From a virus (lineage: Duplodnaviria > Caudoviricetes), in IMG/VR virus record IMGVR_UViG_3300035498_000778, positions 1-64,000 of that record: a stretch of DNA of 64,000 bases; one strand, given 5' to 3'. The position numbers and the translations under genes are program-made. This document shows, one piece after another, positions 1 through 64,000 of the stretch. Every line of letters starts with the position of its first letter. Position 1 is the first letter of the stretch. The notes under the pieces were generated by a model. That model did no database searches. It saw only the letters and a list, made by a program, of their open reading frames with translations, and was not told the DNA's origin.

Positions 1-298
1 TGCTGCTGTTTTAGATGATGACAACGATGATGGAACTGATTATACTGACACATCTTCTACTGATGATGATAGTGGTGATGGCGGTGGAGACAATACAGAC
101 ACTAACGAAGATAACCAAGATGACTCTAGCGACGCTTCTTCTGATGGTAATGATGATGGTGGTGGCGAAGATGCTGCTGTTTTAGATGATGACAACGATG
201 ATGGAACTGATTATACTGACACATCTTCTACTGATGATGATAGTGGTGATGGCGGTGGAGACAATACAGACACTAACGAAGATAACCAAGATGACTCT
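1..298 (+). repeat. 171-bp (57-aa) in-frame tandem repeat
   Basis: 1-127 is identical to 172-298. Confidence 0.95.
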
Positions 299-634
299 GG
301 TGAAGACCAGCAAGATGATAGTAACGCTAGTGATGCTAGCAAGAAATATTATCTATTTAAGAAGTTCTCAAATTTGTATAACCATCTATTGAGATATGTT
401 GAAGCATTGCAATCCACTACATATGATAATATCTACTACAATAACGTAGTTAAATCTGTAATTTCAAGATTACAAGAATTAAAGAAATGCATCTATGAGT
501 ACATGATTGTGAAATTTGACTCTGTGACTTATCTTGAGGGATGTATATATTATGAAACAGTCTATAATTTATTAGCAATGAGTCTTGAGTTGCTCAAAAC
601 TAATAAGCAAAAGGCTCAACAATTGAATAAATAA
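1..634 (+). CDS. 5'-truncated acidic (Asp-rich, repeat-containing) protein upstream of major capsid gene; probable head assembly protein
   Basis: Frame 2 is open from base 2 (AAVLDDDNDDGTDYTD...) and continuous with track ORF 374..634; ends TAA 634. Confidence 0.75.
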   Translation, partial: AAVLDDDNDDGTDYTDTSSTDDDSGDGGGDNTDTNEDNQDDSSDASSDGNDDGGGEDAAVLDDDNDDGTDYTDTSSTDDDSGDGGGDNTDTNEDNQDDSGEDQQDDSNASDASKKYYLFKKFSNLYNHLLRYVEALQSTTYDNIYYNNVVKSVISRLQELKKCIYEYMIVKFDSVTYLEGCIYYETVYNLLAMSLELLKTNKQKAQQLNK

Positions 635-679
635 GTTATGAGTCTATCGATGATCGTGGATATGACTAAAGTAAAATTA

Positions 680-691
680 AACAAGTATATA
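680..691 (+). promoter_or_regulatory. AR9-type late promoter AACA-N6-TA (major capsid)
   Basis: AACA-AGTATA-TA just upstream of AAGGAG SD; motif recurs before 19 genes. Confidence 0.8.
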
Positions 692-723
692 AATAATTAA
701 AAAAGAAAAGGAGTGGTTCTATT

Positions 724-2526
724 ATGTTAAATTTTTTAACAGAATCAACAAAGGGATTTGAAGAAACACCTACAATAGGTTCTTTTAAAGCTGCAGACCA
801 TGTCAATACATTTGATGACGCTTTCACAGAGGCGGCTAATGATATGATGGGTGTCGCTGACATTATGGTAGATATTAATAAGATTATTAAGAACGACGAT
901 ATCATGGAGTCTTACAAGGACACAATTCTAGCACCTCTAAGAGACTCAGCTGCTCAATACGATAGCCGTATTGCTAGCATTCCCGGTTATGACCCAGATT
1001 GCGATAAGTATAGCAAGCTATATGAGCAAGTATCACAAATGTTTGATAATACTAGATATGACCTTATTTCAGAGGCAGCTCTAGCTGGTCAACTTTTACC
1101 TATCGTAGCTGTTGATTTTCCTATTCTTGTAAAGCAACATCTTAAGGTAGCTTCTAAGGATATCATCCAGACAGAAGTAACTAAGACTCCAGTTATCAAG
1201 AAGCATATTGAAAGAGTTTGGATCGTAGATAATCAGACTAAGAAGAGATGGGAATACCCTAAGTGCTTCTTTGATGATAGTTATAGAGAAATTTTTGCTG
1301 CTGGTAAGGGTCTACCTATTAAGGATACACCTGTTGATATTACAAAGGGTCTATTCAAGTATGACATTATTGGTGAGCTAACTGATGCTCCAGTACCTTC
1401 AAGAGAAGCTATTACAATCGATCTTCAAATTAGAAAGGTTATTGATACAAATGGTGTTGAGATTCCTGTAAAGATGAGAATTAATCTATCTGATGGTGCA
1501 TGGCTTGGTGGTGCTATTGACTATACATATACTGTTACTGATGAAATGGCTGCTGCTAATCCAGAACTAACTGCAGGTGAGGAAGTACACGTTGAAGACC
1601 TCATCACTGGTAATGTTGACTGGGTAACAAATAAGGTAACTATTGCACCTCCAGCAAACGGTCAGATTGTATCCGTAGTATTTGACGGCTATCTATCAAA
1701 CGAACTAAATGAAAGAGGCGTAAGCTTTGACTATACAAGAGAAGAGCTAGAATGGCATATTGAAGACGGCTTCAGAGCTAATATTCCATACAGCGTTGAA
1801 GAACTACAAGATGCTAAGGCTCTTATGAACATTGACCTATACAAGAAGACTTATGATAACATGACTAATCTTCTTGTTCAGATGGAGGACTCTAGTATCC
1901 TAGACTTCCTAGATAAGGAATACGATAAGTACAAGGGTGTAGAACTAGATAAGCTTTCTGGTGAACTAAACCCATTTGTAAGAGAGCAAATTTTTGATTG
2001 CGCTGCTGATAAGCAAACTAGCGCACTACCATCTGAGTACATTCAAGTACAGCTAAAGTGGTTAATTGACAGATTCATCATTGATATCTGCGATACTGCT
2101 AAGCTAGAAGATATGACCTTCGTTATTTATGGTAACCCAAGATACATCTCACTACTAGGTGATGCAGTTAACTGGGTAGTTAAGAATGGTGATATGGTTG
2201 GTGGTGTTAAGGCTAACTATAGCTATGGTGTAATGACTTCTGGTGGTGTTAAGGTACAGATAGTAAGTGTTAACAAGATTAGCGCTACTAAGCACCCATT
2301 CCTAAGAATGATTCCTTACCCAATGAGCCAAGAGCAATACACATTCAAGCAATATAAGTATGCTACTCACATTCTAACTACAACTAATTCTGGATACAAG
2401 GCTCCTGACAGACCAGGTGGATCAATGACCAACCTAATGGGTACTGTTAGATACAAGACTACAGCTGTTCAAGGTATCCAAGCTAAGGTTGGCTTCAGAA
2501 ACGCAAGTTTCATTCTAAATTATTAA
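724..2526 (+). CDS. major capsid protein precursor
   Basis: 600 aa; N-terminal propeptide with h-x-E-S/A sites (LTES, FTEA, IMES, ISEA); HK97-like segment YSVEELQDAKALMNIDL; late promoter, strong codon bias, terminator. Confidence 0.8.
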   Translation: MLNFLTESTKGFEETPTIGSFKAADHVNTFDDAFTEAANDMMGVADIMVDINKIIKNDDIMESYKDTILAPLRDSAAQYDSRIASIPGYDPDCDKYSKLYEQVSQMFDNTRYDLISEAALAGQLLPIVAVDFPILVKQHLKVASKDIIQTEVTKTPVIKKHIERVWIVDNQTKKRWEYPKCFFDDSYREIFAAGKGLPIKDTPVDITKGLFKYDIIGELTDAPVPSREAITIDLQIRKVIDTNGVEIPVKMRINLSDGAWLGGAIDYTYTVTDEMAAANPELTAGEEVHVEDLITGNVDWVTNKVTIAPPANGQIVSVVFDGYLSNELNERGVSFDYTREELEWHIEDGFRANIPYSVEELQDAKALMNIDLYKKTYDNMTNLLVQMEDSSILDFLDKEYDKYKGVELDKLSGELNPFVREQIFDCAADKQTSALPSEYIQVQLKWLIDRFIIDICDTAKLEDMTFVIYGNPRYISLLGDAVNWVVKNGDMVGGVKANYSYGVMTSGGVKVQIVSVNKISATKHPFLRMIPYPMSQEQYTFKQYKYATHILTTTNSGYKAPDRPGGSMTNLMGTVRYKTTAVQGIQAKVGFRNASFILNY

Positions 2527-2547
2527 TATAATAATTAAAATATAAAG

Positions 2548-2577
2548 ATTCAGATGACGTATATACGTCATCTGAAT
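2548..2577. terminator. 30-bp perfect palindrome, probable intrinsic terminator
   Basis: ATTCAGATGACGTAT|ATACGTCATCTGAAT after capsid stop. Confidence 0.8.
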
Positions 2578-2673
2578 ATTTTAATAGGAAATCGGAAAAT
2601 GTGTATGTTTTTTGACTAATGTTATTTACTGTAAGTCAAATACCAAATTCAATATGGGCATTCAAACATACGA

Positions 2674-2685
2674 AACAATATTTTA
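2674..2685 (+). promoter_or_regulatory. late promoter AACA-N6-TA
   Basis: AACA-ATATTT-TA. Confidence 0.7.
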
Positions 2686-2741
2686 AATATACACTACATT
2701 TAGTGGTAAAAATGATATCATACTTGAAAGGAGTAGATAAT

Positions 2742-4088
2742 ATGTATTTAATTGAAAGCTGCGATTACGCAAATAGAAAGATGTTAAGAACCGTAGATGA
2801 CTTGTCTTATGAATTTTTATTACTAGAATCTGAGGGTAATGAAGTTAAAAAAGAAGGTATACTAAAACGAATGTGGAAAGCTATTGTGGATGCGATTAAT
2901 AAGATTAAAGAATTTTTTAGTAGCAAAGATTCAGCTGCAAACACAATTATACCAGTCGATGCCAAAGATCAAAAGGTTGAAACTAAGATAGATGTTGAAA
3001 AGGCTAGTAAAGCGGTGGAGGAAGAACTCAAAGTTAATCGTGATAACTTAAAGAATATATCATCCATATTATCTTTAAAACCTGTGGGTCAAGGTATAGC
3101 TGTTACATCACCTAGCTCATTTAAAAATAAGACCGTAGTATCAAAGGAAGATCGAAACGCCGCTAAAGAAGCAAAGAGGCAAGAAAGAGCTACTGCTAAA
3201 GAAGCGAAACTACGTGTAAAGGAAGAAGCTAGGCGTAGAATAGCTGAGGAAAACGAAATTAAAAGGCAGGAAAGACTCATTAAGTTAAATAAGACTGTAG
3301 CTAAGGCGATTGGGATTACAGGATTAACCGTGATTGGTGCTAAAGTACTTTTGGGTAAATTTAAAAAGTATACAGACACACTGGATAAGAATACGTCAGC
3401 TTTAAAACGTATAATAGATGCTGGAAGTAATATCAATCCTGATGCGGCAAAAGAAGCACAAGGCGAAATGAAAGTTATGTCTAGAATCACTGCAGTAATA
3501 AATCAATGCAACGCTGAACTACACAGAGTAATCAAAGAAGGAATTAAGAAAGGCATAAAAGATGTATCCAATGATACAAAAGCAGCAGTGGTTAGCAAGA
3601 CCGCCGATACTGTCGATAAAGCCAAAGAAAAACTCAATTCACCAGGAACACAAGAGGCAATACATAGTGCAATAAATAGTGCAACATCCAAGGTAATACA
3701 ATCCGTTGATGATGCATCTAGTAAGGCCTCTGATTTTTCTAAGAAAGCTAAGGAAGTATTGAATTCACCAGACACACAAGAGGCAATACATAGTGCGATA
3801 AATAGTACAAAATCCAAGGTAATACAATCCGTCGATGATATATCTAAGAAAGCTCAGGAAGCGTTGAATTCACCAGACACACAAGATGCAATAAATAGTA
3901 CAAAATCCAAGGTAATGCAATCCGTCGATGATATATCTAAGAAAGCTCAGGACGCGTTGAATTCGGACGAGGTTAAAAACGTAAAACGGAGTTTAAAAAA
4001 AACAGCACATGACTTAGAATATAGAGCTGGTAATGCTGCGTACAATAGTCTCACAAATATGTTAAATAAATTGAGCAGTTTACTCTAA
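2742..4088 (+). CDS. inner-head paralog-family protein with C-terminal helical repeats
   Basis: Start re-called at ATG 2742 (GAAAGGAG SD); LIES/LLES sites followed by KKEGILKRMWKAIVDAINKIKEFF family helix. Confidence 0.75.
   Translation: MYLIESCDYANRKMLRTVDDLSYEFLLLESEGNEVKKEGILKRMWKAIVDAINKIKEFFSSKDSAANTIIPVDAKDQKVETKIDVEKASKAVEEELKVNRDNLKNISSILSLKPVGQGIAVTSPSSFKNKTVVSKEDRNAAKEAKRQERATAKEAKLRVKEEARRRIAEENEIKRQERLIKLNKTVAKAIGITGLTVIGAKVLLGKFKKYTDTLDKNTSALKRIIDAGSNINPDAAKEAQGEMKVMSRITAVINQCNAELHRVIKEGIKKGIKDVSNDTKAAVVSKTADTVDKAKEKLNSPGTQEAIHSAINSATSKVIQSVDDASSKASDFSKKAKEVLNSPDTQEAIHSAINSTKSKVIQSVDDISKKAQEALNSPDTQDAINSTKSKVMQSVDDISKKAQDALNSDEVKNVKRSLKKTAHDLEYRAGNAAYNSLTNMLNKLSSLL
3634..3965 (+). 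repeat. degenerate intragenic tandem repeat (LNSPDTQEAI...KKAQ, 3 units plus partial)
   Basis: Units of 42, 35 and 31 aa with near-identical DNA. Confidence 0.9.
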
Positions 4089-4111
4089 ATAATAAGCGTA
4101 GTGAGGTGTAA

Positions 4112-5374
4112 ATGAATATGAATCTAACAAAAGAAGATTGTAAACAAATTGAAAGTTATAGTGGTAAACTGAAACAATCACCGTCGGATATTAATTCATG
4201 TAGGGGATTAGCCACAGTATTATCAAGAGCAACCGGTAAGCATATTGATGTAAAGATCAGTTCCAATACTGATGAGAGTTCAACATATATTATGTGTGTA
4301 TATCCTGATGACTCTACCACTACACGAATATTAAATGCTGTAACACAAAACAAATCGGATGACGCAATAGCTGCTGCATGGGATGGATGTTCGAACTGGA
4401 CAGTTGAAATAGATAGATCAATTTTAACTAATATGAAATTGAATTTTACTGAGAGAGAACTAACAGCATTGATACTCCATGAGGTACAACATATGTTGTA
4501 TGCAACATCTGTGAGAAAGAGAATGTGTGATGCAATAAAGGTAGCGCTCATAAACCAAAACTTAGTTATGCGCAACACATTTAAAGACAATTTCTTTTCT
4601 AAGCTTATTAATCCATTATGGTATGATCTATGCAAGTTGTCAATACCTAAGCAATCTGCGGAATTGAAGAAAGAATTAAATGCTGACAAATACGCAACCA
4701 AACTAGGATACGGGTCAGATCTGTTATCAGCAATCCAGAAGATTCTCGCTATCAGTAAATCTAATAACAGCTCGGTATTTTCTAATTCAGAACAACAAGC
4801 AAATGCTGTATTGACATATAGCGCCGAAACAATTAATGACTTGAAGAAAAGGGAAACTGCGTTAGCAAGAAAAAATTATGCTAAGTTAAATTCCAACATA
4901 GATAAGGTACAAGAATCTATTGATTATAATTTAGAGCGTATATTTGTAGATCCTGTAACAAATAGAACCACAGATTGTAGAAAGTTCTATGATATGGTAT
5001 ATTCTATTTTGGAAAAAGTTGAAACTGAGACATACAATAGCGAATTCTTCTTTGAAGCGTTTGGAACAAAGAAATTGAAGAAGATTGACCAATATGACTT
5101 GGGATATATCGACTTGCAAATTGACGCAGCTAGAACTAACGAAGACAGAATATTAGTCTTATCATATATTCATTCTAAACTAGACTTAGTAGAATATTAT
5201 ATAGCACTGTTAGAAAAAAATGATAGACGCTATATAATACCACATACAAAAGAGCAGCTATATAGAATGCGTGATAGATTGCATGATTCTGAAAAAAGAT
5301 TGATACAAAAAAATACAAACTTAAATCCGATAAATGCAGTTATAATAAATTACCCAAATGGTTATGAGGGATAA
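4112..5374 (+). CDS. virion-associated zincin metalloprotease-like protein (M48/HtpX-like)
   Basis: ERELTALILHEVQH (HExxH) plus downstream ELNADKYA..GY motif. Confidence 0.65.
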   Translation: MNMNLTKEDCKQIESYSGKLKQSPSDINSCRGLATVLSRATGKHIDVKISSNTDESSTYIMCVYPDDSTTTRILNAVTQNKSDDAIAAAWDGCSNWTVEIDRSILTNMKLNFTERELTALILHEVQHMLYATSVRKRMCDAIKVALINQNLVMRNTFKDNFFSKLINPLWYDLCKLSIPKQSAELKKELNADKYATKLGYGSDLLSAIQKILAISKSNNSSVFSNSEQQANAVLTYSAETINDLKKRETALARKNYAKLNSNIDKVQESIDYNLERIFVDPVTNRTTDCRKFYDMVYSILEKVETETYNSEFFFEAFGTKKLKKIDQYDLGYIDLQIDAARTNEDRILVLSYIHSKLDLVEYYIALLEKNDRRYIIPHTKEQLYRMRDRLHDSEKRLIQKNTNLNPINAVIINYPNGYEG

Positions 5375-5378
5375 GAAA

Positions 5379-5408
5379 AAACAAGGTTGATTTAATCAAC
5401 CTTGTTTG
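5379..5408. terminator. bidirectional terminator between convergent genes
   Basis: AACAAGGTTGAT-TTA-ATCAACCTTGTT. Confidence 0.75.
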
Positions 5409-5676
5409 TTTCCTCTCGGCTTTGTTTTTGTTTGGCTTCCTCAGAAGCTACTAAGCTTCTCTTATCATCTATCTGGTCTTCAAGCTCTTGATTGATATCT
5501 AGGAGCTTGGCTATAAAGATAGTCTGAGCGACTACACAGATTAGACTTACGATGCCATATATGACTGTATAGACAGGATGTTTCTTCGCAAGCTCTTTGG
5601 ACATCTCGAACTTGTCTTTCCATACATTGACATAGCCGTTTGCTAAGGACTTTAAGATGTTTAATAATGTTTTCAT
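5392..5676 (-). CDS. small single-TM early protein (cargo of cassette copy A)
   Basis: Start re-called at ATG 5676 (AGGAGGT SD); hydrophobic VIYGIVSLICVVAQTIFI. Confidence 0.75.
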   Translation of the reverse strand: MKTLLNILKSLANGYVNVWKDKFEMSKELAKKHPVYTVIYGIVSLICVVAQTIFIAKLLDINQELEDQIDDKRSLVASEEAKQKQSREETNKVD

Positions 5677-5809
5677 AATTATACCTCCTATGGTATGTAA
5701 GATGCACATCCTTATATATTGGAACATAGAAACGATGTGCTAATATTAATTTCTATATTCACAATTATAATATATAATTAAATAGTATGCTATTACGGTA
5801 AATAACAAA
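5668..5809 (-). repeat. cassette copy A: early promoter + pseudoknot leader + RBS + first 3 codons
   Basis: 142 bp, 139/142 identical to 43119..43260 in inverted orientation. Confidence 0.95.
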
Positions 5810-5813
5810 ATAA

Positions 5814-5827
5814 TTATATATTATAAT
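5814..5827 (+). promoter_or_regulatory. early promoter core TTATATATTATAAT, divergent from cassette A
   Basis: Exact core motif. Confidence 0.65.
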
Positions 5828-5897
5828 TTTGGCTCGTTCAGTAACATTATATATAAAACTTGGTTGTCATGATGTAATGAAAGGTGGTGTAATATGG

Positions 5898-6107
5898 ATG
5901 TGCTATTTAATAATTATTATTGGTATATTGTTATTTACGACGCCAGTAAGTAAATTTTTAGTGAGTATATGGGAGCTGATTATGGATATTATAATTTCAT
6001 TAATAGCGTTTTTGACGGTGCTATTGACGTTGTTAATAGGTTTTATAATCGACGGTATACATAATATGCTCTTAAAGCTTTTTAAATTTAAGGAGGATGT
6101 TTTATGA
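5898..6107 (+). CDS. small hydrophobic membrane protein
   Basis: Two hydrophobic stretches; stop overlaps next start (ATGA); start uncertain. Confidence 0.55.
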   Translation: MCYLIIIIGILLFTTPVSKFLVSIWELIMDIIISLIAFLTVLLTLLIGFIIDGIHNMLLKLFKFKEDVL

Positions 6108-6748
6108 TTAAAACTATCAATTTAAACGAAGGTATAAATACAAATGTACGTTATGACTGGGACCAAGCAGCCGTGCTAGTATCTAACATTGACGGCGAAA
6201 TGGATGGATACAGTGATATGTATAAGGGTACAAAGTTGTTTGACTTCTATGCTGAGTTATGTGAGTTTGTGGATATAACACCACAATCATCCAGTGATTA
6301 TATCATGGTTGGGTATACTTATATACAGGAAATGATTGACGAAGCAGCAGAGTTATTCAATCTATCATATGACGAGGGTATGAGTATGTTTTGCTTAAAC
6401 AGAAACATTAAGTTTTCTGAAGGTGTATATGAAGCTAGCAAGATGAGTATCCCCATAGTCACAGATAATTTTGACTTACTCAACAATATCAATACAGAGT
6501 TATATTCAAACTACTTGGTTTGCTTATCACCTGTATACACTCGTAGGTTTAGTGAAAAACAAGTACTACAATGCATTGAAGATAAAGAGTTAAAGGAATT
6601 ATTTAGGTCCGTGAGTCCTTGGATTGATGATTGTGATGCTGAGGATATTGAGTTAAATGAACATAATGAGGTTTATCTTGTGCAAAATTGTAATGGTAAG
6701 CTAAAGATGTTCAGAATAACACTACTTCCAAAACATGATTCAATGTAA
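6104..6748 (+). CDS. hypothetical protein
   Basis: 214 aa, AAGGAGG SD, followed by terminator 6761-6787. Confidence 0.8.
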   Translation: MIKTINLNEGINTNVRYDWDQAAVLVSNIDGEMDGYSDMYKGTKLFDFYAELCEFVDITPQSSSDYIMVGYTYIQEMIDEAAELFNLSYDEGMSMFCLNRNIKFSEGVYEASKMSIPIVTDNFDLLNNINTELYSNYLVCLSPVYTRRFSEKQVLQCIEDKELKELFRSVSPWIDDCDAEDIELNEHNEVYLVQNCNGKLKMFRITLLPKHDSM

Positions 6749-6858
6749 GTATTATTTAATTAAGAGAGAACTGGGTTCTCTCTTTTTTGCATATTTTTAG
6801 TTAAGAGCAACAATACTGTAAAATAAATAACTTTAAAAAATTATGGAGGTAAATAAGT

Positions 6859-8178
6859 ATGGAAAAAATTACAACCAAAGAATTGATGGAGCAGTACAAT
6901 GATGTGAAGGATGGTATTCAAACAATAAAGCAAATGATTGATTTGAATATCGAGGCTAATTATGGCTTAAAACCTGAACCTGTATTGACAGCTATCAATA
7001 AGTATAGAGAGACAGATTTTAAGTCTCTAAGTATTGATGAACTCAATGATGTCTTTAATGAGTTTGTATCAATGTCTTTAAAATCTTCAGAAAGTTCAGA
7101 TTTCGAAACAGGTTACAATGCGTTGGATGTAGAATCTATCAAAGACGGAGAAGAAGATCCTAGATATAATTACATCATAAGTTTTCGTGATGAAATCGTA
7201 AAAGATGTGACCACTCTTGAAGATATGGAGGCGAACCTCAAAGAGATTGAGGAAGAAGTCAAGAAGGCTAATGATGAGTATTTTACATATATTAATTCAG
7301 AAGAATACCGTGAAAAGAAGCAACAAGAAATAGAAGATTTAAGAACACGAATAGCGGATCTTCCTGATGGTCCTAAGAGAAAGGAGCTAGAATCTATGCT
7401 AGAAACATTGGAAGATTGCGTAAGTAACGATTACATTTTTAACAGACTGATTGATTCTGATGGTATAGTTAATGATGCTGAGATTCATTCCATTGTCAGA
7501 TCATTCTTCGATCACAATTCATCTAAAATTATTATGAATAAGTATATTAGAAAATGTATAAAGTTAGGTCTTCATGTGGACACATACAAGAACTTTTTCA
7601 ATATTGAGGAAAACATGGAGAATAGATCCGATCTTGTAAATAAAGGAATATATGTATACAACAATTTACTACTTTCTCATTTTGTGAGATTAGTATCTTA
7701 TTGTGATCCAAATAATGAGAGAGAAAGACTTGTGATAGGCGAATTCTTGAAATTCCTAATCAAGATAAGTCAAAATAAATTCAGTAGTCGCGATGATGAA
7801 ACCGATGCTGCTAACATAGTTAATAGATTCTGTGGACTTTTCACAGCTGCAGGATATTATGAAAAGTTCCGTTTAGATAACAGAACTCATCCACTACATA
7901 ACGCTAGATTAGATTCTGAACAAGAAAAGCGTAATGGATATATAGATGAGATAGCAGAACTAATCACTAAAATAAAAGAAGTAAATGGAGAGATCCCAGA
8001 AGATCTACCTAATGCGGATGATGATTTTAGTTATACTACAACACATTCACTATATGAGTATCTATGTTCATATAAAAAGATATATGATGATATTCTTGCT
8101 AGCAAGATAACAAACTCTGTAAGTGATGAAACTGCAGACAAAACTGATTCTGAATCAAATAATGAGATTTCTGAGTAA
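6859..8178 (+). CDS. hypothetical acidic coiled-coil protein
   Basis: 439 aa, GGAGGT SD, late promoter AACA-ATACTG-TA at 6809-6820. Confidence 0.8.
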   Translation: MEKITTKELMEQYNDVKDGIQTIKQMIDLNIEANYGLKPEPVLTAINKYRETDFKSLSIDELNDVFNEFVSMSLKSSESSDFETGYNALDVESIKDGEEDPRYNYIISFRDEIVKDVTTLEDMEANLKEIEEEVKKANDEYFTYINSEEYREKKQQEIEDLRTRIADLPDGPKRKELESMLETLEDCVSNDYIFNRLIDSDGIVNDAEIHSIVRSFFDHNSSKIIMNKYIRKCIKLGLHVDTYKNFFNIEENMENRSDLVNKGIYVYNNLLLSHFVRLVSYCDPNNERERLVIGEFLKFLIKISQNKFSSRDDETDAANIVNRFCGLFTAAGYYEKFRLDNRTHPLHNARLDSEQEKRNGYIDEIAELITKIKEVNGEIPEDLPNADDDFSYTTTHSLYEYLCSYKKIYDDILASKITNSVSDETADKTDSESNNEISE

Positions 8179-8184
8179 TACAAA

Positions 8185-8220
8185 TAATATAGTAGATACC
8201 ATATGGTATCTACTATATTA
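8185..8220. terminator. 36-bp perfect palindrome/terminator
   Basis: TAATATAGTAGATACCAT|ATGGTATCTACTATATTA. Confidence 0.8.
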
Positions 8221-8233
8221 AATATTTTTTCGA

Positions 8234-8245
8234 TTATATATTATA
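8234..8245 (+). promoter_or_regulatory. early promoter core
   Basis: TTATATATTATA. Confidence 0.65.
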
Positions 8246-8281
8246 TCCGTGATTATAAATATAATCGTAATTTAATTGAAT

Positions 8282-8336
8282 TAGTATTGACGCTGAAAGA
8301 AGCATACGCGTTAAGACTATAAAACTATTTTGCTTC
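8282..8336 (+). promoter_or_regulatory. predicted H-type pseudoknot 5' leader (copy G)
   Basis: P1 TAGT-A-TTGACGC/GCGTTAA-G-ACTA; loop GAAGCA pairs with downstream TGCTTC; followed by CATAGGAGG SD. Confidence 0.6.
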
Positions 8337-8358
8337 ATTATCATAGGAGGAATTTAAT

Positions 8359-9312
8359 ATGATTACACTAAACAAAAAAGCAGCAAAAGACAGTTATGAA
8401 GACATAAAGCAAACGATGATGGCGTTTAAAAAGGAGGTGTGTTATGGAGACGGGGATCGTGATAGTTCTGGAGACTACCTTGAGCTTTATCAAATAAAAA
8501 GAAAACATAAACTTGGTGCAGCAAGGGTTGTAGCTATGGACAATGATATCTACGTTATAAACTATGGTGCACAGTGGTACGATTCTGAAATGACATATGG
8601 TGCTCAAAACCCTGATCAAGAAACTGACCATCGCCGCAGGGAAAGATGGGATGCAGATGAAGTCGGGCTTATATCATCAATATATAGAGGTAGAAAGATG
8701 ATAAGACATATGTGCTATCCAATCACCAGTGAATATTCAAAATTTGATATGTCTATTATCGACGAAGATCTTGAGTTTATACCATCTACTAATAAAAGTT
8801 TAGAAGACATAATCACAGAACAGAAAATCATACTAGTGTATAACACCATTGATGGAATAACTTATACATTCCAATTTGTTCACGGCGATGGACGCCTATT
8901 AACAAATGATGAGTCTGATGAATTAGTAGCTGCAATGTATAAAAATACAGATAACAAAAAACAAGCCTTTATTGATACTTTCCAAATGATGTGTGATAAC
9001 GAACTAGTGAAAAGTATAAATGAGGTTGCTAGCACGATGATCGACATGAATAAACCATTCATTGACGCTTTAGCTGAATTCATTAAATCACGTGATTTAT
9101 GCGTGTTTTGTAATATGGATGTTACAGACAGTTCAGGTACATATATCACTTACAGACATTTTTATGATAAGCTTCCATTAAACCCAATAGAGAGTTATGC
9201 ACTACAAATACTTCATGACTTTAAACATGTTGCGTTAGACGAAAGCGGAATTTATACTGATCTATCATACAACGATGTAACCACAATCGTCTATAGTCGC
9301 TGTATTCAGTAA
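8359..9312 (+). CDS. hypothetical early protein
   Basis: 317 aa, AGGAGG SD, early promoter. Confidence 0.8.
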   Translation: MITLNKKAAKDSYEDIKQTMMAFKKEVCYGDGDRDSSGDYLELYQIKRKHKLGAARVVAMDNDIYVINYGAQWYDSEMTYGAQNPDQETDHRRRERWDADEVGLISSIYRGRKMIRHMCYPITSEYSKFDMSIIDEDLEFIPSTNKSLEDIITEQKIILVYNTIDGITYTFQFVHGDGRLLTNDESDELVAAMYKNTDNKKQAFIDTFQMMCDNELVKSINEVASTMIDMNKPFIDALAEFIKSRDLCVFCNMDVTDSSGTYITYRHFYDKLPLNPIESYALQILHDFKHVALDESGIYTDLSYNDVTTIVYSRCIQ

Positions 9313-9334
9313 AACAATAAATTTATGGTAACTA

Positions 9335-9364
9335 AAATGTGGGTTCTGTAGAACCCACATTTTT
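9335..9364. terminator. bidirectional terminator
   Basis: AAAATGTGGGTTCT-GT-AGAACCCACATTTT. Confidence 0.8.
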
Positions 9365-10356
9365 TATTTTAAAACTAAGGGATACCTTTGTCCGAATTCA
9401 TCTACAGCAGTATTGTTGTTTCGATTTATCTTAAGTTCTCCCTTAATTGGTAAAGGATAATCATACAATACATTTCCATTTTCATCTTCGGCTATGTATT
9501 CATAATCTCCAGTTTCATCATCATATAATACGGAGATAGTAACATTATTATTCTCATATTTAAGATATAATTCTCGTTCTCTATCTTCTTCACTAGTCTC
9601 AGTTGTATCTAGACCCTGCATGATATCGTTATTTAAATCATCCATTGTATATTCTTCATAATCAGAATAATCATCGTTATTATTGTAAGTCATATCCGCA
9701 TCTAGTATGCTATTTCTACCTCTCTTGAATAATTCATTCATGAAGGTTGATGCATACTGATTCATGTCCATTTGACCTGTATTAGATTCCTTTATGAACT
9801 TTTCTCTTTCCTTAATATTTAATTCAGCTATCATTTTTTTGGCTGCAATTAATTCCTTTACAACCTGCATACTAACAGTACGCGCAGATGTAATAGATTC
9901 AATCAAATCTGTCATATATTTTGTTACACCACGTGCACTGGATTTAGACGCTTTCATATTGTTGTATTCCTTAGTTAAATCTTCAACGAATCTGTTATGC
10001 TCTAAGTACATACTTTTTAGAATTCCAATTTCTGTATCGAACTCTTTATCATAGTCTGTTAATCCATCCTTAGTTTTTTTGTGTTTTCCTTTTCCCTTAA
10101 TAGATAGATTACTGAAGTCATCATCTGTGTACTTTTCTGTTCGTTTCGCGCTATTATTTATTTTCTTAGTAATTGCTGAAATCCAACAATCTGTATCATC
10201 ATTATCATCTTCTTTAATACTTGATCCTCTTGATGGTTCAAGTGACATGTTTGCTGTTTCTGCAAGAATTGTCTCAGATAATGACTTTGTATCCATATTA
10301 TCGATTTCATTTAAATCTTCAACGATTTTTTTAGATTTATTAATTTCCTCACTCAT
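9364..10356 (-). CDS. hypothetical protein
   Basis: 330 aa, GGAGGAGG SD, TACA-N6-TA at 10388-10399 (minus). Confidence 0.8.
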   Translation of the reverse strand: MSEEINKSKKIVEDLNEIDNMDTKSLSETILAETANMSLEPSRGSSIKEDDNDDTDCWISAITKKINNSAKRTEKYTDDDFSNLSIKGKGKHKKTKDGLTDYDKEFDTEIGILKSMYLEHNRFVEDLTKEYNNMKASKSSARGVTKYMTDLIESITSARTVSMQVVKELIAAKKMIAELNIKEREKFIKESNTGQMDMNQYASTFMNELFKRGRNSILDADMTYNNNDDYSDYEEYTMDDLNNDIMQGLDTTETSEEDRERELYLKYENNNVTISVLYDDETGDYEYIAEDENGNVLYDYPLPIKGELKINRNNNTAVDEFGQRYPLVLK

Positions 10357-10471
10357 TTTATAAGTCCTCCTCCAAGTTATTTTTGTTTAATAAATTGTAA
10401 ATCTATATAATTTAATATAAATATTTAAGATATGTAAGCAACATTTAATTAACCGATAAGGAGGGAGATAT

Positions 10472-11200
10472 ATGAGTTCAAGTTTAATGAGATCAGATGG
10501 AATAGATTTATATCTAAATACAGATTACATGGAATTTTATATTCCTGATTATTATTTCGCTGATAATTGCAAATATGCGATTGATTATGGTGCTACAATT
10601 GAAGTCTTCGGAATTTTCTGTGTCGGAATATTTGAAAAGGATAAGCTTAAAGAAATGAAGTTGCTCGAAATTCCAATGAATCTGACAATTCAATCATATG
10701 ATATTGAGATTAGAACCGTAGAGTTTAAGAGTGGACCTATGAAGTGTAGAGTAATGAAATTTATAAAAGGACAAAAGATTATGCCAGCTACATATATTCA
10801 AAAATCATCACACGTTGTTACGTTTATAAAGATGATTCTTAATGGTTATCTACCTTTATTCGTTCCTTATAATGAAGTATACAATATGCTGCTGGGTATA
10901 TGTAAAATGCACAAAGTAAATTTGGGTGTTCCGAACTACGTTCTTGAGATGATGATATCTGACTTATATAGAGATAGGTCGGATCCTACTAAAAAGTTTG
11001 CTATAACGTATGGTAAAGATTCCAAGGTTTCGGACTATGATTACCAAACGTGTAACATCCGTAAAGCATGTCAATATGCATCAACATTCTCTGCAATATC
11101 ATTCGAGGATATAGATACTATGATAACAGCATCTTTGAACAGAAGCGCTCAGGGAAAAGAAGAACCGTTTAGTCCTATGGAAGAAATCATAAAGTTCTAG
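10472..11200 (+). CDS. stand-alone RNA polymerase beta' C-terminal subunit (probably virion RNAP)
   Basis: VNLGVPNYVLEMMISDLYRD and NIRKACQYASTFSAISFEDIDTMITASL resemble RpoC C-terminal KHIEVIVRQM and [21 protein letters not shown]; late promoter at 10440-10451. Confidence 0.7.
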   Translation: MSSSLMRSDGIDLYLNTDYMEFYIPDYYFADNCKYAIDYGATIEVFGIFCVGIFEKDKLKEMKLLEIPMNLTIQSYDIEIRTVEFKSGPMKCRVMKFIKGQKIMPATYIQKSSHVVTFIKMILNGYLPLFVPYNEVYNMLLGICKMHKVNLGVPNYVLEMMISDLYRDRSDPTKKFAITYGKDSKVSDYDYQTCNIRKACQYASTFSAISFEDIDTMITASLNRSAQGKEEPFSPMEEIIKF

Positions 11201-11251
11201 GGACTAATTAGAAACATATAATTAAAAATTAATGAAAAAGGAGTTGGTTTT

Positions 11252-13123
11252 ATGCCTCAAACTGTACAAATCGTACCAAAGTATCAACACCCACATGTTG
11301 AAACATATGTTAACGATTATACTACTTTTGAAGACTCTACAAGTACAACAGCTGCCTCCAGCGGCAGAACATATCTAGCAGTCTTTCAATCGTCTAAGGG
11401 TATTGATAACAAGCTTGTGAAGATAGAGTCATCCACTGATTTTACATATGCATTTGGTAAGTCTGATTATCGTTATTACGGTCAGCCTCTAATGATGCCT
11501 ATTGCTGAATTAGAATCTGGCGCCAGTGTTTGGTGTATGAGAGTCATGCCAGAAGATGCTAAGTATGCTAATAGTGTGCTTTATCTAAATTATAAGACTG
11601 ATAGTAGTACTGGTAAGTTTATTATCAAGTTTACTGCTAAGGCGTTCACTGGTAGTGAAGCTTGTGCTGCATCCACACTAACAACTGCTGCTCTTTCTTC
11701 TAAGGATGAAGATCTAGGCGCAGAATGGACATCTGTTCCTGTTATGCTAATTAGAGCAAACGGTAGAGGAACTTATGGTAATGACTATAGATGGAGAATC
11801 ACTGTAAATAGTAAGCTAGAGAAGGAATACTCAATCAAGATGTTTAGTTTTGAAGCATTAGTTTCTGACGTTTCTAATAGCTTGACATCAGCTGAATTAA
11901 CATCCGCATCTGTTCTACTTCCAACACGTCATGAAGTATCTACATACATAAATGATATTATGGATGAAACAGATAAGTCCAAGTACCAAGTTGAATTTGA
12001 ATGTCTAGATTATAATCTAGAGGATGTTTATACAGCTTATTCTGAGTTTGTTGAAAGTCTTCCTGATGATCTAAAGACATCTAGCTCTATCCCATCACTT
12101 GATCAATTTGACCCATTCTTTGGTCTAATGCCTCTAAGCACATCAAGCGTTTTACCTAACATTGAAATGTCTGATGACGAGGATGCTCTAAAAATTGATA
12201 ATGCTGAGGGTATCGCATTGCTAGGTGGTAATGATGGTGATAATAGTGAGACTACTAAGACTAATCTATATGTCAGCGCATTTAATGGCGACATAGACAG
12301 TAAGATTTTAGTACCAAGAAGAACTCCAGTTGATGCTCTATTCGATGCTTCTTATCCATTTGAAGCTAAGAGAGCACTAGCTAAGCTAGCAAAGTATAGA
12401 GAAGATGCAATACTTTATCTAGATGCCGGCACCGACGTTACAAGTACTAGTGGTATAGAGACAGTGATCAATGATTACAGCACTTCTGAATTTGCTAGTA
12501 ATTACATAGTGAAGGATTTCCAACACTACACAGTTAGAGACCTAACATCTAGACGTCGTGTAGTAGTTTCTATGACTTATCTATACGCACAAAAGCTAAC
12601 AGCTCATCTAGATACTTATGGTATTCATAAGCCATTTGTTAAGAGCTATTGTCAACTAACTGGTCATATAAAGGATTCTCTAGAACCATGTATTGAGATT
12701 ACAGATATGGATCTAAAGGATAAGCTATACACAAATAGATTTAACTACTTTGAAGCAATTGATGAGAATCTATTCCAAAGATCATGTCAAAATACTGCAC
12801 AAACTGCAAACAGTGATTTGCTTGAAGAATCTAATATGCGTGTTCTAATCTACTTAAAGTCTAATCTTGAAAGAGATTGTATTGATGATCTATATAACTT
12901 CTCATCTCTTGAAGATAGAAATAGATTTACTAGACTTGCTATGGCTAAGTATAGTCCTATGGTTGGCGTTTCTCTTGAATCATTGAATATCTACTTCGAT
13001 CAAAATGAATGGGAACTTGAGCGTTCTATTCTTCACTGCTACGTATCCGTTACATTCAGAGGAATTCATAAGAGAACTATTGTTGAGATTGATGTCAACA
13101 AGCGTAGTCTAGAGACAGAATAA
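11252..13123 (+). CDS. tail sheath protein
   Basis: HPHVETYVND N-terminus, SSKGIDNK, FGKSDYRYYGQP, WCMRV, GRGTYGN, C-terminal sheath domain; precedes tube; late promoter 11213-11224. Confidence 0.85.
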   Translation: MPQTVQIVPKYQHPHVETYVNDYTTFEDSTSTTAASSGRTYLAVFQSSKGIDNKLVKIESSTDFTYAFGKSDYRYYGQPLMMPIAELESGASVWCMRVMPEDAKYANSVLYLNYKTDSSTGKFIIKFTAKAFTGSEACAASTLTTAALSSKDEDLGAEWTSVPVMLIRANGRGTYGNDYRWRITVNSKLEKEYSIKMFSFEALVSDVSNSLTSAELTSASVLLPTRHEVSTYINDIMDETDKSKYQVEFECLDYNLEDVYTAYSEFVESLPDDLKTSSSIPSLDQFDPFFGLMPLSTSSVLPNIEMSDDEDALKIDNAEGIALLGGNDGDNSETTKTNLYVSAFNGDIDSKILVPRRTPVDALFDASYPFEAKRALAKLAKYREDAILYLDAGTDVTSTSGIETVINDYSTSEFASNYIVKDFQHYTVRDLTSRRRVVVSMTYLYAQKLTAHLDTYGIHKPFVKSYCQLTGHIKDSLEPCIEITDMDLKDKLYTNRFNYFEAIDENLFQRSCQNTAQTANSDLLEESNMRVLIYLKSNLERDCIDDLYNFSSLEDRNRFTRLAMAKYSPMVGVSLESLNIYFDQNEWELERSILHCYVSVTFRGIHKRTIVEIDVNKRSLETE

Positions 13124-13146
13124 TGATAAGAGAGGAGTGATTTATT

Positions 13147-14103
13147 ATGGCAACAAATACATGGGATACTGCGACCTTCCAGCAAGGTATTAAGGGTGGT
13201 TATTCTAACGGTACCGAAACATCAGGCATGTCATATGCAAATATAAGTAAGTACGCTCTATTTCAGGGCGGTGTTAACGCTACTCACGATGCCCTTGTAC
13301 AATATGATCCATTGAGAAAGGGCTTTGGTAGAATATTCATGGTAAGAAAGCCTTTATTTATGGAAAAGATGAATAACGGTGAGGATATCAATATTCTTAA
13401 GCACCTAATTGAATACGCTAATACGGGTGTATCAGGTCTCGGATCTATAGAAATGAAGAATAGTGATATGACCGGTGGCTATTCAGGAAGATCTATTCCA
13501 ATACCTACAATATCCAATGATACTGGTACTACTGATATCTCTATCAGTATGTACGAATTTGCAGGATCACCAGTCATGAGAACACTAAAGATGTGGATTC
13601 ATGGTATGTCTGATATTCAATCGGGTCTTGCTCACATGAACGGTACTGATGTTGAAGCTACACTAGCAAATGAAACTGCAGAATTTATTTATGTTGTTAC
13701 CGATAATACTGGTAAGTACGATCACATCGAATTTGCTTGTATGTTTGCGTGCTGCTTCCCTACATCTGTAGAGGAATCTCATTTTGAATACAAAGCTGGT
13801 GATGTAGATATCGTCGATATAACAGTTAAGTTCAAGTGTATAAAGTACGAATCTGCACAGATCAACGAAGTTGCAAAGCTACTAATGAGAAAGTATACAA
13901 CATTAGTAAACAGCATCAATATGTACCCAGGATATTCAATTGGATCAAATAATACACTAAAAGCAACAGGTGACACAGATGATACAAATCGTACAGATAC
14001 ATACTATGATGTAGATACTGGCGAACTAACGAAATATAGTTCTAGCAATACAGACAATGAGTCATTACAGAATCTAATTGCTAACGGCTATTACGAACAA
14101 TAA
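13147..14103 (+). CDS. tail tube protein
   Basis: Directly follows sheath; 318 aa; YEFAGSPV..W and CFPTSV..F.Y pattern of tube proteins. Confidence 0.75.
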   Translation: MATNTWDTATFQQGIKGGYSNGTETSGMSYANISKYALFQGGVNATHDALVQYDPLRKGFGRIFMVRKPLFMEKMNNGEDINILKHLIEYANTGVSGLGSIEMKNSDMTGGYSGRSIPIPTISNDTGTTDISISMYEFAGSPVMRTLKMWIHGMSDIQSGLAHMNGTDVEATLANETAEFIYVVTDNTGKYDHIEFACMFACCFPTSVEESHFEYKAGDVDIVDITVKFKCIKYESAQINEVAKLLMRKYTTLVNSINMYPGYSIGSNNTLKATGDTDDTNRTDTYYDVDTGELTKYSSSNTDNESLQNLIANGYYEQ

Positions 14104-14114
14104 AGATTATAATA

Positions 14115-14154
14115 AAATATATTTCCTAGGTCTTAAGACCTAGGAAATATATTT
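14115..14154. terminator. 40-bp perfect palindrome, bidirectional terminator
   Basis: AAATATATTTCCTAGGTCTT|AAGACCTAGGAAATATATTT between convergent tube and portal genes. Confidence 0.85.
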
Positions 14155-14162
14155 GTAACTTG

Positions 14163-16475
14163 TTACTCAGCACCCTCATCTTCCTCAGATTTATTTGCAG
14201 GATTTAGCATTATATCTTTAGCAGCAACCATAGATTCATCGAATATCTTATCAATATTAGAAAAGTCAACCATTTGTAATTGTACTTTAGCAACACGCTT
14301 CGAGAACTCTTCCACGGCTTTTGACTTAGTTTCATCATCTTGATAGTCTTTGCCAAAATACATGGATACTAGCCATTCATTATATGTATTAAAGTTATTT
14401 AACATTTCATTTGTTATTTGTGTTGTGCTAGCCTTTGGTGGTGATAATGTATACTCTAACGCGTTAATCATGTTTTGGTCAATGTTACTGCTACCTTTTA
14501 GTAGTCTACGATATAGTTCAGTTAAGCTCCTATTAAAATCCAGCTGATAGTTAACTACACGACCTTGGAATCTTGTATTTGCTAATTCTATAGTCTTAGC
14601 AAAGTCTGCTTCATTGATGTAGTTCATCAGTACATCAGGAACACCAGTTGCTGTGAGCATCTGTTTTTTAAGCATCTCCATAAGTTCTGTGTTTAATTGA
14701 ACGTCCTGACCAGAGATAACCTCAGTCTCAATACCACGTTCGCCCGAACGTCCTACTGGAATATAAATTTCATGACCTGCACCAACTTTATTTATCATTG
14801 ACGTATAACACATCATATCAGTCATATTAATTGTACGAGCTTGTTTTTTACGTGCGATTTCATTAACCTTGTTCATTACATTTTTGTCAATACCAGAGGT
14901 TTTTATATAGTTTATCTTGCTGTCGTTACTGTTTTGAACTATAGACAATAACTTGAATAATAACAACATGAGATACAACTTTGCATAAAACAATGAAGGT
15001 TCAATCATAGATGTACCGTTGTTCTCTAAGTCAGGGTTGATCTTGAATTCAACTATATATTCTTTTGGAATGAACTGGAACTTTATTCTTTTCTCATGTA
15101 ATTTATAATAGTTCAAAGCGTTTACGATTAGATCTTTAAACTGTGCATTCTTTCTGAGAAATTTTTTATCAAAGTTTTTAACTACTTGACTGGCTATGGT
15201 CTCTATTAAAGACTTTTCTTTTCGTGTGTCGTCATATCTTGTATAGTAAACAGTAGACGTTAATACACCTGTTAGTGGTGTTATATCCTGATCTTGAATA
15301 TAGTAATATCCTAGAGTTGTATCCATGATTTTTACAGGTATGATTCTTAATGGATCAATGAATTTAACATATGTATCATTGAACTCTTTAAAGTTTTCTG
15401 TTCTTTTACGTTTAGTTGCATATGTACCTGAAACACCATTACCGTCAACTTGATTGATAACATTGTTAAATAGAGTATCATAATTTACTTTATCAGCCTC
15501 GGTAGTATACGTGTTCATAACATTCTCACAATAATAACCTATAGAATCTACTCCCTCGTCAAGCATACATAAAGGTACAGCTTTATTCTCAACGACTATG
15601 TTGTTGAGAATTTCTTCAACGTCTTTTCTAAATTCTTTTTGACCTGTCTTTGAGCTAGAGTCTATCTCCTTATATGATTCGAATATGTGCTTAGCCATCT
15701 CGTCTAAATCAGTATTGTTAGCAGATTCTAGAATCGTATGATCAGTTATAGCGCTTTCAGTTATTCCACTCATAACATTACCCATATTACCAGTATAACC
15801 ATATTCAGCTTTATTATCATTGAAAGACTTAAATATATCACTGTATGGTATTACATAAGCGTAGTATTCACCATACTCAAGAGTCTTTGGGACTATAAAG
15901 TTCTTAATCTTATTCTGAAGATCGAACTTCTTTTCCATTTCCTCTACACTGTTTAGCATAGTACTTGTCTTAACATTGTCGAATTCTGTTTCAAATGATA
16001 TGTTTCTGCTTATTTTACCATCAGTAAGGTCAGCAGTAACAACAGCATCACGCATTATACCAATAGCTTCTCTTAATTCAGATAGCTGGCTAACTACCTC
16101 ATGAATGTCGTTTTGCTTTAGCAGTCTATTCTTATAATGATCACTTAAATAAGCTTCCAACTCACCGTCAGTACCATTTATCATATTTTCTATATCTTTT
16201 TGGAAGGTAGAGTTAGTCCTATTTTCATTACTCCATAACTGTTGTATAAGATTAGTTACACTGGCATCTCCTTTATCAACAGTGGAGCCAATTTCTGATT
16301 GCATAATATTATTGAAATCATTATCAAGTTGACTTAGTGATGCATCTTGTTTGATCCCAAATGTCTTTTGCTGTACATTACCGAGAAGTGTATCAAGTGT
16401 TCTTAACGAATCCAAGTTGTCCTTATGAAGTCTTGTATCGATAAGAATACCATCAGTTTGTCTTTTACTCGCCAT
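14163..16475 (-). CDS. portal protein
   Basis: 770 aa; T4 gp20-like motifs (LEYGEYY, FIDPLRI, IYIPVGRSGERGIETEVISGQ, ATGVP); late promoter 16508-16519 (minus). Confidence 0.75.
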   Translation of the reverse strand: MASKRQTDGILIDTRLHKDNLDSLRTLDTLLGNVQQKTFGIKQDASLSQLDNDFNNIMQSEIGSTVDKGDASVTNLIQQLWSNENRTNSTFQKDIENMINGTDGELEAYLSDHYKNRLLKQNDIHEVVSQLSELREAIGIMRDAVVTADLTDGKISRNISFETEFDNVKTSTMLNSVEEMEKKFDLQNKIKNFIVPKTLEYGEYYAYVIPYSDIFKSFNDNKAEYGYTGNMGNVMSGITESAITDHTILESANNTDLDEMAKHIFESYKEIDSSSKTGQKEFRKDVEEILNNIVVENKAVPLCMLDEGVDSIGYYCENVMNTYTTEADKVNYDTLFNNVINQVDGNGVSGTYATKRKRTENFKEFNDTYVKFIDPLRIIPVKIMDTTLGYYYIQDQDITPLTGVLTSTVYYTRYDDTRKEKSLIETIASQVVKNFDKKFLRKNAQFKDLIVNALNYYKLHEKRIKFQFIPKEYIVEFKINPDLENNGTSMIEPSLFYAKLYLMLLLFKLLSIVQNSNDSKINYIKTSGIDKNVMNKVNEIARKKQARTINMTDMMCYTSMINKVGAGHEIYIPVGRSGERGIETEVISGQDVQLNTELMEMLKKQMLTATGVPDVLMNYINEADFAKTIELANTRFQGRVVNYQLDFNRSLTELYRRLLKGSSNIDQNMINALEYTLSPPKASTTQITNEMLNNFNTYNEWLVSMYFGKDYQDDETKSKAVEEFSKRVAKVQLQMVDFSNIDKIFDESMVAAKDIMLNPANKSEEDEGAE

Positions 16476-16565
16476 AATATTTTTCTCCTTTCAAATTCTT
16501 TAATCATTATCTTAATGTTAAATTTACGAATTTTTATCATACAGGAAATAATCCTGTATGATAAT

Positions 16566-17264
16566 TTAAATTCCTATATAATAATAGTACATCTGAATAT
16601 TAATTCCCTCTATTGACGTTAGTATAACTAACATGTAGGTTATATTGTGTGCGGGAATTGTAAAATACTTTGTTGTTTGAAACGTTTTCGTCGTTACTGT
16701 TGGTAATAACGCTTTACTAATAGTAACAGATGGTATATCCTTATTAGTAGGTCCTAAAGAGAAAGCTTCATTTTCATTAAATACTTTATCATATAGATTC
16801 TCCACATTTTTTAGATATACATAATTACTTTCTGGTAATGAACTATAATCTTCATATTTTGTGATTATGTTCTGTATTTGTGATATTAATTCTTTAAAAG
16901 CGTTACCACCATCGTTTGTAATCTTTGTGTATAATTGTATATTATCACTCATGTAATCGGCAAATTTATCTTTGTCAAAATCTTTTCCACTAGTGCTAAG
17001 TTTCAAATCTTTTGGTGTACATTTTAATAAATCACTATTGGTAAAATTATTAATATCCAATGAGTTGATGTATTGATGGAAAAGATCATTAAGTTTATCG
17101 TCTAGTTTGACAACAAATCTACCAATATGTGTCTCTATAGCTAGATCAGAGAACAAATCTACAATATAACCATCATATGTTATAATTACATCAGATTTAA
17201 AAAAAGAAAATAGCTTAACAAAGATGTTGTTTATCTTTTTTAAATCACTTATTTCAATATTCAT
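16566..17264 (-). CDS. hypothetical protein
   Basis: 232 aa, GAAAGGA SD, flanked by hairpins. Confidence 0.75.
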   Translation of the reverse strand: MNIEISDLKKINNIFVKLFSFFKSDVIITYDGYIVDLFSDLAIETHIGRFVVKLDDKLNDLFHQYINSLDINNFTNSDLLKCTPKDLKLSTSGKDFDKDKFADYMSDNIQLYTKITNDGGNAFKELISQIQNIITKYEDYSSLPESNYVYLKNVENLYDKVFNENEAFSLGPTNKDIPSVTISKALLPTVTTKTFQTTKYFTIPAHNITYMLVILTSIEGINIQMYYYYIGI

Positions 17265-17333
17265 AGTATATTTCCTTTCTTTTTATTATTAAGTATGTAA
17301 CAGAGAAATCTGTTACATACTTGTTTTTATCAT

Positions 17334-19217
17334 TTACATTTCTTCTTTTAAACGGGCATAAACTTCTTCTACTGATGGTAGATTAAACCACTTATGTCCT
17401 GAGTATAAATAATTTCGAGTTAAGAAGTTATCAAAGACGTCACGAGCACAATCCAGATCATCTTCTGTATAGTTCTCTGCGACAAAACTATTTATACTTA
17501 GTTTATCCTTACCGAACTGTGCCATTGGTACTATTGCTTTGAATATTAATGCGGATGCAATTATATTCATTGCGTCTATAGTTGATGGATAAAACGCTGA
17601 CATATCCATATCGATACCTGTATTGAATATATTATTAGTGCGTTTACCCAATAACATTTGTCCGTTCTTTTTGTTGAGCGTAGGATCTGCATTCAATGCA
17701 CCCTCAAATCCTTTTTTCTTTTTAGCTTTACTCTTGTCATCTTCGTTTTCATCAGTATCATCGTCGTCTACTTCTTCATACTCCTCAGTATTACCTCTAT
17801 TGATTATTTGGTTTATATTATTACCGGGAATCAAACCTTGGTTCCAATAATATAAATATTGGACATTACGTAATACTACAGTTTGCTTAAAAGCAGAATC
17901 ATACGATGTTAAATTCTTGTATGATAGTACGTAAAGATTATCTATATCACTAACCTTACGCTCAATACCACATTGAAGTAATGTATCCTTGATGTTGTAA
18001 AGTAAGAACATCTCATAGTTTGTGTAGGCGATAGTTTTAATATCACCGTCAGATGAGTAATCATACTTCGTATCTTTTAACTCAAGTTGTGCGATATCAT
18101 TAAGTTTATAAGACCTATATTCTTGTGCACCTTTACGGATACTTGCATAAAGAATCATGTCATCTATAAATGTCGTGTACGATGTCAAGTGAAAGAAATC
18201 AGTCTTATTTTTAATTTCAAAGTGAAACTTGTCTTTTTTGTAATAGCATTTCTTCACAGGAAAATCAGGATGACACATTACTTCTTTTGGATCTAGCCCA
18301 AGTACTGTGAGTCTTTCTATAATGTACGGAATATCGAATCCCATGTTCCATATCGCAATTGTGTCTAATTTCAATGTATTTATTAACTTAAACATATCGA
18401 TTAGCATCTTATCCTCTTCTCTATAAAAGTAACATTTATAATCAAGATATCCGTATAAATCATCAAATGCTTCATGACACTTTTGTTTGAATCCATCGAT
18501 ATTATTTAGTAGCACTTCTTGTTGTTGAAGACCTGATTCATAATATCTTTTTATTTTCTGAAGACGCAATAACTCATGCTCATTATCTTTTGTTTTCGGA
18601 ATTCTATCATATAATGATTGATCAAACTCACGTCCTACCAATGCAAATAAATATACTTCTTTATCTCTGTCATTAACTATAGATACAGCATTTATTGGAC
18701 AATCTTGTGCGTTAGGGAATCCCTCAATATCAATCGAGTCTACCTCTATATCAAGATAACCTTTGTCAATTCGCTTAATTAAGTCATTGTCTTTCTGTAA
18801 CATCCATTGTAATCTGTACCATGTACGAATATCATAATCTGTACCGAATGCGAATGGAGCTAATTGGAACTTTTCTAATTCTTGATAATTCCTTGTTTCT
18901 AGGACGTTATTATACGCTCTTTTATAACTGTATCCACCCTCTGATACTATAGCTTTTATTATATCTGTATATTTCACATGTTTGACATCCAATTCTTTTT
19001 TGGATGCATATAATTTATTGTAGCTATGGTTTCTGTATTCAGGTTTTTCAAAATATATATCCATTCTTGGTTCATATCTAACATCTACATATTTTTTACC
19101 TGTTTCTAAGTCTTTGTAGATTGTGTATAAAACATCTGAAATGCCAGCTTTCTTATCACCTCTACAATATTGAATATCCCATAGCATAACTGAATTATTG
19201 TCTATATTTTTATACAT
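17334..19217 (-). CDS. family B DNA polymerase, N-terminal half (3'-5' exonuclease + motif A)
   Basis: ExoI YLDIEVD, ExoII WNMGFDIPY, SYKLN, ExoIII YNIKD, motif A DMSAFYPS; lacks motifs B and C. Confidence 0.85.
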   Translation of the reverse strand: MYKNIDNNSVMLWDIQYCRGDKKAGISDVLYTIYKDLETGKKYVDVRYEPRMDIYFEKPEYRNHSYNKLYASKKELDVKHVKYTDIIKAIVSEGGYSYKRAYNNVLETRNYQELEKFQLAPFAFGTDYDIRTWYRLQWMLQKDNDLIKRIDKGYLDIEVDSIDIEGFPNAQDCPINAVSIVNDRDKEVYLFALVGREFDQSLYDRIPKTKDNEHELLRLQKIKRYYESGLQQQEVLLNNIDGFKQKCHEAFDDLYGYLDYKCYFYREEDKMLIDMFKLINTLKLDTIAIWNMGFDIPYIIERLTVLGLDPKEVMCHPDFPVKKCYYKKDKFHFEIKNKTDFFHLTSYTTFIDDMILYASIRKGAQEYRSYKLNDIAQLELKDTKYDYSSDGDIKTIAYTNYEMFLLYNIKDTLLQCGIERKVSDIDNLYVLSYKNLTSYDSAFKQTVVLRNVQYLYYWNQGLIPGNNINQIINRGNTEEYEEVDDDDTDENEDDKSKAKKKKGFEGALNADPTLNKKNGQMLLGKRTNNIFNTGIDMDMSAFYPSTIDAMNIIASALIFKAIVPMAQFGKDKLSINSFVAENYTEDDLDCARDVFDNFLTRNYLYSGHKWFNLPSVEEVYARLKEEM

Positions 19218-19361
19218 AAAACAATCTCCTTTTTAATTTATTTTTATTTAGCTCAAATTAAATTAATGTATGAGCTCTATGAAAATATGTCTTAGAAACT
19301 CCATTTTTTAATTTTTATTTTTGTTTTTACATATTTATAATATTATATATACAGTAGGTAA

Positions 19362-19420
19362 GTAGGAGGAAAGGCACGCCCAAGGGCAGGGGTAAGCCCT
19401 TCGGGCAAGCCGGATGAGAG
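19362..19420. other. GC-rich multi-hairpin island in divergent intergenic region
   Basis: GGC-AC-[GCCC-AA-GGGC]-AGGGGTAA-[GCCC-TTC-GGGC]-AA-GCC next to a T/A-rich tract. Confidence 0.5.
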
Positions 19421-19516
19421 TTATAGCTATAATACGATAATAGTATACAAAAAAGTTTTCATAGAAGCTGCGAAAACACTTTGATAATATCCAAAATGAA
19501 AGGAGAGGTTGTGAAT

Positions 19517-21844
19517 ATGGATAGTGAAGTAACGGTGAAAATTAAGGACAATGCTGTTTTTGCAGTAGTCTACAATGAACCCAATATTTATTCAGGAACT
19601 GTGGGTAGATTGAATTCAGGGACAACGGCCACTGCTACACAAAGAGAAGGTGAATTCATGTTAGTTAAAACGTCCGATTTAACTGGGTGGATAACCGCAT
19701 CTAAATGTGAAGCGGCTGATGGGCAAAATCTGGACTCTAGTACTAAAAATTATTTTTTTTCATCTAATACTAGCAAACCCCAATATTCAATAACAATTAA
19801 CACAACATCCATGAATCTACGTACAGGAGCCGGTGCATCGTTCTCTATTGTATCAACAAACCCAAAATATGTTAGTGAGGGTCAGACTGTATATGCTTAT
19901 AAAATAACAAATGATTGGGCACAAATCTCACATTCTGGTGAGAAAAGCGGCTATGCATATTTCAATACAAAGTCCAATGGTAAATTGATTTGTACTATAA
20001 CATCACTGGACAAAACAAGTACTGCTACTAAAACTACCACGACAACTAAAAGTAGTACCAGTAGTAGCGAAACGGATTCTATCGGTTCTGCTGTTCCAAA
20101 ATACAAAGGAACTGTAGTGACTACTTCTATAAATATTCGTACCGGTCCGGGTAAATCATATTCTTCATATGCATCATTGAATATGAGTCCAGCATATACA
20201 TATAAGGGAGAAGTTTGGGATGTGTATGAATTAATCGATAATAGCAAATGGGCTAAGGTATATGATTCTGTTAATAAAAGGTGGGCATATATTGCCACTA
20301 AACGTCTAATTGGTGTTCCGCCACAGGTAACGTATTTACAATTAACTGCAATAAACCAAAGTGAGAAAAAGACACTCGCTAATACGAGTACAGAATCCAC
20401 TACATCTAGCAGTCAAACTACCACGAAACCGACGACACCAAGTGAAAGTGCTAGTACTGGAGAATTGTCAAATAGTAATAAGTGGTTTGAATACTACGGA
20501 AATTCATCTGGAAAAGCTATCGAAGGATCATATGACAATGGTGCTAAATCGATAACTAATTTAACGCAATTAACTAAGACTACTAACTCCACATCTAGTA
20601 CACCATTACGTGATAGTATTACTAGCTCAGGATCTACAGCAGATTCTCAACAATATAAAGCTGATTTGGCAGCTATGGAATCATATAAAAAACTTATAAA
20701 TATACATGCGCCAAAGCTTGTACAAAACGATTATAACTTTCCAACTATCTCAGAAACTGGAGTAAATAATGGTAATAAGGTGTCTCCCTATACATATAAC
20801 TATGGTATGAATTACTATGATAGTGATTCTAATGGTGGTATTGGTAGCACATCTTCTGGAACTAGTACATTTGAAACTGTCATGCAGAGTTTACGAAAAA
20901 GTTTAAATATACCAACGACGACGTCGTATTATGATACATTTAAAAAACAAATAGATTATTATAATAGATTTAAGGTTCCCACATGGAATGATCAGTTGTC
21001 CAAGTCTTTTGGACATATATTTTTTGTAAAGCCTGATTTGAATATAAGTTCTAGTGGAAATAGCGGCAGTGCATATTTTACTGATGGTAAAGCCTCTCAA
21101 GATCTAGCTATCAGTGATATTGTAAAAACGAATCCGCTGTTACTAAATCAGCTTACTCAGGATGATGATGGCGAAGTGCATCGACTAGGTTTATACCTTT
21201 CTAATAAAGCCAGAACTATAGAAATATCTGATGAGGAACTAGATACTGCTGAGTACGGTGCTACTGCGACTGGTTTTAAAATGGGTTATGGTAGGCATAA
21301 CTTGAAGTCTAAGCAATTAGGAAAGGTAAATATAAATTATGTTGATGATAGAAACTTGAGTGTGTTCAAATTACATAAAGTTTGGCTAGATTATATATCT
21401 GGTTGCTATAGAGGTATATATACACCGAAAGATGATTATTTTTTAAATCATTCGCTTGATTACGCAGCTGCAATATATTACATATTGACTGCAGAAGATG
21501 GTGAGACAATTATTTTTTGGTCGAAATTTTATGGCGTGTATCCTTTGAATTTACCATCATCTACTTTCTCTAAGGGTGATGATAAAATAATTGATACACC
21601 GGAAATAAGCATTAGCTATAATTATACTATAAAAGAGGACTTAAATCCTATAGCACTTTCAGAGCTCAACTCTGAGAGTTCGATATTACAAAAATCTGAC
21701 GGTAATGATTATTACGTGAAGTCATATGATGCTTCTACCGGTACATCTCCGACATGGGTTGGTGTGCCATTTGTAGAAAAAGTTACGAATAGTAAAAGCG
21801 GTAATGGATTAACATATTATAAGTTGAGATTCAGGACTGTATAA
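19517..21844 (+). CDS. SH3b-domain + tail-tube-fold baseplate protein
   Basis: Three SH3b-like units (MNLRTGAG, INIRTGPGKSY), Ser/Thr linkers, C-terminal region similar to tube (FGHIFFVKP, YILTAEDGETIIFWSKFYGVYP); late promoter 19475-19486; start re-called. Confidence 0.7.
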   Translation: MDSEVTVKIKDNAVFAVVYNEPNIYSGTVGRLNSGTTATATQREGEFMLVKTSDLTGWITASKCEAADGQNLDSSTKNYFFSSNTSKPQYSITINTTSMNLRTGAGASFSIVSTNPKYVSEGQTVYAYKITNDWAQISHSGEKSGYAYFNTKSNGKLICTITSLDKTSTATKTTTTTKSSTSSSETDSIGSAVPKYKGTVVTTSINIRTGPGKSYSSYASLNMSPAYTYKGEVWDVYELIDNSKWAKVYDSVNKRWAYIATKRLIGVPPQVTYLQLTAINQSEKKTLANTSTESTTSSSQTTTKPTTPSESASTGELSNSNKWFEYYGNSSGKAIEGSYDNGAKSITNLTQLTKTTNSTSSTPLRDSITSSGSTADSQQYKADLAAMESYKKLINIHAPKLVQNDYNFPTISETGVNNGNKVSPYTYNYGMNYYDSDSNGGIGSTSSGTSTFETVMQSLRKSLNIPTTTSYYDTFKKQIDYYNRFKVPTWNDQLSKSFGHIFFVKPDLNISSSGNSGSAYFTDGKASQDLAISDIVKTNPLLLNQLTQDDDGEVHRLGLYLSNKARTIEISDEELDTAEYGATATGFKMGYGRHNLKSKQLGKVNINYVDDRNLSVFKLHKVWLDYISGCYRGIYTPKDDYFLNHSLDYAAAIYYILTAEDGETIIFWSKFYGVYPLNLPSSTFSKGDDKIIDTPEISISYNYTIKEDLNPIALSELNSESSILQKSDGNDYYVKSYDASTGTSPTWVGVPFVEKVTNSKSGNGLTYYKLRFRTV

Positions 21845-21876
21845 TTTATAAAATAAAAAATAATGAGGTGATATAA

Positions 21877-24800
21877 ATGTCAGATGATACCAAAGTTACG
21901 CGTGATTATATAGACGCGTTTTCATTTAAACAAGATGCAATAGATACTATCATGCCAAAATACTTTGGCGATGATACTAGTGATTTGAATGTTGGACTGA
22001 AAGGATATACTACTGAGTTAGTAGGCCATGTTGCTGAGGATTCATTTAATGCTATATCGACATTATTTGTTGAGCAGTTCCCTAATAGAGCACAGATACC
22101 TGAAAGTATTTATTCTCATGCGGCGATATTTCAATTATCGGATACATTTGCCACGGCTGCTGAATGCAAATTTTTGCTAATACTAGTAGAAGATGAGATA
22201 TTAAAATACGCAAAAGAAGAACCCGATACAGTTGATCAAAGTAAAGGTAATGTGGTGATTCATATAGGGGGAAATACCCAGATATCTGTAGAAGATAAAA
22301 TATTTACTATAGATTACCCCATAGAAATACAGGGTCGTTGGTTTAAGAATACATATGTCTATACTGCTGACTATGTGATAGATACTGACGCTAAAAATAG
22401 TATCAGCTCAATTAATAGTCCGCATATCCGTATCAGAAAAACCAATATTGGATATATCGGATTAGAGGTAACGGCCCATCAAGTTGTGAAGACTGAGCAG
22501 GAAGAAACCATTATTAATAATACCTCAATAAATTATCCGATAATCAATGTTAAACATGATGACCAGCTAGCTGGTATGGATGTATTCTATAAAGCTCCAA
22601 AAGATACAGATTGGACTTTACTGGAGAAAAGGATAATCTATTCTACACCTGTTAAGACACCATTTTGTTATTACAGTAAGGTGGATAGTGATCAGGTTGA
22701 TATTCATTTCTCATCCAGAGATTTTTTCTTTCAACCAGAATTTAATTCTAAGATTAAAGTTGTGATTTATAGTACAGAAGGATCCGAGGGTAATTTTGAG
22801 ACATACACAGGTGATAATATAGCTGTAATATCCGATAATGAGACGTATAGTTATAATAGTAATATGACTATGGTTGCTATGGTTATGAGCTCTTCTCAAG
22901 GAGGCCTTGATGTTATCAGCATTGACGATTTGCAAGCGTTAACTGTAGAGGCATATTCGTCGGCTACTGAAATCAGCACAGATTATGATTTGGAGAGATA
23001 TTATTATAACTTCAAGCACAGATATAATAATGAAATTCTTGTATTGAAGAGACGCGACGATGCATCAGAAAGATTGTTTTCTGCGTTCCTTTTAATGAAG
23101 GCTAATAATTATATTTACAAGACTAACACTATAAAAATGCAGTGCTCAGAAAGTATGTTTGAAACTACATTGTATGAACGTGGTGCACCATATCAGAGTA
23201 CTGGTGAACTTGTTACTGATAAGCTCCTTCTCAAGAGTTTAGATGGTTCTAACAATACATCCAATACGTTCATGATTAAACCCGGATCGTTGTTTAAATA
23301 CGACAAGAATGATACTGAACGTGTAGTGCTCATGACAGGTGCTAATGATAACATATATTCATTGAAAGATAATGATATCTATGATCAAGAGTACTACTTC
23401 TGTACAGGAAAGAATTACTTGTTACCGAACGACTATGGTATGTATGACTATTATAACGGCAAAAGAGATACTAAGATTATCAAGAATCTTAGTAAAGATA
23501 AAATAAATTTTTTAATAGGCTGCGGTATTTTTAAGCAGTATAGTGATAAATATTACGATACAACCGATTTATATTGGAAAATTAATAGTAAGGGCAAGTA
23601 TGATTTGAATCATGTCTCTGGATCTATCACATACAGTAATATCATTACAGACGTGGATTATTCGACGATAATTGATTTTTATGAAGATGGTTGTGTAAAG
23701 AAGGATACGATTCTTGATTACAATTTCGTGTATACGAATCCGTTTCTAATCATATTTACTAAGAAACCTAACAACGTAGCATATTATTTAACTATGTGCA
23801 ATGAGAGTTATCCACTTGATTTTACATATGCCATATCTGATGCTGCTGTACCAAATTTTATAATGTCACAGTTGCGTGTTAGAAGGGACATGTACCCAAA
23901 AAATATTTATACTGTATACACGACAGTTGCGTGTTCGTTAGCAAGTGTCAGTGACAACGTAGAATCTACATTTAATACTGAGGAAAGTCTATTTACAACA
24001 GTTGGCAACGTTAGCACTATAGACGATAGGAATAATAGGGATTATGTAAGTAATAATAATTTAAGAGTCATCGCTACATTCGCCGTAAATGGTAAGGAAT
24101 CGTGTTTCATCGAATTATTCCCACTAAACTATACTGATGCTGACGAATCTACGGCAGTTGAACTTGCTGGACCTAATATAACTTTTGTAGGACATTTATT
24201 TACAGATGATATGATAATTGACGATAACCGTTTTCGTGTTTTGAATACAACCGTAACTACTATGAATTTAACTACGGAGTATGCTTATATTCCTACAGAA
24301 GATTGTATTGTTACCGTGTACACTTTATACAAAAAAGAAGGTGCAGTTAATAAATTCGCTGATTTTGAATCTACTCTAGAAGGATATGAGATAACTGATA
24401 TCTATAAGACCAACAGTGAACCTGCTACGTTCATTAAGCCGATGAATCTTATGAGGTCTACTATGACTATGAGTGTGGATGATACTGATGACTGTGTTTT
24501 TGATATAGCGTTGGTTCCACTAGTAAAACACACTCTTTTAAATAATGAAGATGAATTTGATACTTTTTTAACCACACTAGTTGATCAGTACAATTACTTG
24601 GAAGAATCCATGGATATACTCAGAAATAATACAGGTATTGATATAAAGTTTTATAATACGTATGGTAGGTCGAAGAACTTATTTATAGGTGATGATGAAG
24701 AATTAATCGATATGGTTAATATCTCAATAACGTTTGATGTTACTGCTGTTTATGGTACTAACACCGATGTATTGCTTACAAATTTAAAGACATTCATTAA

Positions 24801-25089
24801 GGAGTATATTGAGCAAATTAACACAGCGGGTAGGAATCATATCTATGTATCCAACCTTATGAGAGAGATAGAAAATAACTTTTCAGAAGTCCATCACTTG
24901 AAGTTTATAAGCATAAATAATTATGATTCCACATATCAATCAGTATTTAATAAAGTTGTGGATATCAATGATTTACCAAAAGAAGAGCGTCGTGATTATG
25001 TTCCTGAGATATTAGTCATTGAAGATGATACCATAAACATTTCAATGTACGTGGATAATACAGGTGTTGATGAAGATTCTGTAAGTTAA
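21877..25089 (+). CDS. baseplate wedge-like protein
   Basis: 1070 aa; RAQIPESIYSHA, FFQPEFNSKIKV..YSTEGSEGN and SQGGLD..SIDDL resemble T4 gp6-type wedge proteins. Confidence 0.65.
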   Translation: MSDDTKVTRDYIDAFSFKQDAIDTIMPKYFGDDTSDLNVGLKGYTTELVGHVAEDSFNAISTLFVEQFPNRAQIPESIYSHAAIFQLSDTFATAAECKFLLILVEDEILKYAKEEPDTVDQSKGNVVIHIGGNTQISVEDKIFTIDYPIEIQGRWFKNTYVYTADYVIDTDAKNSISSINSPHIRIRKTNIGYIGLEVTAHQVVKTEQEETIINNTSINYPIINVKHDDQLAGMDVFYKAPKDTDWTLLEKRIIYSTPVKTPFCYYSKVDSDQVDIHFSSRDFFFQPEFNSKIKVVIYSTEGSEGNFETYTGDNIAVISDNETYSYNSNMTMVAMVMSSSQGGLDVISIDDLQALTVEAYSSATEISTDYDLERYYYNFKHRYNNEILVLKRRDDASERLFSAFLLMKANNYIYKTNTIKMQCSESMFETTLYERGAPYQSTGELVTDKLLLKSLDGSNNTSNTFMIKPGSLFKYDKNDTERVVLMTGANDNIYSLKDNDIYDQEYYFCTGKNYLLPNDYGMYDYYNGKRDTKIIKNLSKDKINFLIGCGIFKQYSDKYYDTTDLYWKINSKGKYDLNHVSGSITYSNIITDVDYSTIIDFYEDGCVKKDTILDYNFVYTNPFLIIFTKKPNNVAYYLTMCNESYPLDFTYAISDAAVPNFIMSQLRVRRDMYPKNIYTVYTTVACSLASVSDNVESTFNTEESLFTTVGNVSTIDDRNNRDYVSNNNLRVIATFAVNGKESCFIELFPLNYTDADESTAVELAGPNITFVGHLFTDDMIIDDNRFRVLNTTVTTMNLTTEYAYIPTEDCIVTVYTLYKKEGAVNKFADFESTLEGYEITDIYKTNSEPATFIKPMNLMRSTMTMSVDDTDDCVFDIALVPLVKHTLLNNEDEFDTFLTTLVDQYNYLEESMDILRNNTGIDIKFYNTYGRSKNLFIGDDEELIDMVNISITFDVTAVYGTNTDVLLTNLKTFIKEYIEQINTAGRNHIYVSNLMREIENNFSEVHHLKFISINNYDSTYQSVFNKVVDINDLPKEERRDYVPEILVIEDDTINISMYVDNTGVDEDSVS

Positions 25090-25139
25090 CAAGAAAAAAG
25101 AGAGTCATTATGACTCTCTTTTGGATTCGTTCGTTACGA

Positions 25140-25586
25140 TTACCATATCAAACCTCTCATGAGGTTTTCGAACTCAGGATTGAAGTTACGAACACATATA
25201 CCCAACCCTTTAAGTTTATCGTGGGTAACAGCGATTGTTTCATCATATGTGTAGTTTTCATCTATCTCCAGATAAGCAAACTCACCTACCTCATCAGCTA
25301 TAGCTTCCATGAGTTCAACATCAGCTGCTTCACATACAGCGGATACAAGCTCGACAAACTCCTTGACATAATCTCCAGGAATGATGTACTCAGAAGTCGT
25401 ATTAAGCACAGGCTCACCGTACATATCTATACCCTCTGAGTTGAATCTCGCATATTTCTCTGCTAATAGTGGTATGATGTTGTGGCTTCTCATATAGTTA
25501 GAAACAGCATCCCATACAGATGTACCCTCTGCGATTACCTTGCCCTCTTCGTTGCGTATAACAACATTATTTTGTGTAACGATCAT
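25140..25586 (-). CDS. hypothetical early protein, paralog of 25731..26225
   Basis: Start re-called at ATG 25586 (GGAGGT SD); N-terminal half aligns with neighbour. Confidence 0.75.
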   Translation of the reverse strand: MIVTQNNVVIRNEEGKVIAEGTSVWDAVSNYMRSHNIIPLLAEKYARFNSEGIDMYGEPVLNTTSEYIIPGDYVKEFVELVSAVCEAADVELMEAIADEVGEFAYLEIDENYTYDETIAVTHDKLKGLGICVRNFNPEFENLMRGLIW

Positions 25587-25613
25587 ATTAATTACCTCCA
25601 TGATCTTTATTAT

Positions 25614-25658
25614 ACATCCTGAATGTAAGATATAGAACGGATGTTCGATTCTATATCT
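25614..25658 (-). promoter_or_regulatory. predicted H-type pseudoknot 5' leader (copy D)
   Basis: AGATATAGAA-tcga-ACATCC-g-TTCTATATCT-tacattca-GGATGT. Confidence 0.7.
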
Positions 25659-25730
25659 GAGTGAATATAAACGTAGCTACCGAGAAGCGTATAATTGCTC
25701 CTCGGTAACTTGGTGCTGAAAAACCAACCA

Positions 25731-26225
25731 CTACTTTGTCTTAGGATAGAATTTTGGGAATTCTTCAACAGTAGTTGTTGATAGAGCGCCTGGTTCTAGA
25801 GTCTTAGTGAGAGCTTTTACTAAGCGTGGCTCCAGTGGAACATAGTCAACACATAGACTCATTACTGAACCGTCAGGGTTATACCTCTCGGTGATAGTAA
25901 CAGTGAAGTACGTAATACCACTGAGTCCGTTGATGATAACTGGTGACTTTACGAATAGTCGTGCACCGGTTTTATCACACGCAAGTTCTATCAGTGACGA
26001 AAGGTCCTTCGCGATGTACCTATCAGGGATGAAGTACGTGGTTGTGTGCTCGTAGTCATAGTCTCTGAAGTAGTCGACAGCAAACCATGCATCGTCACCC
26101 ATTTTCACAGGAACGATACCGTTACGGTTGATGAAGTCTCCTATAGCTAGCCAGTAGTCATCACCCATACATACGATGTTGTCTTGGCCGTCCACAATTA
26201 CGAGCTGTTTCTTTGCTTCAAGCAT
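25731..26225 (-). CDS. hypothetical early protein (cargo of cassette copy C)
   Basis: Start re-called at ATG 26225 (AAGGAGGT SD). Confidence 0.75.
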   Translation of the reverse strand: MLEAKKQLVIVDGQDNIVCMGDDYWLAIGDFINRNGIVPVKMGDDAWFAVDYFRDYDYEHTTTYFIPDRYIAKDLSSLIELACDKTGARLFVKSPVIINGLSGITYFTVTITERYNPDGSVMSLCVDYVPLEPRLVKALTKTLEPGALSTTTVEEFPKFYPKTK

Positions 26226-26345
26226 GATTATACCTCCTTGGTATATGTATATGCACATCCTTATACTGGAACATAGAAACGATGTGCTAATATTAATTTC
26301 TATATTCACAATTATAATATATAATTAAATCTCAAGTTATTACGG
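26223..26345 (-). repeat. cassette copy C: bipartite early promoter + pseudoknot leader + RBS
   Basis: Near-identical to copies A/B from the promoter core through GATGTGC; CCGTAAT box retained, spacer diverged. Confidence 0.9.
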
Positions 26346-26408
26346 GTCTAATCTATATCAGAAACAATAACTTAAAATAATAATTTATAATGAAAGGTAA
26401 GTGATTTT

Positions 26409-27803
26409 ATGGGATATCTAGATGATATAAGTCAAGTTTTAAAGACTATAAAAAGAGCACCTGTAACGTCAGCAATGAATGATGTGGATGACGCTCTATC
26501 TCCATTAAAGCATAAAAGTATTACTAAAGGCGCAATGGATGGAACTATGCAGTTCCCTTGTTTAATCCCAGACTCTATTCCTATAGATATGGCTGCAACA
26601 ATTGCGCGTATGTTAGAACGTGTTTATGCAACATTTGTTCAAACATATTTATCTTTAAATAGTACGATTGATATTTCAGTTGATAAGAATGCAACTCAGT
26701 TTCTAAAGAAATTCCATCAAAACGTTAGGATGGAATTTGTTAACGATGTTACAGATGAAGATGAATATAGAGAATATATGGAAAGAGTCTATGATGGAAA
26801 AGCGAAGCTATTCGTCAATAACCAAATGAACAGAGCTATAGTTTTTAATATAACTGACGATAAGGCTGGAGCCATATACGAAAGTCATAAGAAGCAATTA
26901 ACTGAGTTCTTAGCAGGTATTGACTTTAGACCTATTCCAAACATCGGAAATTCACCATTTTACAATTATGTTAAGGAAGCAGACGATGCTGAAAGTTTTA
27001 CCCCTATGGATCTACTAAGAGCACAAGCTGCTGGTAGAGCTGCAGAAAGAGACGCTAATAACACGCAACTACATAACAATGCTATTGAAAGAGAAAGAAT
27101 AAAATCTGAACTTTCAAGGAAAAGAGAAGGTATGAGTACTCCTAGACTTGATGATAGAGATGTCAAAAAGTCTAATGATTTACAACCATATACTATGCAA
27201 GTTAGACTAATGGCTGTAAATGGTGAGCAAGAATTCGTTCAATTCATGGATTTTGTTGTCGGTGTTAAGGTAAACCTTCACGTGATTAATTCTGAAGAAA
27301 TGGCAGTTAATATCATAAATGCTATTTCCAATAATGGTTTCTTGGCGAACTTCTTTAAGTGGACTACTGGTGAGAAGTCTTTAGTTAAGGACTTACTATT
27401 AAATATCGATGCCACAAAGCTAGACGCTGCAAATAAATCTAGAGGCGCATCTCCTTGGTGGACAACACTAAAAAGAATGAAGGCTACGTCTAGACGTCAG
27501 CTAGCATTAATGCAGAGAAATGTGATAGTACCAACAGGAACTCTTGTTTTGTGCTCAACAGATGTTGATTATATAACTAAGAAAAGTGGTTATAATCTAA
27601 AAGACCCTAGAATAGCTATAAAACTAAGGGATGCTTTATATCTAATGAATATTATAATTGTGGATACTGGCACACGTACGTTAGAAGTTTTATATGATGG
27701 AACTACTTCATATCAGACCTTCGCCCTAGAGACGATTGAACGTGAAGTTGCTGCATCATCAAATAAGCTTGGTCGTGAGCTAACTAGAATGATAAGTAGA
27801 TAG
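26409..27803 (+). CDS. virion (head) structural protein
   Basis: 464 aa; first gene after late promoter 26363-26374; internal E-S/E-A sites. Confidence 0.65.
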   Translation: MGYLDDISQVLKTIKRAPVTSAMNDVDDALSPLKHKSITKGAMDGTMQFPCLIPDSIPIDMAATIARMLERVYATFVQTYLSLNSTIDISVDKNATQFLKKFHQNVRMEFVNDVTDEDEYREYMERVYDGKAKLFVNNQMNRAIVFNITDDKAGAIYESHKKQLTEFLAGIDFRPIPNIGNSPFYNYVKEADDAESFTPMDLLRAQAAGRAAERDANNTQLHNNAIERERIKSELSRKREGMSTPRLDDRDVKKSNDLQPYTMQVRLMAVNGEQEFVQFMDFVVGVKVNLHVINSEEMAVNIINAISNNGFLANFFKWTTGEKSLVKDLLLNIDATKLDAANKSRGASPWWTTLKRMKATSRRQLALMQRNVIVPTGTLVLCSTDVDYITKKSGYNLKDPRIAIKLRDALYLMNIIIVDTGTRTLEVLYDGTTSYQTFALETIEREVAASSNKLGRELTRMISR

Positions 27804-27815
27804 GAGGGATTTAAT

Positions 27816-28832
27816 ATGAGTTCAAATTATAAAAAGTATAAGGATTCGATAGCAATACTCTCAGAATCCGTGAGACCATCATTCCAAGAAATATCTAATA
27901 TTATAGCTGTATTAGAAGATGGTGAATCCCCAACAAATAACATGTACATTAGTAAATTATATGATTCAATAGATGCCAAATCTGCGATAGATTATGGTTC
28001 AATTCCAGAGTCTAAAGGAGATATTGATAAGTATGTTGGAACTCCCGGAATGCTAGAGAGTCTTAATACTATTATTAACCTTGGCCAGCAATCTAAGTCA
28101 AAGCTTGCTGTAAGTATGGCTCAAGAAGTTTTAACTACAATTGAGAATCTAAGAATCAACAGAGATTTATATCAGAGAGCGTATGTTGTTAATAATAACT
28201 ATGCTATTACTGAGTATAACGTATTAGTTTATACTTGTATGAATGCGACCTCAGCAATTATTGATGCATTCGTTGATTTTATTAAGAATCCTTCTAAACC
28301 TGAGGTCACTGTGTCTATTAAAGGCGGTAGAGATACTGCAGTGTCATATTATTATGACGTACTTAAGAGGTTCAACCTCGTATTCGCCGATACAAAGACG
28401 AGTCATAGAAAGTACCTAGAAGCATTGGTGCTAAAGGGTAGAGATAACTTTATAGGTAGTTCCACTGCAATAGGTGTAGCGACAGTTGCTGCAGCTGCTA
28501 TTGCTGTTGTTCCTATAACACGTGAACTTGTTTACCAATACTATAAGATAAAATCCAATTTATCTGATTGCTTTGCACAACAAGCTTATTTTCTTGAATT
28601 GAACAAGGCTGCCGTCGAAAACAATTCCACATTTACAGATAAGAAGAAAACTAAGGTTTTGAGCAATCAGGAAAAGACTAAGAATATGCTACTAAAGTTA
28701 TCATCTAAGCTACGTGTAGATCATATCAAGGCAACATCCGCATCTAAACAGATGCTAGATAGAGATAACAAGATGCTAACCTTAGATAATATACAGCAAG
28801 AAGTTAACGATTCTCCTCTACAGTTGTTTTAG
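27816..28832 (+). CDS. virion (head) structural protein
   Basis: 338 aa; ILSES site; same late operon. Confidence 0.65.
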   Translation: MSSNYKKYKDSIAILSESVRPSFQEISNIIAVLEDGESPTNNMYISKLYDSIDAKSAIDYGSIPESKGDIDKYVGTPGMLESLNTIINLGQQSKSKLAVSMAQEVLTTIENLRINRDLYQRAYVVNNNYAITEYNVLVYTCMNATSAIIDAFVDFIKNPSKPEVTVSIKGGRDTAVSYYYDVLKRFNLVFADTKTSHRKYLEALVLKGRDNFIGSSTAIGVATVAAAAIAVVPITRELVYQYYKIKSNLSDCFAQQAYFLELNKAAVENNSTFTDKKKTKVLSNQEKTKNMLLKLSSKLRVDHIKATSASKQMLDRDNKMLTLDNIQQEVNDSPLQLF

Positions 28833-28843
28833 GAGGTGTTAAT

Positions 28844-29542
28844 ATGGATTATATTTCAACAATTAAGAAGCTCATGGATGTGAAGAAAGAGAATGATCCA
28901 TTCAAGTATGGTGATCAACTCATGAGAAGTATCAATTATATTCGAGAGAGTGTGATACCATCATTCTTTTCTGACAACAGACATGAAATTAACAGGTTGT
29001 ACGATCTTTCAAAAACTGACTACACTTATAAGACAATGAAGAGATTTTCTGTTAACCCTGTAGCTTTTATGGAGAGTTATTTAGATTATGAGGATAGACT
29101 CGTAGAATTCACAGAGGCTACATATACTATGGAAAGTGGAGATGTTGCTATAGAGTCAGTACATGATAGATTAATTACTATTGAAGAAAGTACAAAACAG
29201 ATGCATGATAAGTGTCAAGCTGAGGCGTACTCAGAAAGAAAGTTCACTGATATTATGTCTGACGTTTTCACATTACTTGAGTATTGTGAGGGAAAATCTG
29301 ACGTTTATAACAGATATGAAAACATAATAAAATCTGTTAAAAACACCTCATTTTCTGGTACTGGTGAATATTTGGACGCACAGAAAGACTATGCTATGCA
29401 CGTATTAGAATCCACAGCTGGTATAATAGAGGATTCGCTAATATTATCATTTGATGCTTTCAAGACAGCACAGGAAATATCTTCTGTTAATAAGAGGGAT
29501 TATAAAAATGATAAGAAGAGACCTCAATATCAGCTATTTTAA
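28844..29542 (+). CDS. probable virion protein
   Basis: 232 aa; AGGAGG SD; several xxES sites. Confidence 0.65.
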   Translation: MDYISTIKKLMDVKKENDPFKYGDQLMRSINYIRESVIPSFFSDNRHEINRLYDLSKTDYTYKTMKRFSVNPVAFMESYLDYEDRLVEFTEATYTMESGDVAIESVHDRLITIEESTKQMHDKCQAEAYSERKFTDIMSDVFTLLEYCEGKSDVYNRYENIIKSVKNTSFSGTGEYLDAQKDYAMHVLESTAGIIEDSLILSFDAFKTAQEISSVNKRDYKNDKKRPQYQLF

Positions 29543-29559
29543 ATATGGAGGGACAATGC

Positions 29560-30474
29560 ATGGAATATTATTTATTTAAAAGTGACTTAGAAGTAGATCG
29601 ATTGTATTTGGAGTGTGTAAATACTTTTATTTATGAATCTGAAAATGATAATACCAAACAAGTAGATAGTGATAAGAAACAAGGTATAATCATGACATTA
29701 ATCGAAAAAATAAAAGAAATATTAGATAAGATAAAAGCATGGTTTATAAAGCCAAAGGATGGTAAAGTCAGTGAATATTCTAAAATTGAAGATGCTGTGC
29801 AAGAAAATCCTGAGCTAAAACGTGAAAATGTTGAAGTGGATAGTTCAGAACTTATAACCGATTCACCAAAGGCGGAAGTGAAGGATATAAAAAACATTTT
29901 ACAAAAAATCAAAAAAGGTCAATATACCGATGAAGAACTTGCTAAGATTGATAAAGTTAAGAAAACATCACTACGTGGTGGAGTAATAACGCTATCCGTT
30001 TTAGCAGCTATAACTACTATCAGAGAATTAAGATCTATGCTACCTTTATGTGATCAATTACTGAATGCATATAAAGGAGAAACAGTTGAGGTAAAAGTGG
30101 GTAATACGAATCTCAATACAGCACAATATTGTAAAGGTCTTTATAAGGTTGTTAGACGTGTATATGATTTGTCGTATAATTTAACACATGCTGTTTATGA
30201 AAAGGTAAGTTATGGTACTGAAAAAGGCAAAGAGGAATATAACAAATTAAATAACGTTGCAAGATCAAGAGTGAACAAAAAGATAGTAACTGATGTAAAA
30301 CAGCAGGTCGCACAGCTTAATGACAAGATTAAAGAGACCAGAGAACACCTTAGTAAATTGAAAAAAGAAGAGAAGACTGAAGCCACAAAGAATGAAATAG
30401 AAAAAGCTAAGAAAGAGTTAGCATCATTGGAATCTGAACATAAAAAGTTACAAGCACTGGTTAGGTTTAGATAA
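29560..30474 (+). CDS. inner-head paralog-family protein
   Basis: FIYES then KKQGIIMTLIEKIKEILDKIKAWF; start re-called. Confidence 0.7.
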   Translation: MEYYLFKSDLEVDRLYLECVNTFIYESENDNTKQVDSDKKQGIIMTLIEKIKEILDKIKAWFIKPKDGKVSEYSKIEDAVQENPELKRENVEVDSSELITDSPKAEVKDIKNILQKIKKGQYTDEELAKIDKVKKTSLRGGVITLSVLAAITTIRELRSMLPLCDQLLNAYKGETVEVKVGNTNLNTAQYCKGLYKVVRRVYDLSYNLTHAVYEKVSYGTEKGKEEYNKLNNVARSRVNKKIVTDVKQQVAQLNDKIKETREHLSKLKKEEKTEATKNEIEKAKKELASLESEHKKLQALVRFR

Positions 30475-30579
30475 TGATAATATGTAGAGAGTAAAACTCA
30501 TCGGTAGAATCTACCGATGAGTTTCCTTTTATAAACAGTATAATAATAAATTTTTTAAATATATTAAGGAGTTGATTAT

Positions 30580-31941
30580 ATGAGTTACTATAATTCAAAT
30601 ATTGATGATTTTAATGCATATATTAATAAATATGTCGTTGAGACATCATCTTTATGCATGGCTCTTGATATGATCGAAATGTCACATGAAGATATGATTC
30701 GTCGTGCGAATTATAAATTAACATGTGAATCCGGTACATATGAAGATGCTCTATACTTATATGAAGAAGCAAATAAAGAGACATCTAGTAAGCAAGATGG
30801 TATTCTTACTAGACTTTTTAAGTGGATAGGTGACGCTCTTAAAAAGATACAAACTTTCCTCTTTGGAACAAAAGATGATGAAGGTAAAACAAACCTTGAT
30901 AAGGCTAAGGAGAAAGCACAAGAAGGTAAGTCCAACGGTGAAGAAGTCCCTGATCTAGATGTTCCAGCAGACTATGTCAAGCAACATAAATCTGTCATTG
31001 CTGAATTTAAGGCTTGGGCGGCTCGTGGTTTTGAAGGTGATATACCTGACACTATCAAGGACTTTACAAAAAAGGGAGCCGCTGTAGTAGCAGTCGGTGG
31101 TGCAGCAAAGTTGACATGGGACAGTATTATGGGAATACTAAGTTATGTCGGAGGAGATTCATCTGCACTTGCAAAGATAAAGAATCAGCTAGAAAAGAAA
31201 GCCGAAGAAACAACTGATGAAGGAAAAAAGACCTTACTATCGCATGCTGCTAAGCTACTAAATTCCATAATCGCCACACATAGTTCAGTCATTAACAAAG
31301 TTGTTGGTGGACTTTGTAAGGCTGGTGCCGATAAGAAATCTGAAAAGTATAATAAAAAGCTAGGCGATTTAGATAAGCAGATATCTGATCTAGAGAAAAA
31401 AATAAATGATTCTAGTACTGATCCAAAGATGGTTGAGAGATATAAGAAACAGCTAGAAAAACTTAAAAAGCAGCGAGAAAATGCGGATACTAAATTTAAG
31501 GATGCTGTGGAACTTTCTACAGGCGCAGAGACTACACAGAAGATAAATGATATAGTTAAGAAGGCAAAGGGAAGCTACTATCAAAATAAAGTTAAGTCAT
31601 GTCTAAAACATCCTGATGATAAAGAGGCTTATACGAAGGTGCACGAAGAATTAGAGGAAGCTAAAAGAATACTAAACAGCCCTGCATCTAAGAATAAGAT
31701 TTCAAATGGAGACCGTCAGAATGCTTTGGATAAAATCAAAACTTGTTTGGACGATCTAGACCACAAAGAAAAGGATAGCGAGACAGCTGATGCTGATGTA
31801 GCGGATGCAAAAGCACCAGACAATGATTCAACAACTGAGTCATGGTTTGATATTGATGCGTATAATGATTGGACTAATTTCACATTCGAATCATCTGAGG
31901 AGTTAGACGATGAATTACGTGAAATTATTGATGAACTTTAA
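30580..31941 (+). CDS. inner-head paralog-family protein
   Basis: LTCES/LYEEA then DGILTRLFKWIGDALKKIQTFLF; acidic C-terminal tail after TTES; late promoter 30534-30545. Confidence 0.75.
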   Translation: MSYYNSNIDDFNAYINKYVVETSSLCMALDMIEMSHEDMIRRANYKLTCESGTYEDALYLYEEANKETSSKQDGILTRLFKWIGDALKKIQTFLFGTKDDEGKTNLDKAKEKAQEGKSNGEEVPDLDVPADYVKQHKSVIAEFKAWAARGFEGDIPDTIKDFTKKGAAVVAVGGAAKLTWDSIMGILSYVGGDSSALAKIKNQLEKKAEETTDEGKKTLLSHAAKLLNSIIATHSSVINKVVGGLCKAGADKKSEKYNKKLGDLDKQISDLEKKINDSSTDPKMVERYKKQLEKLKKQRENADTKFKDAVELSTGAETTQKINDIVKKAKGSYYQNKVKSCLKHPDDKEAYTKVHEELEEAKRILNSPASKNKISNGDRQNALDKIKTCLDDLDHKEKDSETADADVADAKAPDNDSTTESWFDIDAYNDWTNFTFESSEELDDELREIIDEL

Positions 31942-31971
31942 TTATAAAAATGAATAAGGAGTTGAGTACAT

Positions 31972-33042
31972 ATGTTTGATACAATTGAACAAAATTTATA
32001 TGAGGCATCTAATGCATTCGACATTTCTATGATGAAGGTTGAATCTTTTTATGAAGCCGCTATGAGAGAATGTAACATTAAGCGTGCAGAGGCTGACCTA
32101 TGCTATGCCACAGAATCTGTAGGGGACTATGAATATAGTTACATGTACGAAGATGCAGGTAATGGATTAGCTGACAGATTTGTCACTGCAGTAAAGAAGA
32201 TTATCGAATCCATAAAGGAATTCTTCGCTAAGTTAAAGGAAAAGGTTATGGCTTTGTATAGAGATAGTAAGATCTCTGCTCTAGTATCTAAGGCTAAGGA
32301 AAAGCTACGTAAGAATCCTATTCTTGCAAGAAAGAAGGCTCCTGAGACTATATCAAACCTAGCAGTCATAATCGAAGTATATGAAGATGAAGAGAGAGTT
32401 CTTAATAGAGAAGCAGCAGTTGCTAGTACTGATAATTTTGATGAGGATGAATTTGATGAGCATCGCCAAAAGTTCCAGATTGAGGCTGATAAGGCTGAAG
32501 AAGAAGAAATTGAAGTAACTGTCGATGAAGCCGTGGACGAGCTTGATGATGGAATTAAGATTATGGACAAGGTTGTTAATGAATCTAAGTCTGTACAGGA
32601 TTCTATTAAATCTAAGGCTGACAAGGTTAAGGAAGTAGCTTCTGATACAGCTAATAAGGTGCTAAAGGTATTAAAGGCTATAGCTAGCACTGTCAAAGCT
32701 AAGGCAAAAGCAGTCGTTGCAGCCGTTACAGACATGGCAAGAAAGGTTGCTAAGTTTATTAAGGGTGCCTTAGAAGTAGCAGATGATGCAGTCCATGCTG
32801 GTCTAGAAGGAATAGACGCTGGTGCTAGCAATTATGCCGGTTACAGAAAGGCTAAAAGATCAGTAAAGCGTGGTGTGCGTACTGCTCAGCGTAGTTACAA
32901 TACGCGTAGAAGTGAGCGTGCAGCATCTTTGAGTGAATCTACATTTGATTGTGATGGTTATCTAGATTATCTAATGGGTAATATTAATGAAAGTACATCA
33001 TATGATTGTGATGATTTCGATATAGATTCATTTTTAGACTAA
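31972..33042 (+). CDS. inner-head paralog-family protein
   Basis: LYEA/KVES/FYEA/ATES then GLADRFVTAVKKIIESIKEFF; acidic C-terminal tail after LSES. Confidence 0.75.
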   Translation: MFDTIEQNLYEASNAFDISMMKVESFYEAAMRECNIKRAEADLCYATESVGDYEYSYMYEDAGNGLADRFVTAVKKIIESIKEFFAKLKEKVMALYRDSKISALVSKAKEKLRKNPILARKKAPETISNLAVIIEVYEDEERVLNREAAVASTDNFDEDEFDEHRQKFQIEADKAEEEEIEVTVDEAVDELDDGIKIMDKVVNESKSVQDSIKSKADKVKEVASDTANKVLKVLKAIASTVKAKAKAVVAAVTDMARKVAKFIKGALEVADDAVHAGLEGIDAGASNYAGYRKAKRSVKRGVRTAQRSYNTRRSERAASLSESTFDCDGYLDYLMGNINESTSYDCDDFDIDSFLD

Positions 33043-33115
33043 ATGAATATTGAAAATGGACGCGAATTATTGTTTCGCGTCCATTTTATCTTTTTATGAA
33101 AAAGGAGTGAATCAC

Positions 33116-34183
33116 ATGGATGAATGTCTATTTTGGTTAGAAAAAGCCAATGAAAGAGCTGAGGATTATATTGAATTGTCCTATACTCAAGCTTTTTATG
33201 AAGCAGATGACAGTGATACTAATAAAGCGAACGATAAGACCGAAAAAGACACAAATACATTTATCGGTAATGCTGCTAGAGCAGTAATAAAAATGATTGA
33301 AAATCTGATATCCAGTATACGAATATGGATTAAAAAGCATTTTAGTATAAAACATATAAATGATGTTAGAACTGCCATTAAGAACGCCGGTAAAGAAAAT
33401 GAGAGTGTAAAAGTTATTGATTCGAAGAAAGTAAACGCTGTCTACTCTGAGGCTATTAAAAAAGTAGAGGAAGAACAAAAGAAAGCTGTACAAGAAGCAG
33501 AGAGTATGAGTGAATCTAATACCGATGAAGCTGACACAGGTGTTGATGATAGTGGGAACTTTATTACTGGTATAGAAAATATGCTTTCTGAAAAACTACA
33601 AGGATTGGGAAAAGATTTGGGAGACGTTGCAAAAGTGGCACCCGCATGGACTACAACATTAGTTGCGGATGTAGCACTAAAGAACGCGATTAATGATGAG
33701 GGCACCGCTGAGGCATATCTTAGAATTCTCGAGTCTGATAAAAAGTTGATGGAAAAGCTGGAGCAACAACTTGGTAAAGCGCAAGCGAAGAAGTTTAAAA
33801 AGCAGATAAAATCCTGCACTAAGGCTATATCTCTAACTAGATTCGCTGCAAAGCTAAGAGGTGAATGTTTTAATTGCGAAGCTGATATAATATCTACTAC
33901 TATCGATGATGTTTCAAAGATAGTTAGTGCGCCAGTATCAGGAGCGGTCGGAGATTTTGTTAAGGGTAATAATATAACTCAGGATGGTAAAGATAGGACT
34001 CGTCGTGCATATTTACGTAGCAAGCTGGCATCCAATCCTCAAACTAAAAAAGGTGTGAAGGGACTTGTTAAAGGTGCTAATAGTGCTCGTAAGGCATATA
34101 ATTCAGCCAAGTTTTACGGTGATGGTGAAGGCAAAATTACAGCAGGTAATTTATTTAAGTCTATGCTCGGTGATAACGAATAA
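33116..34183 (+). CDS. inner-head paralog-family protein
   Basis: Start re-called (AAGGAG SD); FYEA then FIGNAARAVIKMIENLISSIRIWI. Confidence 0.75.
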   Translation: MDECLFWLEKANERAEDYIELSYTQAFYEADDSDTNKANDKTEKDTNTFIGNAARAVIKMIENLISSIRIWIKKHFSIKHINDVRTAIKNAGKENESVKVIDSKKVNAVYSEAIKKVEEEQKKAVQEAESMSESNTDEADTGVDDSGNFITGIENMLSEKLQGLGKDLGDVAKVAPAWTTTLVADVALKNAINDEGTAEAYLRILESDKKLMEKLEQQLGKAQAKKFKKQIKSCTKAISLTRFAAKLRGECFNCEADIISTTIDDVSKIVSAPVSGAVGDFVKGNNITQDGKDRTRRAYLRSKLASNPQTKKGVKGLVKGANSARKAYNSAKFYGDGEGKITAGNLFKSMLGDNE

Positions 34184-34216
34184 TGTAAGAAGAGGGTTTT
34201 ACCTCTTCTTACATTA
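34183..34216. terminator. terminator hairpin (AAGAAGAGG family)
   Basis: TAATGTAAGAAGAGG-GTTTTA-CCTCTTCTTACATTA. Confidence 0.75.
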
Positions 34217-34266
34217 TATGGCGAAACAATTTAATAAAATTAGAATAAGAAAAAGGAGTGATATTT

Positions 34267-35760
34267 ATGCGTACAAATTCGAAGTTTATACATGAATTTG
34301 ATGAATATGCACAAATAGCTTTAGCTACAGAGTCAGCTGATAGGATAGTGAATGAGGCGTTAGCAAACTGTTACAGAGCGGAAAAAAGAGCAAAGTACAG
34401 CGCAATGTTTGAGAACACCGATTCTTCATATATAGTAGAAGAAGCCAAGCAAGGTCTATTCGAGAAGATTGGCGACGCTATTAAAAGTTTAATCGCTAAT
34501 GTAGTTGATGCTGTAAAGAGCTTATTTTCGAAAATAAAGGGTAATGGTAGCCCTGCTAATGATACAATATCGGAAGCTAAAAAGATTCTTAATGAACACC
34601 CAGAATCGAAGGATGAATTGTTATCAGGATTGGAAGAAGGAAAATATGATATTGGTGATCTTGAAAAACTAAGAAAGGGTTACCAAGAGTGTACCGAACT
34701 TCTAGCTGAAGAGAAAATAGATACCTCAACATTCAAAGGAAAAATCCAAGCTCTTTTAAAGAAGTTTGACAAAGAACCACAAACGGTTGTTAGAGCAAAG
34801 AATTTTGCGGCGACTGTTGGAGTGGCAGTCACGTTATTGGGCCTTATATCAAAAACCCAAAAAGAAACCACTAATATCGCTGACACAGTCAATTCCATGA
34901 AGGAAAGGTTTCATCGTACTTTATCAAAAGAGGGTGATGATGGAACACAACAGTCTGTATTGGCAGCATTTTATGATGCCTCTAAGTTAATATTAAATAA
35001 ATCTGCGAGTGAAAGTGTAAAGCGTGGAAAGTTATTTACAGTTGTTGATAACTTCCTAAAGAAAGTAGTCAATAAATATTCTAAAACAGATTCAACGAAA
35101 CAAGAAGCATCTAGGGAAAAGCACAGACAAGCTGCAAATTCTTATTTACCTAACGCTAGAGATATAATGCTTCTTGAGAAGGAAATAGGTAGGATACAAT
35201 CAGAAATTAAAGAAACTACCGATCCAGACAAAGTAGAAAAACTAAAACGTGATTTAGAAAGAACCGAGACTCGTCTAAGAGAGATTAATAGACATCAGTT
35301 CACTGTTATTGATGACTTGATGGCGGATTCTGAAAAGAACGAAGGTGCCATAGCGCGAAAAGAAGCAGAATTAAAACGTAGGGAAAAAGAGATAGCGCGA
35401 AAAGAAGCAGAGGTTAGTAAACTATTAGCAGACGCACGACGTAAGTCTGCCGCTGCTGATAAACTAGTTAGAAAAAAACAGGCAATCGTCACCAGTGGAA
35501 AGAAAGATGCCATTAAAAATTATATCAGTGATTGTGAAAACGATATGATTGTCATTAATGGAGTAATCGATGATCTAAAAGACATTCGACAGGCTTTGAA
35601 CGCCATTTTGGGACGTAAAAAGGTTAGGAGCGATAAAGATCATGGCATACAAGAAGCTATTGGTAAGATCACCACTGAAATCGGTATAGCATCAGCAAGA
35701 TACAATCAACTAGTTGATAGTCGTAATGAAGCCAAGAAGGCTTTGAGTAAATTATCTTAA
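34267..35760 (+). CDS. inner-head paralog-family coiled-coil protein
   Basis: ATES/VNEA/VEEA then KQGLFEKIGDAIKSLIANVVDAVKSLF; late promoter 34225-34236. Confidence 0.75.
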   Translation: MRTNSKFIHEFDEYAQIALATESADRIVNEALANCYRAEKRAKYSAMFENTDSSYIVEEAKQGLFEKIGDAIKSLIANVVDAVKSLFSKIKGNGSPANDTISEAKKILNEHPESKDELLSGLEEGKYDIGDLEKLRKGYQECTELLAEEKIDTSTFKGKIQALLKKFDKEPQTVVRAKNFAATVGVAVTLLGLISKTQKETTNIADTVNSMKERFHRTLSKEGDDGTQQSVLAAFYDASKLILNKSASESVKRGKLFTVVDNFLKKVVNKYSKTDSTKQEASREKHRQAANSYLPNARDIMLLEKEIGRIQSEIKETTDPDKVEKLKRDLERTETRLREINRHQFTVIDDLMADSEKNEGAIARKEAELKRREKEIARKEAEVSKLLADARRKSAAADKLVRKKQAIVTSGKKDAIKNYISDCENDMIVINGVIDDLKDIRQALNAILGRKKVRSDKDHGIQEAIGKITTEIGIASARYNQLVDSRNEAKKALSKLS

Positions 35761-35777
35761 TTGCGAGGTGATAATAA

Positions 35778-38700
35778 ATGATAAAAATCGCAGACTATAC
35801 GCAAAATAATATGTTCGAACTAATTTCCTTGTATAAGGATATAGATAGGAACATCTGCACAACAGGATTTAAGAATGCGTGTTATGGCATCAACGAATCT
35901 GCGTTAGATTCTATCATGTCATATAGCGTAGAACACATGGATTTTTCCAAGCCATTGAATTCATCTATTGAAAATTTGATGACCATAGAAGATACGGATG
36001 ATCTTGTATTATTCTATGAGAATATAGTTTCATCGTTCAATCTTAACAATAGACCGATTACCGTAGGTTTAATGGATACTGATGCTATATCCAAGATACG
36101 TCCACAATACCTAAATTTATATGTTAGAGAATTGAATAAGACATTTAAGAAATGGGCTGCAGGTTCTATTAAGGCAGACACAGTAGATATGGAACGTGTT
36201 AAAACGATATGTATGAAATTGGCTGATAAGACTAAGAAACAAGTTGTATGTACAACACTACCTAGTGCAGAAGCTTTGATGCTTCAAACACGTAATCCGG
36301 ATATGTTCACAGCAGACGCTGATTTCATATCTAACATTACAGTCCCATTTGTTCGTAACTTTAATATAGTTAAAGGCCAATTAATAAATGAGGCGCAGGA
36401 TATTCTAAGAGCTACGAATATGGTCAAAGATCAACTTCAATCTCTTACGGAGGCAGGTTCAAAGTTAAAACTGGACCCTGAAACAAAGAGATTATTTGAT
36501 TTTTATGTGTTTAATACCGTAAAGTTTTCATATGATATGATGACGTATATAGTTTCAATGACCATTCAGAGAATTGGTGCGTATGTTTACAACATGAATA
36601 CATTTTGTAAGTTGTATAATACGATTCATAACTTCTACCCAGAAGGCTCCAGAATACTACACGAGAATGCAATAGACAGTGGTCTTGATGACTTAGATGA
36701 CACAACTTTAATGAACGCTATGATATATAATGACACAACGTTTTTATATCCAATGATACACCAATGTCTTGATAGAAATAGCTTTGAGGCCGATCATCTA
36801 ACTAGATATGTAAATACTGATGATATCATTGATAATATCAATGGATATGATTGTGATGGTGAATATGATAAAAATTGCTATGAACAAACACTTGCTGTTT
36901 TAAAAATAGTAAATGAAAAAATGCGTGGCATGTATGAAGCGTCTAAGGATCCAAACATGACCGTTGATGATATCATAAATCGATCTGGTGCTAACGATGC
37001 GTTTACTGACAAGTTTGGACCTCTAGTAGCGGCTATTCCCGATACAAGCGCATATACAAGGGATCTAAATTCTGATAATGGTAGTCCACAAGCGGCTTTA
37101 AAAATGATAAAGACTGAACTAGCTAATTATGATACAAATATTTCGAAAATCGCAGCTGCATGCCAAGCTATATACAAGAATATATCCAGCATGCAGAAAT
37201 CTTACAAATACAATGTAAATGGTCAATTCGGATCTTCTGAACAAGCCGATGAACTTCTACAGTTTGCTGATGAATTTGAGCAACAGATTAAAGATATATC
37301 TATTAATCTTATTAAGGCATTCATTCAGAGACTCAAAGGCTTAAAGGGAGCTATGGAATCTATTGACGTTTTTCAGGAAAAAGTATGTTTGCCTATTGCT
37401 GTATACGATCGTGATGACGAATATTTAATAGAGGCTTATAATTCTATAATTGAAGAGAAAACCATTTTAGAGCGTGGTGCTTTTGAGTCATTATTGATGG
37501 ATTACAACTCTTATAGATCAAAAGTGGAACGTGGTGTAGAACTAGTATATGAAGCTAATACCAATGAAAAGAAAAACGATAATGATACTGATAAGAAAAA
37601 TGCTAGTAACGATAAATCTAGTGACAAGTCGGATGATAGTACCGATAATCCACAGGTTAATATATCATCTAATACCGATCAACAAAACGAGACTGATACT
37701 AATAATAGTGACAAGAATACTGGTGATCAGAACAACAGTAATACTACTGATAATTCAAATAACGACAATAACCAACAAGGCAAGACTGATGCTAAGCCAT
37801 CTGATACGAATAATTCCAATAATCAGAATAATTCTCAGTCTAATGCTCAAAATAATACCAATAACACAACTGATAACAACTCTCAAAATAATCAAAACAA
37901 GAAGGGTATTATTAGAGAAGCTTTAGATAAGTTTATGAAGTTTGTCAAAGATTTAATAAACAAGTTTAAAGGTAAGGTTAAGAAACTTGGTCCTAAGGCT
38001 AACTATGTCAAAAACAACAAGGATAAGATATTAAATGCTATTAATGAGAAAACATCACTAAAATTGCAACCATATTATCCTGCGTTTGATTATAAACGCT
38101 TCGTGGCAGACATGAAAACATTTGAAAATAATATAAAAAGTAAAGCTATTGAATCTGCCAAGAAATCTCAGGGAGAGTTCAGATCAGATATATTTGGTTT
38201 CATATCTACTAAACAAATAGGCAATTTCACTTTGGAAAATGATTTTGGTAAATTTATAATGGCGTATTATTCTTCAGGAAATAATATAGACGACTTCGAA
38301 AAAGGTCGTGTCGTAACGGGCGATGCGTTGAAGAATGATATGACTAATGAAATAGAATATATATCCAACTATGAGACTATATGTAGTGAAGTTGCTAATA
38401 CTTGTAACAGAATATTAAGATATATTGATGCAGAATTTGCTAATAAACTGGGTATTGAACCTAGTAATACGAATAATAATACACAGAATAATAGCAATAC
38501 AAATAATAATGCTACTGATAATAATAACAATACACAGAATAATAGTCAGAATACAAATGAGTCTGTAATACTTAACGAATCTGTTTTGTTCGAAGACGGA
38601 GAGCAGACTAATAGTAATGACAATAATAATTCCGAAGAAAGTATTATTAGCAAGGTTACTGGGGATGTTAGAGTCTTCGGAACGACCATCCTTACTGTTT

Positions 38701-38936
38701 TGGAAAAGCGTTTTATGAATGATACTAAGATTATGTATACTATTTTGAATGGCGGCGAACAGTCTAATAATCAAAATAACAATAATGACAATAATAATGC
38801 TAACAATTCCAACAACAGTTCAAACAACGATAATAACAATAACGACAATAATAATGACAATAACTCTAATAACGACCAGTCTAATAATCAAACTAATGAT
38901 AACAGTAATTCTAACAATCAAAACAATAATAATTAA
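35778..38936 (+). CDS. large virion protein with Asn-rich low-complexity tracts
   Basis: 1052 aa; internal VYEA then N-rich linker then KKGIIREALDKFMKFVKDLINKF family helix. Confidence 0.75.
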   Translation: MIKIADYTQNNMFELISLYKDIDRNICTTGFKNACYGINESALDSIMSYSVEHMDFSKPLNSSIENLMTIEDTDDLVLFYENIVSSFNLNNRPITVGLMDTDAISKIRPQYLNLYVRELNKTFKKWAAGSIKADTVDMERVKTICMKLADKTKKQVVCTTLPSAEALMLQTRNPDMFTADADFISNITVPFVRNFNIVKGQLINEAQDILRATNMVKDQLQSLTEAGSKLKLDPETKRLFDFYVFNTVKFSYDMMTYIVSMTIQRIGAYVYNMNTFCKLYNTIHNFYPEGSRILHENAIDSGLDDLDDTTLMNAMIYNDTTFLYPMIHQCLDRNSFEADHLTRYVNTDDIIDNINGYDCDGEYDKNCYEQTLAVLKIVNEKMRGMYEASKDPNMTVDDIINRSGANDAFTDKFGPLVAAIPDTSAYTRDLNSDNGSPQAALKMIKTELANYDTNISKIAAACQAIYKNISSMQKSYKYNVNGQFGSSEQADELLQFADEFEQQIKDISINLIKAFIQRLKGLKGAMESIDVFQEKVCLPIAVYDRDDEYLIEAYNSIIEEKTILERGAFESLLMDYNSYRSKVERGVELVYEANTNEKKNDNDTDKKNASNDKSSDKSDDSTDNPQVNISSNTDQQNETDTNNSDKNTGDQNNSNTTDNSNNDNNQQGKTDAKPSDTNNSNNQNNSQSNAQNNTNNTTDNNSQNNQNKKGIIREALDKFMKFVKDLINKFKGKVKKLGPKANYVKNNKDKILNAINEKTSLKLQPYYPAFDYKRFVADMKTFENNIKSKAIESAKKSQGEFRSDIFGFISTKQIGNFTLENDFGKFIMAYYSSGNNIDDFEKGRVVTGDALKNDMTNEIEYISNYETICSEVANTCNRILRYIDAEFANKLGIEPSNTNNNTQNNSNTNNNATDNNNNTQNNSQNTNESVILNESVLFEDGEQTNSNDNNNSEESIISKVTGDVRVFGTTILTVLEKRFMNDTKIMYTILNGGEQSNNQNNNNDNNNANNSNNSSNNDNNNNDNNNDNNSNNDQSNNQTNDNSNSNNQNNNN

Positions 38937-39022
38937 TTAAGTATTAATATAGATATAAAGATGGCATTTTAAGATAGAGAGGGCTAATCCTCTCTATCTT
39001 AAATATCTAACGTAAAATTTAA

Positions 39023-39036
39023 TTATATATTATAAT
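39023..39036 (+). promoter_or_regulatory. early promoter core
   Basis: TTATATATTATAAT followed by TGTGAA as in cassettes; CGTAAAA upstream. Confidence 0.7.
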
Positions 39037-39095
39037 TGTGAATAAGATAAAATAATCAACAATATATTGGTTTTAAAAAGGAGGTATCAATACCA

Positions 39096-39302
39096 ATGTC
39101 AAATTCACAGTACAAGTCTAATGCATACATTTTTAGTAAATTAAGTAATAATCTCGGTGTTGAACAGAGATTAAATAATAATAACGCATGGGCGTTTGAA
39201 TTAATGTGTTTAATGGAGGATAAGCATGAAGAAAAAAACTGTAATTTCAGAGTTGAAAGAGTACACACCAACAAGTATACAACCTTACGTAGAGCTAGCT
39301 GA
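39096..39302 (+). CDS. small hypothetical early protein
   Basis: AAGGAGGT SD; overlaps next ORF by 77 nt. Confidence 0.45.
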   Translation: MSNSQYKSNAYIFSKLSNNLGVEQRLNNNNAWAFELMCLMEDKHEEKNCNFRVERVHTNKYTTLRRAS

Positions 39303-39510
39303 GGTTTTAATAAATAATGAGCATGTGCAGCGTGCTGCTAGTAAAATAGGTGAAAGTATTCTAGGTAAGTACGAAGATAACAATGAGACAAGATCCGTGT
39401 CGGATTTTGTTTATGGTAATTATGTTTCAAAAAAGAAAGTCAAGAAATTAAAGAAACATAAAAAGAATTCAACTTGGTATTCAGTACATGATGATAGAGA
39501 TATCATATAA
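39226..39510 (+). CDS. small protein with Lys-rich tail
   Basis: GGAGG SD; KKKVKKLKKHKKN; terminator 39521-39547. Confidence 0.7.
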   Translation: MKKKTVISELKEYTPTSIQPYVELAEVLINNEHVQRAASKIGESILGKYEDNNETRSVSDFVYGNYVSKKKVKKLKKHKKNSTWYSVHDDRDII

Positions 39511-39600
39511 ACCCATAGTAAAAAGATGGATATGATCCATCTTTTTTCTCCTGAAAACGAATAAACAGTAACATAACAACTTATGAAAGGAGTTTTTAAT

Positions 39601-40869
39601 ATGGTCAAAACATATAGTATTAAGGCTAAGGAACGTAAAGTAGAAGCTGTAGGTGGTAAATATTGTGTAGTCGAAAATATGGGCGATAGCACAGTATTTA
39701 TTTCTACAACGAGTAATATTGTTCCTAGCGCTGCAGGTGTTATAGCGATTGGTCCAAAGAGTGTTAAGTCTTTGATTGTTGATCCTCAGTACAAGTGGAG
39801 TTCTGCTGAACTTGCATTTGACTGGGTAGCTGATTTGTATGTTACATCAACTGATACAACAACAATCGAAGTTTCCGCAAGTGTAGAAAATTGCTATGCT
39901 TATATTGTAAACGGCGATTATGATACATCTGCACTAATAAACGACAACGCATCATCTGTCGAAACCGCATTTGAAATCAAGTTAACACAAGATATTGTTA
40001 GAGCTTTTGAAATTGCAGAAGGTGATAGTATGACTATCGACCTTAATGGTACAACATTATCAAACAAGGAAAATCAAAAGACTATAATTAACTCTGGTAC
40101 GCTTGTTATTAAGGACACATCAAGTGACAAGTCAGGTGTAATACAAAGTAATAGTAAGAAGACTGCTGTAATTCAAAATACAAGCACAGGTAGAATAATC
40201 ATCGAGAGTGGCGTGATTGAGCACACTATCGAAGATCCGGGTTGCTATACTATAGATAATGCTGGTATTCTCGAAATCAATGGCGGTACTGTTAGAGCTT
40301 CCAGTGGCAATGGATCACTGATTAGGAACATAGGTCCTAACGCAAAGACTATCGTTAATGGTGGTTTACTAACTAATAAGTGGATTACACTTAAGAACGA
40401 TGACGAAGGAACAATCATTGTTAATGGCGGTACTATTGAAACTACAGCTGCTGGTGGTAGTGGAATACAAAACTGGGGCACAGCAACTATTAATGGTGGT
40501 AAGATCACTTCCGTTGATGGTTCTGCAGCTATATATCAGCTAACATGGTCAGATGATTATGCTTCTAATCTAGTATTTAATAACGGAACTGTTAATGGTA
40601 CTGTTATGGTTAGACAGTACACAGACTACACAGGTTCACAAGTTCCTAAGTTCGTACTTAATGATGGATCTATCAATGGTGATGTTCTTCTAGGTAACAA
40701 CGAAGGTAGTGTATATGGTATTGCTGAATTTGAAGTTAATGGTGGTACTATCAACGGTGAAGTCTTTACTTATGATAACAATAACGATGATGGTAGAGAA
40801 AATATCATTACTGTTAATGCAGGATCAATTCTTTTAAATGGTAAGACAGTTTCTGCAGGAAATGAATAA
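39601..40869 (+). CDS. beta-helix repeat protein (putative fibre/adhesin)
   Basis: Repeated (I/V)NGG(T/K)(I/V) motifs and IDLNGTTL; late promoter 39564-39575; start re-called. Confidence 0.65.
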   Translation: MVKTYSIKAKERKVEAVGGKYCVVENMGDSTVFISTTSNIVPSAAGVIAIGPKSVKSLIVDPQYKWSSAELAFDWVADLYVTSTDTTTIEVSASVENCYAYIVNGDYDTSALINDNASSVETAFEIKLTQDIVRAFEIAEGDSMTIDLNGTTLSNKENQKTIINSGTLVIKDTSSDKSGVIQSNSKKTAVIQNTSTGRIIIESGVIEHTIEDPGCYTIDNAGILEINGGTVRASSGNGSLIRNIGPNAKTIVNGGLLTNKWITLKNDDEGTIIVNGGTIETTAAGGSGIQNWGTATINGGKITSVDGSAAIYQLTWSDDYASNLVFNNGTVNGTVMVRQYTDYTGSQVPKFVLNDGSINGDVLLGNNEGSVYGIAEFEVNGGTINGEVFTYDNNNDDGRENIITVNAGSILLNGKTVSAGNE

Positions 40870-40964
40870 ATATATTATACGAAGAGGAATAAACCTCTTC
40901 GTATTTTGTTATTTTTAATTATCATTTTACAATTAGATAATAAATCAGAAAAGGAGATTGAAAT

Positions 40965-43079
40965 ATGAAAGCTAAAGTTATTATAGACAACGGTGAGGAG
41001 ATAAGAAAGAGTAAATTCTTATCAAAATGGAAAAAAGATATGATGAAGAGTATGCTTCAGATGAATCCACAATGGAGTGAAGAGAAAATAAGTGATATCA
41101 TAGATGATATGATAATCGAAAGATTCCAAAACCCAGAGGTGCTATGCGATAATAATTATACACACGAGTCAAAAAGAAGTAACTTGTTAGACGTCGTTGA
41201 CTGGGTAATGGATAAGAAACCTATTATTGCAGGAAATGGAACTTTTTATTTGAATCAAGATCAAGCAATTAATCCGAACGCTGTAATGGTAAATTCATTT
41301 CTAGCAGAGCGTAAAGCTATAAAGAAAAAGATGTTCTCAATTGAGGATGACACCAGCGAAGAATATGCGGCATGTGATAGAGATCAGGGTAATAAGAAAA
41401 GGTTAGCGAATTCATATTATGGAGGTTCAGGTGCTGAAACGTCAGCGTTTTATTCAAAGTGGAGTGCTCCTGCAACTACACTAACTGCACAGTCGGTAAT
41501 TAGTACCTGTGAGAGTACGATAGAAGCATTTTTAGGTAATAACTTCTTATTCTTAGATTTAGATGAGTGTATCCACTGGATGAATTTGGTGTTGAAAGAA
41601 AATCCTAAATCAGATAAATGGCTCACAAGTCATAATATAGATGATGTATTTGAGCGATTAGTGTCTAGATTCTATGATTATAACAACAGGTATGATCATA
41701 TTTTATATGAGTATCTATCGAATTGTAATCAAGATGAATTGAACGCCATTTATTATAAGAATAATATAACTGCGTTTACAAGTGAGAACTCATATGTATG
41801 TGATTTATACGAGAAGGTGTTCTCCAATGTTCAGATATATGAGACTGCAGATGATATAGCTTCTGTACCTGAGTTCTTTATATCCAAGCATTTAGACTTA
41901 GATGAAAATGCTATTATTAAAAAATGGAATTTATTTGTTAATGAATCGGCATTTCTTAATCCTAATAGTATCCCAGAAGCTGTCGCGTCATATATGGACG
42001 AGATTAAAAAGTTATATATGAAATACGTTTACATCGATTATATAATCGCAGATAAAATATATAGATTAAGGAAGTTCAAGCGAGATGCGGTTGTAATCGT
42101 TGATACTGATTCATGTATAATACAAATGGACACATGGACAGAATTATGTAGAAATTATATAATGAAATCAGATTATGGAAGAAATCCTGACATGAATACG
42201 TATATAGCTATCAACTCTATGACTGCTATCCTAACGGATGTTATTAGAGACATATTATATAAATATAGCCATTATACTAATATATGTGAAGAGCATTGTC
42301 GAGTTTTCAATATGAAGAACGAATTTTTATTCAGTAAGCTCATAATCGGAACTAAAAAGAAAAGATACATGAGCTTGATAAAAGTACGTGAAGGCACATT
42401 GCTCACAAAAGAAAAGTACGACGTTAAAGGTTTTGACTACATGAAGAGTGGAACCTCTATACAGGCAAAAGAATTCTTCGATCATATAGTTAAAGATTTA
42501 ATGTTATACACAAAGGATATAGATGTGTCATGTATTCGTAAAGAGTTAGAGATATTCACTAATAATATTTATAATGATTTACAAGCAGGGAATACTGGGT
42601 TCTTACCATTATTAAAGGTTAAAGAAGCAGGAAATTACGCTGATCCTTGGAGAGAAGCAGGTGTTCGTGGTGCTGTAACGTGGAATATATTGTATCCTGA
42701 CGAAGGTATAGAATTTCCAGTCAGTGTATCTGCGTTAAAGCTTACTATTAACGATGAATCCGATATAGCAGAATTACAATATACAGATCCAGAAATATAT
42801 GAAAAACTACTAGAGGTTTTGAATCATGAAATGACATACAAGGTTAGTAAAAGTGGAAAACGAGAATCGAGAGGAATTGCTATATTATGCATCCCACAAG
42901 GTGCTAAGATACCTGAATGGACTAAACCTTATATTGATTACGAAACAATCATTAATACAATAATCGGTAAGTTTAAAGGCGTAAGTAATTTGCTAAAGAT
43001 TAAATCTATAAAGGTAGGAAAGAAGATAGGATCCAATGATAGAAAGAGTGAGAAGTTATCTAACATAATAGGATTCTAA
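40965..43079 (+). CDS. family B DNA polymerase, C-terminal half (motifs B and C, thumb)
   Basis: QGNKKRLANSYYG (motif B), VIVDTDS (motif C), KKKRY, DVKGFD. Confidence 0.85.
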   Translation: MKAKVIIDNGEEIRKSKFLSKWKKDMMKSMLQMNPQWSEEKISDIIDDMIIERFQNPEVLCDNNYTHESKRSNLLDVVDWVMDKKPIIAGNGTFYLNQDQAINPNAVMVNSFLAERKAIKKKMFSIEDDTSEEYAACDRDQGNKKRLANSYYGGSGAETSAFYSKWSAPATTLTAQSVISTCESTIEAFLGNNFLFLDLDECIHWMNLVLKENPKSDKWLTSHNIDDVFERLVSRFYDYNNRYDHILYEYLSNCNQDELNAIYYKNNITAFTSENSYVCDLYEKVFSNVQIYETADDIASVPEFFISKHLDLDENAIIKKWNLFVNESAFLNPNSIPEAVASYMDEIKKLYMKYVYIDYIIADKIYRLRKFKRDAVVIVDTDSCIIQMDTWTELCRNYIMKSDYGRNPDMNTYIAINSMTAILTDVIRDILYKYSHYTNICEEHCRVFNMKNEFLFSKLIIGTKKKRYMSLIKVREGTLLTKEKYDVKGFDYMKSGTSIQAKEFFDHIVKDLMLYTKDIDVSCIRKELEIFTNNIYNDLQAGNTGFLPLLKVKEAGNYADPWREAGVRGAVTWNILYPDEGIEFPVSVSALKLTINDESDIAELQYTDPEIYEKLLEVLNHEMTYKVSKSGKRESRGIAILCIPQGAKIPEWTKPYIDYETIINTIIGKFKGVSNLLKIKSIKVGKKIGSNDRKSEKLSNIIGF

Positions 43080-43118
43080 TAACTAAGGGTAAGTTGTACA
43101 TGGGCATCCATGTACAAC

Positions 43119-43260
43119 TTTGTTATTTACCGTAATAGCATATTATTTAATTATATATTATAATTGTGAATATAGAGATTAATATTAGCACATCGTTTCT
43201 ATGTTCCAGTATATAAGGATGTGCATCTTACATACCATAGGAGGTATAATTATGAAAACA
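43119..43260 (+). repeat. cassette copy B: early promoter + pseudoknot leader + RBS + first 3 codons
   Basis: 139/142 identical to reverse complement of 5668..5809; pseudoknot 43168-43224. Confidence 0.95.
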
Positions 43261-43545
43261 AATAATATCCAAAGAAAAGACCTAGTCAGCATCCTAGAGG
43301 AGCAATACTATGCGCAGTATGAGATATACGTAGATCTATATCCTGGCAAACGCAGAGAAAACAGACCAGCTAAGGTACTACTTGGCTACGACGGCTTGTT
43401 TAATCCAGATATGTCAGATGGTGCTATCGCTCTACTAATCATGTTCCAAGGCGACTATGACAAAGCTCGTCAACATCAAAAAGCAATCATCGACAGGATG
43501 GAAGACGTCCTACGCGATGCTGGCTTGGAAGATAAGCTTATGTAA
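43252..43545 (+). CDS. small hypothetical early protein (cargo of cassette B)
   Basis: Start re-called at ATG 43252; followed by terminator 43567-43595. Confidence 0.75.
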   Translation: MKTNNIQRKDLVSILEEQYYAQYEIYVDLYPGKRRENRPAKVLLGYDGLFNPDMSDGAIALLIMFQGDYDKARQHQKAIIDRMEDVLRDAGLEDKLM

Positions 43546-43650
43546 TAAGTCTAGAAGAGTCTTTATGAGGAGTTTTTATGACTCCTCTTTTTTTATTTTT
43601 TATACGTGGTAAACAATCATATAATTTAATTTTATGGAGGAATAAAAATA

Positions 43651-44367
43651 ATGAGTGATTTTGAATTTAGAGATGTCATAACTAATAACGATGAAGGTTA
43701 TGACAATATATCAAAAAACAACAATAACGGCTCAGAAAATATAAGAACCGTGGCTAAGTTTGAAAAAGTGACTTTTGAGCAATTCTTTGATGATATGAGA
43801 AGTACTGGTTGTTTAGATGTTTTTTTGGATCCAGCTTCTGGATATGTATCTGATACTTCAGAAGCAGTAGGAAGAGTAGTAGAACTAGTTGAGAAAATTT
43901 ATGACAACATTAAGATTCCTTGTAGAGCTACTAATAAGTCTGCGGGATATGATTTTTTCTTGCCATTTAATTATAGTATATACTCTGGAATACAGTCAAT
44001 TGTAATTCCTACTGGTATAAGATGTAATATGCAAGAAGATGTCGCTTTATGGTTGATGCCTAAATCTGGTCTTGGCTTTAAGTATCATATGCAGTTAATG
44101 AATACAATAGGATTAGTTGATGCGGATTACTATAACAGCGATAACGAAGGACATATCATGTTAAAGATAAGTACAGACGACATGCAGCAATCATGTGGAT
44201 GTCATAGTAGTGATGATTCGTCTAACAAAGAAAAGTATGTACCGGAATATCTACAAGAGGGTAAAAAGATAATACAAGGAGTATTTTTAAAATACTACAC
44301 AACTAGTGATGATGATCAGACCGATTTTCAAACTAGGAATGGTGGATTCGGTTCCACAGGAGAATAA
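43651..44367 (+). CDS. dut: trimeric dUTPase
   Basis: All five motifs: SAGYDF, PKSGLG, GLVDADY, IIQGVF, RNGGFGSTG. Confidence 0.9.
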   Translation: MSDFEFRDVITNNDEGYDNISKNNNNGSENIRTVAKFEKVTFEQFFDDMRSTGCLDVFLDPASGYVSDTSEAVGRVVELVEKIYDNIKIPCRATNKSAGYDFFLPFNYSIYSGIQSIVIPTGIRCNMQEDVALWLMPKSGLGFKYHMQLMNTIGLVDADYYNSDNEGHIMLKISTDDMQQSCGCHSSDDSSNKEKYVPEYLQEGKKIIQGVFLKYYTTSDDDQTDFQTRNGGFGSTGE

Positions 44368-44474
44368 TTATGTATATAATATATGCGAAGCAATTCGCAT
44401 ATATTTTTTGTGCAAATTTTACCTATCCCCCAACATAATAGTAATCAAAATAAAAATAGAAAGGTTGAATAATT

Positions 44475-45257
44475 ATGAGTGAATTATTTGGAGAGTACTA
44501 TGATATAGATAGTCACAGTATTTTAAAAGGTGTATCTGTGGATTTAATAATAGAATACTTAAAGGAGCAAATGGTTGATCCTTATAACTTAAGTACAAGA
44601 AACTATGTTGATGAATTTATAGGTGACTATGAATATTCTAAAAAGTGTGTAATAGAAGGAAATGAAGAAGCTGATGATATTAACGATACGGAACTAGATG
44701 AAGAGCTAGCTAGAGTAGAAGGGTATAGAAACAGGTTCATTGAATTCGTAAGAGGATTATTTTATAATAATTTATCAATAGGACTTAATGAATTTGATGA
44801 TATAGCACCTGATAAGCAGGATAAAATCTTGTCCGTTGTATATAGGTATTTTGTATTGAATATTAAGCGTAATTTCCTTAATTTATGTGAAGGATATATT
44901 GAAGAGCATAGGAATGATTTGGCTAAAGTTTATAAGAGAAACGGTGACATCACGGCGTTAGCACAAAAAACACGTGTTACTGATCCAATCGATATGATCA
45001 TCATTTCATCGCTGCCAGAGATTATTAATGAGATTATGAATATCGAATATCCTATTGACGAGTTCGTTGTCCATACATATGGTCTAGAACCTCCTGAGTA
45101 TGATGCAGTATTAGTCAAGGAATTAATTGATAAAGATATTATAACTGGTAACTTTGTACCACATTATAAAAAGCTTGCTAGCGATTACTTACTTAATGAT
45201 ATTGAATTCATCATAAAATCAAGCATATTGAGTAAGTATAATGCTGAGAAAGAATAA
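44475..45257 (+). CDS. hypothetical acidic protein
   Basis: 260 aa; AACA-N6-TA at 44432-44443. Confidence 0.8.
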   Translation: MSELFGEYYDIDSHSILKGVSVDLIIEYLKEQMVDPYNLSTRNYVDEFIGDYEYSKKCVIEGNEEADDINDTELDEELARVEGYRNRFIEFVRGLFYNNLSIGLNEFDDIAPDKQDKILSVVYRYFVLNIKRNFLNLCEGYIEEHRNDLAKVYKRNGDITALAQKTRVTDPIDMIIISSLPEIINEIMNIEYPIDEFVVHTYGLEPPEYDAVLVKELIDKDIITGNFVPHYKKLASDYLLNDIEFIIKSSILSKYNAEKE

Positions 45258-45357
45258 AATTGATTATATATTATAATCTTAATGTGTACCAGTAAATTAT
45301 TATTGAGTATACATAAAGTTAAAATAAATTCAAACAAGAAAAAATGGAGGTTTTGCT

Positions 45358-46035
45358 ATGAGCAACTTTTACGGTAATCAATCGAACAGACAGTTCGGTA
45401 GTAACAACACAAACACAAGGGTTATGACATTATATTGTGATTTATCACAAATGATTATAACGTATTGGAATGACAAGGTATCTATCAAGATGACATCTGT
45501 TATTCCAGAGAGTGTGGTTGAAGGACAACTAAGGAGATATAATGATGGTGGTATTACTTTTGCACTCAGTCCATCTAAAGCTGTAGTAGTAGCTGAAGGT
45601 ATAACTGATTTGATATGCGGACGTAATAAGGGTTTCACTATCGAAACAGGCACACCGGGTAATGTTAATGAAGTTACCATCAAGCTGGATGAATCTGGTG
45701 ACTATGTGTTAATCTGTAACCGTCAATCACAGAATATCAGTATAACATATAAGTTTAACTCTGTTGATGTTAAAGAGATTAAGGATGATGGTTCTCTTGT
45801 AACTTCTAAGGTTCAAGGTGAACTGCTAAGTTTGAAGAGAATACTAGATAGTTATTCTGGTATCGTGTATGGTTCACAACACGCAGCGTCATTGAGTAAC
45901 AACTACAGACAATCTGCTAACAGACAACATACATCAAATGGATATAGCAGTTACCAACAGCCACAACAACAAGAAGCTACCGTCACTAATGTTTCATCAC
46001 CAGATGACATATTTGACGTTGAATCTTTGTTCTAA
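45358..46035 (+). CDS. probable single-stranded DNA-binding protein
   Basis: Beta-rich core, Q/S/N linker, acidic-aromatic tail DDIFDVESLF; early promoter 45264-45277. Confidence 0.5.
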   Translation: MSNFYGNQSNRQFGSNNTNTRVMTLYCDLSQMIITYWNDKVSIKMTSVIPESVVEGQLRRYNDGGITFALSPSKAVVVAEGITDLICGRNKGFTIETGTPGNVNEVTIKLDESGDYVLICNRQSQNISITYKFNSVDVKEIKDDGSLVTSKVQGELLSLKRILDSYSGIVYGSQHAASLSNNYRQSANRQHTSNGYSSYQQPQQQEATVTNVSSPDDIFDVESLF

Positions 46036-46100
46036 TAAAAAAGTATGTCTAAAAGATGGAGCAAGTTGCTCCATCTTTTTTATGTTTGGGAGGAATAAAA

Positions 46101-46826
46101 ATGAGTAAAAGAAATGGTAATATATTGACAGGTGATGATGTTTTATTTGTTGAATTTGATGATATCATCAAAACACCATCGTTAACGTTAACATCACTAG
46201 TATCCAGATTAGATACTAAAGAAACCCAGATTTTAGATACGTCATTGGTGAAAGAGTATGATCCTCTGGCATTAATAGAATGGTATATCATGAGAAAGCA
46301 CAGAAACATTGTTGCTGAGCTGAGCAAATTGAAAACTCTGGATGAATCTGAATATGAGGATGTCCTAACTTATTTCTTAAAATCTCTTGATGCAGTGTAT
46401 GCTAGCTCACTGAGACTTAAGGGATGTGAACTTATTTATACGGCGCTATATCATAAAACATGCGACGAAATAATAATATATAGCGATTATACGAACGATG
46501 CCTATGTAAAGGAATGCACGAGGTTATTCGGTGATAAGGTAACTATTGTCGGAGGAGATTTTAGACAATCGATTAGATCTCTCCCTTATAATTCTTCATA
46601 TGTAATATCTGACATTAAAAAATTGAATATTTTATATGAAGAAAACAAGATAAACTGTACATCAGTTTTATTACCATTGGAATACCACTATAATAATATT
46701 CCAAATTGTTCAGAGATGATTCAGAAATATTGTGAGGATAAAAGTAAGCCTGTGAAGATAATGTACTTCCCAGTATGGTATACAGATCAGGATACAAAGC
46801 AGTCTGATAAAGGACAAAAAGCGTAG
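46101..46826 (+). CDS. hypothetical protein, possibly degenerate HAD fold
   Basis: VLFVEFDDII resembles HAD motif I; start re-called. Confidence 0.6.
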   Translation: MSKRNGNILTGDDVLFVEFDDIIKTPSLTLTSLVSRLDTKETQILDTSLVKEYDPLALIEWYIMRKHRNIVAELSKLKTLDESEYEDVLTYFLKSLDAVYASSLRLKGCELIYTALYHKTCDEIIIYSDYTNDAYVKECTRLFGDKVTIVGGDFRQSIRSLPYNSSYVISDIKKLNILYEENKINCTSVLLPLEYHYNNIPNCSEMIQKYCEDKSKPVKIMYFPVWYTDQDTKQSDKGQKA

Positions 46827-46906
46827 TTTAGAGGAAACCGCATTTTTTATTAACTGTAAACAATAGTATAAATTAAATTTCAAATTTTTATGGAGGAAAT
46901 TGTTTT

Positions 46907-48853
46907 ATGAGTACAGAAAAACTAGAAAGAGAAAATGCCACATTTGGCGAAAGGCATGGCTTACATTTAGAGCCAATGTCTAACACACTAGGTAAGAGTG
47001 AATTCCAAACAAGAGTTAAAAAGGTATTTGCAGCTATTGCAGATAAGATTGGAAAGTCATTAGGACCCGGTGGCGAAACAACTTTTATTGCAAATTACCC
47101 TTATGTCCACCCAACAAAGGATGGTTATACAATCATGAAGAATCTAAGTTTTGACTTGTTCATCGATGATATAATTAAGGATATGGCGGATAAAGTTTGT
47201 AGTAGATTAAACTATAGTGTCGGTGACGGTACTACAAGTGCTATTATGGCTACTAACGCAGTTTATGATTCAGTAGCAACATCTCTAGATACCTATGGGT
47301 ACAAGTCAAGAGAAATAACTGAAGCATTTGATGAGATTCGTGAGGAAGTTGTTTCAGCTATGAAACAAGTAGCTATTGATATCCGCACAGATGATTCTAC
47401 GGAACTAGCACAGCGAGTACGTGAGATAGCATCTATATCATCTAACGGTAACGATGAAATTATTAACATAGTTACTGATTTATATTCTACTCTTATGTAT
47501 CCAGCTATTACAGTGGTACTAGCTAAGGATGGTGTGACTAAGTCAAGAATTATAAGAGGATATGAAGCTGAGGTACTATTAACTGATAAGATGTACATAA
47601 ATAATGATGATAATACAATGAATATTAATTCAGGTGACGTTATCGTTTTTGACCATAAGGTTAACGAGAATACATACAAGAGTATCATAAAGCCTTTAAA
47701 TGAAGAATGTAAGGCTAGGGGTAGAAAGTTGGTCGTTATTGCACCTTTTTATGATGAGGTAGCTTTAACAGGTATCATTAGACGTGATATTCTTGACGAA
47801 TACAACAAGGGAAAGTCAGTGAACCTAGTATTGACTGCTTGTAGAAACATGAATAGTAATCACAAGAACATGATTGCAGATTTAGCCATGTTATTGAATA
47901 CAGAGCTAATCACTAGCGGTAGAGAAGAAGAAATCGTTAAATCTACAGCTAGAGATAATATTCAAAGATTCTTTAACCTAGACGATAGAGCTATTGATGG
48001 TATATCTGTAGCAGCCTTAGGTTTAGATGTTGAGACTAAGAGCCCATATCTTTATATAGTTCCTGAGGAGGATAGAGCTAACCATAAGTTTATAGACTGG
48101 ACACTGGAGGAAGATCAAAAAACACCAACGGGTATCAGTCGTATTCGTGTAGGATTCGCTCGTAATATTGAATTAGGTCTTGGTTCATCTATCTTTGGTG
48201 ATTTTGTTTATAACGAAGACTTGTATAACAAGTTCTTGCAAGATGCAAAGATAGACTTAGAAGAGACTGTCGAAAAGTATAAGAAGCTAGGCTCGTTTAG
48301 TACTGAGGTTGTAAACAAGCAAAAGAGATTATATCGTCTAGGAATGAAGATGGGTATAATTGAAGTAGGCGGAGAATCTGATATATCTCAGAAGTATCTA
48401 AAGGATGCTGTTGATGATACAGTAAGAGCAGTAGAATCTGCATACAATCATGGTATTGTACAAGGTTGTCATGTAACACTTGTTGATGTATTGAAGTCCA
48501 TTGTTACTGGCTATAGAAAGTTGGTTAATGATGGCGAAATCGTATCAGAAGATGCCATAGAACACAACAAGTTGAAGATTATGCTAGTCTCATCCTTAAT
48601 TACTGGATTTACATCAGTATATGAATCAGTCCTAAGAAATGCTGATATATCTGATGATGACATTAGTAGTATTACCACAGAATCAAGTAAACAGGTAATT
48701 GCTTACAACATCATGACAAAGTCATATGATGGTACAGTAATCAATAGTTGTGAGACTGATATTGAAATTCTCCGTGCGGTTATAGATTTAGTGGGACTAA
48801 TAGTGACTGCTAATCAGTTAGTAATTTGTGAAGGAAGAAATGGTGATCAGTAA
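46907..48853 (+). CDS. groEL: phage GroEL-like chaperonin
   Basis: SLGPGG, TKDG, VGDGTTS, IEVGG..DAVDD; no GroES adjacent. Confidence 0.9.
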   Translation: MSTEKLERENATFGERHGLHLEPMSNTLGKSEFQTRVKKVFAAIADKIGKSLGPGGETTFIANYPYVHPTKDGYTIMKNLSFDLFIDDIIKDMADKVCSRLNYSVGDGTTSAIMATNAVYDSVATSLDTYGYKSREITEAFDEIREEVVSAMKQVAIDIRTDDSTELAQRVREIASISSNGNDEIINIVTDLYSTLMYPAITVVLAKDGVTKSRIIRGYEAEVLLTDKMYINNDDNTMNINSGDVIVFDHKVNENTYKSIIKPLNEECKARGRKLVVIAPFYDEVALTGIIRRDILDEYNKGKSVNLVLTACRNMNSNHKNMIADLAMLLNTELITSGREEEIVKSTARDNIQRFFNLDDRAIDGISVAALGLDVETKSPYLYIVPEEDRANHKFIDWTLEEDQKTPTGISRIRVGFARNIELGLGSSIFGDFVYNEDLYNKFLQDAKIDLEETVEKYKKLGSFSTEVVNKQKRLYRLGMKMGIIEVGGESDISQKYLKDAVDDTVRAVESAYNHGIVQGCHVTLVDVLKSIVTGYRKLVNDGEIVSEDAIEHNKLKIMLVSSLITGFTSVYESVLRNADISDDDISSITTESSKQVIAYNIMTKSYDGTVINSCETDIEILRAVIDLVGLIVTANQLVICEGRNGDQ

Positions 48854-49632
48854 TGGAATATCAAACATTGCAACAATTTATCGAGGAACCCTTCGGTAAA
48901 AAAAGTAATGCGGGCACTGAGTACAGAACAAAATATAACATATTCAAAAATGCCAACAAGATAAAACTTGTTGGCATTTCATTAGTTAGTGATGAATATT
49001 ATTATCATCTCAAAGTACCATCTGAGAGTACTACTACATATTATGACGTGGTAATATTATTCTTTTCGGATGACCCTAAAATTTCTAAAAGTCATTCTTT
49101 AACAGAATATAAAATTAAGTTCTTTTCTAACTGCCCAAGTTTTACTTATAAATATGCAGCGCTTTATAAAAAAGAAAAATATCTCATAGAGCAGTTGTAT
49201 CAAAAACTTAATGTTAATTATTTAAATACTATGCCTGATAAGACTAATCCGGACTATCAACTTATGTATGATAAGTCTTTATTCTTTGCTTGCTCATATC
49301 TACTTGATCATAAGCTTTTTGTTCTTAACAAGACTAATGTCTTTATTAAGAAAAAAACGTTCTCTAAATTTGTAGATGATATAAGAGAAAGCGAAGATGT
49401 TATGACTGATATAGCCATAAGTAAAATGGAGAAATCTATCAAAGAACCGGAGAAAAAGAAACTAGGTAATTTGGTAGCAAGATATGGGGATGCAGGTAAG
49501 ATGAACCCAGTCATAGCAAAGCAAGTTGGTAAAAATTTAGCAGACCATAAAATAGGTAAGGTAAAGCCGAAAGCTAAGGTTAAACCTAAACCTAAAAAAC
49601 GAGCCAAAAAGAAGACTTCTGGGTTAACATAA
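48853..49632 (+). CDS. conserved hypothetical protein with basic C-terminal tail
   Basis: 259 aa; translationally coupled to groEL (TAATG). Confidence 0.75.
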   Translation: MEYQTLQQFIEEPFGKKSNAGTEYRTKYNIFKNANKIKLVGISLVSDEYYYHLKVPSESTTTYYDVVILFFSDDPKISKSHSLTEYKIKFFSNCPSFTYKYAALYKKEKYLIEQLYQKLNVNYLNTMPDKTNPDYQLMYDKSLFFACSYLLDHKLFVLNKTNVFIKKKTFSKFVDDIRESEDVMTDIAISKMEKSIKEPEKKKLGNLVARYGDAGKMNPVIAKQVGKNLADHKIGKVKPKAKVKPKPKKRAKKKTSGLT

Positions 49633-49706
49633 ATAAACGATTATATATTATAATGATGATATAACAACCGAATATGTTTTGTCTTTCGAAAGGAGAAATT
49701 ATTATC

Positions 49707-51248
49707 ATGAGTATGATTCCAAAAATAACTAAGTGGAAAAACAACGGTAAAGTGAAACTTGTTGATTATGACAACAAGCAATTTATAATTCACTTTGATG
49801 AGAAGTTGAATAATCCCGCGTTAGCATGCTACAATACGTTCATTATCAACAAAACTAGTTATGCAAATAAGTTAGATTCTATAAGCAGATATATAGCTTA
49901 TTTCATGAAGTACTATGATGAAGATGACGAACTACTGATGGCGTATTTAAAACTTAAGCATGATGTCGATGTTGTACATAAGTACACAGCCGATAATATG
50001 GATGAGTTTATAAACGATTTGTATGAGATTATGTTTACACCTTCAATCGAGCATAACCTTGACCAACTTGTAGAGTATAATAACGTTATTGACATTGAGT
50101 CTGACGACGACGGTAAAAAACAATACAAGACGACTAAGAAGTATGTGGAAAGTCTAGAGTTCACAAATAAGCACGTATCGTTATTATACAAGATAAGTTT
50201 TTGTATGAAGATGATAATACCCATCATGATGCACTACTTCGTAGTCAATAGGATTAAACCTAATAGTGATGAGAGTGGGAATATTTATAAATTCTTTGAG
50301 CCACTAATGGGTTCTAGATTTTCCAGTGAGATTAATATATACAACAAGTTATACGTGTATGTTAAATGCAAAATCCAAGAGAACCGTTCTCAAAATAGTA
50401 CTATCTATGAGCAGCGTGATATCTTTGGTAAGGACATCTCTACTTTGACGCAAGAATTTCTACGTAAGAAACTGATAACCGAGAATTTGTTTAAATATGA
50501 ATTTAATGGTAACCCTGTTGCATTAAACAAGACTATCGTGCAATCTCAATTAGGATATTTCATCAAAGAGAAGTATACTAAAACTATGACTCTTGTTAAT
50601 ATGGAACAGAATGGTGATGGACTATCAGGTATGGAAAAACTAGAAATGAGCATGGCTAAACTCGATGAAGGTATGCTAATATTTGCAGAAATTAACATAG
50701 CAAACGCCATAGAATCAATAAGAAACAGATACCAGTTCGATATAGGCGAAGATGAGTTACAATATATGATTCAATACCATATACCTTGTGAACTACAGAT
50801 AGAATTGATAACTCTGTTCTTTACTAAATACTTTGGCGAGTCCAGGAATATAAAACTATGCAATAAGAGGCAATACTGTACACTAGCTTTAATTTTAAAG
50901 AAACTATTACTAACGATGGAAGCTAATGAAACAGGTCAATTGGATATCAGTTATCTACCTTATGTGTTAACTGGTAATCTAGATGGAAAGGTTGAAGAAT
51001 CTATTATCAGAAACAACAAATTTGTTAATAAGCTACAAGCGTCTCCCAAGTATCAACAGTTAATTAATACAAAATATAAAGCTTTGGAAGAAATTCGTCC
51101 AGATACAATTTTGCTACTAATATCTTCTCTATGCAAGACACATTTTACCTATGTTACTCCTGAATATAAAGAAAAAACAGGAGAACCAATAGATACTAAT
51201 AAAAACAAGTTAGCATATGAGATGATTAATCTACTTTCATTAGCATAG
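49707..51248 (+). CDS. probable non-virion RNAP promoter-specificity subunit (AR9 gp226/phiKZ gp68-like)
   Basis: ~513 aa helical protein two genes from GroEL (as AR9 gp228/gp226); early promoter 49641-49654; called from synteny and size only. Confidence 0.5.
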   Translation: MSMIPKITKWKNNGKVKLVDYDNKQFIIHFDEKLNNPALACYNTFIINKTSYANKLDSISRYIAYFMKYYDEDDELLMAYLKLKHDVDVVHKYTADNMDEFINDLYEIMFTPSIEHNLDQLVEYNNVIDIESDDDGKKQYKTTKKYVESLEFTNKHVSLLYKISFCMKMIIPIMMHYFVVNRIKPNSDESGNIYKFFEPLMGSRFSSEINIYNKLYVYVKCKIQENRSQNSTIYEQRDIFGKDISTLTQEFLRKKLITENLFKYEFNGNPVALNKTIVQSQLGYFIKEKYTKTMTLVNMEQNGDGLSGMEKLEMSMAKLDEGMLIFAEINIANAIESIRNRYQFDIGEDELQYMIQYHIPCELQIELITLFFTKYFGESRNIKLCNKRQYCTLALILKKLLLTMEANETGQLDISYLPYVLTGNLDGKVEESIIRNNKFVNKLQASPKYQQLINTKYKALEEIRPDTILLLISSLCKTHFTYVTPEYKEKTGEPIDTNKNKLAYEMINLLSLA

Positions 51249-51262
51249 ATAAAAGAAATTTT

Positions 51263-51292
51263 AAATACAAGTCTCATATGAGACTTGTATTT
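51263..51292. terminator. 30-bp perfect palindrome + T-tract
   Basis: AAATACAAGTCTCAT|ATGAGACTTGTATTT. Confidence 0.8.
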
Positions 51293-51337
51293 TTTTAATA
51301 ACAGTTAGTTAAATTAATAAAAGGAGATTATACTATT

Positions 51338-52354
51338 ATGGAAATACGTGAATTAAAGTCACAGATAATACAGTCTATTATTACTAGACCTGTATTCTCA
51401 AAATATAATGGGGATGAATTAGTTACTAAGTGCCCTTTTTGTGGAGATAACAATAAATTAGACGACGGTCATTTATATATACAAACCAATGAACTCGATG
51501 ATTCCAAACCGATGTTATATCACTGCTTTAAATGTAATGAGAGTGGTAAAGTGAACACGGAGTTATTGGAACTACTAGATATCTTCGATGATGAGATAAA
51601 TTCAGATCTTAGTAGAATGAATAAATCTAAATATAAGATAGTAAATGTTAAGAATAACGAATTGAAAACTTATAAATGGAAGATGCCAATCGCCACAAAA
51701 AGGGACATCAACAAAATACAATATATTGAAAAACGCCTAGGCATTAAGCTCAACAAGTATATATACGATGATGCAAAAATTGTGCCTAATCTTAAAGATT
51801 TTCTTAGATTAAATGAACTAACCGCAACCTGCAAAGATGATATGCTTGATATTGTGTCAAATAATTTTGTAGGTTTTATGACTTCACGAGGTACACATAT
51901 ATGGTTTAGAAACATTAAGGATAGCGGTGAAATACGATGGTATAAGTACCCCATTATTCACTGTACTGCGGGTAAAAACTATTATTCTATAAAAACGGAA
52001 ATAGATATATTGAGCCCTGACAATATTAATATCAACTTATGTGAGGGCGTGTTTGACGCATTATCCATTGCATACAATTTATGCTATGAGAGTGATTTAA
52101 ACATAGCAGTCGGATCTACAGATTATTTACCAGTCATCAATCACATTATATCATTGGGACTAGTGGGAGATAATATAACACTGAATATATACAGTGATAA
52201 TGACAATAATGCGACAACGTCAATACAAAATTATAGGAGATTACTATATGGTTTCAAACCAATATTTAAGGAAATTAATATATATTATAATTTATTAGAG
52301 AAAGATTGTGGTGTGCCCAGAGAAAAGATAAGATTGAAAAAAGAGATAATATAA
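51338..52354 (+). CDS. DNA primase (T4 gp61-like)
   Basis: CPFCGD...YHCFKC zinc ribbon; TOPRIM LCEGVFDAL and YSDND. Confidence 0.85.
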   Translation: MEIRELKSQIIQSIITRPVFSKYNGDELVTKCPFCGDNNKLDDGHLYIQTNELDDSKPMLYHCFKCNESGKVNTELLELLDIFDDEINSDLSRMNKSKYKIVNVKNNELKTYKWKMPIATKRDINKIQYIEKRLGIKLNKYIYDDAKIVPNLKDFLRLNELTATCKDDMLDIVSNNFVGFMTSRGTHIWFRNIKDSGEIRWYKYPIIHCTAGKNYYSIKTEIDILSPDNININLCEGVFDALSIAYNLCYESDLNIAVGSTDYLPVINHIISLGLVGDNITLNIYSDNDNNATTSIQNYRRLLYGFKPIFKEINIYYNLLEKDCGVPREKIRLKKEII

Positions 52355-52391
52355 ATACAGCTACAGGTCAACTGTAGTTGTATTTTTTTAT

Positions 52392-53234
52392 TTATATTCC
52401 TAACCAAGCTATAGCATCATAAACAGATTCATTTACATCATTGATCGTTGTATTCTGGGTACTTTTATAATTTATTATAACTTGCTTAAGATTTCGAAGA
52501 ATACTGCTATACGCCAATTGAGCAACCTGTAAAGATAATTTGTACCTTCTAATTTCTAAGTTGGTAACTTTATTAATAATAGTACTTAGTTCGCTATCAT
52601 ATTGAGGTATGCGTCGGTTACAATAATTGATAGTATCATTCACTAAACGTTCGCACGTCTTAACATCATTATTAAGTCGGTCTACTGCACTAGCCATATG
52701 GTCAATATATTTATAGTTTATAATATCCTCAACATATATTTTCGAGTTTTTGAGGGTGTTATCTGAGATATCTTTTTCGATGCTTTCAAATATTTCGTTA
52801 TTACAATTAATTGACTCATTCATTTCCTCTTTAACTATTTTAAACGCTTCGTCGTATACTGCTCTCGCCTCTTTTCTGGCACGCTTTGCAAGTCGTTCAG
52901 GAATATTATCCAATTCTTTATTAAGTGCGTCCATATCGATGTCAGAACTTATAAGATCACCCTCTACTTCATCAATCATTGAACGAAGAGCTTTTATATT
53001 ATTTGATATGCTAGAGGTTGTATTCAACGTCTTTAAATAATAATCTACATTTATAACGTCAACTTGCAATTTAAGTATATTTTTATCCTCTTTAGCTAAT
53101 TCTCTTACCCTTGATAAGTAGTTATCGGAATTCTTCTTAAAAATTACGCTTTGTAATTTTTCAATAAACTCTTTTATTTTTTCTTTTATGGCTTTAAATA
53201 ACTCACCTAATCTAGTCTTAATTTTTTCAAGCAT
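52392..53234 (-). CDS. orphan member of inner-head paralog family
   Basis: Begins with family helix LEKIKTRLGELFKAIKEKIKEFI; ends VNESVYDAIAWLGI. Confidence 0.65.
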   Translation of the reverse strand: MLEKIKTRLGELFKAIKEKIKEFIEKLQSVIFKKNSDNYLSRVRELAKEDKNILKLQVDVINVDYYLKTLNTTSSISNNIKALRSMIDEVEGDLISSDIDMDALNKELDNIPERLAKRARKEARAVYDEAFKIVKEEMNESINCNNEIFESIEKDISDNTLKNSKIYVEDIINYKYIDHMASAVDRLNNDVKTCERLVNDTINYCNRRIPQYDSELSTIINKVTNLEIRRYKLSLQVAQLAYSSILRNLKQVIINYKSTQNTTINDVNESVYDAIAWLGI

Positions 53235-53337
53235 TAATAAAAACTCCTTTCATTTGTGCTTATTATGTATACTGTTTTTAAATAGTTCATAACAATAATG
53301 TAATAAAATTTTTATAACTTGAAAGGATTGATAAATA

Positions 53338-53775
53338 ATGATAACAAAATTTGAGGGCGACTACGATTATTTAAATATGTTTCACAACTGTTCAGTGACA
53401 TTTGAAGGTAGAACATATCTCAACGCATATGCGGCTTATCAAGCAAGTAAATGTGCTAATGAAAACGACAAACGTGCATTCACTAGATTAAATGCCCTCA
53501 AGGCTAAGAAGAGGTCTCGTACCATTACTGCTAGAGACGATTGGGATAAAATAAAGTTTGATATCATGTATAAGATACAAGAGGCAAAGTTTACACAGAA
53601 TGAAGACTTGAAGGAAAAACTATTAAAAACTAAGGGTCTAATTGTTAACAACACAAGTTATCCTGATAAAGACTACGGAGTACATAATGGACGAGGCAAG
53701 AACGCATTAGGAGCAATCTTAATGGAATTACGTGATAATTTATTATCACAGGAAAGAGATCAAACCGAGGAATAA
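53338..53775 (+). CDS. NADAR (YbiA-like) family protein
   Basis: YQASK, RDDWDKIK..IM, AKFTQN..LKEKLLKT, GKNALG.ILMELR. Confidence 0.85.
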   Translation: MITKFEGDYDYLNMFHNCSVTFEGRTYLNAYAAYQASKCANENDKRAFTRLNALKAKKRSRTITARDDWDKIKFDIMYKIQEAKFTQNEDLKEKLLKTKGLIVNNTSYPDKDYGVHNGRGKNALGAILMELRDNLLSQERDQTEE

Positions 53776-53835
53776 AATAACTACGCTTATGGACTAAAAC
53801 AAAGTTCCATAAGCGTAGTCTTTTTTGTCGTGTAA

Positions 53836-54099
53836 TTAACGACTATAAAATCTTCTTTCATTATATACATTTTCCATCATGCCTTTCTTTAGGACATATC
53901 TGAAATCAAAGTCCAATGGTCTATTAATTCCTAATGCCTTATATAAATCTTTTCGATATGAAATATCATGCTTGTAATCGTAAAATCCTATGTCTGTCAT
54001 CCATTCTTCATATCCCTTATCATATAGTCGCACATCAATGTTTGTTCCTTCAATCCATTTTTCCCTCTTCTTATTCTTCAAAAACAGCATTAATATCAT
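53836..54099 (-). CDS. small hypothetical protein
   Basis: GAAAGGA SD; AACA-TTAATA-TA at 54138-54149 (minus). Confidence 0.6.
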   Translation of the reverse strand: MILMLFLKNKKREKWIEGTNIDVRLYDKGYEEWMTDIGFYDYKHDISYRKDLYKALGINRPLDFDFRYVLKKGMMENVYNERRFYSR

Positions 54100-54178
54100 A
54101 TCCTTTCTCTTGTTCTACATAATATTTTTTCTTTCTATATATTAATGTTTGTTTTGAGTATATGATAAATAATCGTTA

Positions 54179-54213
54179 CCGTAATGACGTAAACTATAGT
54201 TATATATTATAAT
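54179..54213 (+). promoter_or_regulatory. bipartite early promoter CCGTAAT-N14-TTATATATTATAAT
   Basis: Exact match with 14-nt spacer. Confidence 0.75.
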
Positions 54214-54266
54214 TGTGAAGTAAAGAAATAATGAGTACATTATGAACTACTTCAATATGTAAGCAC

Positions 54267-54318
54267 ATCCTGATCTGGAATATTGGAACGCCCAAATCAG
54301 GATATTTTCTATGTTCCA
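54267..54318 (+). promoter_or_regulatory. predicted H-type pseudoknot 5' leader (copy E)
   Basis: ATCCTGATCTGG-aatat-TGGAAC-gc-CCAAATCAGGAT-attttctat-GTTCCA. Confidence 0.7.
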
Positions 54319-54348
54319 TCGGGGAAAGCTTAAAGGAGGCCCCATATC

Positions 54349-54495
54349 ATGAAAGAAATGTTCGAACGTATGGTTGAAGAAATCGCTGAGGCTCAGAACT
54401 ACATAGACAGTAGCTGGGATGCTGTAGGGCATTCATCTGTTTACTGGACTAATGACAATAGCTCAGATGAAACTTTCGATTATTACGAAGCCTAA
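54349..54495 (+). CDS. 48-aa acidic early peptide (not in ORF track)
   Basis: AAGGAGG SD; MKEMFERMVEEIAEAQNYIDSSWDAVGHSSVYWTNDNSSDETFDYYEA. Confidence 0.65.
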   Translation: MKEMFERMVEEIAEAQNYIDSSWDAVGHSSVYWTNDNSSDETFDYYEA

Positions 54496-54589
54496 GAATT
54501 TTGATATTCATGATGACATAAGTAAGCCCGTTGAGATTCAGAACCTCAACGATCCACTCTAGACCATAGATTCTTAAGGAGGAATCATT

Positions 54590-55039
54590 ATGTTAAGAAC
54601 AACCTTAACCAACACTATATCCGCTATTAGCGGAGTAATCTCTAAGGCACATGCCGCTCACCCAATAATCACTGGGTTAGTATTGTCAGAAGCTATCGAA
54701 ATGGGTATTAGAACTGTCAGCGGAATAATAACCACTGCAGTATTCAAAGTAGCCAAGATAGAAGACAGCCCTATGCCAACTGACACTGATGATATCGTTA
54801 GCATGACTCTCAAGCTTTCAGCCAGCAAAAGACGTATATGCTGTAACGGTATAGTCATTGCTCTTAGAGTATTAGTCATACTTGCATTGGGTACTATTCA
54901 GAGCCCAATTGCAGCATCACTCGTGAGATTCCTAATATTCGATAACGTACTTACACTCATCTCTGGTATAATAGTTCCTTATATGATGCGTGCGTTATTA
55001 CATGGTATCGATAAAGTCTCAGAAGTATGTGCTGCATAG
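54590..55039 (+). CDS. multi-TM membrane protein
   Basis: 149 aa; several hydrophobic segments; AAGGAGG SD. Confidence 0.7.
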   Translation: MLRTTLTNTISAISGVISKAHAAHPIITGLVLSEAIEMGIRTVSGIITTAVFKVAKIEDSPMPTDTDDIVSMTLKLSASKRRICCNGIVIALRVLVILALGTIQSPIAASLVRFLIFDNVLTLISGIIVPYMMRALLHGIDKVSEVCAA

Positions 55040-55141
55040 TAAACCCACAAAACAATATTCATCTCACTCAGAGTACAAATTGTACTCATTCATAATATTC
55101 ATCGCATTGGGTTTAAAGTGAGTATACCTTATTTATAAACA

Positions 55142-55191
55142 AGGTGGATACGTAAAACGGAACGACGTATTCATCTAAATTCTATGTTCCG
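55142..55191 (+). promoter_or_regulatory. predicted H-type pseudoknot 5' leader (copy F)
   Basis: AGGTGGATACGT-aaaa-CGGAAC-g-ACGTATTCATCT-aaattctat-GTTCCG. Confidence 0.7.
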
Positions 55192-55215
55192 ATCAGGGTA
55201 GGAGGCCCATGAATT

Positions 55216-55971
55216 ATGAAAAAGATGTTACTAATCACCGCTGGTGTAGCTGCAGTTGCTGCAACAGTTATTGCTTCTATGGTAGTTATCAACAAGAAGA
55301 AAACACAACAAGTTGATACTATAGATGACACATTCGAATGCAGTGGCGATTGCGAAAACTGTCCTAGATACGACACATGCTGTGACATCGAAATCGAAGA
55401 AGTTTACGTTGAAGGTGTTACAACTGAGGATGAAACATCTGAAGAAAATACACCTGATACATCTGAAGACGACACTACCGACATCAACGATGACAACAGC
55501 GACGAAGATGACCCAAGAACCATCTACAACCGTATTATGCATAATGACTCTAAGGTGACCGAATTCCTCAAAGTAAAAATGCTTGCATCAATATCCGAGA
55601 TGGAATCTAAAGACTACAAAGGAAAACTAAATCATCCAGACTCTCAGGCATATTACAGATACAATAGTTTTGCAAATGCCCTCGCTAAGCTTGTAAGCAT
55701 ACGACTAAATATAAATATGATGCATGTGAATAATGAAAGCTTATTACGTGAAGAACCTATCGTTGGCTCTATCATAGAAACAGCCGCAAGAGTATTCTAC
55801 TTATCTGAAGATGGTAAGAATGTAGTGTGTGACCATGATGCCCATGAAAAGTTATTATTGTTATACTCAGAGTTCGACAAAAAATTTGGATACCAACATG
55901 AGGTAGACCATGTCCTAATGTATGAAGAAGTGGCCAAAGATTGTATCGATGGAGTTAACGACATTAAATAG
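55216..55971 (+). CDS. membrane-anchored protein with Cys cluster and acidic linker
   Basis: N-terminal hydrophobic anchor; CSGDCENCPRYDTCC. Confidence 0.75.
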   Translation: MKKMLLITAGVAAVAATVIASMVVINKKKTQQVDTIDDTFECSGDCENCPRYDTCCDIEIEEVYVEGVTTEDETSEENTPDTSEDDTTDINDDNSDEDDPRTIYNRIMHNDSKVTEFLKVKMLASISEMESKDYKGKLNHPDSQAYYRYNSFANALAKLVSIRLNINMMHVNNESLLREEPIVGSIIETAARVFYLSEDGKNVVCDHDAHEKLLLLYSEFDKKFGYQHEVDHVLMYEEVAKDCIDGVNDIK

Positions 55972-55980
55972 CAACAATTT

Positions 55981-56008
55981 AAAAAGAGTTTCATATGAAA
56001 CTCTTTTT
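55981..56008. terminator. 28-bp perfect palindrome + T-tract
   Basis: AAAAAGAGTTTCAT|ATGAAACTCTTTTT. Confidence 0.8.
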
Positions 56009-56341
56009 TTTTGTGTTATTATTTGCTTTTTCTTTTAAAAATGCTTTAACTATTGTATTTATTATAAATAGTAATATTGGTGTTATGAAAAATTTCTCAC
56101 TACCAGAAAACAAAAAATAAAATTAAAAGTATAGTGAAGATTTCTTCACTATACTGTTATATCAAATTTATAGAATCGTCTATGCAATAGATGCTGGAGG
56201 ATAAACACCTAAATAATATTCATAGGCATCATTATCAAATCTTAATTACATAATTGTTGGTTGTCGATCAGCTCAAGAATGATTTTTGATTTATCATCGA
56301 ACTTTTATTTAATTTATAAAATATTTTGGAGGAATATTAAA

Positions 56342-58939
56342 ATGAGAATAACATATATCAAATTGGTTAATTTCATAAATTTTTATAATTGCCTAGAGAC
56401 GACAGAAGTGTCAATAGATTTAAGTGAAGCTAATAATAGGATACTATTGATTACTGGAGCAAATGGAACTGGAAAGACGTCTTTACTATCAACACTACAT
56501 CCGTTTGCTACAAACGGTACCATGGATGTTAGAAGTGATAACAGTCTAATCAGAAAAGGTGAAGAAGGGTACAAAGAGATCCACATACAAGACGGATCAC
56601 ACAAATATGTGATAAAACATTTTTTTTCACCAAAAGGAGATACACATAGCGTAAAGTCGTACATCGCCAAAGATGACGTAGAGTTAAACACGAATGGAAA
56701 TGTTACATCCTTTAAAGCGATTATAAGCGAAGAATTAGATATGGAGCCAGAATACTTGAAACTAATGAGACTAGGCTCTAATGTTACTAATTTTATAGAC
56801 CAAAAAAGTACTGATAGAAAAAACTACATGAGTAAGATATTAGATGATGTAGATTTATTCATGAAATATTATAAGGTAAGTACTAATAAAATTAGAGAAC
56901 TTAAAACCATTATATCTCATTTATCGGATAAACTCAATAAACTAAATATATCAAATATAGATGAATATGTACTTGACATTGAAACTCAGAAAGAAAAGCT
57001 CACTGTAATAGAAACGAAAATAAAAGAACTAGAGCAGAAGCAAGCCATTTATAATCATGAAGTTGAAACTAGAGATGGTATAGGTGATATCACATCTGAA
57101 ATAGCTGTGTTGCAAGCTAAATTAAAAAAAGTTGATAAAGATGATCCTGAGGTGCAGTCAATATCTGATTGTGAGATAGCGATAGCAAATTTAGAAGAAA
57201 GACAAAATACTCTGAAACAGGAAATTGAGGTATCAAAATCATTACATGAAAATAATTTGAACCAATTATCAGAATTATCTTTAGAAATAAATGAATGCGA
57301 ATGTGAGATAGAAAAAGCTGAATTAGCATTTAAACTTCACGACTTAAGTAAAGAACGCGATGATATAGATGACAGAATAAAAAATATTTATAAGATTCAT
57401 AAAGATTTCGTGGACAGAGATGCATATCCATATACAAAGTCTGAACTAGAATTGTTGATATCCGCTTTATTGACATGCAATGAATTAGCAAGTACAATTA
57501 AGTCGTACAATCACGATGCATTAGTAAGAGTAACAGAATTAATAGAGAGCGGAAGTGATGTCAAAAGTGAAATAAGCAAGGGTTATTATTTATTATCGCA
57601 GAAGAGAACATCGCAAGAAGCTTACATGATAATAAATAAATTCATCGATGATATAGCAGATTGCCAGCCTAGTTGTGAGAATCAATCATGTCCACTTATG
57701 AAATTCTGGAACAAATATAAATCATTAAACACACATGTTGATCAGTCTGACAGTATGGGAGAGGATTATTATGAAGATATGTCGATTATTAATAACACTA
57801 TCATCTCTATCAATAAAACCCTTGAAAATTCTATAGGAATAATCAATAAACTTCCTGTTGAATTACAGATATTCTTAAGTCAGAAAGCTATGTTTGATAA
57901 TTTGATAAGGAATAGAGAATGCGTAGATATAAAACCATTTAATAAGCTATTATCAGATATAAGCGAATATGAATATCTTCAAGAACTTATTAAAGAATAT
58001 GATGCTATAGAAAAACGAATATCTCTAGCTAAAACCGATAGTAATATGGATTATTTAGAAAGAAGATTGTCTGAGTTGAACTGTAGAGTCGACGAACTTT
58101 CATCTTCCAACAGAGGTTTGCTTAATAAAATAGATACTAATACTAAGTCACTTAAGATATGTGAGAAGGACTTGGATAATATCACTACACTTTATGATAT
58201 ATTTTTGAATGTACAAGAAATAAGAGAATGTATATCAGAACTTAGAGAACAAGAGGAAGAAGTAAGCAAGTATCAATCTTTATTGAGTGAAGTCTCTGCA
58301 CATTTATCCAATTTACGTATTACACAAGTTAATATGAGTAGAGAAATAAACCAAGCGGACTATAAGATTAATGAGTACAATAATTTGATTGATGAATTTA
58401 ATAAGTACAATAAGAAGTACGACAAACAAATGCTAGTCCATAGAGCACTAAGTACAAAAGAAGGTATACCATTGAAATTCATTGAGATGTACTTTAAAAA
58501 GACTAATATGATAACTAATGATTTATTATATGCGGTGTACGGAGATTCGCTACAATTGAATCAGTTTGTTATTAATTCTGATGAATTCAAAATTCCTTAT
58601 ACTGTAAGAAATATGACTATACCTGACGTAGCATATGCAAGTCAAGGTGAAAAATCGTTTATTTCATTAGCGTTGTCGTTCGCTCTTGCATCACAAAATT
58701 TGACTAGATATAATATAATGCTTTTAGACGAGGTTGACGGTGTACTTGACAAATCAAAACGTGAAATGTTTATGCCGATTTTGGATACCCAGCTTGACAT
58801 GGTAGATGGTGAGCAAGTTATTCTGATATCACACAATTTTATGTTTGATAGTACACCTGTCGATGTTATAGACATGAGTAACAATGATAGAAATAACGAA
58901 TTGCCACTGGCGCACTATATTAAACTAAATATAAAGTAA
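56342..58939 (+). CDS. SbcC/Rad50-like SMC ATPase
   Basis: Walker A GANGTGKT, coiled coil with CENQSCP hook-like motif, signature ASQGE, Walker B MLLDEVD, ISH; start re-called. Confidence 0.9.
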   Translation: MRITYIKLVNFINFYNCLETTEVSIDLSEANNRILLITGANGTGKTSLLSTLHPFATNGTMDVRSDNSLIRKGEEGYKEIHIQDGSHKYVIKHFFSPKGDTHSVKSYIAKDDVELNTNGNVTSFKAIISEELDMEPEYLKLMRLGSNVTNFIDQKSTDRKNYMSKILDDVDLFMKYYKVSTNKIRELKTIISHLSDKLNKLNISNIDEYVLDIETQKEKLTVIETKIKELEQKQAIYNHEVETRDGIGDITSEIAVLQAKLKKVDKDDPEVQSISDCEIAIANLEERQNTLKQEIEVSKSLHENNLNQLSELSLEINECECEIEKAELAFKLHDLSKERDDIDDRIKNIYKIHKDFVDRDAYPYTKSELELLISALLTCNELASTIKSYNHDALVRVTELIESGSDVKSEISKGYYLLSQKRTSQEAYMIINKFIDDIADCQPSCENQSCPLMKFWNKYKSLNTHVDQSDSMGEDYYEDMSIINNTIISINKTLENSIGIINKLPVELQIFLSQKAMFDNLIRNRECVDIKPFNKLLSDISEYEYLQELIKEYDAIEKRISLAKTDSNMDYLERRLSELNCRVDELSSSNRGLLNKIDTNTKSLKICEKDLDNITTLYDIFLNVQEIRECISELREQEEEVSKYQSLLSEVSAHLSNLRITQVNMSREINQADYKINEYNNLIDEFNKYNKKYDKQMLVHRALSTKEGIPLKFIEMYFKKTNMITNDLLYAVYGDSLQLNQFVINSDEFKIPYTVRNMTIPDVAYASQGEKSFISLALSFALASQNLTRYNIMLLDEVDGVLDKSKREMFMPILDTQLDMVDGEQVILISHNFMFDSTPVDVIDMSNNDRNNELPLAHYIKLNIK

Positions 58940-58965
58940 GAAGAGGGATTTCCTCTTCTTACTTT

Positions 58966-60204
58966 TTACATAGATCTTGGTCTAGAATCATCAAGGATAT
59001 CTTCAACCATACTATTTACATACTCAACGTTTACATATATTAATATCTTATATGTGTAATATACGCCGCATCTTATGAACTTAATTTTCATATTTTCCAT
59101 ATCAACTATATAGTTAACTCCACTAGTCATAGGTTTTCCCTGTTGACGTATTCGAATATCTATGAAGTTTGTCCACGGAACGCCTGTAGCAATATGTCTT
59201 CGTATTACATGTTTTAAGCTGGCATTAAACAATGATGATATATCGATTTCATCATTTGGGTTATCCAATTTACATGATGGCTGTGTATATAATTGCCATC
59301 CGTCTTTTAAATCATAATCTTCCGCACATATAACATCAGTATATACAGGTATGATTGTAGCGTTATCAGGAACAGGTAATGTCATAGTTTTATTAAGTTT
59401 ATTAGAAAATAAGTAATAGAATCCAGTTCCCCAAAACTCTGCTCGAATATTAAATGATAATTGATACTGACTCATTACTTGTCCTACCTTTTCGCCTTCG
59501 TCTGTGCTTAATCCATTAATTATTGTGTCAATGTTAAGTGGATAGTATCTGTAAAACTCTGTACTATTAGTACTTCCCTGAAGCCTGTACGTAATCGGAT
59601 ATCTAGATATTCCGTTTAGATATTTGACAAACGGTTCAACAGAACCAGAAGCGTCTAACATCGGGACTCCAGATATATCCGAGATGATTTTCATTAGGTC
59701 AGGTGATAAGTAACTCTCTGCAGCGGTATTTATAGTTATACTACGAGTATTGCCTATATTATTTCTTATAAACGTTGCGTAGTTTATTTGCTCCATAAGG
59801 GTTGAGAATATTAATACAACATCGAAGTTTAATACACAACGGTCTAATTTAAATTTCATGCATATATTATGCTTTCTATCTAATATAAAATCTTCAAGGT
59901 TTGTACCACCATATTTACTATAAATATCTGTCATTCTTTCGTTCACCAATGTTTCGCCCATGAACATGTTAGAACTGTCCCAATCTATTCTAGGACGTAA
60001 TATCATCATAGGTTTCTCTTTTTTAAATACCTCATTTGTTGTAGATCTTAACTGCTTATGGGCTATTTTGCTATTCACATGAATCGTCTTAAATAGTCCT
60101 TGTGGGAACATGTCTAAAATCTTTTTTTGGATAATAGCTGTTATGTTACCATATGTGTGTGCTGAAGATGTTAAACATGAAATATAGTTTATGCCCTCAT
60201 TCAT
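58966..60204 (-). CDS. hypothetical late protein (possibly tail/neck)
   Basis: 412 aa; AACA-ATTCTT-TA at 60229-60240 (minus). Confidence 0.7.
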   Translation of the reverse strand: MNEGINYISCLTSSAHTYGNITAIIQKKILDMFPQGLFKTIHVNSKIAHKQLRSTTNEVFKKEKPMMILRPRIDWDSSNMFMGETLVNERMTDIYSKYGGTNLEDFILDRKHNICMKFKLDRCVLNFDVVLIFSTLMEQINYATFIRNNIGNTRSITINTAAESYLSPDLMKIISDISGVPMLDASGSVEPFVKYLNGISRYPITYRLQGSTNSTEFYRYYPLNIDTIINGLSTDEGEKVGQVMSQYQLSFNIRAEFWGTGFYYLFSNKLNKTMTLPVPDNATIIPVYTDVICAEDYDLKDGWQLYTQPSCKLDNPNDEIDISSLFNASLKHVIRRHIATGVPWTNFIDIRIRQQGKPMTSGVNYIVDMENMKIKFIRCGVYYTYKILIYVNVEYVNSMVEDILDDSRPRSM

Positions 60205-60332
60205 TTATAAATCACATCCTTTCATTTTTAAAGAATTGTTAACATGTGGATAAATTAATACCTAGCAAACATTAAGTTAATCCTTTTGGATACAAATAAT
60301 AAACGAGAGTTAAATACGGAGGATGATTAAGT

Positions 60333-60776
60333 ATGTTGGATATTACTATTCATGATCGAGATAATGTGTGTGGTGTGGGACCCACAATAACCAGCGCGGC
60401 ATCTGACTATCTAGATAAAAAGCTAATTAAGCTAGGATTCATACATAAGAATTACGGAGAGGCATGTCGTGTTAATGAAATCTATACTTATTTAGCTATT
60501 GATGTTAATCCGACTTTCATATGTGATGCGATTAACGCGTTTAGGCTTTATACGTTGGATTATTATGACGATGACTGTAAAGACGACCTATTTGTATTTT
60601 TCAACGATTCGATGTATATAAATCAGGTTCCGACAAATGTGTTTGATAACAAATCATCATACATAATCACATTATTTATCAACGATAACAATTACGAAGG
60701 TTTGCACAATTTTGAACTTACAATATCAGAAACCCATTCAGAGTTAGATAACTATCTTAATAGAAATAAGAAATAA
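60333..60776 (+). CDS. hypothetical protein
   Basis: GGAGG SD; AACA-TTAAGT-TA at 60268-60279. Confidence 0.75.
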   Translation: MLDITIHDRDNVCGVGPTITSAASDYLDKKLIKLGFIHKNYGEACRVNEIYTYLAIDVNPTFICDAINAFRLYTLDYYDDDCKDDLFVFFNDSMYINQVPTNVFDNKSSYIITLFINDNNYEGLHNFELTISETHSELDNYLNRNKK

Positions 60777-60868
60777 CCGCATGAATAAGAGGCAATTTGT
60801 CTCTTATTCATTTTTATAATCTCATTTACATTAAGATAACGTTTAATTTAAAAAGGAGAATAATAGTA

Positions 60869-62062
60869 ATGGGCATAGAATTTAATAGCGGACAGCTTGA
60901 AGCTATATATAAAGCGGAAAAATGGTGGAAACATTCCACTAATCAGGTATTTGAAATATCCGGAGCGGCAGGTACAGGTAAGACAACATTAGTTAAGTAC
61001 ATTATAGAAAAACTGGGAATAGGATTAGAAAATACAGCGTTCGTAGCGTATATGGGAAAAGCGGCTATGCAATTGGCAAGGAACGGACTACCTGCAAAGA
61101 CTATTCACTCATTCATATACGACTGTATTCAAGAACCAGTGTGGGATGAAGAGGGTAAACCCGTATACACATCGGCAGGATATCAAAAAAGAAAGTTAGT
61201 ATTCAAGCTTAAAGATAAAGACACGATACCTGAGAACATAGAGCTTATTGTTGTAGATGAAGCGAGTATGGTTTCCAAGGAAATATCTGAAGATCTGATA
61301 AGCTTCGGAATTCCAATAATAGCAATGGGCGATTTAAACCAATTACCACCTGTATTCGGTAATAGTTATTTTCTAGTAAACCCAGATGTTATACTTACGC
61401 AGATAATGCGACAAGCAGAAGGCTCACCAATTATATATTTATCACAAGAAGTTCTTCATAACAGACAATTACAATCCGGTCAATATGGAGACTGCTCGGT
61501 TATGAAAAAATCAGATTTTCTTCCAGAAATGCTGAAAGATATGGATGTGGTTCTTACAGGAACAAACAAATTGAGATATAGTATTAATGACCTATACAGA
61601 TCTAATATATTGGATCTACGTAGACCTGAGATACCTAATGTTGGAGAAAAGTTGATATGCCGACGCAATAACTGGGATGTTTCTATCAAATCTAGGGACG
61701 ATGAATATTATCTTGTTAATGGCTTATCCGGAATAGTTGATTATAGCGACGTTTCGTCGTATAATGGGAAAAAAATGGAGATAGATTTTAAACCAGACTT
61801 TTTATCAAGGTCGTTTAAAAACCTCGTTATTGATTACAAGCATTTATTTGCACAGTACGGTACACCTGAATACGATGCAATCAACCTAGGAATGAATCCG
61901 TTTGAATTTGCATACGCTATTACCGTACATCTTTCACAAGGTTCACAATATGACAATGTTATGTTATTTGCAGAACGTGGGTCATTTGATAATAACACAT
62001 TTAAAAAACTGATGTATACAGGTATAACTAGAGCAAAGAAAAGGATTACAATTTTAATATAA
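60869..62062 (+). CDS. Dda/RecD2-like SF1B DNA helicase
   Basis: GAAGTGKT, VVDEASMV, GDLNQLPPV, LTQIMRQ, AYAITVHLSQGSQY, YTGITRAK. Confidence 0.9.
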   Translation: MGIEFNSGQLEAIYKAEKWWKHSTNQVFEISGAAGTGKTTLVKYIIEKLGIGLENTAFVAYMGKAAMQLARNGLPAKTIHSFIYDCIQEPVWDEEGKPVYTSAGYQKRKLVFKLKDKDTIPENIELIVVDEASMVSKEISEDLISFGIPIIAMGDLNQLPPVFGNSYFLVNPDVILTQIMRQAEGSPIIYLSQEVLHNRQLQSGQYGDCSVMKKSDFLPEMLKDMDVVLTGTNKLRYSINDLYRSNILDLRRPEIPNVGEKLICRRNNWDVSIKSRDDEYYLVNGLSGIVDYSDVSSYNGKKMEIDFKPDFLSRSFKNLVIDYKHLFAQYGTPEYDAINLGMNPFEFAYAITVHLSQGSQYDNVMLFAERGSFDNNTFKKLMYTGITRAKKRITILI

Positions 62063-62093
62063 TAGAGTCATTTGACTCTATTATATTTAATTT

Positions 62094-62128
62094 CCGTAAT
62101 AGTAAATGATTTATTTATATATTATAAT
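62094..62128 (+). promoter_or_regulatory. bipartite early promoter CCGTAAT-N14-TTATATATTATAAT
   Basis: Exact match with 14-nt spacer. Confidence 0.75.
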
Positions 62129-62174
62129 ATTGATAAGAAAGTTCGAGTAATAAAAAGATATGGAGGAAATGATT

Positions 62175-62360
62175 ATGAGAGAGCTTATCTATGATATTAT
62201 TATGGGAGTAAGTGAACATATGTTAAACGGTTATGAGCTTCTAGGTAACGCTTACTGGGTGCTATATATGTTTGGTATGTTATCAGTACTTACTCTTATA
62301 GTGATCTTTGACGATCACCAAAACGCAAAAAAGAAGAGTAAGAAAACTAAAAAGAGATAA
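62175..62360 (+). CDS. small TM protein with Lys-rich tail
   Basis: GGAGG SD; TM then AKKKSKKTKKR. Confidence 0.65.
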   Translation: MRELIYDIIMGVSEHMLNGYELLGNAYWVLYMFGMLSVLTLIVIFDDHQNAKKKSKKTKKR

Positions 62361-62474
62361 TTTGATTATCTCTTTTTTTCTTATTTTAAACGTAAAAATG
62401 ATTATATATTATAGCTGTGTGTGGGTAGAATATAAATTACAAACTTGTTTAAATTATGAAAGGTGGTAAATTCT

Positions 62475-62675
62475 ATGTTTGCGTTTGTATTAACCGTGAT
62501 AGTAACAGCTGTAACTTTTGGAACAGCTTGTGCGGTAACATTTGTGTTGGACTTATGTGGAGCTCTCTCAACTGTTATTGGTGCATGTCTCATTACATTG
62601 GTTCTGGTTGTATCTATCAAAGTAATGACCAAAATCCTTATGATTGCTCACAAGGTGTATGGTCTATTTAATTAA
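62475..62675 (+). CDS. small two-TM membrane protein
   Basis: Almost entirely hydrophobic; early core at 62402-62413. Confidence 0.6.
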   Translation: MFAFVLTVIVTAVTFGTACAVTFVLDLCGALSTVIGACLITLVLVVSIKVMTKILMIAHKVYGLFN

Positions 62676-62690
62676 AAAGGAGGACTTATT

Positions 62691-62957
62691 ATGGCAGATA
62701 TGTCAACAACCACAGCTGGTCTAATTCAATCATTCATGCCAAGCTGGATGACTTCAGGTACCGCTGTGTTAATTATGGTAATCATAGGTATAGTGTTCAA
62801 GTACAGGGTGGAGTTTCTAGCTGTAGCTCAGAATGTTCTCAATATCATACCAAAGAGAAAGAGCAAGAAGAAGACAATCAACAGTACTATCGATATGTTA
62901 GAAAAGAAGTACGGTAAGAAAAAAGTACGTAAAATATTAGCAAAGCGTTTCGGATAA
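62691..62957 (+). CDS. small TM protein with basic tail
   Basis: AGGAGG SD; TM then PKRKSKKK...KKKVRK. Confidence 0.7.
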   Translation: MADMSTTTAGLIQSFMPSWMTSGTAVLIMVIIGIVFKYRVEFLAVAQNVLNIIPKRKSKKKTINSTIDMLEKKYGKKKVRKILAKRFG

Positions 62958-63065
62958 AACCGAACAACAAGATTCCTTCAATATTCGTCTTTACAATACG
63001 TCTCAAAATTCAACGCACGGAATCAAGTTGAGCTGATAACTAAAAATAGAAAGGAGGTTTATATA

Positions 63066-63317
63066 ATGCCTTCTAATTCTATATCTATAGAAGATATGAT
63101 ACGTTCAGGCTTAGGGCTAATCGTATTTATATTGACTAGTTTATGTACTATATGTGATTGTATTGATAAGTTACAGGGTCGAAACACATCAAGTTATTAT
63201 GCTCCTTCAAAGAATTCTTTTGATGATATACTTAAAAAAGGGTCGAAAAGGAAGTCTAAAAAGAAGAAAAAGAAGAAGTATAAAACACACAAAGTATATA
63301 AACGATGTATCATATAA
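63066..63317 (+). CDS. small TM protein with poly-Lys tail
   Basis: AAGGAGG SD; KKGSKRKSKKKKKKKY. Confidence 0.7.
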   Translation: MPSNSISIEDMIRSGLGLIVFILTSLCTICDCIDKLQGRNTSSYYAPSKNSFDDILKKGSKRKSKKKKKKKYKTHKVYKRCII

Positions 63318-63334
63318 GAAAAGAGGTGAATTGT

Positions 63335-63910
63335 ATGGTAACATTAGTTGGCAAGTCGGCAAGATTTATGACGGCAATCGGATACTTGTCTTTGATATTA
63401 TTCGTTATATTTGTCATACCAGTTACTAAGTTGGTAATAAAGGGTATAAAGTATGATGAACTACAGGACCAAATCGACACTCTCAATAATAGTCTCGAGA
63501 ATGTTGTTGAGTCCGTAGAAATAGCTACTGATGCTATAAAGAAAAATCAAGATGACATAGCCGAGTTGACATCAGCATATAATGATTCCGCAGACGTTAT
63601 TAATGAATTAGTTGATATATGCAACGATGAAATTGCGGATGATGGCGATGAAGATGATAACGAAGACGATGGTGATAAAAATGATGTCACTATTCAAACA
63701 GTTATAGACACAGTTAACGAATTAGTCGAGCAATGTAACGGATATGACAAAAAGTTCGACAACCTATCAAGCGATGTTGAAGTATTAGGTAATAAGGTGG
63801 ATAAACTGAAACGTAAGCTTAAAGATTACGTAACGTTTGATAAGCTTTATGAACTATGTGAAAACGACGCTGATAGTGAAGACATAATGAAAGCCAAGGC
63901 TGATGCATAA
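63335..63910 (+). CDS. TM-anchored acidic coiled-coil protein
   Basis: GAGGTG SD; N-terminal TM, heptads, acidic insert. Confidence 0.75.
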   Translation: MVTLVGKSARFMTAIGYLSLILFVIFVIPVTKLVIKGIKYDELQDQIDTLNNSLENVVESVEIATDAIKKNQDDIAELTSAYNDSADVINELVDICNDEIADDGDEDDNEDDGDKNDVTIQTVIDTVNELVEQCNGYDKKFDNLSSDVEVLGNKVDKLKRKLKDYVTFDKLYELCENDADSEDIMKAKADA

Positions 63911-63962
63911 ATACACATCAGCCTAACATTTAATATAAAATAATAAAATTGGAGGAATTATT

Positions 63963-64000
63963 ATGAATAACAAGAAAATGATTAACAAGCTAGGTAAAAA
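63963..64000 (+). CDS. 3'-truncated ORF
   Basis: GGAGG SD then ATGAATAACAAG..., open to window end. Confidence 0.55.
   Translation, partial: MNNKKMINKLGK

Follow-up and report, generated by a model that had tools for sequence, protein, structure and literature searches.

The non-virion RNA polymerase (nvRNAP) of the Bacillus phage AR9 is the textbook case of promoter reading on the template strand and of the need for a non-canonical base. Its late consensus is 5′-A(−11)ACA-N6-T A/G(+1), and U is strictly required at −11/−10 (PMC7598289, PMC9209446). It has been proposed that AR9 avoids transcribing the host DNA through this uracil requirement. The main sources on the system are PMC5312081, PMC5449584 and PMC9209446, with the PDB entries 7S01, 7UM0 and 7UM1.

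The holoenzyme has five subunits, made up of a split β, a split β′ and gp226, the specificity subunit. In the papers considered here, the close orthologues of gp226 are linked only to uracil-DNA phages (PMC7598289, PMC9209446). The gp226 V206G substitution relaxes the U requirement at −10, which shows that, in principle, a thymine template does not bar the reading of AACA-N6-TA. At −11, T is excluded via the DNA backbone conformation and not by a side chain (PMC9209446).

The phiKZ-type phages (Chimalliviridae) are the other comparable system. They are thymine-DNA jumbo phages, as is proposed below for the phage studied here, with two multisubunit RNAPs, and their nvRNAP has a fifth, sigma-like subunit, gp68. 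However, the late promoters of these phages have the consensus TATG at the start site instead of AACA-N6-TA (PMC7598289), and their RNAP sequences are far less similar to those found here than the AR9-group ones are.

Here, we analyzed the first 64 kb (the window) of a 125-kb contig from an uncultured jumbo phage, the contig being about half (~52%) of the genome. Among cultured phages, the AR9/PBS1 group is closest, with protein identities of 22–40%, and positions 44001–52000 have no DNA-level match in the phage collection. Judging from gene and motif content, the phage most likely belongs to a large natural clade that combines the AR9 promoter and specificity factor with a thymidylate pathway.

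AACA-N6-TA upstream of late genes

The initial annotation had read 19 AACA-N6-TA words shortly upstream of SD-bearing genes as the AR9 late consensus. All 19 are exact and on the assigned strand, and each stands 32–68 nt before an SD-led start codon (Table 1). The core word, the distance to the start and the downstream gene classes are those of AR9. The list had missed at least two more, 17314(−) and 49663(+).

The signal is positional and not one of overall abundance. Counted over the whole window, the word is at chance, 72 vs 83.3 ± 8.7 in shuffles, but 23 of these 72 sites lie wholly inside the 4.9 kb of intergenic DNA, where 7.7 ± 2.8 are expected. On the sense strand of the upstream spacers of the 125-kb contig, there are 48 sites vs 9.0 ± 2.8 expected from dinucleotide-preserving shuffles (z 13.8). 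In the same spacers, the N4, N5, N7 and N8 spacings, the permuted words and the other last dinucleotides are all at chance. An unbiased scan returns AACA-N6-TA as the top non-SD gapped word.

AR9 run through the same pipeline as a positive control gives 65 sites vs 17.7 ± 3.9, with an equal distance to ATG; the median from motif to start codon is 44 nt here and 43 nt in AR9. Three positions outside the forced word are conserved here, an A before AACA (−12, 30/42 sites), a T two bases after it (−6, 33/42) and an A after TA (+2, 37/42), whereas AR9 has them weakly or not at all. The sigma70-like sites are not in excess, 91 vs 88.7 ± 8.4 expected. Terminators, in contrast, do exceed expectation, 16 vs 4.5, and the late motifs often stand after them.

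The sites precede orthologues of the AR9 late genes for capsid, sheath, portal and virion RNAP β′ and recur at orthologous genes in the relatives G001, G024 and G015 and in AR9. They are kept at orthologous late genes across genomes of 28–41% GC. Overall enrichment is moderate in the relatives G001 and G024 and is not seen in the more distant G015. The early motif likewise recurs in relatives before the nvRNAP genes. We infer from the sequences that the AACA-N6-TA sites are AR9-type late promoters, and likewise which polymerase would read them and where transcription would start.

Table 1. Putative promoter motifs and the genes discussed, numbered in the window unless marked as contig (G numbers denote relatives)
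Feature	Position	Strand	Context
Late-promoter motif	680..691	+	before major capsid gene 724..2526 (AR9 g117 orthologue); also upstream of the orthologue in G024, G015 and AR9
Late-promoter motif	2674..2685	+	68 nt before SD-led start 2742
Late-promoter motif	6809..6820	+	before 6859..8178
Late-promoter motif	10440..10451	+	before 10472..11200, AR9 g125 virion protein orthologue; kept in G001, G024 and G015
Late-promoter motif	11213..11224	+	before tail sheath gene 11252..13123 (AR9 g126)
Late-promoter motif	16508..16519	−	before portal gene 14163..16475(−) (AR9 g128)
Late-promoter motif, unlisted earlier	17314..17325	−	61 nt before 16566..17264(−)
Late-promoter motif	19475..19486	+	before 19517..21844, AR9 g213 virion protein orthologue with SH3 domains
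Late-promoter motif	26363..26374	+	before 26409..27803, AR9 g214 minor virion protein orthologue; kept in G001, G024 and AR9
Late-promoter motif	30534..30545	+	before 30580..31941
Late-promoter motif	34225..34236	+	before 34267..35760
Late-promoter motif	39564..39575	+	before 39601..40869
Late-promoter motif of dUTPase unit	43612..43623	+	before 43651..44367; unit flanked by terminators at 43567-43587 (upstream) and 44378-44405 (downstream)
Trimeric-type dUTPase	43651..44367	+	238 aa, all five motifs
Late-promoter motif	44432..44443	+	43 nt before ATG 44475 of 44475..45257
Late-promoter motif	46859..46870	+	before GroEL-like gene 46907..48853 (AR9 g228)
Early-promoter motif TATATTATAAT	49644..49654	+	before gp226 homologue; an early promoter is annotated at the corresponding position in AR9
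AACA-N6-TA, unlisted earlier	49663..49674	+	44 nt before gp226 homologue
gp226 homologue, nvRNAP promoter-specificity subunit	49707..51248	+	513 aa
Late-promoter motif	51300..51311	+	before primase gene 51338..52354 (AR9 g225, also preceded by a late motif in AR9)
Late-promoter motif	53291..53302	+	before 53338..53775, YbiA/NADAR family, AR9 g140
Late-promoter motif	54138..54149	−	before 53836..54099(−)
Late-promoter motif	60229..60240	−	before 58966..60204(−); divergent pair with 60268(+)
Late-promoter motif	60268..60279	+	before 60333..60776
ThyX, flavin-dependent thymidylate synthase	contig 65139..65837		1.1 kb past the window end

The gp226 homologue and its 2.1bis helix

The gene that had been named as a candidate specificity subunit is a true gp226 homologue by tblastn, synteny, hhalign and fold. 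In tblastn, its product matches the AR9-group phages only, and in hhalign to AR9 gp226 it reaches 99.7% probability (E 6e-27, 460 columns). Its AF2 model (pLDDT 80) has 7s01_A (E 2.9e-16) and 7um0_A as the best PDB matches in Foldseek and phiKZ gp68 as the third (8que_B, E 2e-6). A phmmer search against the PDB sequences missed AR9 gp226, and the homology is based on tblastn, blastp, hhalign and the fold search, not on phmmer.

The neighborhood is also that of AR9, where the order of GroEL-like, hypothetical, gp226 and primase genes (g228 to g225) is preserved. The early and late motifs together may put the gp226 homologue in the continuously expressed gene class described for AR9 (PMC7598289). 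The 125-kb contig encodes the nvRNAP β′N and β′C, split as in AR9 and with an AR9-like early promoter before the nvRNAP genes, and a virion RNAP β′, which differs from that of AR9 in being one fused gene. The RNAP β halves, which contribute to the −10 pocket, do not lie on this ~52% of the genome; complete relatives have them at 27–35% identity.

The specificity helix differs from that of AR9. The AR9 residues T200, Y202, D204, V206 and W208 do not vary within the uracil group; their counterparts here are N, S, N, T and Y, and Y210 aligns with Q. The 2.1bis helix reads N-S-x-I-F/Y-x-Q in the clade vs D-V-V-I-W-T-Y in AR9. The U-specifying Val206 aligns with a Thr (Thr232). Hence, the “absolutely conserved” Val206 (PMC9209446) is not kept here.

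The Val206 column is variable across the 33 clade members and 24 genomes, with T, V, P, L, R, K and others. We considered its residue as a predictor of the DNA chemistry, but in the 24 genomes it has no link to the dUTPase and thymidylate-synthase content. The idea was dropped because Val occurs with dUTPase and ThyA (five dUTPase-bearing relatives keep Val, four of them also with ThyA) and Thr occurs in G024 with neither. Nor does a smaller side chain admitting the methyl group explain the proposed T-tolerance, since Thr is as bulky as Val and those five relatives with dUTPase keep Val. Of the β-N pocket residues, R363 is matched by S or R and K375 by N in two relatives, which is weak evidence because the identity is low.

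dUTPase, ThyX and the uracil-DNA gene content

The five-motif dUTPase call of the initial annotation is borne out by the matches to Pfam PF00692 (40 bits), PHROG 135 (1e-35) and 3h6x, the best PDB match. The motifs are AGYD, PKSGLG, GLVDADYY, KIIQGVF and RNGGFGSTG, and the protein has an N-terminal extension of ~75 aa and an insert of ~26 aa. Alignment to 3h6x, E. coli Dut and the clade orthologues, with the rows G001, G002, G004 and G005 disregarded as wrong ORFs, shows all five, with the Asp of motif 3 and the GFGSTG of motif 5 in place. The motif 2 Lys, which had suggested an atypical enzyme, is confirmed, but Lys and Arg alternate there among the clade orthologues. With every catalytic motif intact in sequence, an atypical or inactive dUTPase finds no support, and the dUTPase subfamily is conserved across the clade.

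A thymidylate synthase, sought in the rest of the genome, is on the same contig. This ThyX scores 150.8 bits with PF02511 against a cut-off of 24.8 and has the signature RHR-X7-S as RHRLASFTQES. Late motifs precede both the dUTPase and ThyX genes, which are self-standing late-type transcription units. No ThyA-family gene is found on the 125-kb contig. Near ThyX lie a glycosyltransferase and a radical-SAM protein whose match (Fer4_12) is to activases of the anaerobic ribonucleotide reductase.

The proposed searches for Ugi and dCTP deaminase came out empty for the AR9 types. The tblastn queries with AR9 g221, g151 and g104, which are the PBS1-type dCTP deaminase (Dcd), the dTMP phosphatase (Dtm) and Ugi expected of a PBS1/AR9-type uracil-DNA phage, find no match in the ~52%-genome contig and three complete relatives, a difference from AR9 itself, while the RNAP β halves are picked up at the identities given above. 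UDG (PF03167) is found in none of the genomes examined. A scan for PF06941, the Dtm family, is uninformative because the AR9 control itself gives no match. The AR9 Ugi query detects AR9 and BpSp only, not S6 or phiR1-37, so failure to find Ugi elsewhere says little.

Six cultured phages of the uracil-DNA group that bear gp226 (AR9, BpSp, LPJP1, S6, phiR1-37 and SA1) differ from the phage here in carrying neither enzyme: dUTPase is in 0/6, ThyA in 0/6 and ThyX in 0/5 tested. Among 24 near-complete metagenomic relatives, a dUTPase-family match is found in 16 (2 resemble dCTP deaminase), ThyA in 13, ThyX in 8 and thymidylate kinase in 4. A thymidylate synthase is present in 21–22 of the 24, while G024 has neither this nor dUTPase.

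Probable thymine DNA and the alternatives

With dUTPase and ThyX present and the AR9-type uracil-DNA enzymes not recognized, the DNA is most likely thymine. It is therefore probable, on the gene content, that this phage runs an AR9-type late promoter system on ordinary thymine DNA. The polymerase would then have to accept T at template −11/−10, where AR9 demands dU, so we infer that its gp226-type subunit is T-tolerant. With the engineered V206G change in gp226, the AR9 holoenzyme does take T at −10 (PMC9209446). However, this is a natural clade without Gly at that position, and T must be accepted also at −11, which V206G does not address. As AR9 excludes T at −11 by the backbone conformation, a different DNA path would be needed here.

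In the proposed scheme, the phage has two RNAPs of its own, as AR9 does. The virion RNAP would read AT-rich early promoters (TATATTATAAT), and the nvRNAP genes including that of the gp226 homologue would be expressed. The nvRNAP with this homologue would then recognize aAACAnT-N4-TAA sites and start transcription, probably with the A of TA as +1, ~25–40 nt before the late genes. Its targets would be the capsid, sheath, portal, virion proteins and virion RNAP β′, and also the replication and nucleotide genes for primase, DnaB, dUTPase and ThyX. The dUTPase and then ThyX would turn dUTP into dTMP.

Uracil DNA after all, with the polymerase reading dU, appears unlikely. The dUTPase and ThyX would then serve in host-pool manipulation or regulation, or be expressed only when dUTP is not depleted. 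The promoter sequence is indeed identical to that which the AR9 enzyme reads only on dU, and Thr here, or Val in relatives, would clash with the C5 methyl given the same geometry. Three or four relatives lack thymidylate synthase, G024 together with dUTPase. The contig is about half of the genome, and a toolkit unlike AR9's could sit in the rest; since the dU-DNA enzymes differ between phage groups (PMC12697855), failure to find the AR9-type ones is weak evidence.

Both enzymes, however, have complete catalytic motifs and are encoded in their own late-type units, and the dUTPase is clade-conserved. Thymidylate synthase is nearly general among the relatives but found in none of the cultured uracil-group phages, and the 2.1bis helix here does not share the residues that never vary in the uracil group. 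PBS2 inhibits dUTPase instead of encoding one (PMC12697855).

In the 5-hydroxymethyluracil phages, the dUTPase feeds a ThyA-like hydroxymethylase. Replacement of thymine by such a modified pyrimidine, e.g., a 5-substituted uracil with the dUTPase supplying dUMP, is a shade less likely than uracil DNA. It could draw on the glycosyltransferase and radical-SAM protein near ThyX and on the ThyA-family genes of the thirteen relatives, whose specificity is putative. However, the contig has ThyX, known only as a dTMP synthase, and no ThyA-family gene, and the radical-SAM protein is of the reductase activase type. No hmU kinase or similar is among the scanned proteins, and a bulkier C5 group would suit an AR9-type pocket even less.

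That AACA-N6-TA is no promoter but another conserved 5′-leader signal, serving RNA processing or translation, or merely arises from the AT-rich spacers is very improbable: the motif is short and its whole-window count at chance, but its enrichment is strand- and spacing-specific, its geometry is that of the mapped AR9 promoters (PMC7598289), it often follows terminators and is kept at orthologous late genes despite the varied GC, and the cognate specificity subunit is present.

The initial annotation had proposed a thymine-DNA lineage that keeps the AR9 promoter. The thymine lineage fits all the genomic evidence, but “keeps” may have the direction wrong. In the β′C tree, the uracil-DNA phages form the sister group of the thymidylate-synthase clade, and the promoter may therefore be older than uracil DNA. 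The root of this tree is not fixed because the outgroup branches, those of the phiKZ-type phages, are too long. We lean slightly to the AACA-N6-TA/gp226 system being older than uracil DNA, with the sister clade naturally reading thymine.

If so, the strict dU requirement of AR9 would be a later specialization, and the clade would hold natural T-accepting −11/−10 pockets via a remodeled 2.1bis helix. The clade opens the question of how these pockets accept the C5 methyl group and bears on whether the uracil dependence is ancestral or derived. It also raises how the polymerase avoids the host DNA without the uracil mark, and the extra conserved promoter positions may offset this loss in telling phage from host DNA. 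Either gp226 or the AACA motif alone is an unsafe predictor of uracil DNA.

The contig and its probable promoters

The window covers the first 64 kb of one IMG/VR virus contig of 124,892 bp, rated ~52% complete, with a GC content of 31–37%. No DNA-level match to phage records was found, and by its proteins the phage is distantly related to Bacillus phage AR9/PBS1. Its nearest cultured phages are the AR9 / S6 / phiR1-37 group, with 24–28% identity in β′C of the non-virion RNA polymerase (nvRNAP). A terminase gene also lies on the contig beyond the window.

The virion RNAP β′ is here one 931-aa gene, its N-terminal part resembling AR9 g145 and its C-terminal part g264, whereas in AR9 the two are separate genes rich in introns. 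AR9 carries its HNH homing endonuclease g271 inside the β′N gene g270, but the homologue here is directly downstream of β′N. The YbiA/NADAR-family protein at 53338..53775 is 41% identical to AR9 g140 and matches the NCBIfam 'NADAR family anti-phage protein' model below threshold.

Features of the window and of the contig beyond it
Feature	Position	Strand	Remark
Major capsid protein	724..2526		AR9 g117 orthologue
Tail sheath	11252..13123		AR9 g126
Portal	14163..16475	−	AR9 g128
DNA polymerase, two parts	17334..19217(−) and 40965..43079		AR9 g132, g152
GroEL-like	46907..48853		AR9 g228
Primase	51338..52354		AR9 g225
SbcC	56342..58939		AR9 g139
TATATTATAAT, exact copies	5764(−), 5817, 26311(−), 39026, 43154, 45267, 49644, 52281, 54203, 62118		
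Repeated promoter-leader cassette	5728–5800 (minus), 43130–43200 (plus)		before two small genes
ThyX	contig 65139..65837 (L001:2139–2837)		PF02511
NrdG-type radical-SAM activase (Fer4_12)	contig 68598..69116 (L001:5598–6116)		within 3 kb after ThyX
Family-2 glycosyltransferase	contig 69129..70172 (L001:6129–7172)		after ThyX
nvRNAP β′N	contig 86504..87802		beyond window
HNH endonuclease	contig 88080..89288		AR9 g271 homologue
Fused virion RNAP β′	contig 101969..104764	−	beyond window
nvRNAP β′C	contig 120654..122708	−	beyond window

The AR9 late consensus is 5′-A(−11)ACA-N6-T A/G(+1) (PMC7598289, PMC9209446). All 19 AACA-N6-TA sites of the initial annotation are present, and at least two more, 17314(−) and 49663(+), extend its list. 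The signal is positional rather than one of overall abundance. The whole window holds 72 sites vs 83 ± 9 expected, and 23 of them are wholly inside 4.9 kb of intergenic DNA, where 7.7 ± 2.8 are expected. Throughout the contig, 48 sense-strand sites occupy upstream spacers before 46 of 115 genes (22 of 58 in the window), vs 8.8 ± 2.9 in mononucleotide and 9.0 ± 2.8 in dinucleotide-preserving shuffles (z 13.8).

Spacings of N5, N7 and N8 are at chance, N4 alone being slightly raised (z 3.3). Permuting AACA to ACAA, AAAC or CAAA, replacing it by its neighbours TACA, AATA or AAGA, or ending the word in AT, AA or TT likewise gives chance counts. Among all 4-mer/gap/2-mer words in an unbiased scan, AACA-N6-TA ranks top apart from ribosome-binding sites. 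The first A stands 29–69 nt before the start codon in 42 of the 48 sites (median 44 nt). The same pipeline on AR9 as positive control finds 65 sites vs 17.7 ± 3.9, with a median of 43 nt. Three positions left free by the search are informative as well: the base before AACA is A in 30/42 sites, the second base after AACA is T in 33/42, and TA is followed by A in 37/42. In AR9 these preferences are weak or missing.

The window has no surplus of sigma70-like sites (91 vs 88.7 ± 8.4), and its terminators are enriched (16 vs 4.5 ± 1.9); both results fit transcription independent of the host polymerase.

The motif recurs upstream of the capsid, g125-like, sheath, portal, g214-like, g165-like and virion RNAP β′ orthologues in most of G000, AR9 and the relatives G001, G015 and G024, and this placement is kept despite a GC span of 28% to 41%. 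Overall enrichment is seen in G001 (39 vs 15.5 ± 4.0) and G024 (35 vs 14.3 ± 3.7) and not in the more distant G015. Taken together, the motif is very likely a true late promoter of the AR9 type that the phage nvRNAP reads with its gp226 homologue.

In G000, G015 and AR9, nvRNAP subunit genes are preceded by TATATTAT. TATATTATAAT, which corresponds to the core aaaTATATATTATaaaa of the AR9 early promoter, has ten exact copies in the window, mostly inside TTATATATTATAAT; allowing one mismatch gives 29 sites vs 16 ± 5 expected. Standing before small genes and the gp226 homologue, these sites presumably serve the virion RNAP as promoters. Two small genes, 5392..5727(−) and 43201..43545(+), are near-identical over the ~70 nt upstream of them, which comprise an early promoter, a leader and ATGTTC.

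The specificity subunit

The AR9 nvRNAP holoenzyme reads the template strand as 3′-UUGU-N6-AU, and recognition is lost when T stands at −11 or −10 (PMC7598289, PMC9209446). The −10U pocket is built by the gp226 2.1bis helix and β-N, where Val206 blocks the C5 methyl; with V206G, U and T serve equally well at −10, and at −11 the DNA backbone itself excludes the methyl group. Close gp226 homologues from uracil-DNA phages are reported to have Val206 without exception (PMC9209446).

The product of 49707..51248 (513 aa), earlier a candidate specificity subunit, is a gp226 homologue by several measures. Its tblastn matches are in AR9-group phages only (E 5e-9), blastp against AR9 gp226 gives 1e-18, and the profile built from 33 clade members can be aligned over 460 columns with one of six gp226 from cultured AR9-group phages (99.7% probability, E 6e-27). 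The AlphaFold model (pLDDT 80.3) best matches AR9 gp226 in the PDB (7s01_A, E 2.9e-16; 7um0_A), then phiKZ gp68. The gene order is that of AR9 g228-g227-g226-g225, with a TATATTAT-type early promoter upstream as in AR9. The family has >220 metagenomic members, some on 230–290 kb contigs.

The profile alignment pairs AR9 D204, V206, I207, W208 and Y210 with N230, T232, I233, Y234 and Q236 here, and the whole 2.1bis helix differs from that of AR9. The cultured set shows no variation at T200, Y202, D204, V206, I207 and W208. All clade members share N230, and at position 232 they have P, L, T, V, H, Q, N, S, A, M, I, R or K. Since the aligned residue is Thr and the Val-bearing relatives also carry thymidylate genes, the engineered V206G change is not the route taken in nature.

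Thymidylate enzymes in the phage and its clade

Pfam, PHROG and NCBIfam identify 43651..44367 as a dUTPase, as first proposed, and each of its five motifs aligns with solved dUTPases. The protein is extended by ~75 residues at its N terminus and contains an insert of ~26 residues; same-subfamily orthologues occur in three relatives (G003, G011, G023). The KSG of motif 2, once taken as a hint of an atypical enzyme, is no sign of inactivity, because Lys and Arg alternate there among clade orthologues. The gene forms a self-contained unit, with a terminator (43567–43587), AACA-N6-TA at 43612 and a second terminator (44378–44405).

The searches proposed in the initial annotation revealed a ThyX thymidylate synthase 1.1 kb beyond the window end (150.8 bits, RHR-X7-S signature present), with AACAATTTAGTA upstream. 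The nearby NrdG-type activase suggests an anaerobic host. The AR9 dU-DNA enzymes include Dcd (dCTP deaminase, g221) and Dtm (dTMP phosphatase, g151) (PMC12697855). Homologues of both and of Ugi (UDG inhibitor, g104) were not found in the contig or three complete relatives; the sensitivity control, the nvRNAP β halves, was detected in these relatives at 27–35% identity.

Six cultured gp226-bearing phages were compared (AR9, BpSp, LPJP1, S6, phiR1-37 and SA1), five with uracil DNA shown or reported and LPJP1 presumed so from gp226 and its tree place. A dUTPase-family gene or the thymidylate synthase ThyA occurs in none of the six and ThyX in none of five tested. Among 24 near-complete IMG/VR relatives with a gp226 homologue, 16 have a dUTPase-family match, 13 ThyA, 8 ThyX and 4 thymidylate kinase. 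Any thymidylate synthase is absent from G004, G011 and G024 only, G020 having a weak ThyX match below the family cut-off.

Two of the 16 matches (PF00692; G018, L090, and G020, L088) resemble dCTP deaminase, with motifs GRSSYGRLG and GWVDPGF and not those of dUTPase. The deep subclade G018–G021 is as distant from the window phage as AR9 is. G024 (282 kb, complete) is the sole complete relative without dUTPase, ThyA or ThyX, and it retains the motif and has Thr at the Val206-equivalent position. Candidate explanations are reliance on host dTTP or a different DNA chemistry within the clade.

Probable thymine DNA and the origin of the promoter

The phage DNA most probably contains thymine, and the joint picture of an AR9-type system operating on it is a likely one. 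No published account of such a promoter system on thymine DNA was found in the literature searched. Speculatively, the three extra conserved promoter positions may compensate for the lost uracil mark.

In the β′C tree, the six cultured AR9-group phages group together (SH-aLRT 95), and so do the 20 clade genomes (SH-aLRT 90), with outgroup branches too long for firm root placement. Thymine DNA is found in more distant jumbo phages that encode RNAPs (PMC7598289). Of the initial proposal of a thymine-DNA lineage that keeps the AR9 promoter, the first part is favoured by the dUTPase and ThyX, but "keeps" perhaps has the wrong direction. Given the sister relationship of the two groups and the thymine DNA of these distant jumbo phages, the promoter may be older than uracil DNA, and not something retained once uracil DNA was lost.

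Follow-up and report, generated by a model that had tools for sequence, protein, structure and literature searches.

Repeated early promoter and leader cassettes in front of unrelated small genes of an uncultured AR9-like jumbo phage

The repeated cassettes and their cargo genes

The window analysed here comprises the first 64,000 nucleotides of a virus record of 125 kb. It carries three copies of an intergenic repeat, termed cassettes A, B and C, each of which runs into the start codon of a different small gene (cargo). Pairings and transcription start sites (TSS) in the following list are predicted; SD denotes the Shine-Dalgarno sequence.

5379-5407: bidirectional terminator at which cargo A ends
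5392-5676, minus strand: cargo A, an ORFan of 94 aa with one hydrophobic helix
5668-5809, minus strand: cassette A, with UP element CCGTAAT at 5792-5798, core ATATATTAT at 5767-5775 and TSS (G) at 5760
Leader of cassette A, minus strand: S1, 5749-5760 with 5722-5733; S2, 5734-5740 with 5704-5710
3' part of cassette A, minus strand: SD hairpin at 5681-5696, ATG at 5674-5676
5810-5831, plus strand: divergent early promoter back-to-back with cassette A, TSS at 5831, driving a small ORF with its ATG at about 5895
25096-25122 and 25675-25710, minus strand: terminators
25731-26225, minus strand: cargo C, an ORFan of 164 aa
26223-26345, minus strand: cassette C, with UP element at 26339-26345, TSS at 26307 and ATG at 26223-26225
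Leader of cassette C, minus strand: S1, 26296-26307 with 26269-26280; S2, 26281-26287 with 26253-26259
43091-43120: DNA polymerase terminator, preceding cassette B
43119-43260, plus strand: cassette B, with UP element at 43130-43136, core at 43153-43161 and TSS at 43168
Leader of cassette B, plus strand: S1, 43168-43179 with 43195-43206; S2, 43188-43194 with 43218-43224
3' part of cassette B, plus strand: SD hairpin at 43232-43247, ATG at 43252
43252-43545, plus strand: cargo B, a soluble ORFan of 97 aa
43567-43587: terminator after cargo B
43651-44367: dUTPase gene, neighbour of cargo B

Pairwise alignment matches A and B at 139 of 142 positions (98%), through ATG AAA ACA up to codon 3, where the match ends. 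The identity extends to presumably neutral spacer positions, and the final 51 nt of the two cassettes are without any difference. Cassette C is 89% identical over the span from CCGTAAT to ATG, and every difference between A and C falls in loops or spacers. A core 24-mer occurs three times in the window with none expected from shuffles. The repeat measures 125-142 bp and its borders vary from copy to copy. All this bears out what an earlier note on this DNA had claimed for A, B and C; its implied count of three copies, however, was too low, as it missed copy D and the decayed copy C2 (see below). The note had also named an assembly artefact as a possible objection. Both the A and the B locus were recovered with their flanks in independent assemblies from other samples (L036, L040, L157, L159) and we therefore conclude that the repeat is real.

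The cargo genes are unrelated ORFans which share no common pathway. As the note had stated, cargo A and cargo B are unrelated, BLASTP giving no alignment even at E<=100; for cargo C no homologue was found beyond this phage species. The terminators postulated around the units of cassette and cargo were found at the positions listed above. Judged by its sequence, each module is a moron-like unit consisting of promoter, leader, ORFan and terminator.

An early promoter of the AR9 type and a leader with a predicted pseudoknot

Early promoters of phage AR9 read AAATATATATTAT-N6-G with an upstream CCGTAWT near -38 (Lavysh et al. 2017, PMC5312081, Table S2). The upstream half of the cassette matches this virion RNA polymerase (vRNAP) consensus exactly, with CCGTAAT at -38 and the core ATATATTAT spanning -15 to -7, followed by six bases and the G at +1. 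A comparison with the consensus and with 39 mapped AR9 promoters shows TTATATATTATAATTGT-G in all four of A, B, C and D; AR9 g292 has the same ...TATAATTGTG as the cassettes, and ACCGTATTAAAA is found at -39 in many AR9 early promoters. About 18 promoters of this type are present in the 125-kb record, which also contains two beta-prime-like RNA polymerase ORFs (86504-87802 and 101969-104764) matching PF00623; RNA polymerase beta (PF00562) has no match in the half-genome covered by the record. A host sigma-70 promoter was considered for the cassette and rejected, as a scan found no excess of such sites over shuffles and the AR9 consensus matches instead. By its sequence the promoter half of the cassette belongs to the general early promoter class of this phage, which is known from AR9.

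The downstream half is a transcribed leader of 77-79 nt (about 78 nt), counted from the predicted +1. This leader can form a predicted H-type pseudoknot directly from +1, in which nt 1-12 and 28-39 make up S1 and nt 21-27 and 51-57 make up S2, and a small hairpin predicted 3' of the pseudoknot contains half of the SD sequence. The nested folds of S1 and S2 amount to about -17.7 kcal/mol each. With a crude pseudoknot energy model the interleaved pair S1/S2 has z-scores of -7.8 (A), -4.6 (D) and -4.9 (C2), none of 200 dinucleotide shuffles being equally good. Deletions in S1 and S2 are matched on both strands among A, D and C2, so that the fold is retained through compensatory indels in the diverged copies D (77.1 kb) and C2 (25.6 kb), and the B-specific change A9G still allows a G.U pair; this covariation comes from five copies of type 1, of which three are near-identical. 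The promoter match and the modelled interleaved fold agree with the anatomy of promoter, pseudoknot and ribosome-binding site (RBS) that had been proposed. The further leaders of this phage are the following, again with predicted pairings and start sites.

25140-25586: C2 gene, downstream of the C2 leader, a distant paralogue of cargo C
25584-25657, minus strand: C2 leader, a decayed cassette copy with degenerate promoter core; S1 GAUAUAGAAU/GUUCUAUAUC, S2 ACAUCC/GGAUGU
54176-54351, plus strand: leader E, with early promoter, TSS at 54217, SD hairpin and the ATG (54349) of a 48-aa ORF
Hairpin of leader E, plus strand: loop GGAAC pairing with GUUCC of the motif at 54308-54317
54590-55039: E2, after the ORF of leader E
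55120-55218, plus strand: leader H, a type-2 pseudoknot GGAUACG/CGUAUUC with loop CGGAAC pairing with GUUCCG
3' part of leader H, plus strand: motif at 55181-55190, SD hairpin GGG-UAGGAGG-CCC, ATG at 55216
77057-77208 of the record: copy D, with a perfect promoter and a diverged leader

Two assignments of the fold were rejected. In geometry, S2 (7 bp) and the inter-helix spacer (0) resemble the CPK-1 pseudoknots of the gene 32 type, but L1 has 8 nt (nt 13-20) where 1-2 nt are required. A terminator or attenuator of upstream transcription does not fit either, as the conserved stems come after +1 and have no U-tract, and separate non-repeated terminators stand before B and after each cargo. No Rfam 15 family reached its gathering score across the window, and there was no relevant Rfam match at E<=10 in the leader loci of this phage or at E<=5 in SA1, PALS_2, BpSp and AR9. 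Pairing of the 5' end is not general among the early leaders of this phage or of AR9, and protection of the 5' end is therefore unsupported as a rule.

A leader motif common to AR9-like phages

Eight leaders of this phage have the leader core UUUCUAUGUUCC in common, and TCTATGTTCC occurs eight times in this phage, always in sense orientation and always 5' of a start codon. In the form UUCUAUGAUCC the leader core was also found in leaders of AR9, BpSp, ten Staphylococcus jumbo phages and one IMG/VR relative. Reduced to the 11-base motif TTCTATGWTCC it is present in every AR9-like Bacillus and Staphylococcus phage checked, with 6-14 copies per AR9-like genome versus 0.2-0.6 for permutations of the same composition; with 400 permutations per genome, none reached the observed count in any of six genomes. 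The reversed motif gave 0-1 copies, and phage K, SPO1 and phiKZ contain no copy of the motif. In the cultured phages about half of the copies lie inside coding regions, often encoding the peptide FYDP.

The structural role of the motif varies, as it is either one strand of a helix (type 1) or loop plus helix (type 2), which fits poorly with a purely structural function. Its pairing with the loop is GGAAC:GUUCC here and GGAUC:GAUCC in the other phages, a compensatory swap. Because the motif is conserved across distant AR9-like phages, we conclude that selection probably acts on the leader as a regulatory RNA, which would make it more than a recombination handle.

Regulation, recombination and known systems

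We favour, with moderate confidence and on the basis of predicted folds, the view that small early genes of this uncultured AR9-like jumbo phage are organised in modules for which the repeat provides the regulatory front end. The leader would act in cis, as an RNA module on which the stability and translation of any downstream ORF depend, with the 5' end buried in the knot, the RBS presented in a fixed context and the invariant motif recognised by a lineage-specific factor. Recombination would be secondary. Because a stretch of 100-140 bp recurs at many unlinked genes, its copies would be substrates for homologous recombination and gene conversion, two processes which may keep A and B near-identical and move front ends among cargo genes. 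The repeat thus probably serves also as a recombination site, and shuffling would be a consequence like that of the PeSL (promoter-early stem-loop) cassettes, not the primary function.

A less probable reading is that UUUCUAUGWUCC on its pseudoknot or hairpin scaffold is an operator bound by a protein or RNA specific to the AR9-like lineage. By this factor a regulon of small early genes would be switched jointly, at the level of translation or decay, by analogy with T4 RegA and the gene 32 pseudoknot operator. This would explain why the sequence, beyond the fold, is conserved in Bacillus, Staphylococcus and uncultured AR9-like phages and missing in unrelated phages of the same hosts, and why intergenic copies are almost always in sense orientation. 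All eight copies here have the U variant and nearly all intergenic copies of other phages the A variant, as expected with a co-evolving phage-encoded partner, but gene conversion, through concerted evolution, could likewise leave each phage with a single variant. The 125 kb of the record encode no RNA perfectly complementary to the motif. This reading overlaps the regulatory front end and does not exclude it. More tentative is its extension to the whole AR9-like lineage (Bacillus, Staphylococcus and uncultured gut phages), in which the motif on its modelled scaffolds would be the operator of a post-transcriptional control system not described so far. A lineage-specific factor, possibly one of the phage RNA polymerases, would read it, and the repeated cassettes would be its regulon.

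It seems unlikely that the cassette is mainly a PeSL-type recombination handle, selected to capture, swap or excise accessory genes, as the earlier note had proposed; recombination of A with B would invert 37 kb and of A with C excise 20 kb. The shuffling part of this proposal is partly supported. The near-identity of A and B includes presumably neutral spacers, yet A, B and C precede unrelated cargo; D and E2 conversely have paralogous cargo and unrelated front ends, with the junction 25 nt 5' of the ATG. In the distant relative G001, cargo B and dUTPase are missing from the syntenic site, which is bounded by DNA polymerase and the next conserved gene. In the public contig L039 (950 bp) 11 nt of A-specific flank and all three A-type SNPs are joined to cargo B, and L037 shows a mosaic SNP pattern; some PeSL features as defined in PMC2839356 are also present. 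On the other hand, L039 may be an assembly chimera, since A and B do not differ over the final 51 nt of the cassette, and five other contigs from three samples contain parental junctions only. Excision between A and C would remove essential virion genes. As the borders vary and no cargo has a copy on both sides, which also precludes mini-circle geometry, the cassette is not a defined mobile unit. Its promoter is of a general class, and recombination utility cannot explain a leader motif kept in phages that share only 25% identity in their capsid proteins.

It is improbable, and entirely speculative, that the motif is a cis signal to the phage RNA polymerase during transcription, for pausing, attenuation or put-like antitermination, 25-50 nt after early start sites. 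The motif is confined to a lineage with an unusual two-polymerase system, and where an early promoter is recognisable (A-D, AR9 g292, BpSp, SA1, G001) it lies at +24 to +47 (at +92 in leader E). It is not a promoter element, because it is absent from -50 to +1 of every mapped AR9 TSS. Several copies, however, are located in 3' UTRs or in leaders without early promoter, and a U-tract and other termination features are absent.

A metabolite-sensing riboswitch with a small H-type aptamer 5' of the SD, comparable to preQ1-I or SAM-II, is very improbable: the topology adjoining the SD and the A-rich tract 3' of the motif in Staphylococcus phage copies would suit it, but Rfam gives no match even at E<=10, the cargo has no common pathway, stem and loop lengths vary widely among copies and a conserved alternative expression-platform structure is absent.

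Modular promoter-leader cassettes, known from T4-type phages, would thus also organise accessory early genes of AR9-like jumbo phages with their own virion RNA polymerase. The short, uncatalogued, lineage-wide leader motif is newly identified in the cultured phages AR9, BpSp, S6, PALS_2 and SA1, which opens its function to direct tests in Bacillus subtilis or Staphylococcus, where the uncultured phage is not needed. For the engineering of AR9-like phages, the cassette could provide an early expression module that is ready for use.

Morons of lambdoid phages are autonomous insertions of promoter, gene and terminator. The modules described here are likewise self-contained transcription units between terminators and between core genes, sometimes antisense, and cargo B with dUTPase shows a moron-like presence here and absence in G001. 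Classical morons, however, are not known to share one common regulatory front end.

PeSL cassettes are known from the T4-type phages RB49/phi1, PST and nt-1 (PMC2839356, PMC4122927). As here, an intergenic early promoter, stem-loop, SD and start codon are repeated before ORFans, the units lie inside conserved replication and virion blocks, even adjoining the DNA polymerase gene, and the copies are exchange points among unrelated genes, as those of this phage may also be. The analogy drawn in the earlier note is apt for how the element behaves but not for family membership. PeSL promoters are read by host sigma-70, whereas the consensus match points to the phage virion RNA polymerase here; the PeSL stem-loop is a terminator, whereas the stem-loops here are part of the transcribed leader, with a predicted pseudoknot fold. 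PeSL cassettes number about 50 as against 3-5 close copies here, and cargo flanked on both sides and a mini-circle signal are not seen in this phage.

The autoregulatory pseudoknot of T2/T4 gene 32 mRNA, founding member of CPK-1 (PMC3835772, refs 46, 61 therein), is also an H-type pseudoknot at the 5' end of an mRNA leader, and an AU-rich stretch and the RBS come after it. Its L1 has 1-2 nt instead of 8 nt, and it serves one autoregulated gene with a cognate binding protein, whereas the element here serves many unrelated genes. The Bacillus 5' mRNA stabilisers (5'-terminal stem-loops, STAB-SD and the SP82 polypurine element; reviewed in PMC3997798, refs 106, 109, 179) would share with the leaders here a structure that begins at nucleotide +1, in a low-GC phage with a strong SD, although Bacillus may not be the host and 5'-end pairing is not the rule in early leaders here.

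The early promoters of AR9/PBS1 (PMC5312081) share the core, the spacing to G+1 and the upstream CCGTAWT element, and AR9 g292 shares the start region ...TATAATTGTG and has UUUCUAUGAUCC in its leader. Long AR9 early leaders carry the SD-like AGAAAGGAG close to the 5' end. With major capsid proteins about 25% identical, the kinship of the two phages is only distant, and the promoter of the phage described here continues into a leader that is longer, repeated and structured.

The repeated unit and its cargo

The window, the first 64 kb of an IMG/VR virus record of 124,892 bp (33.6% G+C; about 52% complete), carries several copies of a unit consisting of a promoter, a leader and a ribosome-binding site. 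The earlier note had described two of these cassettes, A and B, as nearly identical up to the third codon of unrelated genes and had named a third copy, C. In a strand-corrected alignment A and B indeed differ at only 3 of 142 positions and are wholly divergent beyond ATG AAA ACA, and C is 89% identical to the cassette from the CCGTAAT element through the ATG. A 24-mer taken from the core occurs three times in the window and not at all in 100 shuffles. The cargo proteins encoded behind A, B and C have no detectable mutual similarity, and none of the cargo proteins found a match in Pfam or PHROGs. A search of 5.8 billion proteins with cargo C returned only the query itself and nothing beyond this phage species.

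Cassettes and leaders (positions of the record; the window ends at 64,000)
5668-5809, minus strand: cassette A; cargo of 94 aa with one hydrophobic helix
43119-43260, plus strand: cassette B; cargo of 97 aa
26223-26345, minus strand: cassette C; cargo of 164 aa
25584-25657, minus strand: leader of C2, a diverged copy; stem S1 GAUAUAGAAU/GUUCUAUAUC, stem S2 ACAUCC/GGAUGU, z = -4.9
77099-77208: leader of D, a diverged copy; S1 identical, S2 UGCAUC/GAUGCA, loop 3 of 33 nt, z = -4.6
54308, 55181, 77793 and 78386: 10-mer TCTATGTTCC in leaders E, H, F and G, respectively; also present in A, B, C and D

The B locus (contig L036) and the A locus (L040, L157 and L159) were also recovered from independent public assemblies of other samples, which include the unique flanks at 99.9-100% identity. 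An assembly artefact is therefore ruled out as the source of the repeat. The terminators named by the earlier note were found at their loci. A blastn search of 50,697 phage records with the cassette gave no match, and a pattern scan of IMG/VR for the leader shared by A-D and C2 (type 1) gave seven matches, every one within unrelated coding sequence. At the extreme start of the record there is in addition a perfect 127-bp direct repeat (1-127 and 172-298), which may reflect either the tandem duplication of a gene or an effect of the assembly end.

Predicted early promoter and leader pseudoknot

The major capsid protein shares about 25% identity with its counterparts in the Bacillus phages AR9, PBS1 and BpSp and in the Staphylococcus jumbo phages, and the record encodes two ORFs similar to the RNA polymerase beta-prime subunit. 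For the virion RNA polymerase of AR9, 41 early promoters have been mapped, with the consensus AAATATATATTAT-(6N)-G (Lavysh et al., PMC5312081); many of them additionally have ACCGTATTAAAA at about -39, and the g292 promoter reads ...atatattataattgtG (PMC5312081 Table S2). Cassettes A-D have the same architecture, with CCGTAAT at -38 to -32 followed by TTATATATTATAATTGT-G(+1), and the cassette promoter thus belongs, as judged from its sequence, to the early class of AR9. Scanning of the record gave about 18 such sites in intergenic positions, one of which directly adjoins cassette A in divergent orientation (predicted start site 5831). Hence it is not the promoter half that sets the cassette apart but the shared leader.

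Nested folding of the leader from the predicted +1 gave two structures that exclude each other and have nearly the same energy. In the first, nt 1-12 (GAAUAUAGAAAU) pair with nt 28-39 (GUUUCUAUGUUC) to form S1; in the second, nt 21-27 (GCACAUC) pair with nt 51-57 (GAUGUGC) to form S2. Since the two stems are interleaved, they would jointly form an H-type pseudoknot. Half of the Shine-Dalgarno sequence (SD) lies within a third, small hairpin (AUACC-AUAGGA-GGUAU). An exhaustive search for pairs of stems, scored by ViennaRNA energies, gave -19.6 kcal/mol for the observed S1+S2, against -2.4 +/- 2.2 kcal/mol in 200 dinucleotide shuffles, none of which was as good (z = -7.8).

The more diverged copies D and C2 retain the S1/S2 topology, and their stems differ from those of A by matched deletions on both strands. 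The differences between A and C are confined in the alignment to loops or spacers, and the sole B-specific substitution within a stem, A9G, retains a G.U pair. The C2 leader has a decayed promoter and stands ahead of a gene distantly paralogous to cargo C (21% identity; E = 1e-7 in a pairwise comparison), which suggests that cassette and cargo were duplicated together as one unit. Rfam 15, searched at gathering and permissive thresholds with the window and the leader loci of five phages, gave no relevant match, and the leader differs from CPK-1/gene 32 in that it does not have the geometry required for CPK-1.

A motif shared with AR9-like phages

The 10-mer TCTATGTTCC occurs eight times in the record, always in sense orientation and upstream of a start codon. 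In leaders E-H (type 2) a hairpin stands on the 5' side of the motif, and its loop, (C)GGAAC, pairs with GUUCC(G); this arrangement is predicted to be a second type of pseudoknot, and behind it comes an SD-displaying hairpin, GGG-UAGGAGG-CCC. A segmental duplication (54566-56098 and 77182-79301, 80-84% identity) contains D and its paralogue E2 as well as three paralogous membrane-protein genes (starts 55216, 77828 and 78422), each with a type-2 leader.

In all AR9-like genomes tested, the motif TTCTATGWTCC is far commoner than expected, with 6-14 copies per genome (11 in the relative G001, 6 in AR9, 14 each in SA1 and PALS_2, 10 in BpSp), while the reversed motif occurs at most once. Among 400 permutations of the same composition none matched the observed count in any of six genomes (this record, IMGVR_UViG_3300045988_137032, KU878088, MW218148, MN091626 and KT895374; means 0.2-0.6). 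As the motif is missing from Staphylococcus phage K, Bacillus phage SPO1 and Pseudomonas phage phiKZ, it is specific to the lineage and not a k-mer bias of the hosts. Intergenic copies are nearly all in sense orientation and lie in leaders 20-60 nt ahead of the SD, often behind a recognisable early promoter; the experimentally mapped AR9 g292 leader, with UUUCUAUGAUCC, is among them. About half of the copies in cultured phages lie within ORFs and often encode the tetrapeptide FYDP, which a function restricted to leaders does not explain.

In the Staphylococcus phages the motif is found with a hairpin of 9 bp, the loop of which (GGAUCA) pairs with UGAUCC. Its stem 1 shows compensatory changes (GACCUAAUG/CAUUAGGUC, GACUUAAUG/CAUUAAGUC, GGUCUAAUG/CAUUAGAUC), and GGAUC:GAUCC in these phages against GGAAC:GUUCC in this phage is itself a compensatory swap; the type-2 pairs were read directly, MAFFT having misaligned stem 1 between the two groups. 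The unannotated unit is present in one to three copies in all ten Staphylococcus jumbo phages. It is a predicted pseudoknot leader of about 52 nt (SA1, PALS_2, Machias, S6, LY01 and others; L100:2215-2266, L097:2451-2502, L101:2152-2203, L154:3024-3075, L155:3010-3061 and 3642-3693, L156:3024-3075) that lies ahead of small hypothetical genes, and a tiny uORF led by an SD (MKKILF) often comes before it.

Other readings of the motif fare less well. That its AUG starts a uORF is unlikely, as no SD precedes it and its frame relative to the cargo varies by copy. A promoter element was rejected because 'ttctatg' is in no -50 to +1 sequence of the mapped AR9 start sites, and we therefore favour an element acting at the RNA level. 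Pairing of UGAUCC with GGAUCA of the 16S rRNA 3' tail does not hold for this phage, in which all eight copies are the U variant, and the intramolecular partner covaries in type-2 leaders. No AACA-N6-TA late promoter fits at the motif. In the literature the motif sequence was found only in unrelated primers.

Some related elements were seen in passing. In PALS_2 (MN091626, about 241200, minus strand) a motif copy beside a tRNA gene is followed by GGGTAGGAGGCCC, the same hairpin that displays the SD in leaders F, G and H. Three genes of G001 (78289, 159773 and 214015; also L050-L051) have the ribosome-binding site GGAGGATCATAGAAATG, whose spacer is the exact complement of the motif, so that pairing in trans with motif-bearing RNAs would be possible in principle. 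Most long AR9 early 5' UTRs (g044, g087, g104, g132, g253 and g270) contain SD-like AGAAAGGAG/AAAGGAAGG 15-30 nt from the 5' end (KU878088; start sites from PMC5312081 Table S2). It is similar to the STAB-SD stabiliser, and the 'early UTR motif' that Fig. S3 of PMC5312081 leaves unnamed may be the same element.

Probable exchange between copies, and known systems

The earlier note had proposed the cassette as a recombination handle. Four lines of evidence support exchange. A, B and C share the same front end before unrelated cargo. The paralogous loci D and E2 share 83% identity over 941 bp; they are identical from 25 nt before the ATG and unrelated upstream of that point, D carrying a type-1 cassette and E2 standing after a 48-aa ORF with leader E. 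Cargo at orthologous sites could be compared only at site B of G001 (complete, 261,692 bp), the sole IMG/VR relative found via the DNA polymerase (45% amino-acid identity) and too rearranged at sites A and C; there neither cargo B nor the dUTPase gene is present, and the homologue of 44475-45257 comes directly after the polymerase gene. Finally, nt 1-153 of contig L039 (950 bp, sample 3300043078) are 100% identical to the A locus, a stretch that takes in every one of the three A-type SNPs as well as 11 nt of flank specific to A, and are followed by cargo B. Because A and B do not differ over their final 51 nt, L039 may be an assembly chimera. L037 has a mosaic SNP pattern and breaks within the repeat, as do L038 and L158; L036, L040, L157 and L159 contain parental junctions only.

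On the other side, the borders vary by copy (+9 in A and B, the ATG in C, about +36 and -25 in D) and no cargo has a copy on both sides. The process is thus probably ordinary homology-driven exchange among similar leaders and not the work of a defined mobile element. Two independent inverted-repeat cassette pairs lie about 37 kb apart (5760/43168, 37.4 kb; 86460/123602, 37.1 kb), one facing outward and the other inward; the matching spacing may be coincidence. The dUTPase gene (43651-44367) is found here in an AR9-like phage; the genomes of AR9 and PBS1 are uracil DNA.

The whole unit probably acts as an early expression module. By homology, which supports this step well, the virion RNA polymerase would initiate at G+1. 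The nascent leader is predicted, with modest comparative support, to fold so that even its extreme 5' end lies in a pseudoknot, while the small hairpin presents the SD. With its 5' end and SD so arranged, any ORF behind the leader would gain a defined stability and translation rate, by analogy with 5'-terminal stabilisers (PMC3997798). Paired 5' ends were not supported as a general feature of early leaders, and we therefore suggest stabilisation for this leader alone. The conserved 11-13-mer, being conserved at the sequence level, is probably read by a lineage-specific factor. Repetition would in turn allow recombination between copies, by which front ends would be shuffled and A and B kept homogenised.

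The likeness to the PeSL cassettes of T4-type phages pointed out by the earlier note is one of behaviour (PMC2839356), but two defining features of PeSLs, the sigma-70 promoter and the terminator stem-loop, have no counterpart in the cassette. New is a leader tied to a short motif common to cultured AR9-like phages, through which its function becomes testable in laboratory systems.

Follow-up and report, generated by a model that had tools for sequence, protein, structure and literature searches.

Firmicute mRNAs can begin with 5' stabiliser stem-loops or processed 5' hairpins, as in the aprE and ermC leaders, SP82 early RNA and cggR-gapA. Such 5'-terminal elements have been reviewed (PMC3997798, PMC7509114), and RNase Y of B. 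subtilis prefers G|A with U at -2/-3, in an AU-rich single strand with structure downstream (PMC11780869). In T4-type phages, PeSL (promoter-early stem-loop) cassettes place a terminator hairpin and an early promoter before small ORFans in variable regions (PMC2839356, PMC4122927). For AR9, the early promoter consensus is AAATATATATTAT-N6-G(+1) (PMC5312081). AR9-like jumbo phages have two RNA polymerases of their own and have so far been described at the promoter level only.

The DNA considered here (the window) is the first 64 kb of a 125-kb fragment from a jumbo phage that is AT-rich and AR9-like; its early genes are preceded by structured leaders that partly resemble described systems. Like PeSL, they belong to repeated promoter and stem-loop units, near-identical copies of which head unrelated genes at different loci. 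Unlike PeSL, the promoter follows the AR9 vRNAP consensus rather than that of sigma-70, the repeat takes in an RBS as well as a structured leader of 60-100 nt that contains a pseudoknot, and a conserved RNA box reaches far beyond one phage genus. The T4 gene 32 leader likewise has an H-type pseudoknot at a phage mRNA 5' end, before an A/U-rich stretch and the RBS, but it is present once, on the gene of its binding protein, whereas here at least nine copies stand on unrelated ORFans. With lambda nut and HK022 put the leaders share a short conserved RNA element tens of nucleotides after early promoters, repeated in hairpin-containing early units; sequence and fold are dissimilar, transcription here is by a multisubunit phage polymerase, and the likeness is one of analogy only.

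Predicted pseudoknot leaders before early genes

Six of the seven leaders singled out in an earlier sequence-only reading (A to F) are a genuine folded-RNA leader family before early genes. Together with H, F2 and F3, which lie outside the window, the family numbers at least nine copies in the record (Table 1). The coordinates of all seven were exact, and a helix finder reproduced the arms of P1 and P2 together with their ends. By prediction, A to F are H-type pseudoknots, with two interleaved helices and groove-spanning loops. L3 is 33 nt in H versus 8-11 in A to F, and pseudoknot 3' ends lie 9-21 nt upstream of the SD. Predicted energies are -7.6 to -12.1 kcal/mol for P1 alone and -4.0 to -9.9 for P2 as a hairpin.

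Table 1. Leaders and associated elements. Positions are those of the window unless marked otherwise; S1 and S2 are in bp.
Feature	Span	Strand	P1a	P2a	P1b	P2b	S1/L1/S2/L2/L3	Box	SD	ATG	Description
Leader A	5684-5760	-	5749-5760	5734-5740	5722-5733	5704-5710	12/8/7/0/9-11 (A, B, C)	5721-5731	5684-5688	5676	Class 1; 94-aa ORFan with predicted membrane helix
Leader B	43168-43244	+	43168-43179	43188-43194	43195-43206	43218-43224	as A	43197-43207		43252	Class 1; 97-aa ORFan; same cassette as A
Leader C	26234-26307	-	26296-26307	26281-26287	26269-26280	26253-26259	as A	26268-26278		26225	Class 1; 164 aa
Leader D	25595-25658	-	25648-25658	25639-25644	25628-25638	25614-25619	11/3/6/0/8	P1b is decayed box TTCTATATCTT		25586	Class-1 paralogue, diverged; 148 aa, 21% identity to C protein
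Hairpin upstream of D	25675-25710	-									Terminator-like; 14 bp
Leader E	54267-54338	+	54267-54274	54284-54290	54296-54303	54312-54318	8/9/7/5/8	54307-54317		54349	Class 2; 48 aa
Leader F	55143-55205	+	55143-55153	55158-55164	55165-55175	55185-55191	11/4/7/0/9	55180-55190		55216	Class 2, internal in E unit; 251-aa acidic membrane-anchored protein
F paralogues F2 and F3	77758-77817 and 78348-78410 (record)										Outside window
Copy G	8282-8336	+					7/5/6/3/16	none			Pseudoknot-compatible helices of 7 and 6 bp; chance-level score
Early promoter of B	43129-43167	+									Virion-RNAP type: CCGTAA, 17 nt, ATATATTAT, 6 nt, G(+1)
Early promoter of A	5761-5799	-									Same element
Early promoter of C	26308-26346	-									Same element
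Early promoter of E	54178-54216	+									Same element

Among 97 SD-led leaders of the 125-kb record, the six highest H-type scores are those of F, C, F2, A, B and D, all at least 38, far above dinucleotide shuffles (n=485), 0.2% of which score 35 or more. E was left out of that set (48-aa ORF); its own leader, scored separately, reaches 35. Copy G scores 31, a value that 2.5% of shuffles reach, so that ~2.4 of 97 leaders would score this high by chance. Because of this chance-level score, and because it has no sequence in common with the others, we do not accept G as a member of the family.

That there are seven copies needs qualification: the helices exist, and the independence of the copies was overstated, since A, B and C are one promoter-leader-RBS cassette of ~140 nt. 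A and B differ at 3 positions over that length (about 98% identity), up to the eighth base of the ORF. The H cassette loses its likeness to A, B and C immediately downstream of the box described below, and E and F, which are a second architecture, have only the box in common. D is an old paralogue whose helices were kept through compensatory changes.

All of these leaders lie in early units of this genome, as had been claimed. An early promoter stands directly upstream of A, B, C, E and H, with +1 inferred from the AR9 consensus, and D, F, F2 and F3 are internal leaders within early-promoter units. In B and H, the promoter is itself closely preceded by a terminator-like hairpin. A separate 5'-terminal hairpin, ~50 nt upstream of E, begins at the predicted +1 (54217). 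The genes behind the leaders are unrelated ORFans without a metabolic link, and none is ssDNA-binding-protein-like. No sister genome close enough to show cassette-mediated exchange was found.

Compensatory changes that preserve both helices, as proposed earlier, are seen within this small set of sequences. Relative to A, P1 of D has one G-C pair changed to A-U, one A-U to G-C and one A-U to U-G, with no pair broken; H differs from A at two P2 pairs altered on both sides, and P1 carries one two-sided change in F2 and one in F3. At the outer end of P2, E has a U-A pair and F a C-G pair. In the centre of P2, the TGTTCC box of this genome goes with A-U, and the TGATCC box at locus L318 of Staphylococcus phage PB50, which has the class-2 layout of E and F, goes with U-A. 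The tally of two-sided changes, which comes from few, related sequences of one genome plus one PB50 locus, is 3 in D, 1 in F2 and 1 in F3 for P1, and 2 in H, 1 for E versus F and 1 for PB50 L318 versus F for P2, with 0 internal pairs disrupted. G-U pairs, namely the conserved U-G in P1 and the one created by A>G in P1a of B (a difference correctly identified before), can form on the sense strand only.

An 11-nt box shared by the leaders

The view that structure is conserved here and sequence is not proves half right. A, B, C, E, F, H and F2 have an identical 11-mer, TTCTATGTTCC, found in 7 copies in the record versus 0.08 expected, all on the sense strand and all in leaders; F3 has the variant CTCTATGTTCC. 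The role of the box differs between the architectures: in class 1 it forms the 3' arm of P1, and in class 2 it spans L3 and the 3' arm of P2. At box position 8 the leaders of this record show the U form only (7 exact copies), and one ORF-internal TTGTATGATCC is present. Within box-bearing units, internal hairpins are followed by further boxes. What stands of the proposed RNA-level family is a strand-specific, structured set of leaders on early ORFans; the fold as its sole conserved feature does not. Across phages, what is conserved is the 11-nt box, with the pseudoknot as a local elaboration. Only 7 of the 50 non-coding box families from all phages examined contain an exact partner for its 3' half, and in the nearest relatives the box is flanked by two ordinary hairpins.

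A sister form, TT(C/G)TATGATCC, is 18-32x over-represented in four related metagenomic phages (G001-G004). Observed versus expected counts of TTCTATGATCC in these are 10/0.31, 9/0.28, 2/0.11 and 4/0.21, and those of TTGTATGATCC in relatives are 5/0.27 and 5/0.23. The box is also present in all four cultured AR9-like giant phages checked (Goe21, BpSp, PB50 and LPJP1, with hosts in Bacillus, Staphylococcus and Listeria), where TT(C/G)TATGATCC occurs in 4-11 copies each, mostly intergenic and mostly sense. The degenerate TTSTATGWTCC gives 7 matches in Goe21, 13 in PB50, 10 in BpSp and 9 in LPJP1, compared with 0-1 for a reversed control. The synonymous neighbour with TTT for TTC occurs once versus 25 times, indicating that selection acts on nucleotides. 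At box position 8, most copies in G001-G004 and in the cultured phages are of the A form, and a minority are of the U form.

About 60% of the copies retrieved from cultured phages (n=37) are intergenic, and the ORF-internal ones comprise 9 sense and 4 antisense; a location in a 3' UTR also occurs. For such ORF-internal and 3' UTR copies, a role as a cleavage site is harder to rationalise. Overall, ~3/4 of classifiable copies are sense to transcription, including 8/8 in this genome. Conservation of the box holds among phages whose GroEL-like protein is only ~25% identical.

Comparison with known elements

Searches of the 64 kb with Rfam 15 covariance models returned no gathering-level matches, in agreement with the earlier reading, which had not recognised the leaders as a known Rfam family; at E up to 10, only chance-level matches (E 1-8) appeared, none over relevant features. 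No description of the box was found in the searched literature, and its occurrence across AR9-like phages is apparently previously undescribed. We considered whether the box is a promoter mapped in AR9, for which a mapped start plus AAATATATATTAT-N6-G or AACA-N6-TA/G is required. The box precedes none of the late starts that AR9 Table S3 lists, it has no AACA at the required distance, and no AR9 transcription start maps to the box.

Possible roles of the leaders and the box

Judging from sequence, we tentatively favour, with somewhat less than even confidence, a role in mRNA 5'-end control as the most likely one for the structured leaders around UUCUAUGUUCC here and UU(C/G)UAUGAUCC in relatives and cultured AR9-like phages. 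Promoter-leader-RBS cassettes would have spread through the genome, landing before accessory genes that are unrelated to one another. Class 1 (A, B, C, H and D) uses the box as the 3' arm of a hairpin of 11-12 bp that begins on the predicted first transcribed base, as placed by the AR9 early consensus, and a helix from the hairpin loop to a site 9-33 nt downstream would lock the H-type pseudoknot. In class 2 (E, F, F2 and F3), the loop of a variable hairpin contains GGAAC, which would pair to the 3' half of the box, so that UUCUAU stays within loop 3. The terminal structure may guard the mRNA against 5'-end-dependent decay by RppH and RNase J1 of a Firmicute host, and the box may be the recognition or cleavage site of a conserved trans-acting factor, with access set by the paired share of the box.

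Among concrete candidates for that factor, the best would be an RNase Y-type endonuclease of the host with a cut at UAUG|A. In the nearest relatives, the box ends in the 5' arm of a hairpin, and such a cut would leave that hairpin exactly at the new 5' end; their box reads UAUG|AUCC within AU-rich flanks, which would suit the RNase Y preference, and in the G001 type the hairpin begins 0-4 nt after the G. The box of this genome has G|U, not G|A, and is largely paired; in class 1 it is wholly base-paired and thus a poor single-strand substrate. With its weak consensus, RNase Y alone would not account for an invariant 11-mer. If +1 is where the AR9 consensus puts it, class 1 and the separate hairpin upstream of E would have a stable 5'-terminal structure; F, F2, F3 and D would have one only if processed. 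Class-2 leaders lie away from any predicted transcript start. The parallel with Firmicute stabilisers is that the class-1 stem starts at the predicted first nucleotide, that the hairpin in relatives would be 5'-terminal after a box cut, as in processed hairpins, and that the inferred hosts are RNase J1 and RNase Y organisms. It differs in that the fold is a pseudoknot here and a simple hairpin there, and an invariant 11-mer is not a feature of known stabilisers.

Of the mechanisms suggested earlier, a 5'-end protector fits class 1 best, since the predicted +1 is the first P1 base, and a protein-bound operator is a further possibility. It is rather unlikely, in our estimate, that the box is the operator of a phage RNA-binding regulator or of the phage RNA polymerase, with pseudoknots and hairpins only presenting or hiding it, whether for translational repression and T4 RegA-like early shut-off or for nut/put-like polymerase modification soon after initiation. 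Such an operator would account for the same 11-mer in leaders of different folds, and the mostly lineage-wide choice of U or A at position 8 would fit co-evolution with a phage-encoded partner. In most early leaders 25-50 nt separate the box from the predicted +1, as with nutL or putL, the internal hairpins and further boxes within the units are in keeping with this, and in-gene copies would be tolerable for such a signal. However, box-to-SD distances of 4 to 52 nt make direct occlusion of the ribosome site unlikely for most copies, several boxes in LPJP1 and BpSp begin right after a terminator U-run, the wrong side for anti-termination of that terminator, and no candidate protein was identified.

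The box could instead act in DNA, as the site of a DNA-binding factor or a nicking or homing enzyme, or as a junction at which mobile cassettes recombine, and the helices in the RNA would be incidental inverted repeats. This would suit its reverse complement between the SD and ATG of three unrelated genes of G001 and G002, none of them early (a fourth copy lies shortly before an SD), and 6-21 nt upstream of early promoter cores in LPJP1, as well as the antisense in-gene copies of cultured phages, the divergence of H right after the box and the restriction of E/F likeness to it. We consider it improbable, given the sense bias of the copies, the lack of AR9 starts at the box, and G-U pairs and two interleaved sets of compensating arms that are sensible in sense-strand RNA only. 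The near-identity of A, B and C and the paralogy of F, F2 and F3 might be taken to mean that all likeness is a by-product of recent cassette duplication, with helices and box functionless. Conservation of the box across distant phages makes this very improbable, as do the near absence of the synonymous neighbour, the retention of both helices in D despite 21% protein identity, and the lack of anything but the box in common between E and F. Finally, the preQ1, SAM-II and guanidine-III riboswitch classes also place an H-type pseudoknot just upstream of the SD. A ligand-sensing switch, one of the earlier suggestions, is nonetheless scarcely credible here: no Rfam match was found even at E up to 10, the downstream ORFans are unrelated and lack a metabolic link, loops and junctions are unconserved between classes, and the SD is outside the fold.

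A broader idea, possible if on the doubtful side, is that UUCUAUG(A/U)UCC serves as an RNA signal throughout the AR9 group and that a conserved machine reads it, possibly the phage multisubunit RNA polymerase (nut/put-like processivity or attenuation) or a dedicated phage or host endoribonuclease. If so, the signal would delimit a post-transcriptional regulon in jumbo phages that infect Bacillus, Staphylococcus, Listeria and gut Firmicutes, and this phage would have evolved its pseudoknots as masks, tuning which early mRNAs respond. For AR9-like phages, a strictly conserved 11-nt leader box found with three genera of cultured hosts as well as in uncultured phages of the gut would represent the first post-transcriptional signal. 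AR9, PBS1, BpSp and PB50 are cultivable, which makes the box directly testable. The portable promoter-pseudoknot-RBS cassette illustrates a route by which new accessory genes come under early control, paralleling PeSL, and for RNA biology it presents a compact pseudoknot with natural compensatory variants and an invariant strand. Structure at the predicted transcript start extends to other relatives: in G003 and G004, many early leaders begin with a perfect hairpin at the predicted +1.

Pseudoknot leaders of the early genes

The virus record is 124,892 bases long (33.6% G+C) and is estimated to be about half complete. Besides a divergent family-B DNA polymerase and an SMC-like ATPase, the window encodes a GroEL-like chaperonin homologue whose nearest cultured matches, at ~25% identity, are in the jumbo phages PB50 and Machias (Staphylococcus), BpSp and Goe21 (Bacillus) and LPJP1 (Listeria). 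An intergenic promoter is repeated along the genome (CCGTAA, exactly 17 nt, ATATATTAT, 6 nt, G). It agrees with the early consensus mapped by experiment for the virion RNA polymerase of Bacillus phage AR9, AAATATATATTAT-N6-G(+1) (PMC5312081). The bipartite pattern is highly specific: its 13 IMG/VR matches come from a single metagenome, where they fall in five jumbo-phage contigs, and metagenome contigs, some of them human-gut assemblies, contain 32. The promoter core alone is common to cultured AR9-like phages.

The sequence-only reading had described seven H-type pseudoknot leaders in the window, here A to G. Its coordinate pairs were all exact, and an independent helix enumerator gave identical arms for the two helices, P1 and P2. 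H-type potential (P1 of at least 7 bp and P2 of at least 6 bp, within 75 nt upstream of the Shine-Dalgarno sequence, SD) was scored for 97 SD-led genes of the whole record, with E left out (48-aa ORF). The top six scores, 38-43, are those of F, C, F2 (a further leader outside the window), A, B and D. The shuffle test proposed earlier comes out in favour of A, B, C, D and F: of 485 dinucleotide shuffles, 0.2% reach a score of 35 and 2.5% reach 31. E, scored on its own leader, reaches 35. Leader G scores 31, as about two of the 97 leaders would by chance, has no sequence in common with the others and has a fold z-score of -1.2. We therefore do not count it as a member, and the proposed family of seven holds for A to F only. 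P1 and P2 are each stable alone; in A, nested folding chooses either one because both come to -9.8 kcal/mol. The loop lengths permit the two helices simultaneously. Neither a gathering-threshold Rfam scan of the whole window nor more permissive ones of the leader regions returned anything relevant, in line with the earlier view that this is not a known Rfam family.

Downstream of their SD, the F-type genes carry two ATGs, 3 and 10 nt away. Of these, only the second starts the 251-aa frame. A 35-codon frame runs from the first and is conserved in F2 and F3 (TTG in F3). The N-terminus of the F protein weakly resembles the FeoB-associated Cys-rich membrane protein family (PF12669, E = 2.6e-4, below cut-off), and the acidic remainder is without a family.

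Coordinates of features in the virus record and in related metagenomic phages
Feature	Genome	Position	Strand	Remark
Early promoter copies	this phage	5761-5799, 26308-26346	-	
Early promoter copies	this phage	39001-39039, 43129-43167, 54178-54216, 62093-62131	+	
Divergent family-B DNA polymerase	this phage	40965-43079	+	PF20286
GroEL-like chaperonin homologue	this phage	46907-48853	+	no Pfam hit; ~25% identity to its cultured AR9-like phage counterparts
Leader E, alternative pairings	this phage	54277-54317	+	
Leader F, two ATGs after SD	this phage	55205-55218	+	
F protein	this phage	55216-55971	+	
Leader H	this phage	77099		outside window
Leader F2	this phage	77758		outside window
Leader F3	this phage	78348		outside window
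UACAU(A), leader A	this phage	5693-5698	-	between P2 and SD
UACAU(A), leader B	this phage	43230-43235	+	between P2 and SD
UACAU(A), leader C	this phage	~26240-26247	-	between P2 and SD
UACAU(A), leader D	this phage	~25622-25627	-	loop 3
+1 hairpin examples	G004	239663, 231415, 80875, 163903, 200607	-	
Box reverse complement in SD-ATG spacer	G001	78288, 214014	+	orthologous sites in G002
Box reverse complement in SD-ATG spacer	G001	159774	-	orthologous site in G002

An 11-nt box within differing structures

The earlier claim that sequence is not conserved among the leaders holds only in part: an exact 11-mer, TTCTATGTTCC, is common to A, B, C, E and F and present also in H and F2; F3 carries the variant CTCTATGTTCC. 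Under a third-order Markov model, 0.08 copies of this box would be expected in the record; there are seven, every one on the sense strand and in a leader. In the class 1 leaders (A, B, C, D and H) it supplies the 3' strand of P1. In those of class 2 (E, F, F2 and F3), bases 1-6 of the box fall within loop 3, and the other five pair, as the 3' arm of P2, with GGAAC of the P1 loop. Since an identical box occupies differing structural contexts, it is constrained beyond local pairing. The 3' half of the box in E has two mutually exclusive partners, GGAAUAU just upstream and UGGAACG, and nested folding there favours a long hairpin that takes in the whole box, possibly an alternative conformation. 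The finding holds up for six of the seven copies and is to be re-centred on the box. The class-2 pattern (GGAAC, gap, box) has at least 117 matches in IMG/VR, all of them chance occurrences in coding DNA (FYVP codons), and the box string was not found in the literature searched.

Portability and covariation

The seven leaders had been taken as independent copies, but A, B and C amount to one observation. Between ~25 nt upstream of the promoter core and base eight of the ORF, three positions distinguish A from B; C has promoter, leader and RBS in common with them, and the proteins behind the three are unrelated ORFans. Together they demonstrate a portable cassette, which in B begins 50 nt past the DNA polymerase stop, behind a terminator hairpin. 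D follows gene C, behind a 14-bp terminator-like hairpin, and the duplication that links the two is old, as their proteins are only 21% identical (E = 1e-7).

D retains both helices and has lost no P1 pair. Its P1 has three two-sided changes (G-C to A-U, A-U to G-C and A-U to U-G) and a single one-sided change (U-G to U-A), and its P2 has moved in register around a common CAUC/GAUG core. H has an identical P1 and two-sided changes at two P2 pairs. In P1 of F2 and of F3, one change is two-sided and several are one-sided. As the outer P2 pair, E has U-A and F has C-G. The conserved U-G pair of P1 and the A-to-G change in B allow pairing only in the sense-strand RNA. The covariation, seen in few and related sequences whose arms MAFFT did not line up, lends good qualitative support to P1 and P2. 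The untranslated leaders of the early units carry selected, strand-specific RNA helices and a selected 11-mer.

The word UACAU(A), the motif cleaved by EndoA/MazF in B. subtilis and S. aureus, occurs in leaders A to D. These represent two independent occurrences and may well be due to chance.

The box in related and cultured phages

Megablast against phages for close relatives gave no match, and a DNA-polymerase search gave one usable relative (45% identity); it was the early-promoter pattern that located relatives. Four metagenomic phages of 134-262 kb, G001-G004, were read whole; the DNA polymerase of G001 is 45% identical. None of the relatives found belongs to the lineage of this phage, in which the box ends TGTTCC. 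Their early leaders carry TT(C/G)TATGATCC at 25-50 nt past the predicted +1, and TTCTATGATCC occurs 10, 9, 2 and 4 times in the four genomes against 0.31, 0.28, 0.11 and 0.21 expected. The enrichment is not a codon artefact, since the synonymous TTT neighbour of the box occurs once versus 25 times. Among cultured phages, TTSTATGWTCC occurs 7 times in Goe21, 13 in PB50, 10 in BpSp and 9 in LPJP1 (reversed control, 0-1). Of the 37 copies retrieved across these four, about 60% are intergenic, located in early leaders, between cistrons just past hairpins or directly after terminator U-runs, and usually 8-50 nt upstream of an SD; nine in-gene copies are sense and four antisense. This reach across the AR9-like group makes the box, whose function is putative, more interesting than a repeat within a single genome.

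A PB50 leader (L318) repeats the class-2 layout (13-bp P1, UGGAUCA in the loop, 11 nt including UUCUA, then UGAUCCA), and its central P2 pair co-varies with the box variant. A universal pseudoknot was rejected, as only 7 of the 50 non-coding families contain an exact partner for the 3' half of the box (permuted control words, 4%); partners placed upstream are always 21-32 nt away. In G001-type leaders the box is flanked by a GAAGG/CCUUC hairpin and by a second one; the final 2-6 bases of the box serve as the 5' arm of the latter, whose 3' arm covaries clearly. Many early leaders of G003 and G004 (L211-L230) open with a perfect 8-11-bp hairpin at the predicted +1, its 5' arm starting GAATAGA and its 3' arm ending in a box-like TCTATTC. 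In general, this group of phages seems to favour a hairpin at the 5' terminus.

Possible functions of leader and box

Our preferred reading, held tentatively, is that the leaders control the fate of the mRNA 5' end, with pairing of the box setting access. In class 1, the inferred +1 G is the first base of P1, and a blunt helix of 11-12 bp, locked by P2, would open the transcript; E carries a separate terminal hairpin. Firmicute 5'-terminal structures of this kind block 5'-end-dependent decay (PMC3997798). RNase Y weakly prefers to cut between G and A, with U at -2/-3, in an AU-rich single strand with structure downstream (PMC11780869). In the box this preference seems to recur in an unusually strict form, and it is this resemblance, with the putatively decay-blocking +1 helices, that suggests control of 5'-end fate. 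In G001-type leaders, a cut past the G would place a hairpin at the new 5' end. Among known RNAs, the T4 gene 32 pseudoknot and the 5' stabilisers that Firmicute mRNAs carry come closest, as does the PeSL of T4-type phages among mobile regulatory cassettes; the leader family belongs to none of these.

Several other roles were considered and rejected. The box is not a promoter, as no late start listed in AR9 Table S3 follows it, and this record offers no phage antisense RNA or tRNA as its partner, having no complement elsewhere and no tRNA. UGAUCC, the usual ending in relatives, is complementary to GGAUCA of the Firmicute 16S rRNA 3' tail; we set this pairing aside because a joint helix would need the box on the other side of the SD, and because here it reads UGUUCC. 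Its AUG as an upstream ORF start has no upstream SD and would yield unconserved peptides of 3-20 codons, and CsrA-like GGA sites are inconsistent across copies.

A riboswitch is unlikely. Less probable than the preferred reading is that the box serves as a binding site for a phage regulator or phage polymerase. A site acting at the DNA level is less probable again, with some support from two placements of the reverse complement: just upstream of early promoter cores in LPJP1 and, in G001 and G002, filling the spacer between SD and ATG in three genes that are unrelated and non-early. The spacer in the G001 genes is the exact reverse complement (GGAGGATCATAGAA, then ATG), and one of the three follows a late-type promoter, AACA-N6-TA. 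These ribosome sites offer an early leader 13 nt of possible pairing; this genome has no such copy.
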